A stretch of DNA of 64,000 bases from Chiloscyllium plagiosum. Lineage: Eukaryota. Both the position numbers and the translations under genes were made by a program. This document shows, piece after piece, positions 1 through 64,000 of the stretch. Location of the stretch: contig NC_057713.1 of NCBI RefSeq assembly GCF_004010195.1, positions 81,073,164-81,137,163 on the forward strand. Reading direction: 5' to 3'. A model generated the notes under the pieces. It was not told the origin of the DNA, ran no database searches, and saw only the letters and a program-made list of their open reading frames with translations. Positions within the stretch are counted from its first letter, which is position 1, and every line of letters starts with the position of its first letter.

Positions 1-651
1 AATTTACACCATCAGGAAGAAAGGAAACACCCGAGTAGCCAGTGACAAGCAATGCCCTTCACATAAAAGGGCAATGCTGTGTGATCAAACAATAAAGAGG
101 AGGGCAGGGATCAAATCAAAATAGAGTTGGAGGGGGAAATAATACACTCCACTCCCTGCGGCGCCCACCTCCTGAACAACTCCAGGGTGTCGGTGTACAC
201 CGCATGCTCCTTTCCAGAGACACCCAGGCTCTAACGTAACCGCGGAAGAGGGGCAGGCAGTCGGCCCTAACGACCCCCTCCACGGCCCGCTGCCTGGACC
301 TGTTTATGGCCAGTTTGGCCAGGCCCAGGAGCAGACCCACGAGGAGGTCTTCAGACCTAGCCTCCCTCCTCTGTACCGGGTGCCCGAAGATCAGGAGCAT
401 GGGACTGAAGTGCAACCAAAAGCAGAGGAGGAGGTTTTTAAGAAAATCAAAAAGGGAGTGCAAACACCCATATCCAATATACACCTGGTCCATGGACTCC
501 ACAGCACCACAGAACAAGCAGTTGGGCTGGGAGTCCATGAACAACCGCAATCTGCAGTTGCAGGGGACCGCTGCATGCAGCACCCTCCACCCCAGATCCC
601 CAAGAGAAAGGGGGAGGACTCCCGCATAGAGAGCCCTCCGCTGGGGAGAAA
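1..651 (-). mobile_element. Tx1-clade non-LTR retrotransposon, 5'-truncated 3' portion (copy 1; 3' end runs out of the window)
   Basis: Minus-strand translation GDLGWRVLHAAVPCN...CLFCGAVESMDQVY...LLLGLAKLAINRSRQ resembles the zinc-finger C-terminus of Tx1/L1-clade ORF2. Near-identical to the next two copies. Confidence 0.85.
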
Positions 652-662
652 CTCATGTTTAT

Positions 663-1289
663 CTTTTTTTCTTTTTTCTCTTTTTTCTTTTTTTTTCATA
701 TTGTGAACTCTCCTCTTTTTTTAAAAAAAACTCCCACACTACCGCATAACTGCCCATAACTGCGGTAGTGCTTATTTATTTTCCCCAGCACCCATGGTGT
801 GTGTGTGTGTGCAGGTGTGAGACACAGAGAGAGACACAAGGTGCATGAATCTTTATTCAATTTCCACCACCAGGAAGATAGGAAAACACCCGAATGGCCA
901 GTGACAAGCAGTGTCCTTCACATCAAAGGGCGATGCTGTGTGATCAAAACAGTGAAGGGGAGGGTAGGGACTAAATCAAAATAGAGTTGGAGGGGGAAAT
1001 AATGCACTCCACTCCTTGCGGCGCCCACCTCTCCCTGAACAACTCCAGGGTGTTGGTGGACACCGCGTGCTCCTTCTCCAAGGACACCCGGGCTCTAACG
1101 TAGCCACGGAAGAGGGGCAGGCAGTCGGCCCTAACGACCCCCTCCACGGCCCGCTACGTGGAACTGTTGATGGCCCAGGAGCAGACCCACGAGGAGTTCT
1201 TCAGACCTGCCCTCCCTCCTCCGTACCAGGTGCCTGAAGATCAGGAGCGTGGGACTGAAGTGCATAGAGAGCCCTCCGCTGGAGAGAAA
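663..1289 (-). mobile_element. Tx1-type LINE 3' end, internally deleted (copy 2), with 3'UTR stem-loop and poly(A)
   Basis: Homologous to copy 1. T-rich tract at 663-722 is poly(A) on the minus strand. Bounded by CTC(A/C)TGTTTAT copies at 652-662 and 1290-1300. Confidence 0.85.
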
Positions 1290-1352
1290 CTCCTGTTTAT
1301 TTTTTTTTTTTTGGAAGAGGGGCAGGCAGTTGGCCCTAAATCTCCTGTTTAT

Positions 1353-1968
1353 TTTTTTTTTTTCCTTTTTTTTAGTGACACTTCCCTTTTTTTTAACTTT
1401 TTTACCTTTAACCCCCACACTACCACCTAAATGCGGTAGTGCTTATTTTATCCCCAGCACCCATGGTGTGTGTGTGCAGGTGTGAGACACAGTGAAAGAC
1501 ACAAAGTGCACCAATCTTTATTCAATTTCCACCACCAGGAATATAGGAAAACACCCGGGTGGCCAGTGACAAACACTGCCCTTCACATCAAAGGGCAGTG
1601 CTGTGTGATCAAAACAGTGAAGGGGAGGGTAGGGACTAAATCAAAATAGAATTGGAGGGAGAAATGATGCACTCCACTCCCTGCGGCGCCCACCTCTCCC
1701 TGAACAACTCCAGGGTGTTGGTCGACGCCGCGTGCTCCTTCTCCAAGGACACCCGGGCTCTAACGTAACCGCGGAAGAGGGGCAGGCAGTCGGCCCTAAC
1801 GACCCCCTCCATGGCCCGCTGCCTGGACCTGTTGATGGCCAGTTTGGCCAGGCCCAGGAGCAGACCCACGAGGAGGTCTTCAGACTTGCCCTCCCTCCTC
1901 CGTACCAGGTGCCTGAAGATCAGGAGCGTGGGACTGAAGTGCATAGAGAGCCCTCCGCTGGAGAGAAA
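1353..1968 (-). mobile_element. Tx1-type LINE 3' end, internally deleted (copy 3)
   Basis: ORF 1636-1944 (LLVGLLLGLAKLAINRSRQ...LFRGYVRARVSLE...WAPQGVEC). T-rich tail from 1353. Bounded by CTCCTGTTTAT at 1342-1352 and 1969-1979. Confidence 0.85.
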
Positions 1969-2081
1969 CTCCTGTTTATATCTGTCAGCCAGGACTCACT
2001 GATTGGCACAGGTTAACAGCCCCAATCAAGGATCTCTTACTTCATTGGAACCACCTGGCTAATCTCGTTCCAAACATTACA
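1969..2081 (-). mobile_element. 5' part of an LTR (U3 with CCAAT boxes and TATA), interrupted by the Tx1 array
   Basis: Minus strand reads TGTAA...GATTGG...CCAATCAG...GATATAAACAGGAG: a TG start, two CCAAT boxes in opposite orientation, then TATA. Confidence 0.6.
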
Positions 2082-2564
2082 GGTACCTTCCACACTACAT
2101 CACATGAAGATGCTGATCACAGGACAGCAACAGTAACCATAGCTATCATTAGCTTTCTAACCTGTTGTTTTGGTACCTCAAGCTGTTTTAGACCAGCGGT
2201 CAACCAGAATATCTTATGCTTTCAAAAAATGAAATTCAATAATATGACATGGAAGCTAATGCAAATATTAATCAGTTTTCTGTTGATTTTTATTTAGCAC
2301 AAACGCACTTTTGTGTTGAACAACATTCACTCCAGTTACTCCAATTTACACTTTCCTTGAAGTTCCAGATTGTGTAACAGTCCATTTTGGTTTTGCTTTA
2401 CCCCGAGAATCTATGAATTTTCTAAACTCAGAGTTAGCATCACCTTATCGTTACCCAATTTATGCCATTCTCGCTCTCTATTCTGCATTCTATAAAATGT
2501 CATATATCATGGGGTCTTTGACTTCCACCAAGATGTCCAATTTAGTGAAGATGAATGGAGGTAA

Positions 2565-2920
2565 TATAAGACCATAAAATATCGGAACAGAACTTGGCCA
2601 TTTGGCTGATCAAGTCTGCTCCGCCATTCAGTCAAGACTGATATGTTTTACAACTCAATTTTTCTGCCCTCTCCCCAATCCTTGATATTCCTGAAGAAGG
2701 GTTCATGCCCAAAACGTCGATTCTCCTGTTCCTTGGATGCTGCCTGACCTGCTGTGCTTTTCCAGCAACACATTTTCAGCTATTCCTCATCTCAGTTCAC
2801 TCTGAGGCTGTGCCCCCAGGTCTTAGTCTCTCCGACAAGTGGGAACATCTTCTCGACATCCACTTTATCTGGGTCTCTCAGCATTCTCTAAGTTTCAACC
2901 AGGTCCCCACTTATTCTTCT
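2565..2920 (-). mobile_element. CR1 LINE 3' end fragment, interrupted by a PLE pLTR
   Basis: Typical shark CR1 3' terminus (ataagaccataaaatatcggaacagaacttggccatttggc...) shared with other copies in the window. Confidence 0.65.
2687..2781 (+). mobile_element. Penelope pLTR fragment (family A) with a mutated hammerhead
   Basis: CTGAAGA-AGGGTTCATGCCC-AAAACGTC (GAAA>AAAA) followed by the family A pLTR, ending at ...ttttcagc. Confidence 0.8.
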
Positions 2921-2921
2921 A

Positions 2922-3198
2922 AGCAACTGTCTGTGTGGAATTTGCATATTCTCCCCGTGTCTGCGCGGCTTTCCTCTGAGTGCTTCGGTTTCCTCCCACA
3001 GTCCAAAGATGTGCAGGTTAGGTGAACTGGCCATGCTAGATTGCCCTTAGTGTTCAAGGATGTGTAGGGTAGGTGCATTAGTCAGGGGTAACTGTAGAGT
3101 AATGGGGAATGGGTTTGGGTGGGATACTTTTCAGAGGGTCAGCGTGGACTTGTTGGGCCAAAGAGCCTGTTTTCACACTGTAGGGACTCTACGATTCA
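2922..3198 (+). mobile_element. HE1-type V-SINE, 5'-truncated
   Basis: V-domain ctgtgtggaatttgcatattctccccgtgtctgcg...tttcctcccacagtccaaagatgtgcaggttagg and a CR1-like tail. Confidence 0.85.
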
Positions 3199-4013
3199 AT
3201 ATTTTACAATGTCATGTGTTTATTGATAATGTTATGGATTGCTGTGTGCGATTTGTTACGGTTGTCAAAATGTGAGCTGAGTTTTCAAAGCAGGTTGTTG
3301 GAAATGGACTGGCCTGGAGTCTTTGAATGTGGAATAGAGTAGAAACTTGATAAAAAGGTTTAGTTTTCAGCTTTATAGTTATGGAGCACAGTCTATGAAA
3401 AGACTTTAGTGAAGAGTTGAGTAATTGTTATAAGGTTGAGTTAACTTACCTGGTATCCTGGTTTGTTTTTACGTGTCTGGGCAAAATAAAAAAAAGGCAA
3501 AGCATATCAGTGCTTTTATCATCCCAATTTTAACTCAAACAGGTTAATTCTTTTTGGAAAAAGAGTGCTTCTCCATGCCCAAACAAGAAATTCAGGGCTT
3601 TTATTGCCACAATCTAATCCTTACTTTCTAACTATGGTGGTCCCTGCGATGCAGCCTTGTAACTGATATTGTAGAATTACTTGCAGGCTGCGTGGCCTCT
3701 GGATCACGCATTTAACTGTGGTGTCTTTTCCCACCTGATCATCAAATAAAATTTAAATAATTTTCTGCAATTTAAAATACCCTGGGCTGCTATCTCTCCT
3801 GCACAGAATGAATACATGAACTGATGTCAAACTTCAATCATCAATCTTTAAAACTGGGAGCTGTGCTCAGTGCCCACCCACCCACTTGCTGAGCTATTAC
3901 TGGTGGCAGGTGTTGAATTAGATAGCCATCTCAAATGTGGTCAGTTACGGTTTGAACAATCTCATTACATCATCCTCTGTAACTCTATATGCAATTGATT
4001 AGGTCAATACTAA

Positions 4014-5210
4014 GTGAAAGTGAGGACTACTGCTGCTGGAGAACAGAGACGAGACGTGTGGTGCTAGAAAAGCACAGCAGGTCAGGCAGCATCCAAGGAG
4101 CAGGAGAATCAATGTTTCGGCCACATGGAGGGGGAGGGGGGTTGAGAGATAAATAGCAGGGTGAGAGTAGGACTGGGGGGAAGGTAGTTGGGAAGGTGAT
4201 AGGTAGATGGAGGTGAAGGCTGATGGTGATAGGTCAGAGGGGAGGGTAGAGCGGATTGGTGGGATGGAACTTTACTTGACAATCAGGTGGGAAATGACAC
4301 TACAGTTATATGCGTGTTCCAGAGGCCACAAGGCCTGCAAGTAATTCTACAATTATCGGCTACAGGGCTGCATTGCAAAGACCTCCATAGTGGGAAGGAA
4401 GATGGACAGGTAGGACAGGTCAAGAGAGTGGTGCTGAGTTGGAGGGATGGATCTGGGATGAGCTTGGGAGAGAGAAGATGAGGAAACTGGTGAAATCAAC
4501 ATTGATGCCATGTTGTTGGAGGGTCCCAAGGTGGAAGATGAGGCATTCTTCTTTCAGGTGTCGGGTGGCTTGGATTTGGCAGTAGAGGAGGCCCAGGACT
4601 TGCAAGTCATTGGCGGAATGGCAAAGGGAGTTGAAGTGGTTGGCCACAGGGCGGCAGGGTTGTTTGGTGTCCCAGAGATGTTCCCTGAAAAGTTCGGCAA
4701 GTTGGAGTCCTATCTCCCCAATGTACAGGAGACCACATTGAGAGCAACAGACACAGTAGATGAGGTGTTTGGGTGTACAGGAAAATCTCTGCTGGATGTG
4801 GAAGGATCCTTTGGGGCCTTTGGCAGAGGTGAGGGGGAAGGTGTGGACGCAGGTTTTACACCTCTTCGAACAGCAAGAGAAGGTGCTGGGTGTGGAGGGT
4901 AGGTTGGTCGAGTGCATGGACCTAACGAGGGATTCGCAGTGGGAATGGTCTCTGCAGAAATGCTGATAGGAGTGGGGAGGGAAATATATCTCTGGTGATG
5001 GTGTTTGATTGTAGGTGGCAAAAATGGCGGAGGATAATGTGTTGTATCCAGAGATTAGTCAAGTGCAAGGTGAGGACCAGGGGGAATTCTATCATTGTTG
5101 TGGTTGGTGGGGTGGGGTTCAAGGGTGAAGGGGCGCGTGAAGTGGAGGAGATGTGCTGGATGACATTGTTGACCACGTGGGAGGGGATATTGCAGTCCTT
5201 GAAACCAAGT
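4014..5210 (-). mobile_element. Penelope-like element 3' portion (RT C-terminus, GIY-YIG endonuclease, family A pLTR)
   Basis: ORF 4420-4917 has HLIYCVCCSQCGLLYIGE...FREHL...PVANHFN...EECLIFHLGTLQQHGIN (GIY-YIG). The family A pLTR and tail lie at 4014-4120. Confidence 0.92.
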
Positions 5211-5799
5211 GTCCAGCTTACCCAGTGAAAACTGGGGATCAGATATCATGAGGACAAGGATGAAGGCATCCTCGAACCCTCAGAGGCACTGCAAAGATAC
5301 AGTTCCATCCACACTCCCTCCCCTCCCTCAGCTCCCACTCTACTCTCCCCCCATCCCTCAATCTGCACACTCCCAAAATCTATCTTCTTCTGTACTCTAT
5401 GGGAAAGACCCAGCAGTGGTCTCTGCCCCTCAGCAGCTCTGTTGAAAAAAAGGGAACTGCTGTCCATTTGATTATCCAACAACTCTTGGAGGAGGGACCT
5501 CCTGCTAGACTGGGGTGAAGTTCCAACTCAAGTCAATTAACAGCCGTATGCCAAATGTCACACTCAGGCATGGTAGGGACCTGATCCCAGGAAACCCTTA
5601 CCCACGAAATGTAATGTTTCACTTTTATGTTTGAGAACAGGTTCATCCTGAGATCCAAATCATCCACCGCTAGTCACTTTCTTTATCTTTACTAGGCCCT
5701 CCTACATTTCACTGAACTCATGATCATTAAACATAGATGTTGGCCACTCAACCCCTCAAGCCTGTTCCATAATTCAGTAAGACTATAGCTGATCTGAGA

Positions 5800-6290
5800 G
5801 TGGATGCTTGCCTCTCTCTGTTCACAAAGACAGCCACTGGCAATGCCAAGATTTACTGCCCATTACAACTGCCCAAGATCATGGTCACGAGTTTACTCTT
5901 TGAACCACTGAAACCATACACCCTCAATGCTTTGCAGGAGGGAACTTCAGGATGTTTACTCAACGACAGTGAAGGAACAGCAATGTATTTCCAACTTATG
6001 ATGATGTATGATGTGACAAAGAACTTCTTAATGGCATTGTTCCATTCATGGGATGAGGGCATCATTGTCTGGGGCAGTATGTATTGCCCATCCCAAATTA
6101 CCCTGGAAAGGTACACCACAATGTTGTTAAGGGGGGGAATTCCAGGATGTTGACCCAGTGACACTGAAGGAATGGCAATGTAGCTCCAAGTCAGGATGTT
6201 GAGTGGCTTGGAGGGAACTTGCAGGTGGTGGTGTTCCTACCTTTGTCCTTCTAGTTGACCTGATCATGGATTTGGAAGGATTAAACATCT
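5800..6290. mobile_element. Rearranged fragments of a second CR1/L2-superfamily LINE 3' region
   Basis: Motifs gggaattccaggat..tgacccagtgacactgaaggaatggcaatg..ccaagtcaggatg and tattgcccatccc, repeated elsewhere in the window. Confidence 0.6.
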
Positions 6291-6879
6291 GTGAATGCAA
6301 TTGATTAGAATTATGTGCTCTGTACAATTCTGGAGAATCACTCCATTGTTTCTGGGAGTCATTAAGAAATTTCATGCATCTTTAATTTGTAAGGTTTAAT
6401 TTTTCTCTCTTGAGAGATGCAGAGAGTGGAGGAAGGAGTCTATAACAGAGAAGAATCTACATGGTTCATCAATCTTGCTTCCTCCTCAGGATAAAAGATC
6501 TTTTCCTGTTCCAGATATTCTTTTTAACAATTATTTTGATAGATGCTTATTGTTCAAAAGAAGTTGTAAAAAATACAGCAGAATTTTTAAAGCTTGTAAG
6601 TCTGTAGTTAATTAGAAAAATGTTTGTGAGCTTTTAATGTGATTTTGTTGTAAATATGGTCTTCAGAAAATACTAAAATGTTGCCAAAGTTACAAAATAA
6701 CAAGCAGCAATTGTTACTGAAAAGCATATTTTGAATGTTCACACAAAATGTTTTATTGTCATGTGTCAGCAAAGTTCTTTGTGAACAATAAACAAAGAAT
6801 TCAACTGTGGCTCACACTGTGGTCCTATGCTTTGGAACTATGTATAGAAGTCCCAAGACCTAATTTTGACATAGATATA

Positions 6880-7095
6880 CTGTTAGTTCTGTTTTAAAAT
6901 GCATTTCATCAACACAAATTTGCTGTAGCACAATTGACAAATTGGGGACACTGTTTCAAAAGCACATACTTTTAAAACATGTGTTGGCTGTAATGCGATT
7001 ACACCGTCAACACTTTAAACGCTGTTTCTAAAATTGATTTTTCTATAACACGGGGTTATAAGAACACAACCATTGCATTATAAAAGATCTGACTG
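6880..7095. mobile_element. Tigger/pogo-like MITE
   Basis: Degenerate TIRs (ctgttagttctgttttaa / ttataaaagatctgactg) flanked by TA on both sides. Confidence 0.5.
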
Positions 7096-7104
7096 TATAG
7101 GTAT

Positions 7105-7960
7105 ACAGTTTAGGAGCAGCAGTAAGTCACGTAATCTCTTGAGCCTGTTTTGCTATTCAGAGACCACAACTGATCTGATTCCCACATTCCCAACAACTCC
7201 TGCTTATCAAAAATCTATCTCCCTCTGAATCTGAAGGATTCAAAGACTCTGCTTCCATTCCCACTGACTTTTGAAGAAGAGTGTTCTGAAAATTTATGAT
7301 CCTCTGTGAGAAAAGGTTTCTCTTTATATCTGCAGTAAATAGGTGACTTTTTAGTTTTAAATTGTGGGCTCTTATTTCTGGATCCTTCCAGAAGAGGAAC
7401 ATCCTTTTCATATCCACCTAGTCAAAACCTCTTATATGTTTCATCAAATCCTGCTTTGTGACATAAATTGGTAATGGTTAGGAAGCAGGAGGCAGAGTGC
7501 CAAGATAAAGAAATTTCTCTCTGATTTGCAGATTGTGACTTTTGGTGTCCTCCCTGTGATCTATACTGAGATTTTGTCACGTACATTAATGAAGGCTATG
7601 TGCCCATGTTTATGGGTGACACTTGGGCAAGGAATAAGTTATAAAGGGAAATTGACTAACTGAATGAGCAAAACTGTGATAGATGAGGGAAGTGTTTGGT
7701 CATGTCTTAGAATTTGAAATAAAAATCAGAATATTTTATTGAATTAAAGGAACTACAGAGACACAAAAGAGATTTAGATGTCTATATACTTAAATCATGA
7801 TCTGAAAGATAATTGGCAGGACTAATGGAATGTTGGCCTTTATTTCAAGGAAGGTAGAAAATAAAAGTGAGGGAGTGCTGCATTATTTATACAGGGCCTT
7901 GCTCAGACACCCTCCATAGAACTATGTTTATTTTAGGGCACCACTTACTGGAAAGATGAA
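7105..7960. mobile_element. CR1 LINE fragments (minus 3' end ~7105-7450, then plus-strand RT region)
   Basis: ORF 7157-7417 (RAHNLKLK...KRNLFSQRIINFQNTLLQ) is CR1 ORF2 C-terminus-like. Confidence 0.65.
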
Positions 7961-8769
7961 CTGTAGGTAAGTACTTACGGATTATTTTTATTAATTTTGA
8001 ACATTTGATGTTTTGGGCACAATTTTGCAAAACACGATACAATTAATCTGGATTCCGGCCAACTGTCTGACTGTATCCTCTTTATTTGTGCCTTTATAAT
8101 GGGAGGATTTATATAGGTGACACGGCAAATTGAGAGTCAGTTGAATTTTTACCCTAATTCAGCTGCATGCAACATAAAGCTGGAGTATTACTGACTGATT
8201 CAGCTCAAATGCTCAGAGCAACTGTGTTGGGTGAATTGTTACACACACAGGTACCATAGATTCCCTAAACCTCTGAATACTCCTGCGTAATTTTAATATA
8301 AATCCGTTCCAGATAAGTACAATAAAAGCAACAACTCTTGTTCAAATTAATTACATCTTGAGGTTTTTTGTTTTGCGCCTAGTAATACAGTAATCTTCTG
8401 ATATTTTTTGACACTTGTGATTTAGATTAGCTCTTACAAGGTACGCTTTTGATTTGATTTTTATTTTCTTTTGTTGTCCTAATGACTTTCATTGCCTTAT
8501 CCCAGTTGGACATTGTTTCCTTCCCTGACTTAAAATTAGTAGTTGCAATGAAAATATGAAAATATTCATATTTTCAATTTTAAAAATAGTCAGTGGAAAG
8601 GATCCTTATGAAACAGGACCTGCAGGATCTTTGTGGCATAATAATAGGAAAGTTGAGTTGAGGATGATGATCATCCATGATCTCATTGAATACAGAGCAG
8701 ACTCAATGAACCAAAGAGCCTACTTCTGCTTCTACATCTTAAGATCTTATTGTCTATTAATCTAGCACA

Positions 8770-9800
8770 TCTTCTCTGAAATGTTTCTAATGCACTTACA
8801 TCCTTTTAACAAGGACACTAATATTATACACGGAATACTGTAGGTATAGTTTCTCATACCCTGTTTAATTGAAGCTTAACCTTTCTGTCTCTATTGTGTT
8901 CAACTGCCCTCTAATTAAATGGTAACATCCTATTGGTTTTCTTGATTATTTGCCTTACCTGCATATTAATATCTTTGCGGTTTGTGTGCTTAAAATTCTA
9001 AAATTGACACCCAAACTCCTTTGCATGATAGGGTTCTGCAATTTATCACCATTTAGATTCTTTTTTATTCTTCTTACCAGTCAACAAATTCACATTTTCC
9101 CATATGATACTATGTCCTAATTTCCACATCTCTGTCCACTCAAACTGTCCATATTCCTTTGCTGCCTCCTTGTGTCCTCATCACAACTTACTTTGCTACT
9201 TCTCTTTATGTCATAAGAAAAATTAGCAAGCCTACCTTAATTCAAGTCATTTTTATAAGTTGAGGCCTCAGAAATGATTTCTATGGTACTACACTCTTTA
9301 CATTTTGCCAACCAGGAAAAGACCATTTTATGCCTAGTCTCTGCTTCCTGTTAGATAGCCAATCAGGTATCCATGCTAATATGTTCTCTTTTATTCTATG
9401 ATTTTATATTTTCTGCAATAACTTTTGATATAACATTGTATCAAAAGCCACTGCTTTCCCATTATCACCAAAAGATATTACTTCTTCAAAGAACTCTAAT
9501 AAATTGCTTAAACAAAATTTCCCTTTCACAAAACCATGCTGACTGATCTGATTCCCTTGAATTTTTCTAACTTCCCTGCTGTAACATTTTTGATATCTTC
9601 TAATATGTTCCTTATTTCAGATGTCAGGCTGACTGGCCTTAGTTTCTTGTATTTTGCCACATTCCCATTTTGAATGAAGCAGTTACATTTGCTACTTTCC
9701 AATCCAATGGAAACTTCCTAAATCTTTGGAATTCTGGAAAATTCATCAACTAGCCCACTGGTCCTTTTTCTTATGATCTGAGGATAATGATCTCCAACAC
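8770..9800 (-). mobile_element. Old CR1 LINE RT-region fragment
   Basis: Degenerate matches to CR1 RT segments seen in 48147-50250 (ccctttcacaaaaccatgctgact; gatgtcaggctgactggcct). Confidence 0.6.
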
Positions 9801-10510
9801 ATGGATCATGACTGATTGGTCATGCGTGTGTCGATCATCACAGTCACAAGGATGGACAAAATTTCACACTTTTTACAGGCTTTTCCAGTTTGATGCATCA
9901 TATTTCAGATTGTTCCAGATGGACTATCATTGCAGGGTAAGGCAAGTTTATGGTGACAATGCAAGACAATGAATAAGAAATATACTAAGAACTGATATGT
10001 GAAGCCAGTATAGTACAATACTAGGAAGAAAGGAGGCTGTTTAACCCCATGTCCACGTGGACTTTCTGCTCAGCAAGTCCCCTTCCTCTGCTTATTCTCT
10101 GCAGTTTGTTTCTACAGCTGCTAGTCTAATAGATTTGTACAGATTGCTGAAATATTAAAGGGAACACTGCCACACCCAGTAACCAATTTCCAAGCAAAGC
10201 AAGCTGACCCGGAGCCCCGGAACCCTTTTGCAACCACAGAAGTGATCTCCTGTGCCTATGCACTTGAAAGCAGCCAATAACATTCCAGATATTGCAGAGT
10301 TGCAGATCCCCAGAAGCCAGCTGGCAGTACGATCAGTGACAGGTTGATATCACCAACCACAAAGGTAAAGCAATAGGGATGAGCAATAAACCCCTGGTCC
10401 ATCTGAAAAGAAACCAATAATGTACAACTTCCAAACAGAATGGAATATGAAATTCTGTTCACAACTGTGAAAGATCAGAGTGTTTGTCTTAAATGTCACT
10501 AAAGTATATT

Positions 10511-11232
10511 CAAAATTGTTGTGAAAATCTGTAGTTCAGGAGCTGGTTGGATTCATTATGGATCTGTTTACCGAGCTGGTAGGTTTGTTGGCAGACATTT
10601 CGTCCCCTTCTTAGGTGACATCATCTGTGCTGTATTGCCTCCTGTGAAGCACTGCTGTACTGTTCAGCTATGAGTTTATGTGGTTCTGTTTGAGCAATTT
10701 CTGGTTAGTGCCGGTTCCAGTTTTTCCATTGCAGCAGTTTGTATATCAATCCAGGTCAATTTGTTGATGGAGTCTGAGGAGGAGTGCTGTGTTTCCAGGA
10801 ATTCCCTTTGTTTGGCCTGTCCTAGTATCATTGTGTTGTCCCAGTCAAACTCGTGGTTCTTGTTGTCCGTATGTACGGATACCAGGGAGAGTCAGTTGTG
10901 TCATTTAGTTGTTATTTGGTGTTCATGGATGTGGGTCACGAGCTGTCTGCCTGTTTGTCCTTCATAGTGTTTAGTGCAGTCCCTGTAGGGGATTTTATAA
11001 ATTACATTCGTCTTGCACGTAGTGCGTATCGGTCCTTTATTCCCGTGAGACACTGTCTGAGTGTGGCTGTCGGTTTGCATGCTGTCAAGATCCCTAGTGG
11101 TTGGAGCAGGCTAGTTGTCAGTTCTGAACTGTTTTTAATGTATGAGAGAGTAGCCAGTGCATTGGGGCGTGTCTTGGCTTCTAGGTGTTACTTGTCCACC
11201 AGGCACCTGCGGACAAAGCTGTGTGGGTCTCC
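10511..11232 (-). mobile_element. Penelope-like element (family C) 3' portion with pLTR; 16-bp TSD
   Basis: GIY-YIG-like minus-strand sequence homologous to 44375-44875. Degenerate hammerhead at 10591-10630. TSD gtc(a/c)ctaaagtatatt at 10495-10510 and 11233-11248. Confidence 0.85.
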
Positions 11233-13044
11233 GTCCCTAAAGTATATTGACAAGCAACAGAGAAATTCAGAATAACACCACACAATGACACACAGCAAAG
11301 GGTAGTTTTAACTTGAGCAGCGTGCTTTGGACAAAGAAAGTTGAAGAGCTGAAGGCAGTTCGGAAAACTCAAGTCAATTTTTTTTCTAAACAGGTCCCGA
11401 AAGGGAATGTCTCCACAAAGTATCAGTTCACATTTGCCATCTTCTGGCAAAACATGAGAAATCATTCACAAAGTAATGAAAGAAGCAATGGCTGTGACTG
11501 GATAAAGAAGGAATAATAACTCATCCAAAGCATTGCCAATCAGGGCTTCCACAGGAGCAAAACAAGTGAAATCAGTCCCCAGAGACATTTTTTGACCAAC
11601 TCCAAATAAACTGTTTATTCTCTGTCTGACATAGTCTTGTACTTAAATGCAAAAATTGATCTTGTCCTTAAAAAGATTGGAGACCAGTGTCCTAGGAGGA
11701 AGTCCATTGGGATCCGCGGATTTTTCAGGCCAGAGCTCCAATTATTTACTGAGCAACACTTGCCTGCTGATGTAATTTTTCTAAGTTGAACACCCCTCAA
11801 TCGAAACGATACATGACCTATTACAGTCCTAGCAGCAATTGAGAAGAAAATAGGAGCTTTGAATGTTATTCTTGTCTGCAGAGTACTAATCATGTTAACG
11901 TGTAGGAATTTTATCAGCTTTAGAAGCACAGCAATCATAGCACCTTCACAGCATCGCCATGGACACTGAGGTTTGCCAAAAGATTTGCAAAACATGAACT
12001 AATAATTGCGCATCCTATCTGCGTGCCTCGTGAGTATGAAGTTCCCAGTGCTCTTAACATCAGTTTCTTCTATCGTCTCTTGTCCTTTTTGCAAACCTAT
12101 GATGAGGAAATAAAGTGACAGTTTAAAGCTTCCTTTCCGTTGCAAAGCCATTTCTTCCTCAAACAGAGGTAATTGCAACATGCCAGTGTAAATGCAGACC
12201 GGAAATGTATCAAAATTACTCAATTAAACATACCGAATGTCTTGCATTACTGTACATTCCATGGATGAATAGAATCCTTTGTGAACGTACAAGTCACATA
12301 GTATTGCAATTTGCATCAAAGCAACAAACATAGACAAGCCTCAGAGGCTTAAAGTATTCAATTTCGGTTCTGTTGCTGAAACTAGTTCTGCCTTTAAGGC
12401 AGGGAGAGTAAATTGTAATCAACCTATGTTAAACCAGAAGAATTGATTCTAACAGTTCTGCCCCACAATTACTGAAAGATATAGGAGCGTTGTAAAAATC
12501 ACAATGTTATCATTTCAAGAAAAGAGTGAGTGTTTAAAGAATTCAAAAGTAAATTTATGAAATTTTGACTGTCTCAAGAGACTTACATGTTAAAATTCAT
12601 CAGGTAAGTAAGCTGTCTGCAGTTTAGACAACATTCCAAGATTTGCAACATCACTGCTTGAAAACTTTGTATATACAATGAAGAATCATAAGAGTTCTTT
12701 GTTTCTCATGCTTTCCTGCAAATAGCTGGCTATATCCAAACTTAAATCTGCATCAATTTAGAACTAGCCTAAAGCTAATGTAAACTGCACTTTGGAAGTA
12801 CTTTGTGCTGGAATATTATGAACCATTATGAAACAAAATTTCTGAAAAACAACTTTTCTTTTGGATAGATGAAACAAATGTTTTTGACATCTTTGTGCAG
12901 TGGTTGACACTTCTGGACATCATCCTCAAGGTAATTAGGACCTGTCTGGATACCTTGGATAGAATAAGTAATTGGATTACCTAGAAATATTACAATTAGA
13001 AAGGTTATTTACAGCGGGAAAGCTAATTTCACTAAATAACTTAC

Positions 13045-13350
13045 TATCAGTTCTGAAGAATGAGCACTGGACATGAAATGTTTGTTTTAGAACGCAGGAC
13101 ATGGAACAGTACAGCACAGTACAGGCTCTTCAGACCTCAATGTTGTGCCGGCCTTCTATCCTACTCTAAGATCAGACTAACCTTCATACATTTCATTGTA
13201 CTAGCTTCCATGTGCCTATCCAAGAGTCACTTAAATGTCCCTAAGTGTTTTCTTAATTTTTTTCTCCACAGATGCTGCCAGACCTGCTGAGTTTCACCAG
13301 CAGTTTCTGTCTTTGTTTCAAGTTTCCAGCAACTGTGGTTCTTTGTTTTA
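13045..13350 (+). mobile_element. PLE pLTR (family D, degenerate hammerhead) interrupted by a CR1 3' end (minus, ~13090-13245)
   Basis: ctgaagaatgagcactggacatgaaatgtt...tctccacagatgctgccagacctgctgagtttcaccagc; homologous to 18040-18253. Confidence 0.65.
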
Positions 13351-13570
13351 TAAATAGTTCTGTGGTTATTACAGGAATTGGCGTGTACTAATGGGCAAAG
13401 TGAGCAAACTGTTAACAAATGTTTCTATGCCGAATCCAGGTAATTAAATCCTTTAAAAGTTGGCATTTGCTAGGAAAGGGATTGGTTGTTATAGGGATAT
13501 AGACTGAAAAGTTATTTCAAAAGGCGCAGTTTCTGTGTTGATCCTGAATGGTAGGTAGTTTTGGTTATCA

Positions 13571-13740
13571 GGAGGAGAAAGTGAGGTCTGCAGATGCTGG
13601 CGATCAGAGTTGAGAGTATGTTGCTGGAAATGCACAGCAGGTCAGGCAGCATCTGAGGAGCAGGCTCCAGCCAGAAATGTCGATTCTCCTGCTCCTGGGA
13701 TGCTGCCTGGCCTGCTGTGCTTTTCCAGCAACACACTCTC
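13571..13740 (-). mobile_element. Fold-back mini-PLE (family A), 14-bp TSD
   Basis: Inverted pLTR arms. TSD agttttggttatca at 13557-13570 and 13741-13754. Confidence 0.9.
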
Positions 13741-13754
13741 AGTTTTGGTTATCA

Positions 13755-13860
13755 ACCTATTCAGAAGTAATGACATGTTGTGAGATAGAACAGGTGGGAC
13801 TTGAATGCAGGCCTCCTGGCCCAGAGATGGGGACATTAGCAGTGCAACATAAGAGCCTGC
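13755..13860 (-). mobile_element. Short tRNA-derived SINE
   Basis: Minus strand ggctcttatgttgcactgctaatgtccc...ggcctgcattcaagtcccacctg. Similar copies at ~13945-14040(+), 27225-27318(-), 57400-57485(+) and 57590-57700(+). Confidence 0.6.
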
Positions 13861-14580
13861 TACTGAATGGAGATTTGAGAATGCATGAATAATGTATATT
13901 TAATTAGCTTTGTAACAGTGAGTATCTATTCAAATCCTTGGGGATCTCATGGCACGGTGATAGTATTTCTACTTTTGGTGTAGAAGGCCTGGGATCAGGT
14001 TCCACCTGTTCCACAATTTTCTTATATCACATGTAACAGAGTTTCTTTTAATACTTTTCATTGATACTTCACTAGCTTAAAGATGCACCCAAACAGTTTG
14101 CTGGGCTGAGCGACTATTTCTCATTCTCATTCCTTGCTTTTTCTGTGCTGAGTCAACAATTAAAACATGTGGAGAGGATCTATCATGGAACTCTATAAGG
14201 AAACAAATTCCTGACTAGTCAAAAGCTCATTCATTAGGTACCCCTAGCCAAACTGTTGCAGTACAGTTACAACACTGGTTGAAACTCTTTGCAACCATGT
14301 GAAAAACTACAGCTACATCACATATACAAAAGTAGGACGTACCCAACCCTGCTAATTTGCTGCCCAACTAATCTACCCTCAATAATCAGCAAAGTGATTG
14401 AAGATGTCATGGACAGTTCCATCAAGAGGCACGTACTCAGGAGTAACTAGCCAATTGATAGTCTGTATTCTGCTAGGACTTCTTACCTCCTAAACTCTTT
14501 CCAGACTTGATGCAATCATGGACAAAGAGCAAAATTCAAAGTGGAGATGAGAGAGACTGCCCTTGATGCTGAGGCAGCAT

Positions 14581-14654
14581 TTGACTGAGTGTGGCATCAA
14601 GTGGCCCGAACAAAACTTTGACTGAGTGTGGCATCAAGTGGCCCGAACAAAACT
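14581..14654. repeat. Perfect 37-bp tandem duplication
   Basis: ttgactgagtgtggcatcaagtggcccgaacaaaact x2. Confidence 0.95.
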
Positions 14655-15171
14655 TATCAATGATAATTAGGGAGCAGCCTCTCCACTGACTGGAGTCAAG
14701 CTATTACACAGGGCAACGGCTGTGGTTGGAGGTCGATCTTCTCAGTCCTATGACTTCTCTGCAGAACGTCCTCAAGGTAGAGTCTGTGGCCCAACCATCT
14801 TCAGCCACTTCATCAATGACATCTCCTCTTTATGATCCCCTCCCTCATAACGTCAGAAGTGGGGATGTTTGCTGATTATTGCAAAACATTAAGCACCATT
14901 CATGACTTCTCAGATACTGAGGTAGTCCCTGTTCATATGCAACAGGATCTGGACATTATCTAGGTTGGATGAAAAGTGCAAGTAACATCTATGCTGCACA
15001 AGTGCCAGTCAATGACTCCAGCAAAAGAGAATCTAACCATTTCTCCTTGATGTTCATTGTCATTATTATCAATGAATCTCCTACCGTGAAGATCTTGAAG
15101 TTTACCGTTGACCAGAAACTAATCTTTATTAACTGTATAAATATCGTGGCTATGATAGCAGGTCAACAGAT

Positions 15172-15260
15172 GTGTCAAGTAATGCGGTGTCAAGTAACAC
15201 GGTGTCAAGTAACACGGTGTCAAGTAACACGGTGTCAAGTAACACGGTGTCAAGTAACAC
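15172..15260. repeat. 15-bp minisatellite, ~6 copies
   Basis: (gtgtcaagtaacacg)n; gives the CQVTR repeats in the ORF track. Confidence 0.95.
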
Positions 15261-15689
15261 ATCAACATATTCCCCAATGCCCATTCACAATCTACAGGTC
15301 ACAAGTTAGAAGTGTGATGGAATACTCCCCATTCACAGATAAGTACAGCTTCATCTACAATCAAGAAGCTCAACACCACTGAGAAGAAAGCAGCCCACTT
15401 GACTGGCACTCCATCCATCACTTTCAGCAATCACTGTCTACAACAATAATACATAGTAGCTGCAATGTGTATAATCTACAAGATGCATAACAGCAATTCA
15501 CGAAAACATCTTTGATTACACATTCCAAATATTTACTATTTAGAAGGACAATGGCAGCAGATGAATGGGAACACTTCAAAGTCACACACCATCCTGACAA
15601 ATCACTGGTCCTTCGCTGTCGCTTAGTCAAAATCCTGAAATTCCTTTTCTAATTGTTTTGTAGGTGTATCTACATCAGAAGGACTGGCT

Positions 15690-16262
15690 GTGTCAGCATT
15701 TAGTGCCCATCCCAAATTACCCTGGAGAAAGTGGTGGTGAGCTGCTTTCTTGAAGCATAGCAGTCTTTGGATTGTGTTGTCTGAAGCAGTGTTTATAAAA
15801 AGTACAATTCCATGAGTATGATCTTATCAGGCTGTTCCTTGACTAGACAGTGAGACAGCTGTCCCGTTTCGGCCAGTACCCAAGAGGTTTTCAAAGGTCA
15901 ATGGGATTGGAATTGTCATGTAATTTCTGGTGCACAAGTCACTGCAGAATGGTCCATCCAGTTTCAGTTATCCATTAGTTTCCATTTCAGAGGGAAATTA
16001 AAAATCAATCACAATGCTGTGTGTCTGGAGTCACATATAGGCCAGACCCAGTCCAGGTGGAGGATGACAGATATTCTTCCCTAGAGGGAACCAGATGGGT
16101 TCTTATGACAATGACAGTAGTTGAATGGTTACCATGTGATCAGAATTTAATTCCAAATTTTAATCAAAGTCAAATTTGACCATCTGCAATAGTGAAATTT
16201 GAATATTAGGCTAGGGCTCTGATGGCTAGTCCAGTGACATTACCACTGCACCATCACCAGCC
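15690..16262 (-). mobile_element. tRNA-derived SINE sharing its 3' end with the second LINE family
   Basis: Minus-strand head ggtgatggtgcagtggtaatgtcactggactag and tail gggatgggcactaaatgctg. A related plus-strand copy lies at ~57960-58230. Confidence 0.6.
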
Positions 16263-16490
16263 CCTTCACACATCATTCAGAATGCGAATATAACAACATA
16301 CCTTCTCCCTCAAAGACACAGAGACAAGCAGATATATTTTCGAGATGACGTTTGTTAGTTTATTAATGGAATGTCAAGAAAATGTATTGGTTTTAAATTA
16401 TTCCTCTTAGAAGGACTGATGACAAACCCGACTGAGTTCTCTTTTAGGGTTTTTTAGAAGATGAATGGAGATGAGGAGTCTGGGTTTTCA

Positions 16491-16644
16491 TGAACTAGGC
16501 AGAAGTGGGTACTGCAGATGCTGTAGATTAAAGATTAGAGTGGTGCTGGAAAACCACAGCAGGTCAGGCAGCATCCGAGGAGCAGGAAAATCGACGTTTT
16601 GGGCAAAAGCCTGATGAAGGCTTTTCCAGCACTACTCTAATCTT
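16491..16644 (-). mobile_element. Fold-back mini-PLE (family A variant), 15-bp TSD
   Basis: TSD gagtctgggttttca at 16476-16490 and 16645-16659. Turn-around at cctgatgaagg (hammerhead core). Confidence 0.88.
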
Positions 16645-17151
16645 GAGTCTGGGTTTTCAAATGAAGCTACAGTTGCACTTATGTAGACAAAGAGACAAAC
16701 TTTTGTTGTAGTTGGGAATAAAGTAGTCCCTCTTTGAATGCTTGGTTGACTGGTTGTTAGGCTGGGATCTGTCTTGTTGGTGGAATGGTTCTTTTGTACT
16801 GACCTCACCTCTGGCTCTAAGTTTTGTTACTTGATGCCAGTTTTGATCATGTGACCACATGACCAGGATTCGATTGTCAACAAAATTATTCCAGGTTAGA
16901 AGTCATGGCTACACAATGTTTGCCTGTTTGCCTGATAACTGTTCACAGCACTAATGATAAACTCTTTTCTCCGCAAGTCTCTTTACTAAGTTTTTTCCTT
17001 GCACATACTGAATCTGGAAGGGAAATCTTTCAATTTAGGTTTTGGTAAACATCAAACCAATGGGAGCTGTAAATTCAGAAATAGATTCTTATTCAATTTA
17101 CCTGTCCAAGGTAGTGTACAACAGATCTTTACATGTTACTGACCTCCCAGA

Positions 17152-17900
17152 AGCATAGAGTCATAAGGTCATACAGCACAGAAACAGGCCCTTTGCTCCA
17201 ACCAGTTTATGCCGAACGTAATGCCAACTTAAACTAATCCCACCTGCCTGTTCCTGGCCTGCATTCCTCCAAGGAGAAAGTGAGGTCTGCAGATGCTGGA
17301 GATCAGAGCTGAAAATGTGTTGCTGGAAAAGCGCAGCAGGTCAGGCAGCAACAAAGGAGCAGGAGAATCGACGTTTCGGGCATAAGCCCTTCTTCAAGAT
17401 TCTCCTGTTCCCTGGATGCTGCCTGACCTGCTGCGCTTTTCCAGCAACACATTTTCACCACATTCCTCCAAACCTTTCCTATTCATGTATCTATCTAAAT
17501 GTCTTTCAAATGTACCCACATCCATCACTTTCTCAGGAAGTTCATTCCACCTGCAAACCACCCTCTGTGTAAAACATTTTGTCATTTTTAAAATCTCTCT
17601 CCTCACACCTTAAAAATGTGCCGACTAGTCTTTAAATCTCCTATCCTAGGGAAAAGACAACTACCATTAACTTTATCTATATCTCTCATTATTTTATGAA
17701 TGTCCATCAGATCACCTCTCAATCTCCCACACTCTAGTGAGAAAGGTCCCAGCATATCTAGCTATTCTTTAAAACTTAAACCTTCCATACATGGCAACAT
17801 CCTGGAAAATTCCTTCCGAACCCTCTCCAGTTTGATAATATCCTTCCTGTAACTGGGTAACCAGAACTGGACACAGTATTCCTGAAGTGGTCACCCCAAC
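17152..17900 (-). mobile_element. CR1 LINE 3' end, interrupted by a mini-PLE
   Basis: ORF 17394-17606 (FTQRVVCRWNELPEKVMDVGTFERHLDRYMNRKGLE) is the CR1 ORF2 C-terminus. Confidence 0.85.
17273..17457 (-). mobile_element. Fold-back mini-PLE (family A) with chimeric arms, 11-bp TSD
   Basis: TSD cattcctccaa at 17262-17272 and 17461-17471. Inverted arms meet at ~17397/17398. Confidence 0.9.
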
Positions 17901-18039
17901 CTTCGGCAGCCATCTCTCTTGCCACATTTTATTTATGTTTTTTTAAAGGCACAATTTAATCTCAAAGAATCCACTTGAATAAAGTCCAAATCTTAAAAAG
18001 TAGAAATAGTATATTTTACTGAGCTTGAAACTATCTCTA

Positions 18040-18253
18040 AAGAACTGCAGGTGCTGGAGATCTGAACAAAAACAGAAACTGCTGGCGAAACTCAGCAGGT
18101 CTGGCAGCAACTGTAGGAATAAAGCAGAGTTAACGTTTTGAGTCTGGTAACTGTTCAGAACTGACATCAAGTCACCAGATTTGAAAAATTAATTCTGCTT
18201 TCTTCTCACAGATGCTGTTAGACCTGCTGAGTTTCACTAGGGATTTTTGTTTG
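18040..18253 (-). mobile_element. Fold-back mini-PLE (family D), older, 14-bp degenerate TSD
   Basis: Inverted arms (aaactcagcaggtctggcagc / gatgctgttagacctgctgagttt). TSD tgaaacta(t/c)ct(c/t)ta at 18026-18039 and 18254-18267. Confidence 0.8.
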
Positions 18254-18381
18254 TGAAACTACCTTTAGTTAACAGCAATGAAATGGGAGAATAGTTAAAA
18301 TGAAGTGGTGTAATTTTCCATCATATTCCTGCTGCTCTGTTAGGATGTCGATTTTGCAAGATTAGTAGAAAAGGGGAGAAA

Positions 18382-18620
18382 GACTAGCGTTTATATTGTA
18401 CTTTTTATGACCACTGGACGCTATAAACCACTTTACAGCCAATGAATTTTTTTTGTACTTTAGCCGCTGGAAGGTGGGAAATGCAACAACCATTTGGTAC
18501 GGCAAACAATGAAACATTTTTAACAGTCAATTTTTGTGATGTCGATTGAGGATATATTTTGGCCAATGCACTTTGGGTAGCTGCTGTTCTGTAAATGGCA
18601 TGCCCATGATACTCTGGTTT
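18382..18620 (-). mobile_element. DeuSINE (SacSINE1/AmnSINE1-like) fragment
   Basis: aagactagcgtttatattg...cactttacagccaatgaa...gggaaatgcaacaaccatttg...gatgtcgattgaggatatattttggcc resembles the Deu-domain SINE 3' half (from recall). Confidence 0.55.
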
Positions 18621-20072
18621 AAATTAAACCTGCTCTTGAGCAGGGTGCCCAGCACAGCAAGCTTTGACAGTTGAACCTATTTGAAAGTCAGTGAGGCTTG
18701 TTATGGGAAGTTTTTTTATTTAAAAAGCTTTTCTTATTGGAGTTCAGAGCTGGAGTACCTACTGCTGCACCCTTTCCCCTTCCAGGCCTCAAGTGGCTTG
18801 CTCCAGACCTTTCCCACCATTACACTTCTGCAAGCTGCAAACATTGCTCAAGACTGAGATGCCTGATATGCTGCCAGCCTCCTGCTAAAATCTGACATTT
18901 ATAATGATCTACATTATGATAATTGCAGAAATGGCGCTGTATAAAGACCTATTAATGGGTGGGTTTCCAGATTCACTTGGCCAGTTACATCTGGAAACCT
19001 ATTTACATCACTCTGTAAAGAGAGTGTTATTATTTGTGCCCTTGGATAGCGAGAAACTATAGAACATTGATTTTCACAAACTCTGGAATTTCTTGTTATC
19101 TGAACCCTTAAAGATGCTCAGCAACTTTCCTTACTGGTTACAAACAAATTAAATGTCCTTTCCAGAACTGTAGCTTTTTATAATATTAGAGGGTACATTT
19201 TGAGTAAACATTGGTTTAAAATTCTTTTAAAATCAAAGTATAAAATTTTACATGGATGCCTTTTATTTTCACATAGCCTTGATATTTTCTTCCAAACGCT
19301 TGACATCTTTGAAGAACCCACACTGAGACAGTAATAAAATGTAGTTTGGAACAAAAGTAAATCATGCTGGTTTGTGTTGCCACAGGCTCATGGCTCTGGT
19401 TCCATCCTGCACATTGGAGAAGTGGTTCTCTTTATCTTTGTTGCTAGCATGTGGCCAGTAATAGTTTCCCTGACGCAGAGTGACTTCTGTCTGACTTTGG
19501 TAAGATTATTTTCCTTACACCATTGTACACATTATAGTTCACTGTCACTGATACAGACGATTCCTTCATTCTTCACAGTTTGTGCACATGACTGTACAAT
19601 GTACATTGATCATTGTACATCAATGTTACGCACAGTCATCTCATTATCAGAATATTGTCATTGCACTACACAGTTTAGATACATAAATTCACAAGAAATT
19701 TTGATTACTGGCATTATGTTTTAAAGACAGTGAGGGGTCTTTCTAGCTTTTAGTTGAAAGTTGGGGATAAATTTAACTTTCAGTATTGGATGGAAAAGGA
19801 AATCTTAGATCAGTCTCACTGGATCAGCTTTTCCTTCCCATTTACATTTGTAGTGTATTAACATAGTAACTTCTGAGCCTGAGACTGTATGTGTCTCATT
19901 GATTTGGAAGTTAGTTGAATGGTCTGAGGCTGCATAATGCAAGATAAAGCAATGGTGAAGAATATTAATAAAGAGGGGTTTTATGTATGCTGTAAGAGTT
20001 AGATAATTGCAGAGTAATGAGGCATCAACAAGATATATAATAATGATGTGTGTGATGTCACATAATTATGCA

Positions 20073-20856
20073 CTTCTTCAGGAATGAGGAGGGTGTGCCA
20101 AGCAGGCTAAGATAAAAGATAGGGAGGAGGGACTTGGGGGAGGGGCATTGGGAATGCGATAGGTGGAAGGAGGTTAAGGTGAGGGTGATAGGCCAGAGAG
20201 GGGTTGGGGACGGAGAGGTCAGAAAGAAGATTGCAGGTCAAGAAGGCTGTGCTGAGTCCGAGGGTTGGGACTGAGAAAAGGTGGGGGTAGGGGAAATGAG
20301 GAAGGTGAAGAAATCTGCATTCATCCCTTGTGGTTGGGGGGTTCCTAAGCGGAAGATGAGGCGCTCTTCCTCTCGGCGTCGTGTTGCCATGGTCTGGCAA
20401 TGGAGGAGGCCAAGGACCTGCATGTCCTTGGCGGAGTGGGAGGGGGAGTTAAAGTGTTCAGCCATGGGGCGGTTGGGTTGGTTGGTGCGGGTGTCCCAGA
20501 GGTGTTCTCTGAAACCCCTTGTGGTTGGAGGGTTCCTAGGCGGAAGATGAGGCGCTCTTCCTGCAGGCATCGTGTTGCCATGGTCTGGCGACGGAGGAGG
20601 TCAAGGATCTGCATGTCCTTGGTGGAGTGGGAGGGGGAGTTAAAGTGTTCAGCCACGGAGCGGTTGGGTTGGTTGGGACGTTTCAGAGAACACCTCTGGG
20701 ACACCCGCATCTGACCTCTCCCTCCTCATTCCTGAAGAAGGGCTTATGCCCGAAACGTTGATTCTCCTGCTCCTTTGATGCTGCCTGACCTGTTGCACTT
20801 TTCCAGCAACACATTTTTCAGCTCTGATCTCCGGCATCTGCAGTCCTCACTTTCTC
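20073..20856. mobile_element. Rearranged Penelope-like insertion (family A): inverted and duplicated GIY-YIG C-terminus plus sense pLTR and tail; 14-bp TSD
   Basis: ORFs with FREHLWDTRTNQPNRP.AEHFNSPSH...EEERLIFRLGT.QPQG. TSD cacataattatgca at 20059-20072 and 20857-20870. Confidence 0.92.
20728..20763 (+). ncRNA. Minimal hammerhead ribozyme motif (PLE family A)
   Basis: CUGAAGA (20732-38), A, stem II GGGC-UUAU-GCCC, GAAACGUU (palindromic ACGU stem III, GUU triplet). Confidence 0.8.
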
Positions 20857-21029
20857 CACATAATTATGCAGAGTGATTTGGAAGAAGACAGAAACTCTAC
20901 CAGTCTGTGAGAATGTGTTTATGTACTCTGCTGTAAAGAAAGAGTTTTGAGGAAAGTACCTTGAACCCATGAGCAGTACCTGGAAGACCAAAGCTGCTTA
21001 GACCCCATACACATGACAAACTAGGAATA

Positions 21030-21280
21030 AGCACTAAATATATTCAAGAACGAGACAGATACATTTTTAGATTTTAAGGACATGAACGGGTATGGGGAGA
21101 AAGCAGGAAAATGGCATTGAGATAGAGGTTCACCCTGAGTAAATTTAAATAAGTATATGGTCATGCAGGCTGCTTATGATGAAGGTCACTGCCAGCATCT
21201 GTTTTAAATAGAGAAAACGTGATCATATTTAAGGACTGAATGGTCTATTCTGGCTCCTATTTTCTATGTTCCTATGTTCC
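21030..21280 (+). mobile_element. CR1 3' end fragment
   Basis: atattcaagaacgagacagatacatttttag...ggactgaatggtctattctggctcctattttctatgttcctatgtt. Confidence 0.65.
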
Positions 21281-21329
21281 AGATCACTAGGATTGCTGAG
21301 CAACTAGTTAATTCCTCAATTCGTTGCTG

Positions 21330-22180
21330 CAAGGCATTGAGGTGTTCTTCCTCCTTCTGTTGCTTTCTTGTCTTTACCCTGATAATCCTCATTAATATGA
21401 ATTGCTGCTTCTACTGTCCCACATTCACATCTCCTTATTGAACCAGGTGATACAGGATGTAGCACATAGCAACGTTGCAAAAGACTCCTTATTGACATAT
21501 TGTAGTAATCCCTCAGACCAGCTGGACCTTTTCTGCAGTAGTCCTATCATGTCCTAAACATCCCAATGTTCACCCAAGTTTTGTTACCCTGCGTTACTCT
21601 GAATGATGGGGCTCCAGTCTGTTTGAGCCTCATGTGTAACATGGAATCATGTCCCTCAGTTGCTATCATGCCACATTTCTAGAGTAGATTCATATTGATG
21701 TACAATTGGTAATTGCAGGATAAAGGACCTGTGGCTGTCCCTGGTCACCTTGAACAAGTTTGCGTGATCCAGCTTCTGTGCTCATACATTATTTAGACAA
21801 TAATTAAATGGCCACAGCTATTGGAAGTGTTTTCTGGCTTGTGTTCTGATGCTCTGATGCTAATGTGAGCATCATCACTGATGCCCCAGTTGAGGGCCAG
21901 TCACTTCTGCATATTCCTGAATGTTTTCATGTTAGCTGTCAGTGTCAATGGAGAAAGTGATGTGTCAAACCCTTTGGTTATCTGTTTCATATAGCTGCGT
22001 ACGGCAGACTGGGAGATGTGAAAAATATTCTTTGTCGTGGACAGAAAGGAGCCACTGACAAAGAAGTTAAATATAATGTTGACCTCAGCAAGTGCTACGG
22101 CATGGCCTCTTGATCCTGCAGATATCAGGTCCCACAGTTGCAGAGTTAGATTGTGTGATACAAGGTTTGTAATATATTAT
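21330..22180 (-). pseudogene. PIF/Harbinger DDE transposase remnant (HARBI1-like)
   Basis: Minus-strand translation of ~22110-21965, RGHAVALAEVNIIFNFFVSGSFLSTTKNIFHISQSAVRSYMKQITKGF, matches the Harbinger motif LNFFASGSFQ...ISQS.V...I.QVT. Downstream sequence is decayed. Confidence 0.7.
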
Positions 22181-22534
22181 CATTTGCAAATTTGGATTTT
22201 AAACTAGAGGTAAATAGATTAATGGCTTCAGTTCTGTGAGGATAACTGTTTGTTATTTTAAGAGGTCATAAAGTCATTTGAAATGATGAACTAAATATAT
22301 CATTTTCAAGAAGCCATGTCACCTAACTCCACATAAGATACCTGTGGAGTTAATGATAATGTGTTTATGATGCTGAGTCTTGTAACACACAACGCAAAAT
22401 GGGCAAGAATCACTTGTAGTTTGAGTTCAGTTCAGAAGGTTCAGGTTTCAATTCAGAGAAATAATTTCATAGCAACACAAGGGCAGTTTGCTGGTTGCAG
22501 AATCCAGGTCAAGATAGTTTGTAGACTTTTCCAC

Positions 22535-23116
22535 CCACTGGGAGTAATGACAGCCATGCTCAGACAACAACTCACCAGGACTAAAGACCCTCTACCCATC
22601 ATGTGTAAGTCAAATGTAATTTACAAGATTCTACGCAAAGCCTGCATGAGGCTAATATAGGGCAAACAGGCAGACAACTGGTAATCCGCATCTACAAACA
22701 CCAACTAGCCACTAAACACCACGACCAGCTGTCCTAGTAGCCACACACACAGATGTCAAGGACCACAAATTTGACTGGGACAACACAATGATCATAGGAC
22801 AAGCCAAACTGAGGACAGTCAGAGAATTTCTAGAAGCGTGGCATACAGCCACGGACTCCAACAACAAACATACTGATCTAGGCCCAGTATACCAACCACT
22901 ACAATGAACAACCAGAACTGGCAACCAGAAGCAGCAGGAACGGAACCAAATAAATTCCAGAAGACACAGTACCATAGCGCTTCACAGGAGGCTTCAAAGC
23001 ATGGAAGATGTCACCTAGACAGGGAATGAAACATCTGCAAATCAACTTCCCAGCTCAGCGACCATACCTCCAACTATGACAACCGGTACCCGAGCTACAA
23101 ATTTTTATGCAAACCA
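22535..23116 (+). mobile_element. Penelope-like element (family C) 3' portion with pLTR and tail
   Basis: LRQQLTRTKDPLP..KSNVIYKI...HQLATK...FDWDNT.IIGQAK...REFLEAWH. Degenerate hammerhead at ~22998-23038. Confidence 0.88.
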
Positions 23117-23119
23117 TGA

Positions 23120-23282
23120 CCGCCTAACCTGCACATCTCTGACTGTGGGGGACAACTGGAGTACCTGGAAGACACAGGGGGAATGCGCAAACTCCACACA
23201 GGCAGTTGCCCAAGACTCGGATTGAACCCAGTTTCCTGGCACTGTGAGGCAATGGTGCTAACCACTGAGCTATTGTGTTGGC
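23120..23282 (-). mobile_element. HE1-type V-SINE 5' half
   Basis: Minus-strand tRNA-like head caatagctcagtggttagcaccattgcctcacagtgccagg...ggttcaatcc, then the V-domain. Confidence 0.8.
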
Positions 23283-23589
23283 CCAAGCTGACATGGTCAC
23301 TACTTGCTGGCTAGCAGTCTTTAGAAAAGGGAATAGGTGCACAATACTCGACCCTGAGACAACTGAGATCTCAATGAGTGTCAAATGGCTGCGAGGCAAT
23401 TCTGCCAAAGTGGGGGGCAGGCTCAATGTCAATATTTACCCTGTGCTGGAGCTGGGGGTAGAAGGGAATTTTAACACTGTATAAAATCCCACTCTTTGAT
23501 TCAAATTATTGGATTCAGAGTCAGGGATTTCTATGGCTATAAAATGAGTGATTCAATAGTATTGCCAAGGAAACAAGCACAAATCAGAT

Positions 23590-23850
23590 GCTCATAGAGG
23601 TCATGTTTTTGGGATAAGGGACAGCAAATTTAAAACAGAGTTCAGGAGAAACCACTTCTCCCAAAGGGTGGAATTTCCTACACCAAAGTGCAGTGAGTAA
23701 ATTTAAGGATGAGTTAGACAGATTTTTAATTGGTAATGGGTTTTGGAGAGAAGGCAGGAAAATGGGGGGAGGAGCATATCAGCCATGATCGAATGGTGGA
23801 GCAGACTCGATGAGCCGAATGGCCTAATTCCGCTCCTATATCTTATGAAT
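23590..23850 (+). mobile_element. CR1 3' end fragment
   Basis: tttaaaacagagttcaggagaaaccacttctcccaaagggtg...gatcgaatggtggagcagactcgatgagccgaatggcctaattccgctcctata. Confidence 0.75.
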
Positions 23851-24357
23851 TCACAATCCTGCATTTAGATCAATGCACCTAATACATCAGCAATACAGCA
23901 AATGAGCCCCTGACAATTTTCTGTTAAATTCATCATTCACGAAACTCAGAGATTTGGAATAATTTCATATGTCGCAGTAAACATAATACTAAATAATTCA
24001 GAGACCGTATTTATTGAAAAATTCAGGGTACATCAATCCATCTTCAAGACTTTTACTATATTAGCAACCAATGCCCACCTCCTAAGCAGGAGCTTAAGTG
24101 ATTCTCTGCAGCACTAAACTGAGCAATGGTGTGGGACAGATAAATTTAGCTGCCTGGAGTCATCAACATAGGATCTGAATAATGTTGAGCCTTTGTCATG
24201 AATAGAGGAGAAATCCCAATGAAAAATGCATTCTCTTAAATATTTCCCTGTTTGAATTCTGTTTCCATTAAAATTAAACAAAATGGCTGGAAACACAAAA
24301 TGGCTGATCACATGATTGTGTTTCTATAAGCTTCTGATCTCCCTGCATTTTTATAAT

Positions 24358-24582
24358 ATGAAGGTGCTGGGGTTGGTCTGGGGTAGACAAAGCTAAAAAT
24401 TACACAACACCAGGAAGTAGCCCATCACGTTTATTTGGAAGCCCTAGCTTTCGGAGCATTGCTCCTTCATCAGGTAGCTGTGAAACAGGATCATAGGACA
24501 TTGTAATTCTGTGTCTCCAAAAGATAGTACTTCCAAATAAACCTATTGAATTGTAACCTGGTGTTGTATGATTTTCAACTTT
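24358..24582 (-). mobile_element. Fold-back mini-PLE (family B)
   Basis: Minus-strand pLTR with tail, short filler, then an inverted arm ending at gattttcaacttt. Confidence 0.8.
24442..24476 (-). ncRNA. Minimal hammerhead ribozyme motif (PLE family B)
   Basis: Minus strand CUGAUGA-A-GGAGC-AAU-GCUCC-GAAAGCUA (palindromic AGCU, CUA triplet). Confidence 0.8.
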
Positions 24583-26129
24583 GCATTTTTTAGACCTTTC
24601 AAATAAAGCTTAAAGGTTTGGACATGGGCTATAGGTATCCAACTACCATTGGATAAAGGTAAACATCAAGACCCATTATGTTAAAATGGATGCTAGTTCT
24701 TTTACAATTACATTCTTACCTCACAAAGGGAACTCCAAAGGTAAGATAAAACTGCACTATAAATAATCTTCCAAAGAGCCCAGAGATTGGCAATCAGCAG
24801 CAGCCTATCATCACATGACTGAAATCGGAACTTGTACACTTAGCAATTTAACAATTCTGGGATTCTAAGTCAGTTATTGTTCAACTTCGAGGGACAGCAG
24901 GACTCCAGCCTGAGCTGGCAGCCTACCTCAGACTGTTCATCTCTATCTTCAAGTTGTTGGCTGGTAGGAGACCTATACATTTCCAGCAAGAAGGAAAATT
25001 ATTGGGTTCAGGAAACTAGCATTAGACAGTGACTTTGAGGATGTTGTAACTCACCTTTAATACTTCTGGATTTACCAAACATTATAAGTTATAACCTGTC
25101 TCCTCTTCCGTCCTGTCTTGTCTTCCTTCATGTCCTGTGTGCTTATGTATGTGCTTCTAGTGTAGAGAGGCAATTCCCCTGTATTTTGTATTTATTGTTT
25201 TAATAACCATTATCTCTGATTTCATCTTAAAGATTAATCACAGTGGGTTTACGTTAAAGATTGGAATCAATAAACTAGGATTTGGGGAAGACCCTTCAAA
25301 CTTTAAAGGGAAAAAGTGAATCGAACAACACATCATTGTCTCAGGAAAAGAGGGGGGAAGCAATTATAATTTAAATTTACCCCATTCTCCTTTGTCCATG
25401 TCACTGTCCTGCTTTAAAACATGGTTAGAGAGCTTCCAATGCAAAGCCATCTTCTCAGTAAATGGACCAGAAGTGGAAAATCAGGTAAGTTAGCAAAATG
25501 TAAAAGCTTCAACATGTCAAAACAGAGAGGCCATTGCACCCAAATGGACAAGTAGCAGCTCATATGCAGAATCTCCAGAAAATAAACTGTTAAATTTGAT
25601 AACAATGAAGTGACAAAATTCAGGATTGTCTACCAAACAGAGTTCTCCAGAAATCCAATCAGCTCACCCTGTCTGGCTTATTTAACACATGGTTTTATAT
25701 ATGCTTTCAGGAATACTATCAGAGACTTAACAACCTCAACAACATTGAGGCTGCCATCAATTTCTATGGTGCACCAGTCACCACTAAGATGATCTAACCA
25801 TAAATTAAGGTAGGTGGCAACTTGACGATAAGTTGACACAGCCATCTATCACATCACTTGGAGTTCATTTCCATCCTGTCTTCAATGCAAACAATAGAGC
25901 AACATGAAATTCACCAGTCACTTTTAACCAGGTACATTTTTCCAATTGCAATGCTAACTAATTTGATCAGCTGGCAATCTTGTGATGTTCACATCAATGC
26001 AGAAACATCTTTGTATGCATTATACTGCATTCCAGCCAATTCCCTGTAGAAATGTCAACAATAATCATTTATAGAATCACTGCCTGGGTCTTGCAAAAGT
26101 AGTGTGTGCAGGTTTCATAACTTGTAAAC

Positions 26130-26620
26130 ATCGGAACATAGGGATTAGGAGGGGAGTCGGCAGTTCAGCCCTTAGAGCCCACTCTGCCATTTAACATGAT
26201 CATGGCTGATCTTATCCTCGTCTCAAGTCCACTGCCTGCTCCCCATAGATCTTTATATTGCTTTTCATCAGGAATACATCTAATTCTTTCTTGAATGGAG
26301 ACGGTAAGGACTGCAGATTCTTTCTTGAACCTGTTGATTGAATTTGCTTCCACTGAACTCTGGGGCAGTAAGTTCCACAGATTCACAATGCTCTGAGAGT
26401 AGTCACTCCTCATCTCAGTTTTGAACCACTTGTTCGAAACTGTCCCAGAAGGGGTACATCTGATCACATCTACCTTATCAATCCCCTTTAGCATTTTAAA
26501 CACCTCAATCAGATCAACTCCCCCCCACCCTCGATCTTCATTCTTCTGAACTCCACTGAGTAAAAGCCCAAGCTATTTAACCGTCCCTTGTACAACAGCC
26601 CTTTCATCCCTGGATGTGAA
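26130..26620 (-). mobile_element. CR1 3' end fragment
   Basis: ORF 26165-26503 (FKMLKGIDKVD...FKTEMRSDYSQSIVNLWNLLPQSSVEA). Confidence 0.8.
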
Positions 26621-27416
26621 ACTTTGAGGACAGTTAAGAGAGAAAGTGGTTCCGGACAAGTGATCTTCATTTGAACTACAGTTGGGCCAGCCGACCTAGC
26701 GAAGTGCTCAGAGGTGGACTGCTTGCCAAGTGCCAAGGTGGACTGTTCAAAAGTCCCATGCTATGGGACTTCATTCCCGTTACAATGAAAAATTAAAATG
26801 CCCTCTAATGTCCACTCCTCATATTACCTCACCTTACACACACACTTGTAGGTGACATCAATGCCACCTCATGCCTGTCTACCCACAAAAATTGTATAGA
26901 AATAATGAACCCTATAGAGACAATAGAATGTGAAGAAAATAGCCTTTAAAATTAATTATTGATAACTTTCCACTTTCTGAAAGAATTAATCTTTTTTACT
27001 GTAAGCTTGTTATTACAGACATCTTTGTCATTCAGATAATGTTTTCCTGTGACTCATCTGTTTTGAAAGACTAATGAATATCTTGGTTGTCAGCCAAGAA
27101 CCCAAAATGAAGTTTAACGCAGACAGTCATTGGATAGTTGGATCAGCAGAGCCCCAGGACTTGATTAGCAGCTCTAGCTCTCAGATCTCTGCTGTCAATT
27201 ATACAACTTTTTTTTCTACAATCAACATGTTTTGCACACCTGTAGAGTAAGAGGGTCTTAAACCTAGGCCTCCTATCTCAAAGGTAGGAACACTACCACT
27301 GTGTCACAAGAGTCCTTTTGTACAATAATTATCTACACAAGTTAAAGAGGCTCCAAATGCTGGTCATTTCTACTATTAATACCTCAAAGGATCTGGATGT
27401 TTAGCACTTTAAATGG

Positions 27417-27625
27417 AGGGTCAGTTAGTTCAGTTGGTTAGAAGACTTAGTAACACCAACAACACAGGTTTGATTTCTACACTGGTTGAGGTTACCATGA
27501 AGGACACTTCTTCGCAACCTTTCCCTTCACCTGAGGTGTGGTAACTCTCAGATTAGCCCAGCACCAGTCATCTCCTCCTAATGACACAGCAGCCCTATAG
27601 TCTGCTAGGACTATAGCAACTCTAC
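27417..27625 (+). mobile_element. tRNA-derived SINE
   Basis: A-box-like gttagttcagttggttaga, B-box-like ggtttgatttc, and 3' cagcagccctatagtctgctaggactatagcaac. Confidence 0.55.
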
Positions 27626-28534
27626 CCAGTCAAAACTTGCTTTGAATGACTATTTTTAAAGCCTTAGAGACCATTAACAGACTGCCAAAATTGGGAGGTT
27701 GAGTCTAACATTTTTAAAGTTCATTTTTTAAAAAGAGTTTTCCCATTTTCACTCACCTGACCCTGAGATATAAATTACGGTAATCACATAAATCACAGGA
27801 AAAAAATAATTTATTAGCTCAAAGACCTATCAATCAAGCTATGTCAATACTTTTTTGCACCTGTGTAAGCAAACTCATTCATATTATCCTTTTATAAGAG
27901 GTTGAGCTCTCAATCAAGATACCGTCCAAACAACATTTGTGCCCAGCCACTCATGATCACTGTTCCACCATTAGAAAAGCTACCTTCTCTTGAGGCTTTG
28001 TTCAGTGTTCACCATCCAACAGGGAGCCAAATCTCTCCATCAGACTGGCTTCTTGTGAGGAACTTATTTAAAAAAACATCCCCAACGTAGAATGAAAACC
28101 TCATGGTGAACCAGAAGCTCTCCACTCCCTGGGAAATCTATCCCAGATTAGGATAAAGTCAAAAATGGGGAGCATGTTAGAATGTACAATTCAATGGAAA
28201 GCAATGCACAGACAGCAAAACAAACAGGAGCAAAAGATGAGACTAAGTAGTAGGGAAGAAAAGGCAAAAAGTAAGTATTGAAACTTAATTCATAAGTATT
28301 TCAAATCTTTAACAATTAAAATTTGATGGAATGAAACTCAACATGTAAATTTTCAATGTCAAAGATCATTGGTCTTAAGTAAGATTTATTGCATCATTAA
28401 AGTTTCATGAATTCTTCAAGGGACATGCCAAAACATTTTGTGGCATGAGGGGAGATCATTATTTATCAGTACTTATTGGATAAGAATTGTAGAGCTATAT
28501 CCTTTAGGTATTTCAACTTGAGTTTCTTGGCAAG

Positions 28535-28820
28535 CTACATGGAATCCTTACAGTGTGGAAATAAGCCATTCAGCCCAACGAGTCCACACCTATCCTCTGC
28601 AGACCACTCCACCCAGACCCATCCCCCTCCCCTCCCCTATAACCCTGCATTTCCCATGGTCAACCCACCTAACCTGCACATCTTTTGACTATGGGAGGAA
28701 ACCAGAGCACTTGGAGGGTACCCACACAGATACGGGGAGAATGTGCAAACTCCACATAGACATTACCTGAGGGTAGAATCAATCCTGGGTCCCTGGCTCT
28801 GTGAGGCAACAGTGCTAGAA
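28535..28820 (-). mobile_element. HE1-type V-SINE
   Basis: ctaacctgcacatcttttgactatgggaggaaaccagagcac...gggagaatgtgcaaactccaca (reverse V-domain). Confidence 0.85.
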
Positions 28821-29439
28821 CTAGGCTGTTCAGAGAGCAATATCCCAATTTCCCTGCTTAATTGCACATGTGCAGACTCCAAGGTTGTCTAATTTGCTCA
28901 CTAATAGTGATAGCTATTGATAGGCTGACCAGTAATCCTGCCTGAAGAGCTGATCCAATAACCTTGCTGCTCGATCTATATGTCTCACTGCATTGACCTA
29001 ACTGTCAGGCAGGTAAAAACATACAGTAGTGATTGAATATTTGCAATAGGAAACACTCCTTCATTGTATCTGTTGAAGGAACATTTCAAGAGTTAAATTT
29101 TCAAATAGAACAGTCGTGTTCCTCCTTTTCATCGGCTGCCTCAACATTAAAATCTGCTTGCATGTTTTTTCAGCAGCTCTTTAATCGTGTAGAAGAGATG
29201 AGAACACTGCACTATTGTAAAAGTAAGATCCAATACGATTTTGTTCCTTGACAGAGGGCATCCCAAGTTCCAATTAAGAAAGAGTAGACAGCTTCTTCAG
29301 ACTACCTTGTGAGAGCTGTTTCAAGTGCTCCAGAACTGCTCTAGAAATCTTTCCAGAAATAATTCCAATAGCTAGGATAGGTTGGGATTCCTGCAGCAAG
29401 TAACCTACGTCCTGATGCCCCAGTGCTAGTCCTCAGTCG

Positions 29440-29900
29440 AAAGGAATATGTCAGGAGTGTGATGGAACTACACCCAAGAAGCTTAACACCATCTATGGAG
29501 AAAGGACACAGCAGCCCACTTGATTGGCACCACATCCATCACCTCCCTCACGTGCTCAGTAGCAGCAGTGTGGACCATCTATAAGATGCAATGTAGAGGT
29601 TCACCAAGGCACCTTCGACAGCATCTTTCAAATTCATGACCATTTCCATCTAGAAGGACAAGAACAGCAGACACACAGGAATACCATCAACTGCAAGTTC
29701 TCAACCAAGCTAATCACTATGCTGACTTGGAAATACATCGCCGTTCTCTCATTGTCACTGATTCAAATTCTGCATTGCGTACTTGCACAAAATGGACTAT
29801 AGTGTTTCAAGATGGCAACACAATGCCACCTTCTCAAGGGAGAGTTGGGATGGGCGATAAATGCTGGTCCAGCAGCATAGTGCACATCTTGTGATTATAT
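29440..29900 (+). mobile_element. Second-family CR1/L2 LINE 3' fragment
   Basis: gtcaggagtgtgatggaa...cagcccacttgattggcacc...gggatgggcgataaatgctgg. Similar fragments at ~30370-30930(-), 34985-35560(-), 36985-37400(+) and 46600-46715(+). Confidence 0.7.
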
Positions 29901-31509
29901 TTTATTGAAAGGTAAGTGCAGCAGAATCCGTGGATGAAGAATAATGTATGCAGGCTTCATCATAAAATAATCTAACAACAGTTGATCAGTTAATTCCTAA
30001 ACTGCTATTTAGCCCTAGAGGGATCAATTGTTGTTTTGACTCTGAGCTTACCATCAAGAGGATAGAAATAAGAGGTATCAAAGTGTCAAATCCATTTCAC
30101 TGTCTTCAGAGCAACAAGGTTGCACTCCAATATTTTGGTGTTCCATTTTCTACCATGCAAGTCATGGATGTTTTTCCTAAAGTCCAAATGACCCTGGATT
30201 CAGGGCAGGGTCCTGTTTGAGTCAAAGAAGTGACATTCTAAAAGCTCTCCTGCTGTAGTGATACATCAGTGTGTTCAGAATTCCTATTGTGCCAGACCTG
30301 ACTTGACAGGACATCTGTTCAGTTTTTCATTCGGCACTTTTTTTTATTAATTCACAAGATGAATCACCTCCTGGTACTCTAACCTTTCCTAGGATGTGGG
30401 TATGTCTGGCTGGACTAGCATTTATTACCCACCTCTGGAGAAGGCAGGTGGTCAGAGCCAGCTTATTGAACCACTGTAAACCTTGCGGTGTAGGAACACC
30501 CAGTGTGCAGTTTAAATGGGAGTTCCAGGATTTTAACCCAGTGACAGGGAAGGTACAGCAATATAGTTCCAAGTCAGGATGGTGTATGACTTGGAAGGAA
30601 ACTTGCAGGTGGTCGTGATCCTATGTGTCTGGTGCTCTTGTCTTTTGAGATCATATCGGTCGTGTTTGGAAAGTCCCATCAGAGGAACCTTGGCAAGTTA
30701 CTGTCGTGCATTTTGTAGATGGTACACATTGTTGTCACTGTGTGAAGGTGGAGGATGAGGTGCCAATCAAATAGGCTCTTTTGTCTTTGATGGTGTCAAG
30801 CTTCAGAGTGCTATTGGAGCTGTACTCATCCAGACAAGTGCATTCCATCACACTCCTAACTTGTATATTGTAGATGGTGGCCAGGCTTTAGAGAGACAGG
30901 AAGTGAGCTACTCACTGCAGAACTTCTAGCTCTTACATGATCCATTTCACAGTTTGGTGTGCATTTACAGAATGGGACCTGAGTAAGGGATATCTTTGGG
31001 TGCGAAGTGGAAGAAATTCCTGATCATGTGAATGAAAGAAACGTGGAGTCTCTATCAGTGCAGTCCGTAGTTCCAAATGCAACATGCAGGTAAAAACATT
31101 GTTGCCACAGTAATTCTGAATTGTCACAACATTACCACCACCCGATTAAAAACCTTTGTTCTTTGTTCACTTTTTAAATTAAAATTCATAAATACGTTGC
31201 TTTTCAATAAGATGAATCAGATCATCATTAAACATGGAGGAATATTTCATTAGTATTTTGTTGTCAAATTCTGTCACTTTTCAGAAACGCTAATTTCTAC
31301 ATTATATTTATTCCCGTGAAGGAATTTTATCAGCACATTATCTGAAGGATTAGGGAGCAGCTCATTTCATTTACAATCTTCAGCTTCCATGGATAGTGGG
31401 GTTATAGTTGTTTATTGCCAACAACAAGGTGGCCCAGCATCAGAAATAATCCACTTTCTTTTAGATAATCTCGAGTTAGAGATTCCCGGACAGATGCCTT
31501 CTCGTACAA

Positions 31510-31658
31510 GTCAAGAGTGTAGTGCTGAAAAAGCACAGCAGGTCAGGCAAAGTCCGAGGAGCAGGAGAATCGACGTTTCGGGCATAAGCCCTTCATTGTG
31601 CTTTTCCAGCACTACCCTCTCGACTCTGAGCTCCAGCATCTGCAGTCCTCACTTTCCC
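31510..31658 (+). mobile_element. Fold-back mini-PLE (family A)
   Basis: Inverted arm running to the hammerhead core (gacgtttcgggcataagcccttca), then a sense arm with tail (...cagtcctcactttcc). No clean TSD seen. Confidence 0.82.
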
Positions 31659-32226
31659 TTCTGGAATGAACCTGCTCAAAAACCCACTAATCTTGCAACA
31701 AAGAAGATCTTTGTAGCAGTCGGTGTGTCACATTCTGTGATTTGAATCTCCAGCAGCATAGCCAGCCACTTTGGCAGCTCGTGTGAAAGGATCTGTACAT
31801 AAGGTAAGTAAGGGGGTTAGGGTGCTAGGTGAGAGAGGGGTGGGTAGGGTGCCAGGTGGGTATGGGGCCAGATAAGTGAATGAGTGCTTAGGGTAAGACT
31901 GGGTCTGATTTGGACAAGGAGGGGTGGTTTCGGATTGGGATCATATCATGGAGGATTGCTCAGGTTGATTGGGGTGGGAGGCAAGCAATCACTGATTGGT
32001 TCAGGGTGGTGATTAGTTTAAAGGGGATTGTCACGTTTGACAGGGTCAATTCAAGGGAGTGAAGTAGGAATTAGATTGTGGTTTGGGGGTCTGGTGGACA
32101 GGATAATTGTCGTCAAGTCTGAAACTGGGGTTATCAGTGATGAATTTGGGGTCAGTTTAATAGTTTAGATAGGTGTCAGAGTAGGTTTCTGGTCCTGTAA
32201 CTTTCCCTAGGTAACCATTAAGTTTA

Positions 32227-32322
32227 GATTAGAGTGGTGCTGGAAAAGCACAGCAGGTCAGGCAGCATCTGAGGATCTAATCTTGATTCTAAACTCCAGC
32301 ATCTGCAGTCCTCACTTTCGCC
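32227..32322 (+). mobile_element. Very short fold-back mini-PLE (family A variant), 15-bp TSD
   Basis: TSD taac(c/t)attaagttta at 32212-32226 and 32323-32337. Confidence 0.85.
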
Positions 32323-32492
32323 TAACTATTAAGTTTAACTGAATTGGGATCTCCAAACGTTTCTGACTTTAAGGGGCTTTCTTAGAGATTTCCAGATGCG
32401 GGGGAGTTACCAATCGGAAGTTTCAATTTCCCAGGCAATTTCCTTGAAGTCAGCTGCGTCGGGGTGTCAGTACAGTCCTGATGTATCTCTGG

Positions 32493-32666
32493 CTGAAAAT
32501 GTGTTGCTGGAAAAGCGCAGCAGGTCAGGCAGCATCCAAGGAGCAGGAGACTCGACATTTCAGGCATGAGCCCTTCAGGAATCCTTGGATGCTGCCTGAC
32601 CTGCTGCGCTTTTCCAGCAACATATTTTCAGCTCTGATCTCCAGCATCTGCAGTCCTCATTTTCTC
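32493..32666 (+). mobile_element. Fold-back mini-PLE (family A), 16-bp TSD
   Basis: TSD cctgatgtatctctgg at 32477-32492 and 32667-32682; inverted arms. Confidence 0.92.
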
Positions 32667-35286
32667 CCTGATGTATCTCTGGGCCAATGTCTTGTGCATC
32701 TGTGTCTGAGTGTGACTGCATGCTTGTGTGCATGATTTGTGTATGTTTGGTTTCCTTTCCCACACAATTGAGCTGCAAGGTTAAGTCAACAATGAATAAA
32801 TCTAGGAAGGATGGGAGTTTCTGCTTTTGCCCAAAATGGGAGAATACGATCTTCTCATCTTTCTATCCCTAATCACTGTGAAGATTTTGGTCAAAATCTA
32901 CAGCAACCTTGGTTCCCACAAGCTACAAAGCTAATCCCAAACTGAGAATTCTACCTCTGAACTACTTGGAAGCAAATCACATTCAGAAAGATGGGAGATA
33001 TAAGTTTGAGAAACCAAGTGTCCTAATCCTTTACAAATCTTATCTGGATGGAACTTATCTTTTCATGTATTCACTGAAATAAATTACCCTTAAATCAGCC
33101 ACACAGATACTGATCCTTAATAACTTTTCTCAGATCAACTTTTCACTTCTGCTAAATTGCATGTGAGATTTATTTTCTGACACAGATCCTTATGTTTTAA
33201 ATTTAGTAAGAAATATGAAAAATAATTTTTAAAAGTAACAACATGAATCATTCGTCCATGCCTCCACCCAGGAAAAATAAATTAGTAAAATCGCAGAGCT
33301 GAAAACTGTTTATTCAATACAAATATTAAACAATGAAAGTACCTCAATTTGGCAGAGGTAAGCATCGAATTATGCATATGTGATCTCACTGGAAAATACT
33401 GAAATGCTTTTGAAACAGAAAGTAAATCACATTTTAAAGCTTACTTCAGGAAGACTAATTCAACAATAACCATGATATTATGAAATAAAAACTATGCAAT
33501 ATATTAAGTAATTGTGTGAAGTGTCAACGATTTTACCAATTCCATTCCTGTTCTGGTGACCTTGATTAGAGGTAATTGAATTTCCTGATTGTTTGCATGG
33601 AAATTGTGCTGGATAACAAGAATCAATGCAAACACATGGAAATGGCCAGCGTAAACTGTACCCGAGGGAATATCTGAGCAAGAACCAAATTTCTAACTAC
33701 TGCCAACATTCCTAGTTAGTATAAAAGAAAGATCAATTTATAAAACAGTGACTCATCTTGAAATGAAATAGTTTCATTGAACTTTCATCCCATTCAGCTG
33801 TTGATAACAGCAAGGGAAGATTTGGTGTGTCTTTCTACCTTCAGAAGGAATAGACACACCAGCACTTTCAAATACTTTTGAACATTTCCATTGGCTATAT
33901 ACATGTATGTTGTTGTTAAAGAGATGTTGTAGAAAAAACAAATTTACAAGATACTAGAAACTCTAAAAATGTGGAGTCATTCTGATAGACTCATGTAGTT
34001 AGGATTTGGCTTGGCTGGTTTCTGGACTGAAAATAGGATAGTTAAGCTTGAAGGGCGAGCTTCTGCTTGTCCCTACAAGGTGACCAGTATTATAAGGTGG
34101 GATCAGGGTGAAAGTCTATATATAAGGAATTCAATATCTTCAGCTGTAAGTGAACATCCCATACACACTCAGCATAAATATGTTTGGAGTCACCAAGTGT
34201 CCCACCTTTCCTGGTTGATGGCATTAATGAGATTTCGGTAGGGACCCACGCAGAGGCCCCAAGCAGCTCCTGGTCTGTCAAGGGTAAGTGGCCCAAAGCT
34301 TTGTATGAAAAGGTTGCAACAGGCTCCTTTGCAAAAGCATTGTTCAGGGCCCCCTGTTTGCCATTGGCATTTCCAGTGAGGTTTAAAGGGATGTGCTGCA
34401 ATGTGCTCCAAAGCCACTGAAATTTACTGATGTAAACTGGACAGCCTGACTTAACAGACTTCCTAGGCCTTTTATATTTGCAAATGTCTGATCTTTAAGA
34501 TGGGTGCTTGTGATGGGGATTTTTCGTTTGAATACTAGAACTAAGGATGAATAATTTCCAGTTTTTCACCACAAATTGATCCCATTCACTAAGGACAGAT
34601 TGATAGACTGTGGTCCATGTCAGGAAACAGTGTGACATAAGGAGTTAATAATTGTAACTCCATTAGCTAGACCTCATGTCAGGTAACATGGTACTGAGAT
34701 CTGAAGGAAGGAGGATTGAATGGAACCCTGCTGAAACCATGTATGATTTCTGTAAGCTTTGTAAATAGTTCATAAATGTTCATCAGCTGCTACTGATATA
34801 GTTTCCAATCCTAATCTGTCAAATGCACCCAGAACCCAGTCATGGTATTTAGACATAGTGGCAGTGATTTGTGATCCTAACTAATGCTGTTAAAGGGAGA
34901 AAGTAGAAGACTGGTAGCCCATGGTAGCACACTTCAGAAAACTCCATTGCAATAACAAGAGTATTGAATGGTTACAGGATTGGCTGGACAGGCATTTATT
35001 TCCCAACTCTGGTTACCTCGAGAAGGTGGTGGTGAGCTGCCTTCTTAAACCACTGCATCTCAAATGCTGTTGATGTACCAACAATGCACTCAGAGAGGGA
35101 ATTCCAGGATTTTGATCCAACACCACTTGAAGGAGTGGCAATGTATTTTTAATCAGGGTGGTGAACTAGCTTGAAGAGGATCTTACAGATGGAGCTATGC
35201 CCATGTAGCAATTGCCCTTGTCCTCTTAGATCATAATAATCATAGGTTCAGAAGATGCTGTCTAAAAATCCATAGTTAATTTCAGC

Positions 35287-35470
35287 TTAGTCCAGCAGGT
35301 TTATTTGGTAGCACTAGCTTTCGGAGCACTGCTCCCTCATCAAGTCCTCCTGATGAAGGAGCAGCGCTCTGAAATTTAGTGCTTCCAAATAAACTTGTTG
35401 AACTATAACCTGGTGTTGTGTGATTTTTAACTTTGTACACCCCAGTCCAACGCCAGCATCTCCAAACCAA
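35287..35470 (+). mobile_element. Fold-back mini-PLE (family B) with two divergent hammerhead copies
   Basis: tagctttcggagcactgctccctcatcaag / cctgatgaaggagcagcgctctgaaatttagtg, followed by the tail. Confidence 0.82.
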
Positions 35471-35620
35471 AATTAGTGAATTTCTCAGTTCCTCCAATAG
35501 ATAATACACACTGCCACTGAATTTCGGTAGAGGGAGTGCATGATTGTAAATGTGTGGCCTTGTGATGTATTTAAGGAAGTAGAGGTACTGTGAAAAGAAA
35601 CTCAGAACTTAGTTGACTAA

Positions 35621-35746
35621 ACCATCTGATGAAGGAGCAGCGCTCCGAAAGCTAGTGCTTCCAATTAAGCCTGTTGGACTATAACCTCGTGTTGTGTGAT
35701 TTTTAACTTTGTACACCCCAGTCCAACACCGGCATCTCCAACTCAG
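35621..35746 (+). mobile_element. Solo pLTR plus tail (family B), 10-bp TSD
   Basis: TSD agttg(a/g)ctaa at 35611-35620 and 35747-35756. Confidence 0.85.
35623..35657 (+). ncRNA. Minimal hammerhead ribozyme motif (PLE family B), intact
   Basis: CAU-CUGAUGA (35626-32)-A-GGAGC-AGC-GCUCC-GAAAGCUA-GUG; stem I CAU/GUG. Confidence 0.85.
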
Positions 35747-36479
35747 AGTTGGCTAATGCTTGAGGAAGAAGGCTACATAAAACAATAACATTGAAGCTAT
35801 ACAAGAGTCTTTGAGTTTCATGTGGAAAATGCTGCAGGACAAACCAGAATGGCAGGGATTGAAGAAAGAGGTAACTTGATTAGTGGATAATATCTCATGT
35901 GAAAATTAAACAATAAGCCTGTGTCCTGTAGAATTACAAAATGTTACTTCTCCTGTGTGAGCATCACCATACTCACTGCAACTAGAAGTAGAAGAGACTC
36001 AGCAGAGGACAGTTATTGCTCCAAAATACTTACCCGCACTGTGTGGCATGGTACCTCTTCATCAGTGAGCTGGATAAACCAAAGATGTTCTGTATCAATT
36101 AAGTTGCATGATCTTTTTTCACTGCATTCACTGAGGAATTGTGTTTAGCAGCAAGAACTTGAAGCAAAAAGATTTCTGGAGAAACTTCGTGTTCTGTATC
36201 ACAACAAAATTGTCTCGAGCACATATAAAGAAAACTTGGTGACTGAAGATGACAGTAGCACTGCAACAACAAGTAACAAAGAAGGATTCACAAGTTGAAA
36301 ATGGTGAAAAAAGTTAATACTGCAGTAGAAGAGTAATGCTATACTCCATCTAAAGTGATTAAAAGTAGATGTCCTTTTGATCACCAGAGGAGCTACTGTA
36401 GAGGAAATGCCTGATGCTATTGTGAAACATTTAATCATGTTTGTTGTTCAGACTGCTACAGAGGAACTTCTTACAGATC

Positions 36480-36985
36480 CTAATGCTGAATCACAGAAGG
36501 TTGGTCTGTAGGTCCAACAGATAATTAAGAAGGCAAGTAGAATTTTGTCCTTCCTTGTTAAGAGGATGGAGCTCAAAAGTAGGGAGGTTATGTTGCAGCA
36601 ATATAGGGTCCTGGTGAGGCCACATCTGGAGAACTGTGCGCAGTTTTGATCTCCTTACTGAAAAAGGATGTACTAATACTTGAAGGGGTGCAGAGGGGGT
36701 TCACTAGGTTGAGTCCAGAGTTGACGAGGTTGCCTTATGAGGAGAGACTGAGTAGACTGGGATTATATTCATTGGAACTTAGAAGAATGAGGGGAGATCT
36801 TATAGAAACACATAAAAGTATGAAGGGAATAGATAAGATAGAAGTAGAGGGGATGTTTCCACTGGTGGATGAAACTCGTACAAGAGGGCATAGCCTCAAA
36901 ATTAGGTAGAGCAAATTTAGGACTGAATGGAGAAGGAACTTCCACTCGTGGCCTACTCCTGCTCCTCTATGTTCTTATGTTCTAA
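36480..36985 (+). mobile_element. CR1 3' fragment
   Basis: ORF 36646-36909 (LEGVQRGFTRL..EL..LPYEERLSRLGLYSLELRRMRGDLIETHK...TRGHSLKI). Confidence 0.9.
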
Positions 36986-38254
36986 GAAGTCTGGTACCAT
37001 CCAGGACAAAGCAGCCCATTTGATTGGTACCATGGTGACAAATATCCACTCCTTTCAGCACCAACACTCAGTCATAGCGGTGTGTACTATCTACAAGCTG
37101 TGCTTCAGAAGTTCACTAAACCTACTTAGACAATAATTTCTCATGACCATTACCAACTCAAAGGATAAGGGCAGCAAATACTTACAACTTCCTCTCCAAG
37201 CCACTCAACTGATTTGACCCAAGGACACTGTCATTCAGTGTCCTTGGGTCAAAATCCTATAATTCCCTCTCTAACAACATTGTGGGTCTACATACAGCAC
37301 ATGGACTGCAGAGATTCAAGAAGCCAGCTCACCAACACCTTTCTAAGGGTGACTGCGGTTGGGCAATAAGTCCCAGCCCAGTCAGTGATGTAGTCCTATA
37401 AATGAATTTTTTAAAAACTTACTCAAATATTCAAGGTTGCTGACAATGGTGAAGTCATACTCTGTACTGGAGTTCCCATATGTAACTGCATGCAGAGCAA
37501 AAGCCTCAAGCTCTATAATGTGTGAAACTAGAACCACACCCACAGGAAGAGAATTCTTACCTGTGAGGTAGTAGGGAAATCATCATTTCTTTTGTCATCA
37601 AAATTGTCTTCATTTTATGTTCAATAGCCCAATTCTTTATCAGATGAGATGTTGAATACTCCTTTTGGCATCACACCAGTTGCAGATGATACAGCTGTGA
37701 AATTTTTCATGAGAATTTAAATTGCTTCATTTTTTCCAACTGAAATTTAATCTTTCCCCAGAGACAGAGAAGGAGGAAAAAGATGAGAAATAGAATTTCA
37801 GTTCATTGTCTTCCTCGTGCTTTTTGATGGTGCTCCTGAAGATTATCTGTTGAACAATCTTTTGATCAGCCTTCACTGAGTTTAATTTCAAGAATTGTCA
37901 GTATCACAGCCCAGGTACCAGCTATTGTAAGAAGCAGGCAATCTATTTGTTTCCTGTGGAGAAAATAATGGTCTTTACATGTCCCTCACATCCTCAAAAC
38001 GAGTCAAGAACATCGTGGAGATCCAGTCTATTTGTTGAAAGAGACAACGTGGAGTTTTGGGAAAGGGGGAGTGGGATGAAAATGTACATCGTTAAGGGGT
38101 ACAATGAAAGGTTTGGGAAGAGGTGTCGTATGAGAAATTAATTGCTGCTATGTAAATAGCTACTGTGTATTATCAATGAAATTTGATCACATGAAAGCCT
38201 GGGGGAAGAAGGATCTAATGGAGTCCTGCTGAACCATATCTCTGTAACTAATGT

Positions 38255-38448
38255 TAAAAATCTCAAAACAGCAGGTTACAGTCCAATAGGTTTATTTGAA
38301 ACACTAGTTTTCGGAGTACCGTTCCTTTATGAGGTGGTCAGAGCGGCCCTCTGAAAGCTAGTGCTTCCAAATACACCTGTTGGCTGTAACCTGGTGTTGT
38401 GTGATTTTTAACTGTCCACCAGAGTCCAACACTGGCACCTCCAAATCA
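38255..38448 (+). mobile_element. Fold-back mini-PLE (family B), older, 11-bp TSD
   Basis: TSD gtaa(c/a)taatgt at 38244-38254 and 38449-38459; inverted arms. Confidence 0.8.
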
Positions 38449-41400
38449 GTAAATAATGTAAGTAGTGGATAAGCACTAGTATGGTTTCCAGTCCTCACAA
38501 ATGATGAGGGCTTAACAGATAAGTATGGCGATAATCATACTAAGTGGGGGACGCTGTTATAATCTACATTTAGACTGGAATAAACAGATCAACAAAGATG
38601 GTGGAGATGAAGGCTTATTAGAGGAAGTTTCTTAGAACATCATAGTCTGAAACCAACTGGAGTGCAGGCTATACTAGACATTGTATTGTGCATAGGATTA
38701 ATTAATCATCTCATGGAGAACAATGGGTCATAGACTAGTATTTTAAAGTTAAATAAGAATAAATACATTCCAAAGAAAAAGAAAAATTCCAGTGGAGAAT
38801 CCACCATCCGTAGTTCACTAAAAATGGTTCAGACAATTTCAAACTTAAAGTAAATGGGCAAATGGGATAGATGGATGACACGTCAAATATTGGACAGAAG
38901 ATAAATTATAGCAGAGAATGGCTAAAATATTAATAAGGAGAGAAAGTTAAAGTAAAACAGAAAACAAGCTGCAAATAAAAAAGACAGATAGTAACAGTTC
39001 CCTTAGATATTCAAAACGGAAAAGTTAACAAGGTGAGGATATTTCCTGTAGAAAATGAGCCTGAGGAAAACAAGGAAATGGCAGATAAATCAAGTAGATA
39101 ACTTGAAGCAGTCCTCATGATAGAGGTATCCAGAATTAGCTATAAATCTGAAAATGGAAAAGAGAGGAGAATTCGGGAAAATGATAATCATTCGGGAAGT
39201 GGTACTGAGCTGAAGGCTGGCAATGCCTGGGTCCTGGTGATCTTCATCCAAGGGTCTTAAATGAAGTGGCTACTGAGATAGTTGTCACTTTGGTTTTAAT
39301 ATTCTGAAATTCCCTAGTTTTGGAGAAGATTCTATTAGATTGGAAAATAGCAAATGTGAAAAAAAAGAGGGAAATAGAAGGCAGAATAATACAGGCCAGT
39401 TAGCTTAACATGTCTTATAGGGAAAATGTTAGAAACCATTATTAGAAATGAAATAGCAGAGAACTTAGAAAATTTCAAGGTAATCAGGCAGAGTCAACAT
39501 AATTTTGTAAAAAGGAAATGATAATTAACCAATTGGGCATTTCCAGATTTTCAGAGGTATTTGATAAGGTTACACTTCAAAGGCTACCACGAAAAATATA
39601 AGTTCATGTAATGTGGCAACATAGTGGCAAGGATAAAGATTGGCGAGATAGCAGGAAACAGAGAGTGGGCATAAGTGGATCTTTTTCAGGTTGCAGGAAG
39701 CAATAAGCGCAGCATTGCAGGATTCAATGGTGGACCTCAAATTTGTACAATTTATGTGAATTAACTGGATGAAAGAACAGACAATAAGGTTTCACAGCTC
39801 AGGTACCGGCTATTGTAAGAAGCTGGCAATCTATTTGTTTCCAATGGAGAAAATAATGGTCTTCACATGTCTCTCACTTCCTCAAAATTTGCAGGTGATG
39901 CAAAGGTAGCTAGCATGTAGTGTACTGACATAAATAGAGAACTGGTTGGCAGATGGGAAACAAAGAGTAGAAATAAATGGATGGTTCTGAGTGGCAGCCA
40001 TGACGAGAGCTTGGACGTCAGCTATTTACACTTTATAAAGATGATTTAGATAAAGAAACTAAATGTAATATCTCTGATTTTGCAGATGACAAAGTGGGAG
40101 GGTGAGTTATGAGAAGGACGCAGAGATGTTTTAGTATGATTTGGACAAGTGGACAGGATTTGAGTGATAGGACAGCTACATAGCAGATGAAGTGTCATGT
40201 GGAAAAATGTGAGGTTAGCCACTTTGGTAGCAAAAAAGGTCAGGCAGATTATTATCTGAATGAAAGTAATTAGAAAAGGGGGAGGTGAAATCCTTTTATG
40301 CCAATCACGGAAAGTAAGCATGCAGATGCAGCCGGCGGTGAAGAAAGCAAATGTTATATTAGACTTCCATAGTGAGATGATTTGAGGACAGGAGCAAGGA
40401 TGTTTTACTGCAGTTGTAGGGCTTTAGTGAGACCACACCTGGAGTTTTGCATGCTGAGGATGAAGGAAGGTTTGCAAAGGTTTACCAGACAGATTCCTGG
40501 GATGGCAAGAGTTACTTATGAAGAGAGACTGGATTGATTAGGACTGTACTCACTGCTGTTTAGAAGGACAAAATCTATAAAATTCTAACAGGACTAAAAA
40601 GTGTATGTTCAGGAAAGATATTCCCAATGACCGGGGAGTCCAGAACTAGGCATCACAGTCTAAGGATACAGGGTATTCCATTTAGGACTGAGATGAGGAG
40701 ACATTTCTTCACCCAGGGCTTGGTGACCCTGTGGTATTGTCTCACAGAATTAGCTGATGCTAAAATATTGAGTATTTCCAGAAAAGAGTTTGATATGATT
40801 CTTAGAGCCAAATGGATCCAAAATGTATACAAAGAAAACAGGACAGTGTACTGAGTTAAATGATTAACCATATCGAATGATGGAGCAGGCTTGAAGGGCT
40901 GAATGGCCTACGTCTGCTCCAATTTTCTATTAAACAAAATTGTAGCGAAGATATAAAGAGGCTACAAGAGGAAATAGATAAACTGAGTGGGGCATAGATC
41001 TGGCAAAAGGACTACAATGTGGAAAAATATATAATTGCCCAGTCTGATGGGAAGAATAAAGTGAAGCATATTGTCTACATGTTGAGAGATTAGAGCTCAG
41101 ATATCAAGGGAACTGGGTGTCCCAGCACATGCGTCATAAATGCTTAGTATGCAGATACAGCAAGCATTCAGGAAAACTATTAGAATGTTATATTTTACAG
41201 TAAGGGGAATTGGATACAAAAATACATTTGTGAGACCACATCTGGAACACTGTGCTTGCTGTTTTGGTCTTCTATTTAAGAAGGATGTAACTGTGGTGAT
41301 TCAAAAAAGGTCTACTTAACTAATACCAGGAATGGATAGGTTGTCTTATGAGGGAATGGTTGTACAGGCTATGCTCATATACCCTGGAGTTTAGAAAAGT

Positions 41401-41621
41401 GAGAGGTAACTTGCTGAGGGGTCTGGTGGAAAAGATGGTTCCTTTCATGAGAGAAACTAAAACTAGTAGCCACTGTTTAAAAGTCAGGGTGACCAATTAA
41501 TATAAGAGATAAGACTTTTTTTCCACCTCAGATGGTAATGAATCTTTGGATCTCTTATTCAAATGATGGTGGAAGCAGAGTCCTTGAATATTTTTAATGC
41601 AGGGATAGATACTTGATAAGC

Positions 41622-41828
41622 GCTGGAAATGTGTTGCTGGAAAAGCGCAGCAGGTCAGGCAGCATCCAGGGAACAGGAGAATCGACGTTTCGGGCATAAG
41701 CCCTTCTTCAGGCTTATGCCCGAAACGTCGATTCTCCTGTTCCCTGGATGCTGCCTGACCTGCTGCGCTTTTCCAGCAACACATTTCCAGCTCTGATCTC
41801 CAGCATCTGCAGACCTCACTTTCTCCTC
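41622..41828 (+). mobile_element. Young fold-back mini-PLE (family A): 81-bp perfect inverted arms plus 37-nt tail, 17-bp TSD
   Basis: Arms 41622-41702 and 41711-41791 are exact reverse complements (loop cttcttca). TSD atagatacttgataagc at 41605-41621 and 41829-41845. Confidence 0.95.
41680..41712 (-). ncRNA. Minimal hammerhead core (family A), intact
   Basis: Minus strand CUGAAGA-A-GGGC-UUAU-GCCC-GAAACGUC-GAUU. Confidence 0.8.
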
Positions 41829-42874
41829 ATAGATACTTGATAAGCAAGGGATGAATGGTAGGCAGGAATGTGGAGAAATTGGATCAGCCATGAACTTATA
41901 GAATAACAGAACAGACTCATGGAGCAAAGTAGCCTACTGCTACTCGTAACTCCTATCATCTAATGTCAATCTGTCAAAAGCACCCAGAATGCAGTCTTCA
42001 TATTTGTACATATAGTTCCAATGAATTGCACATGATATGAGCCACAGTTAAATCTTTTCTTCACCATTTACAAAGAGCTTACTGACACAGTACAATACAA
42101 CATATGGTTTGCAGCGTACAAAATAACTTTGGCAAACTTTTGTATTTTCTGAGAAGGTCATATTTGCAACCAAACAAAAGTTAAAGCTTACAAGTTATTT
42201 GTCTTAAGCTACATATCTGTGCTTTTAAATTTCCGCTGTACTTTCAAAATATTTTCTTTGTCTTGTTTCAACAATACACATCTATCTAAGTAATTGCTAA
42301 AAAGAACATTTGGAACAGGAAAGGATCTTTTACCCTGTGGAGGAAACAAGGTTGATGAGCCATTAGATTCTTCTCTCTGTTATAGACTCCTCCCTACACT
42401 CAATATCCCTCGAGAGAGAGAAAAAAATAACCTTACAAAATTAAAGATGCATGAAATTTCTCTGACTCCCACAGGCAATAGAGTGATACTCCAGAATCGT
42501 ACAGATCACTCAATTCTAATCAATTGCATTCACAGATGATTGATCAACTGCTGCAGTAACTGCATGAGTTAGTGTTCCATGGAAAAATGAATTATCTGTG
42601 TCTATTCTTATAATTTTTAATCCTATTAGTAAACGTAGGCTTTCTCTGACAGTCTAATTTTGCATATGCTATAATCCAATGGTCAGAAAAAAACAGCTTG
42701 ACGTTATACCTCTGATCTTCAAAACACTATAAACATGACTTTTGGCACAAGGTTTTTTTGACTGCTGTCCTGACCTACACATATGATGAACAGCTGCATT
42801 AATTATATCGATGTTGAAACAATAAAGCTATAAAGAAAAATAATTGAATAATAAGAAACCTCATAAGAAGACTT

Positions 42875-43839
42875 CATAATGTGTATTGAAGATTCATAAA
42901 ATGTTATTGTTTGAGAGCTTCGGCTTTAAGTTGAAAGAACAGTATGTAGCTTTCAGTTTGTATATTAAGAAGGGAAAGACATGCTTTTTAATTTCAGCTT
43001 CCATTTGTTTTAAGTGTGGTGTCCGTTTGTCTGGATGTTTTTTTTTTAAAACAGGCATGAAATAAGGGCTTTCAATCCTTGAGTGAATAGTTCAACTAAA
43101 TAGTTCAAGAACAAACTGAACAGACAAGATAGTAAATGTTGCCTGGCAACAGAAGTCCTATAACACAGAAAGCCAGAAGACATCAGGTAGTATTATTCAG
43201 AGAGAAGAGGTCCCTAACAGTATAGGTGCTGTTATTAAGTCTCCAAACAGTCTGAACTGAAAAGAAGTCCAGAGTGTCAGAGGATTAAGAGAAAAGCTCT
43301 AAAACAGACTATTGAGGTATCAGAGATTAAAACATCCTACAAGACTGTTGACAAAATGAGTTTGGGAACACATTAAGTAAAAACGGAGTTGTTTTCAACT
43401 ATTTACATGTCTCATGGAGAGATACTAACTAAAGAAAATAGTATCAAGCGAATGCACAAAACTTGTTGAGAAAGAAAACTAAATACAGCCATGCTAGCTG
43501 GATAACAGCTATAGCATGGTGACAGGGATGTTCCTTCACTAAGGTTTGAGTATGTAAGGTTGTGTGGGGGGGAGAGGGGGAAGGGGTGAATCTTTCTGTC
43601 TGATGTTTGTTATAAGAATCTTCCAAATAGTTCTTGGGGCATAATATGGTTCTTACTTATTATTTTGCATGTAATATGCTTTTACAGTCTTTTGACAAAA
43701 GAACATTGGCAGACTCTTCTGAATATGTTCAGTGACTGATCACTGCATTTCTCAAAAATAAATACAAAACTTATGATCAATCCTTCCAGGTTTCACTCTG
43801 GGATCAGGCTTGTCCAATATTACCATCAGCTGGATAACA
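42875..43839 (+). mobile_element. Probable solo LTR
   Basis: Ends in ...ctctgggatcaggcttgtccaatattaccatcagctggataaca (ACA terminus of Gypsy-type LTRs). The 5' boundary is uncertain. Confidence 0.4.
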
Positions 43840-44263
43840 ATTACTTCAAGAGATTTTTTTTCATTTATCTCACTAATTTGACTGTGTTTTTAAGAAGAGT
43901 TCATCTAAATGCACCTTGGAATCCAAATTCAGCCCCTACCCATTAGAGAAAGTATATCAGATTCCTGTGGTAAAAAAGTAGCATCTTATTCTTTTCTGCC
44001 TCGAAGAAATAAAATTTAAACAAATATAGATTGCTTGGGACCTTTTATTTTTAGTTTTCCAAACTGATCTTGCATCAAATTGCCTTCTACCTTATTCTGG
44101 CAGTACCATGTTGTTAAGTACAGTTCAAAGTTGAACCAAAGGCTGCAGTACTGTCAGCAGAAAAGGACATTTAAAAATAAAAATGAAGAAGCAGTCCTAG
44201 GCCAAAACCCAAAGAGGACGAACAAGAGGAAACTTTCAACTGTTGGCCATTACTTGTTCATCT

Positions 44264-45122
44264 GAGCGTGTTTGGAGAAGATTTGTAGCTCAGGTTGAGG
44301 TTCTGGATGTAGGTTTGCTGGCTGAGCTGGAAGTTTAATTTTCAGACGTTTTATCACCATACTAGGTAATGTCATTAGTGAGCCTCCAGATGAAGCACTG
44401 GTGGAATGGCCCACTTTCTATTTATGTGTTTAGATTTCTTTGGGTTGGTGATGTCATTTCCTGTGGTGACATCATTTCCTGTTCTTTTTCTGAGGGGGTA
44501 GTAAATGGGATCCAAGTCAATGTGTTTGTTGATAGAGTTCCGGTTGGAATGCCATGCTTCTAGGAATTCTCGTATATGTCTCTGTTTGGTTTGTTCTAGG
44601 ATGGATGTGTTGTCCCAGTCGAAGTGGTGTCCTTCCTCATCTGTTTGTAAGCATACCAGTGATAGTGAGTCATGTCTTTTTGTGACTAGTTGATGTTCAT
44701 GTGTCCTGGTGACTAGCTTTTTGCCTATTTGTCCAATGTGTTGTTTGTTACAGTTCTTGCAAGGTATTTTGTAAATGACATTAGTTTTGCTTATTGTCTG
44801 TATAGGGTCTTTCAAGTTCAGTAGCTGCTGTTTTAGTGTGTTGGTGGGTTTGTGGGATGCCAAGAGGTTAGCCACAAACCCACCAACACACTAAAACAGC
44901 AGCTAATGAACTTGAAAAAGAACCGGAAATGACATCACCACAGGAAATTATGTCACCACAGGAAATGACATCTCCAACCCAAGGAAACCTAAACATATAA
45001 ATAGAAACTGGGTCATGCCACCAGTACTTCATCTGGAGGCTCACTGATGATGTTACCTAGTATGGTGATGAAACGTCTGAAAATGAACCTTCCATCTTAG
45101 CAAGCAAACCTACATCCAGAAC
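44264..45122. mobile_element. Penelope-like element (family C): minus-strand GIY-YIG, pLTR and tail, joined to an inverted plus-strand pLTR
   Basis: ORF 44375-44875 (KTNVIYKIPCKNCNKQHIGQ...FDWDNTSILEQ...REFLEAWHS). Inversion at ~44870. Possible TSD ctt(g)ttcatct. Confidence 0.92.
45041..45080 (+). ncRNA. Minimal hammerhead ribozyme motif (PLE family C), intact
   Basis: UCA-CUGAUGA (45044-50)-U-GUUACC-UAGUAU-GGUGAU-GAAACGUC-UGA: stem I UCA/UGA, 6-bp stem II, GUC triplet. An inverted degenerate copy lies at ~44342-44381. Confidence 0.88.
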
Positions 45123-47333
45123 CTTTTCATCTAGTAGATAAATCTATCAGCCTGCCTGAAAAACCTTTCAAGCAGGACTTTAAATAGGGGACCACCACTC
45201 CCACCCAAGCGAAACTGCAGCTATCTAATTATACATTCAGAGTCATTGGCCTATTATAGGATCCAGTTGTAATTTTCAAAGAGAAATGGACAGGGTACGC
45301 CAATTCCCAATGTGGGACCTAACTGTCGATCCTATGGGGGTGTGCACTTGAGGCCTCAATCTGAAAAGAGATAGGGAGTCTGCTAATCTACTCTTGTAAT
45401 CTTCCAGATATGCACTTGCATCCCAACACGACATCCACAAGCCTTACTTGCCAGTCAGCTGATCTTGTAGTCAGCCAATAATCTGCCATGTGCAATGCCC
45501 GCTATTTGTGGACAATGAGGCAATGATGCCCAGAGTAACAGAAATCCAAACTGTCACACTGGATGTGTACTGTGAATACAACCTGCCTGTTCAATGTTCA
45601 AATGGAAAATGACTCCCCATAATCTGGGAATAGTCACAGTTTTCATGCCATTGCAAAGCCAACCATTGTAGTTTTAGAGGCTGTAATTCTACTCAATGCT
45701 TTGTTGGTAAGTTTGAATTTCAAATTTGTTCAGTTCTATGTTTGCAAAAAGATCAATACCCAAATTTCATCCACATTATTCATCCTTCTTATCATTTGAA
45801 GGACACAGATCATATTTCAGTTCTTTCTTTTCACAAATGAACATGAATTCAATGGTATAAAGGATGATTCTCCGCAGAGCAAAAAGGCCTTTAAGATCCA
45901 TTGCTAAAATGGTAACTAGGATTTTCCCAGCAAGCTTTGTGAGCCAGAAACCTGAATGGTAATGAAAAAAAGTCACCCTGCTTGTATTTTCGCTGGACAT
46001 TGGCCCATTATAGCAATTACAATTATGGGCAGGCTCTGAAAGATAGATTTCCAGGAACAGCTCATGGTGGGCTGAAAGAGGGAAGCCTTTCCAAGTCAGT
46101 GAGAGAAAGAGCACTTTGCATTTTGTGGTACCCTCGATCAGTCAACTCTCTTTAAAATCTAAAATAAAAAAGCCTCAGCAGCAGAGCAGCCATTTTGCAG
46201 GGAGTGCCATTAGAAGGCATCGCTGGCTGCCTGCAAGCAGGAGCACAGGGGAGATCTACCCAGAGCACTGGTCCTCTGCTCTGCTGCAGGAAAAGCTGCA
46301 TCAATGCATCTGCCTTGTCTTTGGGACCTGAAGGCTGCCTGAAAAGCTCTCATCCCACTTTTAGGAAAAAGGTGCAGGAGCAAGTGGGAGTGAGAGGTCC
46401 AACATAATGGGGCAAGAGTATCTGAACCAGCCTGCCTCCATGCCAATTCTGCCAGGCCCAGTGCTGGTTTAACTCACACTTCATGCATCTTTGGAATGCC
46501 TTTGAAGTGCCATGCAATTGATTGCAATTTAATTTGGCTGCTTGTGCTCATTAACAAGTTTGGTGGCTAACAAAACCCACTCCAAACAGTGACCTGCTGG
46601 TTGGAAGTACTAACGCCAAATGGACTGCAGAAGTAGCTCACCAGTTCCTTCTCCAAAGCAAAAAGGGATGGGCAGTAAATTCTGGTTTAGCCAGAGAAGC
46701 CCACATCTCATGAATTAATTTTAAAAAGGCAGAGGATTTCAAGCATAATTTAAGTTCTGTTCATTTGCTGTTACAGTTTGAAAAGGACTTGTGAAACACA
46801 TGGGAAGACTACCCGGGACTCTTTGTCGAGACAACACCAAATGAACTGAGGACTCTGGTTAAAAAGAGGGTGCTGTGCTATAACACATTGTTGGACATTT
46901 TATCAGAATCACCAAGACAAAGGGAGTGATCAGTCACTGGCACCTTGTCAGGAAACCCATTCTGAGGTCAAGACAGACTAGTACCAGTCTGTAGCAACTG
47001 AGAGGGGAAGCAAGGCAAGTTGGACTTTTCCATCTTAATAGACCAAGGCATTTCTCTTTCCCTGGATTTTTTGTACAATGTCCAAAAACCTAGGCACCCT
47101 CCTATTACTACACGGAAACACATAGCCAAACCACAAAGGACTTTCTACTTACATATTCGTAACACAGTAAAATTAAAGATCCTTAAAAGAACCCCAATGG
47201 CTACTTCAATGGCTCTTAACTAGACTTTGAATTATCAATCCCAGACTTTGCAAATAGTTGATTCCAAACACTGGTTTTGCATCTTAAACAAAAGGCATAA
47301 CAATTTATTAAATGTACAACACCTTTAGCAGAC

Positions 47334-47972
47334 CGTGATGATTCTATGGGTTTAAGAGGTGTTTTTTGTCCTTTATTTTATGAAGAAAGCTTGAGACAAA
47401 GGTTCAGAGTGGTCTGCTTAAAGCAAGTAAAGAAAACAGCTTGTGGGGTCTTCGGAATTTTTTTAAACATTTGGAACAATAGAAGCATCCTGAATGGGTG
47501 CGGTAAAATTCACATAGAATCAGGATTTTTAGTTTTAGCTTTGTGCAGTTGCTGGGGTCTTGAAACTGAATGTGGAAGCTCGTATTCCTCTCTCTGTTAT
47601 AGCTAAAAGCTGGGGTTCTCTTTTTGCTACGAGAATTGCATGTGAGACAATCTATTTTACCTAATTTACTGTTGCCAAGGGTTTCTTTATAGGCATTACT
47701 ATTTCGGAACAATTAATTAGTAGTAGTTAATATATGTTATTTTGCTAGAGTTTCGATAGAGTTACAGTTAAGCCAATTCATTTCTTTTCTTTTTATTTTG
47801 CCTTTTTTCCAACGAGTGTAAAGTACAATGTGTTTTTCTTAAACTCATGTAGTTTGACCAATCAAATTGCACCTGGAAAACAGTGTCTTACACATACCTT
47901 TAAAATAGAAAAGTTGGGGTCCAGGCTATCTTCTTAATATATGTTTAAGTGTTTTGGTCTGGTCCATAAAAA
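47334..47972 (+). mobile_element. Probable solo LTR related to the Gmr1-type LTR at 59871-60485
   Basis: 3' end gtgttttggtctggtccataaaa resembles that LTR's end (gagtggtctggcctagtccataaca); length is similar. Confidence 0.5.
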
Positions 47973-48146
47973 CGTCTAACTCAGCTTTCTACTCTCTGCG
48001 CTTCTAAAAAGCTGCTGAGACCAGGAGCTTTAAAATCTTCACACTCTTCCAGCCAGAAAACATAATTTTTAAAACTCCAATTCTGGTCCTGGTGTGTTAG
48101 ACTGACTGTTTTTACCGAATGCCTCAATGACAAAGAAAAAAAAGAT

Positions 48147-50250
48147 TATAGCATAGGAACAATCCTTCGGTCCTTCAAGCCTGCGCCAATCCAGATTCTC
48201 TATCTAACCTGTCACCAATTTTCCAAGGATCTGTATCCTTCTGCTCCCTGCCCATTCATGTGACTGTCTAGATACATCTTAAATGACACTATTGTACCTG
48301 CCTCTATCACCTCTGCTGACAATGCATTCCAGCCACTCACCACCCTCTGCATAAACAACTTTCCACACATTTCTCCCTTAAATGTTTTCCCTCTCACCTT
48401 GAACTCATGACTCCTAGTAATTGAGACCCCACTCTGGGAAAAAGCTTCTTGCTATCCATGCTGTCTATACCTCTCATGATTTTGTAGACCTCCATCAGGT
48501 TCCCCCCTCAACCTCCATCTTTCTCATGAAAATAATCTGAACATACTCAACCTCTCTTCATAGCGAGCGCCCTCCATACCAAGCAACATCCTGGTGAACC
48601 TCCTCTGTACCCTCTCCAAAGCATCCACATCCTTTTGGTAATGTGGCAACCAGAACTGTACTCATATTCCAAATGTGGACAAACCAAAGACCTAAACAAC
48701 TGTAACATGACCTGCAACTCTTGTACTCAATACCCCATCCAATGAAGGAAAGCATGCTGTATGTCTTCTTTATCACACTATCGATCTGCATTGGCACCTT
48801 CAGGGTACAATGGACCTGAACACCCAGATCTTTCAGTATGTCAATTTTTCCCAGGATGTTTCCATTTACTGTATAGTTTGTTCTTGAATTGGATCTTCCA
48901 AAATGCATCACCTCAAATTTGTCTGGATTGAACACTATCTGCCATTTCTCTACCCAACTTTCCAATCTATCTATATTCTGCTGCATTCTCTGACAGTCCC
49001 CTTCACTATCTGCCACTCCACAAATCTTATTGTCACCTGCAAACTTGCTAATCAGACCACCAATACTTTCCTCCAGATCATTTATGTATATCTCAAACAA
49101 TAGTGATCCCAACATGTATATGACATCTACAGCCCTTCCCTAATCAATCAACTTTGTCACTTCCTCAAATATTTCTATTAAGTTGGTAAGACATGACTTT
49201 CCCTGCACAAAACCATGCTGCCTATCACTGATAAGCCCATTTTCTTCCAAATGTAAATAGATCCTATCCCTCACTATCTCCTCCAGCAGCTCCCTACCAG
49301 TGATGTCAGGCTTAGTGGTCTATAATTACCTGGACTCTCCTTGCTACCCTTCTTAAACAAGGGGACAACATTAGCAATTCTCCAGTCCTCCAGGACATTA
49401 CCCATGTTCAAGGCTGCTGCAAAGATATCTGTTAAGACTGCAGCTATTTTCTCTCTCACTTACCTCAGTAAACTGGGATAGATCCCATCCAGACCAGGAG
49501 ACTGTCCACCTTAACGCCTTTTAGAATACACAACACTTCCTCCCTCCTTATTCCAACTTGACCTAGAGTAATCAAACATCTATCCCTAACCTCAACATGC
49601 ATCATGTCCCTCCCCTCGGTGAATGCCGATGCAATGTACTCATTAAGAATCTCACCCATTTTCTCTGATTCCATGCATAACTTCCCTCCTTTGATTTTGA
49701 GTGGGCCAATCCTTTCTCTAGTTACCCTCTCGCTCCTTATATATGAATAAAAGGCTTTCGGATTTTCCTTAATCTTGTTTACTAAATATATTTCATGACC
49801 CCTTTTAGACCTCTTAATTCTTTATTTCCGTTTGGTCTTACTTTTCCGATATTCTCCCAAAGCTTTGTCTGTTTTCAGTCGCCTAGACCTTATGTATACT
49901 TCCTTTTTCCTCTTAGCTGGTCTCACAATTTCACCTATCATCTATTGTTCCCTAAACTTGCTGTTTCTGACCCTCATTTCACAGAGACATGTCTGTCCTA
50001 CAGTCAAATCAACGTCTCTTTAAAAGCCTCCCACATATCAAATGTGGATTTACCATTATATAGCTGCTCCCAATTCACATTCCCCAGCTCCTGCCGAATT
50101 TTGCTATAGTTGGCCTTGCCCCAGTTTAGCAGTCTTCCTTTAGGAAAGTCTAGCCTTTGTCCATGGGTATTTTAAAACTTACAGAATTGTGATCACTATT
50201 CCCAAAGTTATCCCCAACTGAAACTTCAACCAACTGGCCGGCTCATTTCA
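48147..50250 (-). mobile_element. CR1 LINE, ~2.1 kb 3' portion with RT domain (frameshifted, internal deletions)
   Basis: ORFs with LGSLLFEIYINDLEE..ISKFAGDNKI...DKFEVMHFG, DWRIANVVPLFKKGSK..PGNYRPLSLTS and FMQRVVSGWNAL. Confidence 0.93.
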
Positions 50251-52379
50251 CTGTCCAAATATATCAGTTCATTCACCTTCCCAGAATGCCATTCAACTGC
50301 TCTCGCTCAGCTCAGCTGCAGAAATGACCATTCAACATCTGCTGTCTGACTCTTCCAGACTTGCAAGAACCAAATCCCAAGTGCTAACCTCATTAATAGC
50401 CAACTTCTGCTATTTGTTTAAGCATAATGATTTTCCAAGATGATTGTGTCTGCACAAACCCTTCATAATCAAGGTTTAGCCTGAAATTAACTTCTAGGTG
50501 TTGCCTCACAGATAAACAAATGCATGTTTAATTTATTCTTTTCACTTTACCACAAGTTGTTTCCCAAAGTCCAATGGTCATCTTCAACTCACAATTTCCA
50601 GTTCACAGCTCCCAACCAAAATTGATAAAAGAATAATAACAAAAATAATGAAAAGTAGGCAAAGGTTATAACATTCCTGAGTCTAGAGTATCTCGTGCCA
50701 TGTCAGCAAGTACACTTTGCAAATAGAATGCAAGTGGGTGAATGGAGATCACATACTGCTCCACAAAAGTTGCATCAAATCAACATTTGAGTGCTAAAGC
50801 CAGCACATTTCTCTATTTCAGTGGTTCTAAGTAAATTCCAATTGTATTAATCAGGAAATTAGGTGATGACATCGGACTTTGAAACAGACATGTCTCATTA
50901 GTACAGCACCCATTTAGCATGATTTCCCAAAGTAATTCTGACAATCTGATGGTAGCTTCAATGAATACATTGTTGGAATCATCCACATTGCTCCTTTTCT
51001 GCATTCAAGGAGGTTTTGAAATCATATGGTGTTTTTAATTGACAAGACAGGTGGATATCAGGAGGGTTAGCAGTTAAATGCCCCAACTTACCTAGCAGAC
51101 TTCGAGCCACCCAGCACCCATGGGCGACAAATTTCACATCCATTTCTTCATTTCTTGACTGCTTGTCTTAAGGTGGGAGAGATTTCAGCACATGTGGAGA
51201 TCATATAATCTCATTATGCCTTAAGTGCTTGTTTTAACACCACGCCAAGCAAGCAAGGTTTTGCATCTTTCCCACCAGGTAGCATCACGTAAGAGGATCT
51301 GAACAGAAGAGACAAGTTCATATAGGTTTCTGGACTTTCCTTGAAGGGTCTTGACTTCCTGCAAGACACTCCTGTGATGTCCTCACCATGGTGCTTGTCC
51401 ACAGGCTACCCGATGTTCTTTCAACCAATGACTAGTGATGTGCTGTACCTAATCTGATGTTACTAAGCGCATTCTGCCACTCACCAGAGTTATTCCAGAA
51501 TTACTATCAGAACTAGAGAAATCAAGATTTCATCATCAATTTACAATGTAACCAGATAGTTAACTAGTATTATTCCAGTACACACATAACCCTCTAAACA
51601 ACTCAAAAACATTGGCTTGATGCTGTCATTAAGTGGGCAAAAATCACATCAAAATATTTTGTCCTTTCCAGCTTTGCTCATGCATATGTATTTGCACTTA
51701 AAAGGATTTGATGTGGTTCTGTAATTTTCTGTTTTCTTTATGTCATTGTGTGTGAGCTTAAAACCTAACAATTATCCAAAATGAAAGGGCCTCCTTGTCA
51801 GTAACCACATATATGATGCATTTTTGCAGGAAGCCAGAGGAACACACAAGAATATATCTGAACACAAGAATAAAACATCTGGCAAGTTCTCTCTGGCAAT
51901 AGTGATACTCCCCATCAAGTAACCTCCTCTGTTAAATGGAAACTTTCACAGTATTTGATCTGTTTCTTTAGTACATCACCAGATGATGTCAGGGGTAGTC
52001 AATCCGTCTACAAGCTTTTAGTCTCTAGTTTGATCTAAAGTCAGACAAGCTTGAGTCTGATCCAATTTAATACCCAATGCTCTGCCTTCATTCGTCTAAC
52101 TCAATGACAATGTGAAGACGACATGCAATTACAATTTAAGCTTCTTTCCACGTTGTAAATGGAATATTTCTGAATCATTCCAAGTTTAAATGGAAAAAAA
52201 ATACATTTCTATTTTCCCTGTTGACTCTGACACAGTTCTTCTCCTGCCCTGACCCACTATTCAGTGATTATTTCTTTCTGCCTCGTGAATTCACATGATT
52301 TTAAGTAATAAACAATATGTACATGAAATAAAGTTATTGAAGCAGACCTTCATTAGCTTTTTTCAGGTCATCAGAAGTA

Positions 52380-52732
52380 AATTAGAATTAGAATCCCTAC
52401 AGTGTAGAAACAGGCCTTTTGGTCCAACAATTTCACACCGACCCTCTGAAGAATAACCCACGCAGCCCCATGCCCCCACCCTATATTTACCCCTGACTAA
52501 TGCATCTAACCTAGACACCCCTGAACACTATGGGCAATTTAGCATGGCCAATTCACCTAACCTGTTCATCTTTGGATTATGGGAGGAAACCAGAGCACCC
52601 AGAGGAAACCTATGCAGACATGGAGAGAATGTGCAAACTCCACACAGGCAGTCACCCGAGGCTGGAATCAAACTCCGGTGCCTGGCGCTGTGAGGCAGCA
52701 GTGCTAACCATTGAGGCACCATGCCACCCATG
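52380..52732 (-). mobile_element. HE1-type V-SINE, near full length
   Basis: tRNA head gggtggcatggtgcctcaatggttagcactgctgcctcacagcgccagg...tttgattcc, V-domain, and tail ending tgtagggattctaattctaa. Confidence 0.9.
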
Positions 52733-53239
52733 CAGTATGTTCAGTACCAAAGGGAAATACCAATAAAAACAAATTACTACTTGGAAATGAGCGTACTGCT
52801 CAGGCTGCAGCATGGTTCGGAGGTATCCAAAACACGTCAGATCAGTATGCATCATTCGTAAGTTTTACTGGTTTTTCTTGTAGATTCTGAAAGCAGGCAC
52901 ACTGATTCAATACACAAATAATGTGTCCACTCAAAGTAAAAAAGGCAATGTATAAACTTTGTGCTGCCTGCTAATGTAAACAATAATGGCAAACAGTCCA
53001 GCAATAAATGTGCACATCTTAACAGAAGGTCCAAATTTCTTGCAAGGTTAGCACTGCTTAAATCTAGCTGTCACCATATAAAACCAACCTGCACCTCTTA
53101 GAGTGAAGATGAGTTCACATTGCAGCTGGTGGTGGAAGTAGTTGAGGAAGAGAACCTGATCAACAGGAAGAATGAAGATGTGACTGCAATATGGTAGTGG
53201 GCTCCCTGATTTTTTGATGCAGCACCACGGTGTGGGAGG

Positions 53240-54720
53240 TACACAGGCAGATGAATGTCCTTCATCCACTGGGGTTAGGATAGAGGGGTCAATGAAAGCA
53301 GTGGCAATCCAAGGTCTTGGGGCAGCACTGCAAGAGGTTTAATGACCTTACACAAGTAATCATCTTCAGGTGCCATCTTCCTTTTTGGGAACCACCAACC
53401 TCATGCAATGTTTAATTAACTGCACACCTTCTCTCACTTGCCAATAATCTCCATCAATGGGGATTCATACCTAACATTCAGAACTTTATCCTAGCCTCAC
53501 CGACCATTGGAAGCCTGACACACCTCACAGCTTGCACATACAGCCAACTATTCAACATGATAACCACATCATCTTAATACATTGCACCATGTTCACTCAC
53601 ACACCTCCCTCTCTCTTATAGAACAGAATGGCACAGTGCTGGAGGTAGCAGCAGCTAACCTGTCGTGGAATAGGCATGATACATGCACATGACCTTTGGA
53701 GGAGTCAGTACCATTGGAATAGCCATGTCTGAAGCCATTGCCAGTCATGGTTCTGAAGCCATAGAAGAGGACATTGTCTTCCTAGCCATTTCTCATCTTC
53801 AAATTCCCCTTCACCCCACAACTCTACAGATGTACAAGGTATAGATAGTGTCAGTACAAATTACTATCTTTCCTGTTCTCATCACAACCCTACCCTTGTG
53901 TCTTTTTCTCTTCAGGTACCCAAGAACTACCGTCTGGGACTACGGAGTTGTGCAGGAGCATGGAAGCCAAGCTGGACATGATCAAGAAACAGATGAAAAA
54001 ACACTGACAGCCACCAGCTCAGAAACTGATGCTGCATTGCACATAGTGAGTCACAGGTTACAAATGACCTGCAGCTGACACAGAGGTAAGAAATATGTTG
54101 GTGCCATTCAGTGGCCGGTAAGGTCACACACAAGTTTAACTGCAGAGTGAGGCCCAAGTGAGGGCTCTGATAGGAAGGTGCAGTTAAATTCCTGGTGTGT
54201 AAGTCGGTCTTTTAAAAAACAGTGTCTCAATGTCAAGGAACCACGAGCCAGTCCAGCTGTACGGCAGGATATATGCAGAGTCTGGAGACTTTCCATCCCA
54301 GGTTGTACATGGTGGTCAACTCGATCATACCGCAGTGTTCTAAGGCCGTGTCTCAGTTTATGGCACAAGCAGCACCCCGAGTGCTTCACAGTCAAGGTCT
54401 TGCCATCATCTTAATACATTGTTCCACCATGTTCACTCACATGCTTAGAAAACTGCTGCTGCAGACAGGGATTGCAGAATCTGGCAGCAATTCAGAACTC
54501 TATGCTGCTGCAGCCTCCTACTCCTGTCGCTGACCCAGTGATCTAGGGTCATGGCTCCATACTATATAACCCTGACAGTCTCTTTCAGGATGACAGCAAT
54601 CATGATGCTACTACTGTTATCCCACCAGTGTCCCTGCTGTTGCTCATCAATCAGCCCAGGCTAGGTGGTCGCTCAGTAATTATATCAGTGGACTCGGAAT
54701 TCAGAAAGAACAACTCATTA
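53240..54720 (+). pseudogene. Remnant of a Harbinger accessory Myb/SANT-like gene (multi-exon)
   Basis: cactgcaagaggtttaatgaccttaca = HCKRFNDLT (Myb-like C.KRFNDL motif), followed by a GT donor. Pyrimidine-rich acceptors at ~53620 and ~53915. Confidence 0.45.
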
Positions 54721-57700
54721 TATTATTTTCTGCCTCTGCTGCTCCTGCCTCTCTTGCTCCAAACTAAGGGGAATTGCAATTGCCACACCTTCCCACTTGC
54801 TGAACGCACTCATAGCTATGCAGGGTTAAAAGAAGGAGTCAGTTGGAGCAGGGAGGTTGAAAATGGCTGGGCTGCCATCAAATCAGGGCTTTAAGAGGAT
54901 TGACATCCATAACCTGCCTATTCCTCAATCTTCCAGTGTTATTCCAACTGCCCTCACCAAGGTAGCATTAAGCATAGGCAGCGTATGTGCATAAGCGAAA
55001 CACATTGGTACCATAATGGAACTGATATTACAAGTCCAATTTCACAGCTATAGAAAGGCTTTACATCTGAGATGAACTGATATACATTAAATTATATTAT
55101 ATATTTTTTAAAATTATCACTGAGATTTTCAAGCATGTTTATGCTAAGAATAGTCTGGAATATGTCAAAATGTGAGATGCCAACTTAAGATTTGAAGAAG
55201 TGAAGAAACAAGATTGGCAAAACTACATACAAACAAAATTCCATTTAATTGGTGGTTTACACAACAGAACTCCTTGTATTTTAAATTTTTAGGCCTTTCA
55301 GGAAATAATATCAAATTTAAAACACATTTAAGTCGAAAAAATTATAGCAGCCACAAAAATTGTAGCTGGTTATTTTCCATTCCAATAAGATATTTTATTT
55401 AGTTTCTATTTATGCACATAAACAGCCAATAAAAATGTAAATACCTTTTCCACCAGTCTCTATAGTTAGAGTCTCAAGAGGACAGTTGACATCAGCTCAG
55501 TGAGTCAATCTATTCTTTTAGGGAAGACAGGTCCTTGCTACACATAAGACGCTACATTACACAAATAATTTTGTAACCACAAGAAATTAGATCCACCTAT
55601 CCTTTGCTAACAGAAATCACACTGATTTTCCGAGATTTCATTGAGGGGACCCTGTCCGTAGACAATTTAAATTCCTATTAGTATTGGGATACAGTTATGA
55701 AATACTGCAAAAAATGTAATTATTTAAATAGCTACAAAACCACCTTAACCCTCCCCAACATGGCAAAGAATAAATAAACTATGCCGATGGTTTCATCTAA
55801 TTCAATACAGATGTCTTGTCAGACAGGGCATGTGCAAAAATACCATTTACATAAATAAATTAAAGACAATTGTATTCAAAGGGTGGTTTATTATACATTT
55901 TAAAGACAAAAACACGGGAAATTCACAGCAGATTTTTTATATTGCCACTTCATCTGAGTATTGTATCCCTGATAATGAGGCCTGAAACTTATGTCTACAG
56001 GATAGTAAGGGTTTATTTTGGACTGATAAAATATTCCAACCCTGTTAAATATGCAGTTTTTGAAAGTGTACAATCACGTTCTTATACTTTCTCCAGTGAT
56101 TCAGTGGGGAGAAACAATCATTCAATTGAATTTTATGACAAAAGAATAAAATTAGACACCACAGTGAATTGTAACTCCTGTTCATTAGATTGATCCCATT
56201 AAAGACTAGTATTTAGCAGTAACAATATTCTCTATGGAATGCTCTCAAATCTGCTGTACCTTGAGCACAACAATGCAGAGGTACAATTGTTCTTGTGTAG
56301 TTGCCCTGAAAGGATGCCTACCAGGGGCCAGCCCAAGAGTTTTTGGCACCCTCAGCAAACTACACCTGAGGCAATTTGCACCACGATAACCACCACCTTT
56401 CTCCAAGTATAGAGTCGGTATTCTATATACAGAGAAATGAGTACAGAGAGAAATGAGAGTTCTAGAATTAAATGTTACCTCTGTTCACTTCCAGCTAATT
56501 AGGCACCAGGCTACCATCTAGTTCACCTATATGGTCAGGCCAGCCTGGAATCAACAAATTAGCAATCCTTTAGACAAGCTGCCAAATTTCCTTTTCACTG
56601 AACAGCCCAGAAATGTTGATGTTGGTTAGACTTTTCAAAATGCCTTACAGCAAATTCCTGATGTCAGTTTTGTCGGGTGAGAAGGCAGCATGGAAAAGAT
56701 ATTGACACATAACCTGCAAGTATGATAATGAGGAAATCTGACAGGCAGTCAAGGGAAATTACACTTGCACAACATTGCAGTTAAGACGGTATTCTTGTAT
56801 CTGGTCAAGTAGGGAAAGTATGTCACCACTTCTATGCTAGAACAAGCTCCAGTCTTTCTGAAAAGAAAGTTTGAGTAGAATAATGGATCTTCCACAATAT
56901 TATATAGTGTAATTTGTAAAATATAACATGTTTCTCATCTATCTCTGTTATCTACATGATACTGAACTATCTGTGTCTGCTATATTCTGCTCCTAATTCT
57001 CTTTAACTTAATTCTTCCTTTTCTCCACTGTCTTTCTCTTCTATTCTTGCAGCTGGTGTTTGGCATGGGGAAAAAAGCCACCAAATACGGTAGACCACAT
57101 TTGAGACCAAAGATTGAGAAGAAATATGTGATTTCTTGTGATTCTTGCCAATTCTTCTCCTAATCATTTGTTCTTTGACAATGTTCATTCTTGAAGAATG
57201 AACTAGGACAGTCTCTAGAGATAATGGAGAACAGCTGATGCTCTTTATAGCATATATTTAAGGCTGTTTTTTGCGATTGCTAGTTTTTAAAAAAGCAAAA
57301 AAAGTAAAGCCATGGTGATCTTGGTGGTGGGAAGACACTCTTTTGTGTGTGATAACACTTCTGGGTAGAACAAAAAGAAGAGAAATCATTTTTTCCTTCA
57401 TGTGGGCCTGTATGTTCCTACCTCTGAACTAGGAAGTCCCACCTGCTCCATAGGTGTGTCATAAAAACCTGAACAGGTTGATTAAAAAAATATCCACAAT
57501 GGCTTGGGGATAAAACACAAAGCTATATTGTCAGCATCTGTTTTAAGAACATATAGATAAAGGTTTCTGAACAAAATAATATAGTTGTGTTTTTCCTTGT
57601 AGCACAGCGGTAGCATGCAAATCAGTGAGCCAGAAGGCCTGGGTTCAAGTCTCATCTGCTCCTGAGATGTATCATTACATTTCTGAATAGTTTGTTTTGA

Positions 57701-57780
57701 AAATATTTCCAAAATAGTTCATGCACTAAAAAGAAACATGAAATAAGGCTTTTTTCCCAGTAAGGGGGGCTGGTCAGGAA

Positions 57781-57806
57781 GGAGAGAAAGAGAGAGAGAG
57801 AGAGAG
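57781..57806. repeat. (GA)n microsatellite
   Basis: ggagagaaagagagagagagagagag. Confidence 0.9.
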
Positions 57807-58534
57807 CGGAAACAGGAGTTGGTATTGAACTATGAAATACAAATAAACAATTATGGAAGACTGACTGACTTTTGCTTCCTGCTTCTGTAAATTGATGACC
57901 AGTACTGTGATATTCTTTGCCTCACTTGAATTAGATCAGTTACCCTATAACCATTACAATGGGAGAATGATAGCTCAGTGGTTAAGAGACTAGCAAATTC
58001 AATGATCAAAAAATACAAGCTCAAACTTCACCATTGAAACTGGGGGATTAAATAGATCTGAATTTACCTAATTAAATAAATCTGGAATAAAAATCTAGTA
58101 ACCGCGGTGACCATGGAACAACTGGAATGTTAGAAAAACTCCACTGATTCGCATACACACTTTAGGAAAGGAAACATTCTGTGCTACCCAATCTGAAAGC
58201 TGGTCTCTAGGCTTACTACCATTTTCTTAAGAGCAATAACCATGTTTCAAGCATATTTTAAAACTTGCTTCATCGTGACTTTTCAACCCTATCATCAACT
58301 TGGTCTCTTCACTTTGCAACTCTATTTTGCCAGGCACATCAACTATCAGCCCCCTCATCCTTCAGTATGTGTTTACATCACACATGGTGTACTATGAATA
58401 ACAACTGATTGTTAAGTATACTGCCTTTCAGGCACAAAAATTTACAGGTCAGTAATACTGGGCCATTAAGTGTAGTTAAGAATGAATTCTGGTTTGTAGG
58501 ATAAAGGCAGTGATAAGTTCAAATCCAATTATCA

Positions 58535-59030
58535 TCAAGTCATACAACACAGAAACAGACCCTTCTGTCCATCTCGACCATGCCGACTAGGATTACCAAA
58601 CTAAACTAGTCTCACTTGCCAGCATTTGTCCCATATCCCTCTAAATCTTTCTGACTCATGTACCTATCCAAATTCTCCTCAATGTTGTAACTGTCCCTGC
58701 ATCTACCACTTCCCCTAGCAGTTTATTCCATGTATAAACCACCCTCTGTGTAAAAAGGTTGATCCTCAGATCCCTTTTAAATCTTCTCCTCTCACCTTAA
58801 AAATATGCCCCCTTGTTTTGAACTCCCCCACCATAGGGAAAAAAACCTTTGTTTAACACCTTATCTATGCCCCTCATGATAAGCCTCTATAAAGTCACCC
58901 TCAACCTCCTAAGCTCAAGCAAATAAAGTTCCCAGCCTATCCAGCCTATCTTTATACCTCAAACCCTCCACACCTGGCAACAACCTGGTAAATCTTTTCT
59001 GAACCCATTCCAATTTAATAATTTCCTCCA
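58535..59030 (-). mobile_element. CR1 3' end fragment
   Basis: LEWVQKRFTRLLPGVEGLRYKDRLDRLG in ORF 58915-59166 plus the CR1 3' UTR. Confidence 0.85.
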
Positions 59031-59226
59031 GGAGAGACTGAGCAAATGTTGCAGAACAGATAACAATCAATAAACAACTGAAAATCAGTAAGATAAAAAT
59101 ACAAAATAGTTGTTGCAACAAAACAAAAGATGTGATGCAACATGCTACTGGCTGGTGCCTATTCATATCCTAAATAACTTCAGCTAAATACATACTATTC
59201 AATAATGTATGTATTAAAATATGAAC

Positions 59227-59441
59227 ATTTCAACAAAACTATTTTGTCCTGCTTTATAATAAAATGTCCAAATTAAAATAGCAAAAAAGGAACAATGCAT
59301 AAAATAGTAACATTAAACAGCATGGGGAAATTTATTTCCCATGCTGTTTAATGTTACTATTTTATGCATTGTTCCTTTTTTGCTATTTTAATTTGGACAT
59401 TTTATTGACAATAAAGCAGGACAAAATAGTTTTGTTGAAAT
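59227..59441. repeat. Near-perfect inverted duplication (hairpin, ~105-bp arms) of unique AT-rich sequence
   Basis: 59227-59331 is the reverse complement of 59334-59441 apart from a 4-nt and a 1-nt indel. Confidence 0.95.
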
Positions 59442-59870
59442 TTATTTCCCCATCATCTAACACATTTACAACACTTTTATTGCCCCATGGCAACATTAGT
59501 TCTGCTGATTTTGTGGGTAGTTGAAGCACCAATCTGATTAAATGCAGGTCAAAGATCAACAACACCATTTGGACCCCCAAAGCAATGGTTCATATCCTAC
59601 TTAGACTGATAACTCAGTAAAATCCAAACATTCAGAAGACATTTTCTCATGTAAATTTGACAAGAATACTTATGAAGCTCAGAGGACAAAGAATCCTTTG
59701 CTGTTGCCTGCAAAATGTTGATAGTAGTGCATTCCCCAACTTTCCCCGGCCCAAGCTGCTTACCCTCCCACACAAACCCACAATGTGTGATAGTTACTGT
59801 CATAATTTCACATTTATTTTCACTAGAAGTCAAGTTTGTTTATCAAACTAAAGGTAAACTTGATGGTCCT

Positions 59871-60485
59871 TGTTATGGACTAGGCCAGACCACTCAAAAC
59901 ATTCTTGAGCAGCAAACCCAGACCATAATTTTGCAATTTGTTTTGGTAAGTGTACAGTGAATATTACCCGGAGTAAGCCGGCTAGGTTGACTACTAGGTT
60001 TGAAAACAGACAAATGTATTCACGAAATTACACAATGAAACACAAAACAGAATTCAGTCTATCCAAATTAGATTTAATTATGTTGTTCTGAATATACACA
60101 ACAGTCCCAATAAGCAAACCCCCTTACAACACAATTAAAAGTGGAGCAGATGCTTACAGGTTGTAGTTAGAATAGCAGAAAGAGAGAAAGAGAGTTTCCA
60201 CACAGCTCACTGTTGAACTCCTAACTAGTTCTGGACTGAACATCTTAGCTAGAGAGCTGAACCCTCCCCTTTCATTGTACAGGTCACTTCTAAAACATGA
60301 CCACTATAGCCTGAAGTCTCATCTGTTTACATATAAACAAAAAAGCCTTTCAATACTCATTAATCTCTGTACCAAGCCAGTCTAATTGGCACCGGAGCGT
60401 TTACAACCCTTCTGAGAAAAACCAAGGATATAGTATCCTTGTGAAAAGGAACAGCTTTTAGAAAAAAGGAACCAGCTTAATGACA
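59871..60485 (-). mobile_element. 3' LTR of a Gmr1-type Gypsy element
   Basis: Minus strand runs TGTCA...ATAACA (615 bp), immediately after the polypurine tract aaggggggag (~60487-60496). Confidence 0.85.
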
Positions 60486-63400
60486 GCTCCCCCCTTAAAA
60501 AAATGAACCATTAATACCAAAAGATGGCTTTATTTTTAAAACCTATCAAAATCCCAGTTATTCGCCTAAACACATATATACACTATACTAACTATAAACA
60601 TGCAAGCATGCATAACCATATGCAAATTCAGGCCATGGCATACCCGCCACTGAACACCTCCGTATCTCATTTGTGTCTCAATAATGCATCGGCGATCACA
60701 TTTTCACGACCTGCCACATGCAATAACAAGCTAAACAGTCTGGCTTTTTGTTCTTAAGTTTTTCCAGAAATGTCAATGGGTTAGGATTAATGTATATGAT
60801 TGTCTCAGATGCAATACTGGTAATATAAACATTGAAATGTTGCAACGCCAACACCAAGCTTAAAGTTTCTTTCTCCTACATTGAATATTTCTGTTAATGG
60901 ACATTCAACGTTTTGGAAAAATACCCAATGGGTCTTTCTATTCCCTCGTCATCCTCCTTCAGGAGCACCGTACCGATACCCACATCACTGGCATCGATAG
61001 CCACCTTGGAAAGTTTCATGTAATCTGGTGTGGCTAATACTGGGTCACTGGTTAACATAGTTTTTAGGCTGAAAGATGTCTTTTGACAGTCTCCTGTCCA
61101 CTGAAACTTCTTGCCCTTTTTTAACAATTTGGTGAGTGGAGCAGACACACTGCTAAAGTTTGGCACAAATGTTTGGTAAAATCCACTCAACCCCAGGAAC
61201 CGTAGTACTGCTTTTTTCGTAGACAGTGTGGGAAATTCCCCAATTACTTTCATTTTTGCATCCCGTGGGGCCATTTGTCCATGTCCATTAACATGGCCAA
61301 GGAAGATGACTTGGGCTTTGGCAAATTCCTGTTTAGCTAGGTTTACCATCAAGTCTCCCTTCCAAAGTTGATCGGACAAGTCCAATAAATACTGTAAATG
61401 TTCCTTCCGTGAGTGACTAAAAATTACCAGATCATCAATTTACACCACACAGTTGGATAATCCGGCAATGACCTTATTAGTAAGACTCTGAAATGTGGCC
61501 AGAGCGTTTTTCATACCAAATGGCATGACTTAGAACTGATCCAGTCCATGTGGCGTTACGAAAGCCAAAATTGCCTTTGCTCTCTCTGACAGAAGTACTT
61601 GCCAGTAGCCTCTGAGCAGGGTCAACTTAGAAATGTAAGTTGCTTGTCCCATTTTTTTGACACAGTCGTCCAACCGTGGAATTGGATATGCATCAGTTTT
61701 TCTAACAGCGTTGACTTTGCGATAGTCCACACATAACCGTTGGCTAACATCTGGCTTTGGCACCATGACTATAGGTGAGCTCCAGTCACTGTAACTCACT
61801 TTGATTATGCCACCTTGGAGCATGCACCCTATCTCCTACTGAACCTGTGCCAACGTTAGAGGGTTATGCCTATAAGGATGTTGCTTAATTGGGACAGCAT
61901 CTCCTATCTCTACATCATGCACAATTAGGTTAGTACTTCCCAGTTTATGTCTGAATTTCTCCCCTTGTGATTGTAGTAACTCTTTCAGGTCATTTCGATT
62001 TTCTTGTGGAAGGTAACTCAATAATTTATCCTAATTTTTTGACAATTTCCTCATTGTCCAATTTGATGTGAGGAATGTCTGATTCAGAATCCTCTGAACT
62101 TGGTTCTTCCTTCTATGCTGTAATTATTAACACCTTCTCCTCTTGCTTTGCCTCCCTATCAAAATACCTTTTGAGCATATTCACATGACATGCTGTGTGA
62201 GATTTCTTCCTGTCTGGTGTCCTTATCAAGTACTTCACCTCACTCAATTTCCTCTCGATTTGATAAGGTCCACTAAACCTTGCTTTTAAAGGTTTACCTG
62301 TTACTGGAAGTAACACTAATACCTTATCCCTAATTCCAAAATTGCGAATTTGTGATTTCTTATCCGCTTCCTGTTTCATTGTATGCTGTGATACTTTTAA
62401 ATGCTGTCTAGCTAACTCTCCAGTTCTATTTAATTGTTCTCTAAAATTTGGCACGTAGTCCAACTGGGTGGTCTCTGAATTCTGACTTATTAATTTCTCC
62501 TTAATCAATTTTAACGGCCCTCTTACTTCATGCCAAACAATTAATTCAAATGGACTGAATTTGGTTGATTCATTTGGTGCATCTCTGATCGCAAAAAGTA
62601 CAATCAGAACTCCCTTATCCCAATCATCTGGATAATCCTGACTATAAGCCCTCAAGATGGTCTTTAGTATTTGATGCCATTTCTCTAGCTCTCCCTATGA
62701 TTCGGGATAGTACGCAGTAGATTTGAATTGCTTTATTCCCAAATTATCTATAACCTCCTTTTATAGTTTGGATGTGGTTGGATCCTTGATCTGGCTGGAT
62801 GTCTATTGGTAGTTCGTATCTAGTAAAAGATTTAAGTAATTCTTCTACAACCCTTTTAATTGTGATGTTGCGTAATGGAATTACCTCTGGAAATCTAGTC
62901 GATACATCCATTATTGTTAATAAATACTTATTCCTACTTTTTGTTTGAGGTCGGGGACCTACGCAATCAATGAAGACTCTTGTGAAAGGTTCCTAAAATG
63001 CTGGAATCGGTACTAAAGGTGCAGGTTTTATTACTGCCTGTGGTTTTCCAATTAGCTGACATGTATGACATATCTGGCAAGATTCAACTACATCCTTATG
63101 TAATCCAGGCCAGTAAAAATGTCTTTGTATTTTAGCCTGTGTTTTTCTTGCCCCTAAATGACCTCCAAGTGGTAGCTCATGCGTCACTTGCAGCACCTCC
63201 TTTCTATACCCTACTGGCAAAACAATTTGATGAATCTCTGCCCATTTCTCATTTACTTGAATGTGTGATGGTGTCCATTTCCTCATCAAGACATCATTTG
63301 TTTAGTAATAACACACAGGGATGTATTCACTCTCCTCTGCCTTTTGATACAACTGTTTTAAGTTCTCATCTTTCTGCTGTAAAGAGCTAAAGACACTTGT

Positions 63401-64000
63401 ATGTTTCCTATTTGTTCCTGCTCTGTCTCACTTATCTGATCAAAAAAGGTCATGGATAAAGCTATGTCAGCTTCCTTATCTTTGAACTCTCCTCCTTCAA
63501 CTTGTGCCTCTATGATCTTGTGATCACAAAATCTGGGAAAATTCCTAGAAAAACATCCTTTGTTTCTTCAGTTACCTGCATCTCTACTGGCTTTTCAACT
63601 AGAGTAGACAACACGCCTACCGGTGAATCAGCGATATCATTTGCAAGGACAAATTGTATTACTGGAGCTGAGAGTTTGTCTGATACTCTTACCACAAATC
63701 TTCCACTCTTCTCTGGACTCTCCAGCTTCACTTTACATAATTGAGCACTTTTTGTCTCACCATGAATTGCTGTTTTCAGTCCCTTTTCTGGCAATAGTCC
63801 CTCATATCTCCTCATCCTTCTAAATTACAGACTGAGAGAGTCTTGTGTCCCTTAATATTGTAACTTCTTTACATGCAACTGTTGGGCTATGTGAATAAAC
63901 TTTACCCTTGCATGTATATTTTTTAAGCAGATCTGGCACTTCCTCCTTCATCAACCTCTGATCATCTTGTACATGCTGAGGCAGTTGTCTAGCTTCCCTT
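60486..64000 (-). mobile_element. Gmr1-like Ty3/Gypsy internal region: (PR)-IN-RT-RNaseH, decayed; continues beyond the window
   Basis: Minus-strand order: protease-like (FVLANDIA, 63510-63815); IN zinc finger (HELPLGGHLG...FYWPGL..DV...CQICHTCQ, 62993-63289); IN core and C-terminus (62113-62655); RT (SDWSSPIVMVPKPD..QRLCVDYRKVN, 61530-61823); RT/RNaseH (FLGLSGFY, AIDASDVGIG, RPIGYFSK, 60894-61385). Confidence 0.93.

Follow-up and report, generated by a model that had tools for sequence, protein, structure and literature searches.

Single-tailed head-to-head PLE inserts in carpet-shark DNA and their possible origin by twin priming

How does a genome come to hold short insertions made of two copies of one PLE pLTR, set head to head between target-site duplications (TSDs)? 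The question is raised by a 64,000-nt stretch of Chiloscyllium plagiosum DNA (NC_057713.1, 81,073,164-81,137,163; hereafter the window), from which all counts given here derive. An earlier note had described about ten inverted two-pLTR insertions together with a longer one at 44264, and our analysis bears this out: all 12 listed loci consist of two opposed copies of one family's pLTR, with their 3' ends outward. An additional inverted insert was found at 20073-20856. The window is crowded with PLE fragments: we found 19 inserts, 13 inverted and 6 single-arm. We propose that the inverted inserts are probably dead-on-arrival, heavily 5'-truncated inverted EN+ PLE insertions that were made separately, likely by twin priming.

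Tails, outer ends and target sites

All 13 inverted inserts, whose ends and arm ends we assigned by hand, are head-to-head pairs of 5'-truncated PLE 3' ends, with arm-to-arm divergence ranging from 0 to ~27%. Eleven have been cut down to 96-224 bp and contain no ORF; the insert at 44264 is ~860 bp long. The proposed density of one insertion per ~5 kb stands as a window average but not as an even spacing, since all 13 are confined to 13.6-45.1 kb of the window (range probability 0.0015).

The tail is present on exactly one arm in 13/13 inverted inserts, an outcome with a probability of at most 0.5^13 = 1e-4 if the two arms chose their start sites independently. No two-tailed or tail-less inverted pair was found among the local inverted hits in the window. 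The tail measures ~35 nt in families A, B and C and ~25 nt in family D (18040). Counting arm positions from the C of the hammerhead CUGA box, the tail-less arms have their outer ends at +85 to +91 (A), +79/+83 (B) and +79 (C), placing 10 A/B/C inserts within +79 to +91; the family D short side ends immediately before the tail. The fixed point at which the short arm had been said to stop is therefore better described as an end cluster ~7 nt wide, with two exceptions: 35287 stops at +55, and the tail-less arm of 20073 terminates within the hammerhead, at +8. A tail-less single-arm family A insert (2686-2780, +), which runs from -5 and has an 8/9 short duplication overlapping the element start, terminates at the same short site (+90), indicating that this site works without a partner arm.

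We scored TSDs as length minus three times the number of mismatches and compared them with 300 random intervals, whose maximum was 8. Seven of the 12 listed inserts exceed this maximum (13571, 16491, 17273, 24358, 32227, 32493 and 41622), and the well-supported duplications are mostly 14-17 bp long. Three others, 18040 (12/14), 38255 (12/14) and 35287 (10/11), fall in the top 2% of the null, 44264 lies at ~6%, and no credible TSD emerged for 31510 from the same flank scoring. Of the duplications previously ascribed to most insertions, these seven stand above the null, four more are weak and one is lacking. Nine TSDs are 65% AT, versus 59% for the window, and no target-site motif is obvious by eye.

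The family A insert at 13571-13740 illustrates the arrangement: a tailed arm (13571-13664, -) and a tail-less arm (13663-13740, +) meet at a 2-nt microhomology, are non-nested, and lie within a 14/14 TSD (13557-13570 / 13741-13754). At 16491-16644 (family A, second subfamily; TSD 15/15), a tailed arm (16491-16611, -) joins a tail-less arm (16610-16644, +) that begins at the CUGA box and, in our interpretive reading, makes an internal jump of ~60 nt at a 6-nt microhomology. In the family A insert at 17273-17457 (TSD 11/11, or 14 with CpG decay), the tailed arm spans 17273-17399 (-) and the tail-less arm 17398-17457 (+). The family D insert at 18040-18253 and the family B insert at 24358-24581 likewise have tailed (-) and tail-less (+) arms, the latter insert with its tail-less arm at 24515-24581 and a 9/9 TSD lying 5 nt off the left end. 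The opposite order, a tail-less (-) followed by a tailed (+) arm, is seen at 31509-31658 (locus 31510; family A, non-nested), 32493-32666 (family A; arms to -4 and from +39; TSD 16/16, or 14-16 given ambiguity), 35288-35473 (locus 35287; family B, the inner ends of both arms at the CUGA box, the tail-less arm stopping ~25 nt before the usual outer end) and 38255-38445 (family B; arms to about -4 and from +9).

Families and hammerheads

The inserts belong to four families, A-D, from two PLE clades, and associated endonuclease (EN) sequence ties family A to Neptune-type and family C to Poseidon-type elements. In these two families only, the pLTR is contiguous with a GIY-YIG EN of the EN+ PLE type, which is C-terminal, has two cysteines inside its core and lies downstream of a PLE RT. 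Part of a single-arm tailed Neptune-type fragment (4014-5200, -, right limit approximate) with a 3' UTR and a family-A-like pLTR, the A-linked EN at 4420-5058 contains a CX2-5CxxC linker that is absent in family C and its homologues. This linker is described as present in Neptune and Nematis and absent in Poseidon (PMC8557442); the label Neptune-type is drawn from it, and Nematis would also be compatible. The A-linked EN is 46% identical to P0012, which has an RVT_1 domain and a sub-cutoff GIY-YIG match, and the EN of 44264 is 60-82% identical to shark proteins, several of which have RT or PF26215 domains. Pfam matched none of the four EN fragments in the window. Two family-C-related single-arm Poseidon-type fragments, both tailed and with approximate limits, lie at 10524-11271 (-) and 22511-23110 (+).

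By tblastn, no EN or RT sequence adjoins family B or D in the window. We assigned B through its hammerhead core and D through ~73-77% similarity to the A pLTR, and both also through tail architecture; each is further represented by a tailed single-arm insert, B at 35621-35746 (+; from -5, with a matching hammerhead core and a 9/10 TSD) and D at 13258-13343 (+). A tail, 5' truncation, an inverted copy and a TSD, all features of EN+ PLEs, are all present. DNA motif and protein-pattern scans of a bacterial and archaeal genome collection found no copies.

Hammerhead cores were sought with the pattern CUGAnGA..GAAA..UH, allowing an unpaired base before stem II. The core and a family-specific stem II occur in the A, B and C pLTRs (minimal type I), and the only D copy spanning the region is degraded. 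The description of the inserts as hammerhead-bearing holds for 4/12 listed loci, in which one arm matches the core (41622, 24358, in its tailed arm, 44264 and 35287, the last with a mutated 3' part); most cores are truncated or mutated, and 13571, 31510 and 32227 lack the CUGA box. The pattern scan found no insert with a matching core in both arms. Rfam at E<=5 returned 14 matches in all, none to a hammerhead and all below gathering score; these sub-threshold matches include miRNA families. Isolated hammerhead regions fold no better than shuffles (z 1.1 to -1.5). As to self-cleaving activity, most cores are broken and would be buried in a hairpin stem. We rejected hammerhead cleavage as the main source of 5' ends: only the short arm of 17273 begins at the predicted cut (+28), and 16/22 short-insert arms reach 5' of it.

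Inner junctions and the origin of the two arms

Neither arm contains the other in 7/13 inserts, where the tail-less arm extends further 5' and only the other arm carries the tail; neither arm thus looks like a copy of its partner, a pattern that favors priming from both nicks over simple fold-back. These seven match what twin priming should leave, namely two outer ends that each represent an RT start next to a single TSD and arms that are not mutual copies, with a later deletion possible; the other six do not discriminate. The non-nested set includes the least diverged insert, 41622-41828 (family A; TSD 17/17), whose tail-less arm (41622-41712, -), with an intact minimal hammerhead, and tailed arm (41711-41828, +) are identical over 81/81 shared columns. 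It also includes 32227-32322 (family A; TSD 14/15), whose tail-less (32227-32275, -) and tailed (32276-32322, +) arms share only 4 aligned columns, so that the fold-back shape claimed for these insertions fails here (MFE z = -0.2).

The inner ends pile up at the hammerhead 5' edge, with 13/22 short-insert ends at -5..+10 (scan p = 2e-5). The junction was said to differ in every copy, and so it does at the level of letters; in homologous coordinates, however, 16491 and 41622 share one junction, -1/+9, and 38255 and 18040 lie near it. In both long inserts, the inner ends of the two arms fall at nearly one base. These patterns do not support the idea that cDNAs were joined wherever they stalled, and run-off with 2-nt microhomology fits the joining better than random stalling. 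Microhomology of at least 2 nt is found at 4/7 family A junctions (p = 0.014, hand-assigned), and three arms have internal deletions or jumps.

In the long family A insert at 20073-20856 (TSD 20059-20072 / 20857-20870, 14/14), the tail-less arm (-) continues into Neptune-type EN coding sequence, the tailed arm (20680-20856, +) has internal jumps, the interior includes a 161-bp partial EN duplication, and the inner ends of both arms fall at one base, 434 nt upstream of CUGA. The family C insert at 44264-45122 (TSD 7/7 or 10/12, weak) has a tailed arm (-) of ~600 nt with GIY-YIG-type EN coding sequence (44375-44890), a central palindrome (44810-44917), and a tail-less arm (+) that skips ~320 nt internally and has a matching core at 45044. 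The coupling of inner ends over all 13 inserts (permutation p = 0.004) rests on these two; the 11 short inserts show no inner-end correlation (rho = -0.05; permutation p = 0.53).

In the route we favor, the PLE protein would nick both target strands ~14-17 bp apart, and both 3'-OH ends would then be used, in coordination, to reverse-transcribe sense PLE RNA, one starting from the end of the tail and the other from the pLTR end, which lies ~35 nt upstream. The cDNAs would extend toward the RNA 5' side and usually halt at the hammerhead 5' edge, where the RNA may end or the RT may be blocked. The 3' end of one cDNA would next anneal, over 0-3 nt of microhomology, to its own sequence or to that of its sister, and fill-in would yield the head-to-head insert between TSDs. 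The geometry, the one-tail rule, the end clusters, the TSDs, the non-nested arms and the stop hotspot are observed here. What we infer is that extension of both nicked strands and the use of two RT start sites, each seen in vitro for an anole Poseidon element (PMC11167929), belong to a single event and are coordinated, along with why cDNA synthesis stops and how the ends are joined. The earlier proposal of priming at two defined RNA positions agrees with the single tail in 13/13, the non-nested arms in 7/13 and the tail-less 2686 insert ending at the short site.

An unlikely alternative is single priming at the tail end, after which the cDNA snaps back, serves as its own template as far as roughly the pLTR end, and joins the second nick, with deletion of the palindrome centre generating non-nested arms. 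It predicts that each insert has a single tail and that its inner ends are coupled, and it suits the 4/13 nested inserts (17273, 18040, 24358 and 44264), which fit simple snap-back, as well as the central palindromes of 44264 and 20073, the identical arms of 41622, and junction microhomologies that coincide with the natural micro-hairpin surrounding the CUGA box. A palindrome-centre deletion could indeed turn nested arms non-nested later. However, the tail-less arm reaches furthest 5' in 3/4 junctions of the -1/+9 type (16491, 41622 and 38255), opposite to its prediction, the arms of 32227 scarcely overlap, and the fixed short end and the tail-less 2686 insert are left unexplained. The arms of 17273 also differ at 4/60 columns, 3 of the 4 matching other copies, as if from different haplotypes, a weak signal (p = 0.045, one of 10 elements tested) that fails multiple-test correction; we discarded similar signals in 13571 (0.004) and 31510 (0.053), which arose because the alignment to the reference had slipped by one base.

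Self-priming by an antisense transcript, in which the RNA 3' end folds back and the palindrome is then integrated, is the published reading of head-to-head PLE palindromes, proposed for Adineta vaga Penelopes (PMC3846280), and would account for the orientation seen here and for the coupling of inner ends. We regard it as improbable: alone, it does not explain two defined outer ends or the non-overlapping arms of 32227, and nicked DNA primes sense RNA at two tail-bounding sites in vitro (PMC11167929). Amplification of pre-formed hairpin masters, by SINE-like re-retrotransposition or MITE-like DNA transposition, seems a shade less probable again. The single junction geometry of 16491 and 41622 would suit it, and copy structure is known from one window, but these two differ in subfamily in both arms, and no pair among the 13 shares length, junction and subfamily. 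That the inserts are independent events and not one MITE is upheld by their asymmetric ends, one always with the extra tail, variable long TSDs, 13 different lengths and junctions, four families from two clades, and arms of one subfamily within each family A insert. Chance adjacency of two insertions, later inversion or an assembly fold-back artefact is hardly credible even where PLE fragments are this dense, as a single flanking TSD, same-family arms, constant head-to-head orientation and 0 to ~27% divergence exclude it for most inserts.

Relation to known systems

The architecture of inverted pLTRs, one tail and a TSD is already known. A 5'-truncated inverted head-to-head copy occurs in A. 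vaga Pen2a/Pen2/Pen3a (PMC3846280), D. virilis Penelope (PMC2377424) and the general scheme for these elements (PMC8557442), and the published inverted-pLTR EN+ PLEs likewise have a 30-40-nt tail usually at one end only, a TSD around the whole unit and a junction palindrome (PMC3846280, PMC8557442, PMC2377424). The shark inserts differ in that 11/13 are 96-224 bp without an ORF, inverted outnumber single-arm inserts 13:6, the tail is always on one arm, and most TSDs measure 14-17 bp, as against 8-10 bp for examples from A. vaga (PMC3846280). Dual minimal hammerheads on opposite strands, ~100-700 bp apart, were ascribed to truncated PLEs in Schistosoma (Cervera and De la Pena 2014, PMC4209133); they share the minimal core and the unpaired base before stem II, but that report gives no anatomy, TSD or mechanism, and the shark cores are mostly truncated or mutated. 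Non-LTR retrozymes (bioRxiv 10.64898/2026.07.22.740005) are also short, derive from PLE pLTRs, lack coding sequence and contain type I hammerheads, but their units are arrayed in tandem, head to tail, and consecutive units each have a complete hammerhead, whereas the shark inserts are head-to-head with at most one matching core. The literature searched did not contain a strict one-tail rule, the stop hotspot or an explicit PLE twin-priming model.

In L1 twin priming, the two arms derive from separate, non-overlapping stretches of one RNA, and the position of the second priming site varies; the shark arms mostly overlap and both start at defined sites, with only 32227 L1-like. In L1, both sides of the break prime RT, giving an inversion (Ostertag and Kazazian 2001, via PMC2246262). 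The anole Poseidon protein PAc (Frangieh et al. 2024, PMC11167929) resembles the proposed shark route in that it cleaves and extends both strands in vitro, starts RT at two sites bounding the tail, and uses uncleaved RNA; it is predicted to be a dimer. The main text is silent on inverted insertions and strand coordination, and the RT start site did not differ between the top strand and the bottom one, which leaves the coordination that would underlie the one-tail rule putative in biochemical terms. To this picture the shark inserts add the one-tail rule, and they extend the pattern to Neptune-type elements.

The origin of PLE tandem and inverted structures has been called an open problem (PMC8557442). 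We tentatively suggest, with less than even confidence, that the head-to-head insert might be the primary PLE transposition product: a dimer would prime the two nicks obligatorily asymmetrically, probably on one RNA, the hammerhead region would serve as RNA 5' end or RT stop and not as a cleavage site, twin priming would complete the second strand, and Neptune- and Poseidon-type clades alike would obey the rule.

Carpet-shark DNA seems rich in tiny complete insertion records, with outer ends, TSD and junction readable in ~200 bp. In annotation, such inserts would be miscalled as MITEs or miRNA precursors, and a role as a source of dsRNA is possible. These records allow a count-based test of twin priming against cDNA snap-back and antisense self-priming, and yield precise predictions for the in-vitro PAc system.

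Inverted PLE insertions and their outer ends

Family copies were mapped with copies from the window as references, inverted repeats were listed, and arms were aligned at 12 loci. All 12 insertions listed in the earlier note (13571, 16491, 17273, 18040, 24358, 31510, 32227, 32493, 35287, 38255, 41622, and 44264, named by start coordinate) consist of two Penelope-like element (PLE) terminal repeats (pLTRs) of one family, placed head-to-head with their 3′ ends outward. We found a 13th inverted PLE insertion, absent from that list, at 20073-20856; it also contains a 161-bp partial tandem of endonuclease (EN) sequence and two internal jumps. Single-armed insertions number six in the window (2686, 4014, 10524, 13258, 22511, and 35621), five tailed and one tail-less.

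Target-site duplications (TSDs) were scored against 300 random intervals, whose top null score was 8. By this scoring, TSDs exceed the null maximum in seven of the 12 listed insertions and in 20073, are borderline in three and weak in 44264, and 31510 has none. The nine TSDs readable to the element end, a set leaving out 24358, 35287, 44264, and 31510, measure 14, 15, 14, 14, 14, 15, 16, 14, and 17 bp, some with a 1-2 nt boundary ambiguity.

In all 13 inverted insertions one arm is tailed and the other tail-less, a pattern with a probability of at most 1e-4 if the arms chose independently. Relative to the C of the CUGA hammerhead box, the tails finish at roughly +114 to +126 and the short arms at +79 to +91. 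Each site is a cluster of several bases rather than a single base; for family A the reference sets an upper limit on the tail-end values, and the alignment shows a few bases more spread. The tail of family D is only ~25 nt. The fixed stop previously proposed for the short arm thus survives as a grouping of ends that is several bases wide and has exceptions in 35287 (+55) and 20073 (+8). The tail-less single-arm insertion 2686-2780 ends at +90; therefore, the short site can be used without a partner arm. This arm and the tailed family-A arm 4014-4123 lie tail-to-tail, 1.2 kb apart, and are probably independent.

The 13 insertions make up 5.6% of the window (3,596 bp). Compared with shuffled sequences (30 per insertion, six for each of the two long ones), 12 of the 13 fold better (z ≤ −3.5). 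Eight contain a helix that runs for 22 or more pairs without interruption. Because all 13 cluster within 13.6-45.1 kb (p = 0.0015 under uniform placement), their density is not to be extrapolated.

Family identity and neighboring sequence

The EN fragment of 44264 is 60-82% identical to proteins attributed to Stegostoma, Chiloscyllium, and Hemiscyllium, which marks the window as carpet-shark-like. Family C EN lacks the CX2-5CxxC linker, and the family is classed by sequence as Poseidon-type. The linker is present in the family-A-linked EN (4420-5058, also inside 20073), which matches P0012, an 897-aa protein with reverse transcriptase (RT) and GIY-YIG domains; given both features, this EN is Neptune-type by the criterion in excerpts of PMC8557442. 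The window contains no coding sequence linked to family B or D. Family-C EN sequence also occurs inside predicted Chiloscyllium host-gene isoforms (P0005, P0008, P0009, and P0010; MAP3K7, WBP2-like, NT5DC1, and EYA3-like), which points to exonised PLE fragments or to artefacts of annotation.

The description of these insertions as hammerhead-bearing applies in part. A minimal hammerhead core with a family-specific stem II is found in families A, B, and C, and a matching core is kept in only four of the 12 listed insertions and in both arms of none, which makes the ribozyme largely a relic in these insertions.

Several other features lie in the window. A 124-bp inverted copy (4268-4391) of flanking DNA at 3631-3753, 85% identical, lies within the 3′ UTR of 4014, a Neptune-type fragment, and is bounded by 11-nt near-repeats; it is possibly local DNA captured during insertion. 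A 215-bp AT-rich, near-perfect palindrome (59227-59441; 94.5%) is not PLE-derived and has no second match within the window; its center motif is found again in the right flank, the pattern expected if host DNA had been duplicated in inverted orientation by template switching. Shorter palindromes at 37213-37253 (41 nt) and 8549-8576 (28 nt) matched none of the PLE references. Two copies of a different repeat, diverged (68%) and in inverted orientation, stand ~750 bp apart at 29478-29772 and 30526-30804. Broken Gypsy-like LTR-retrotransposon pol pieces (60894-62694) carry RT, RNase H, integrase C-terminal, and SH3 matches (Pfam), and a LINE-type RT fragment at 48558-49139 (weak RVT_1 match) is presumably CR1-like.

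Inner junctions and the origin of the inversion

The insertions are real and are a minimal form of an already known PLE insertion architecture. Inverted pLTRs that have a TSD and a tail on one side are described in excerpts of PMC3846280 (31-bp tail, 8-10-bp TSDs), PMC8557442, PMC8969392, and PMC2377424, and opposite-strand hammerhead pairs 100-700 bp apart in those of PMC4209133. Very short PLE insertions are normal, since de novo insertions have a median length of 128 bp (excerpts of PMC9977147). For non-LTR retrozymes, the preprint excerpts (bioRxiv 10.64898/2026.07.22.740005) cover tandems, not inversions; those of PMC12910113 add nothing further.

The cDNAs had been proposed to join wherever they stall, but inner ends are not scattered. 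As assigned by hand, they fall at −5 to +10 in 13 of 22 short-insert arms (scan p = 2e-5 versus a uniform spread), five of these at about +9; the value for 24358 assumes that 40 unaligned bases are element, that for 16491 assumes an internal deletion, and that for 18040 is approximate. Two single-arm insertions also start at −5. A −1/+9 junction with a 2-nt overlap is common to 16491 and 41622, from different subfamilies, and the 38255 and 18040 junctions are close to it. Microhomology of at least 2 nt occurs at four of seven family-A junctions (p = 0.014). In the long insertions the inner ends of the two arms coincide or nearly so. They fall on a single base in 20073, which suggests one truncated RNA read twice, and lie ~17 nt apart in 44264, an offset derived from homologous proteins; coupling of inner ends has p = 0.004 with these two and p = 0.53 without them. 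Internal deletions or jumps interrupt arms of three insertions (at 16619, 44914, and 20710); at least two of the three have short microhomologies at these points, and either RT jumping or later palindrome decay would account for them.

The core idea of the earlier note, two nicks priming at two RNA positions, is supported by insert anatomy and by the main text of PMC11167929. There, the anole Poseidon protein, a predicted dimer, nicks and extends both strands; RT begins at two internal sites separated by the tail interval, and hammerhead cleavage is not required. From this text and the shark anatomy (13 insertions, one window), we favor, as a fairly probable route, coordinated priming of two nicks, each at one of the two RT start sites. 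The cDNAs would run off or arrest at the hammerhead 5′ edge and be joined through 0-3 nt microhomology.

Single priming followed by cDNA snap-back seems unlikely. It fits four nested insertions, but at the recurrent junction the arm it predicts is the wrong one in three of four cases. The tail-less arm extends further 5′ in seven of the 13 insertions, the tailed arm in four, and neither in two; in those seven each arm includes sequence that the other lacks, which rules out a pure fold-back copy, barring a later deletion of the center. Among the seven is the best-preserved insertion, 41622, whose arms are identical at 81/81 shared columns; the arms of 32227 have only four columns in common. Antisense self-priming, put forward in excerpts of PMC3846280, is more doubtful still, and amplification of hairpin masters we consider marginally less probable again.

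Twin priming is known from L1, as summarised in excerpts of PMC2246262. In the literature searched, which covered the main text of PMC11167929, we found no statement of such a model for inverted PLEs, and none of a strict one-tail rule or hammerhead-edge stop. The regularities of the shark insertions turn an open mechanistic question into a testable one.
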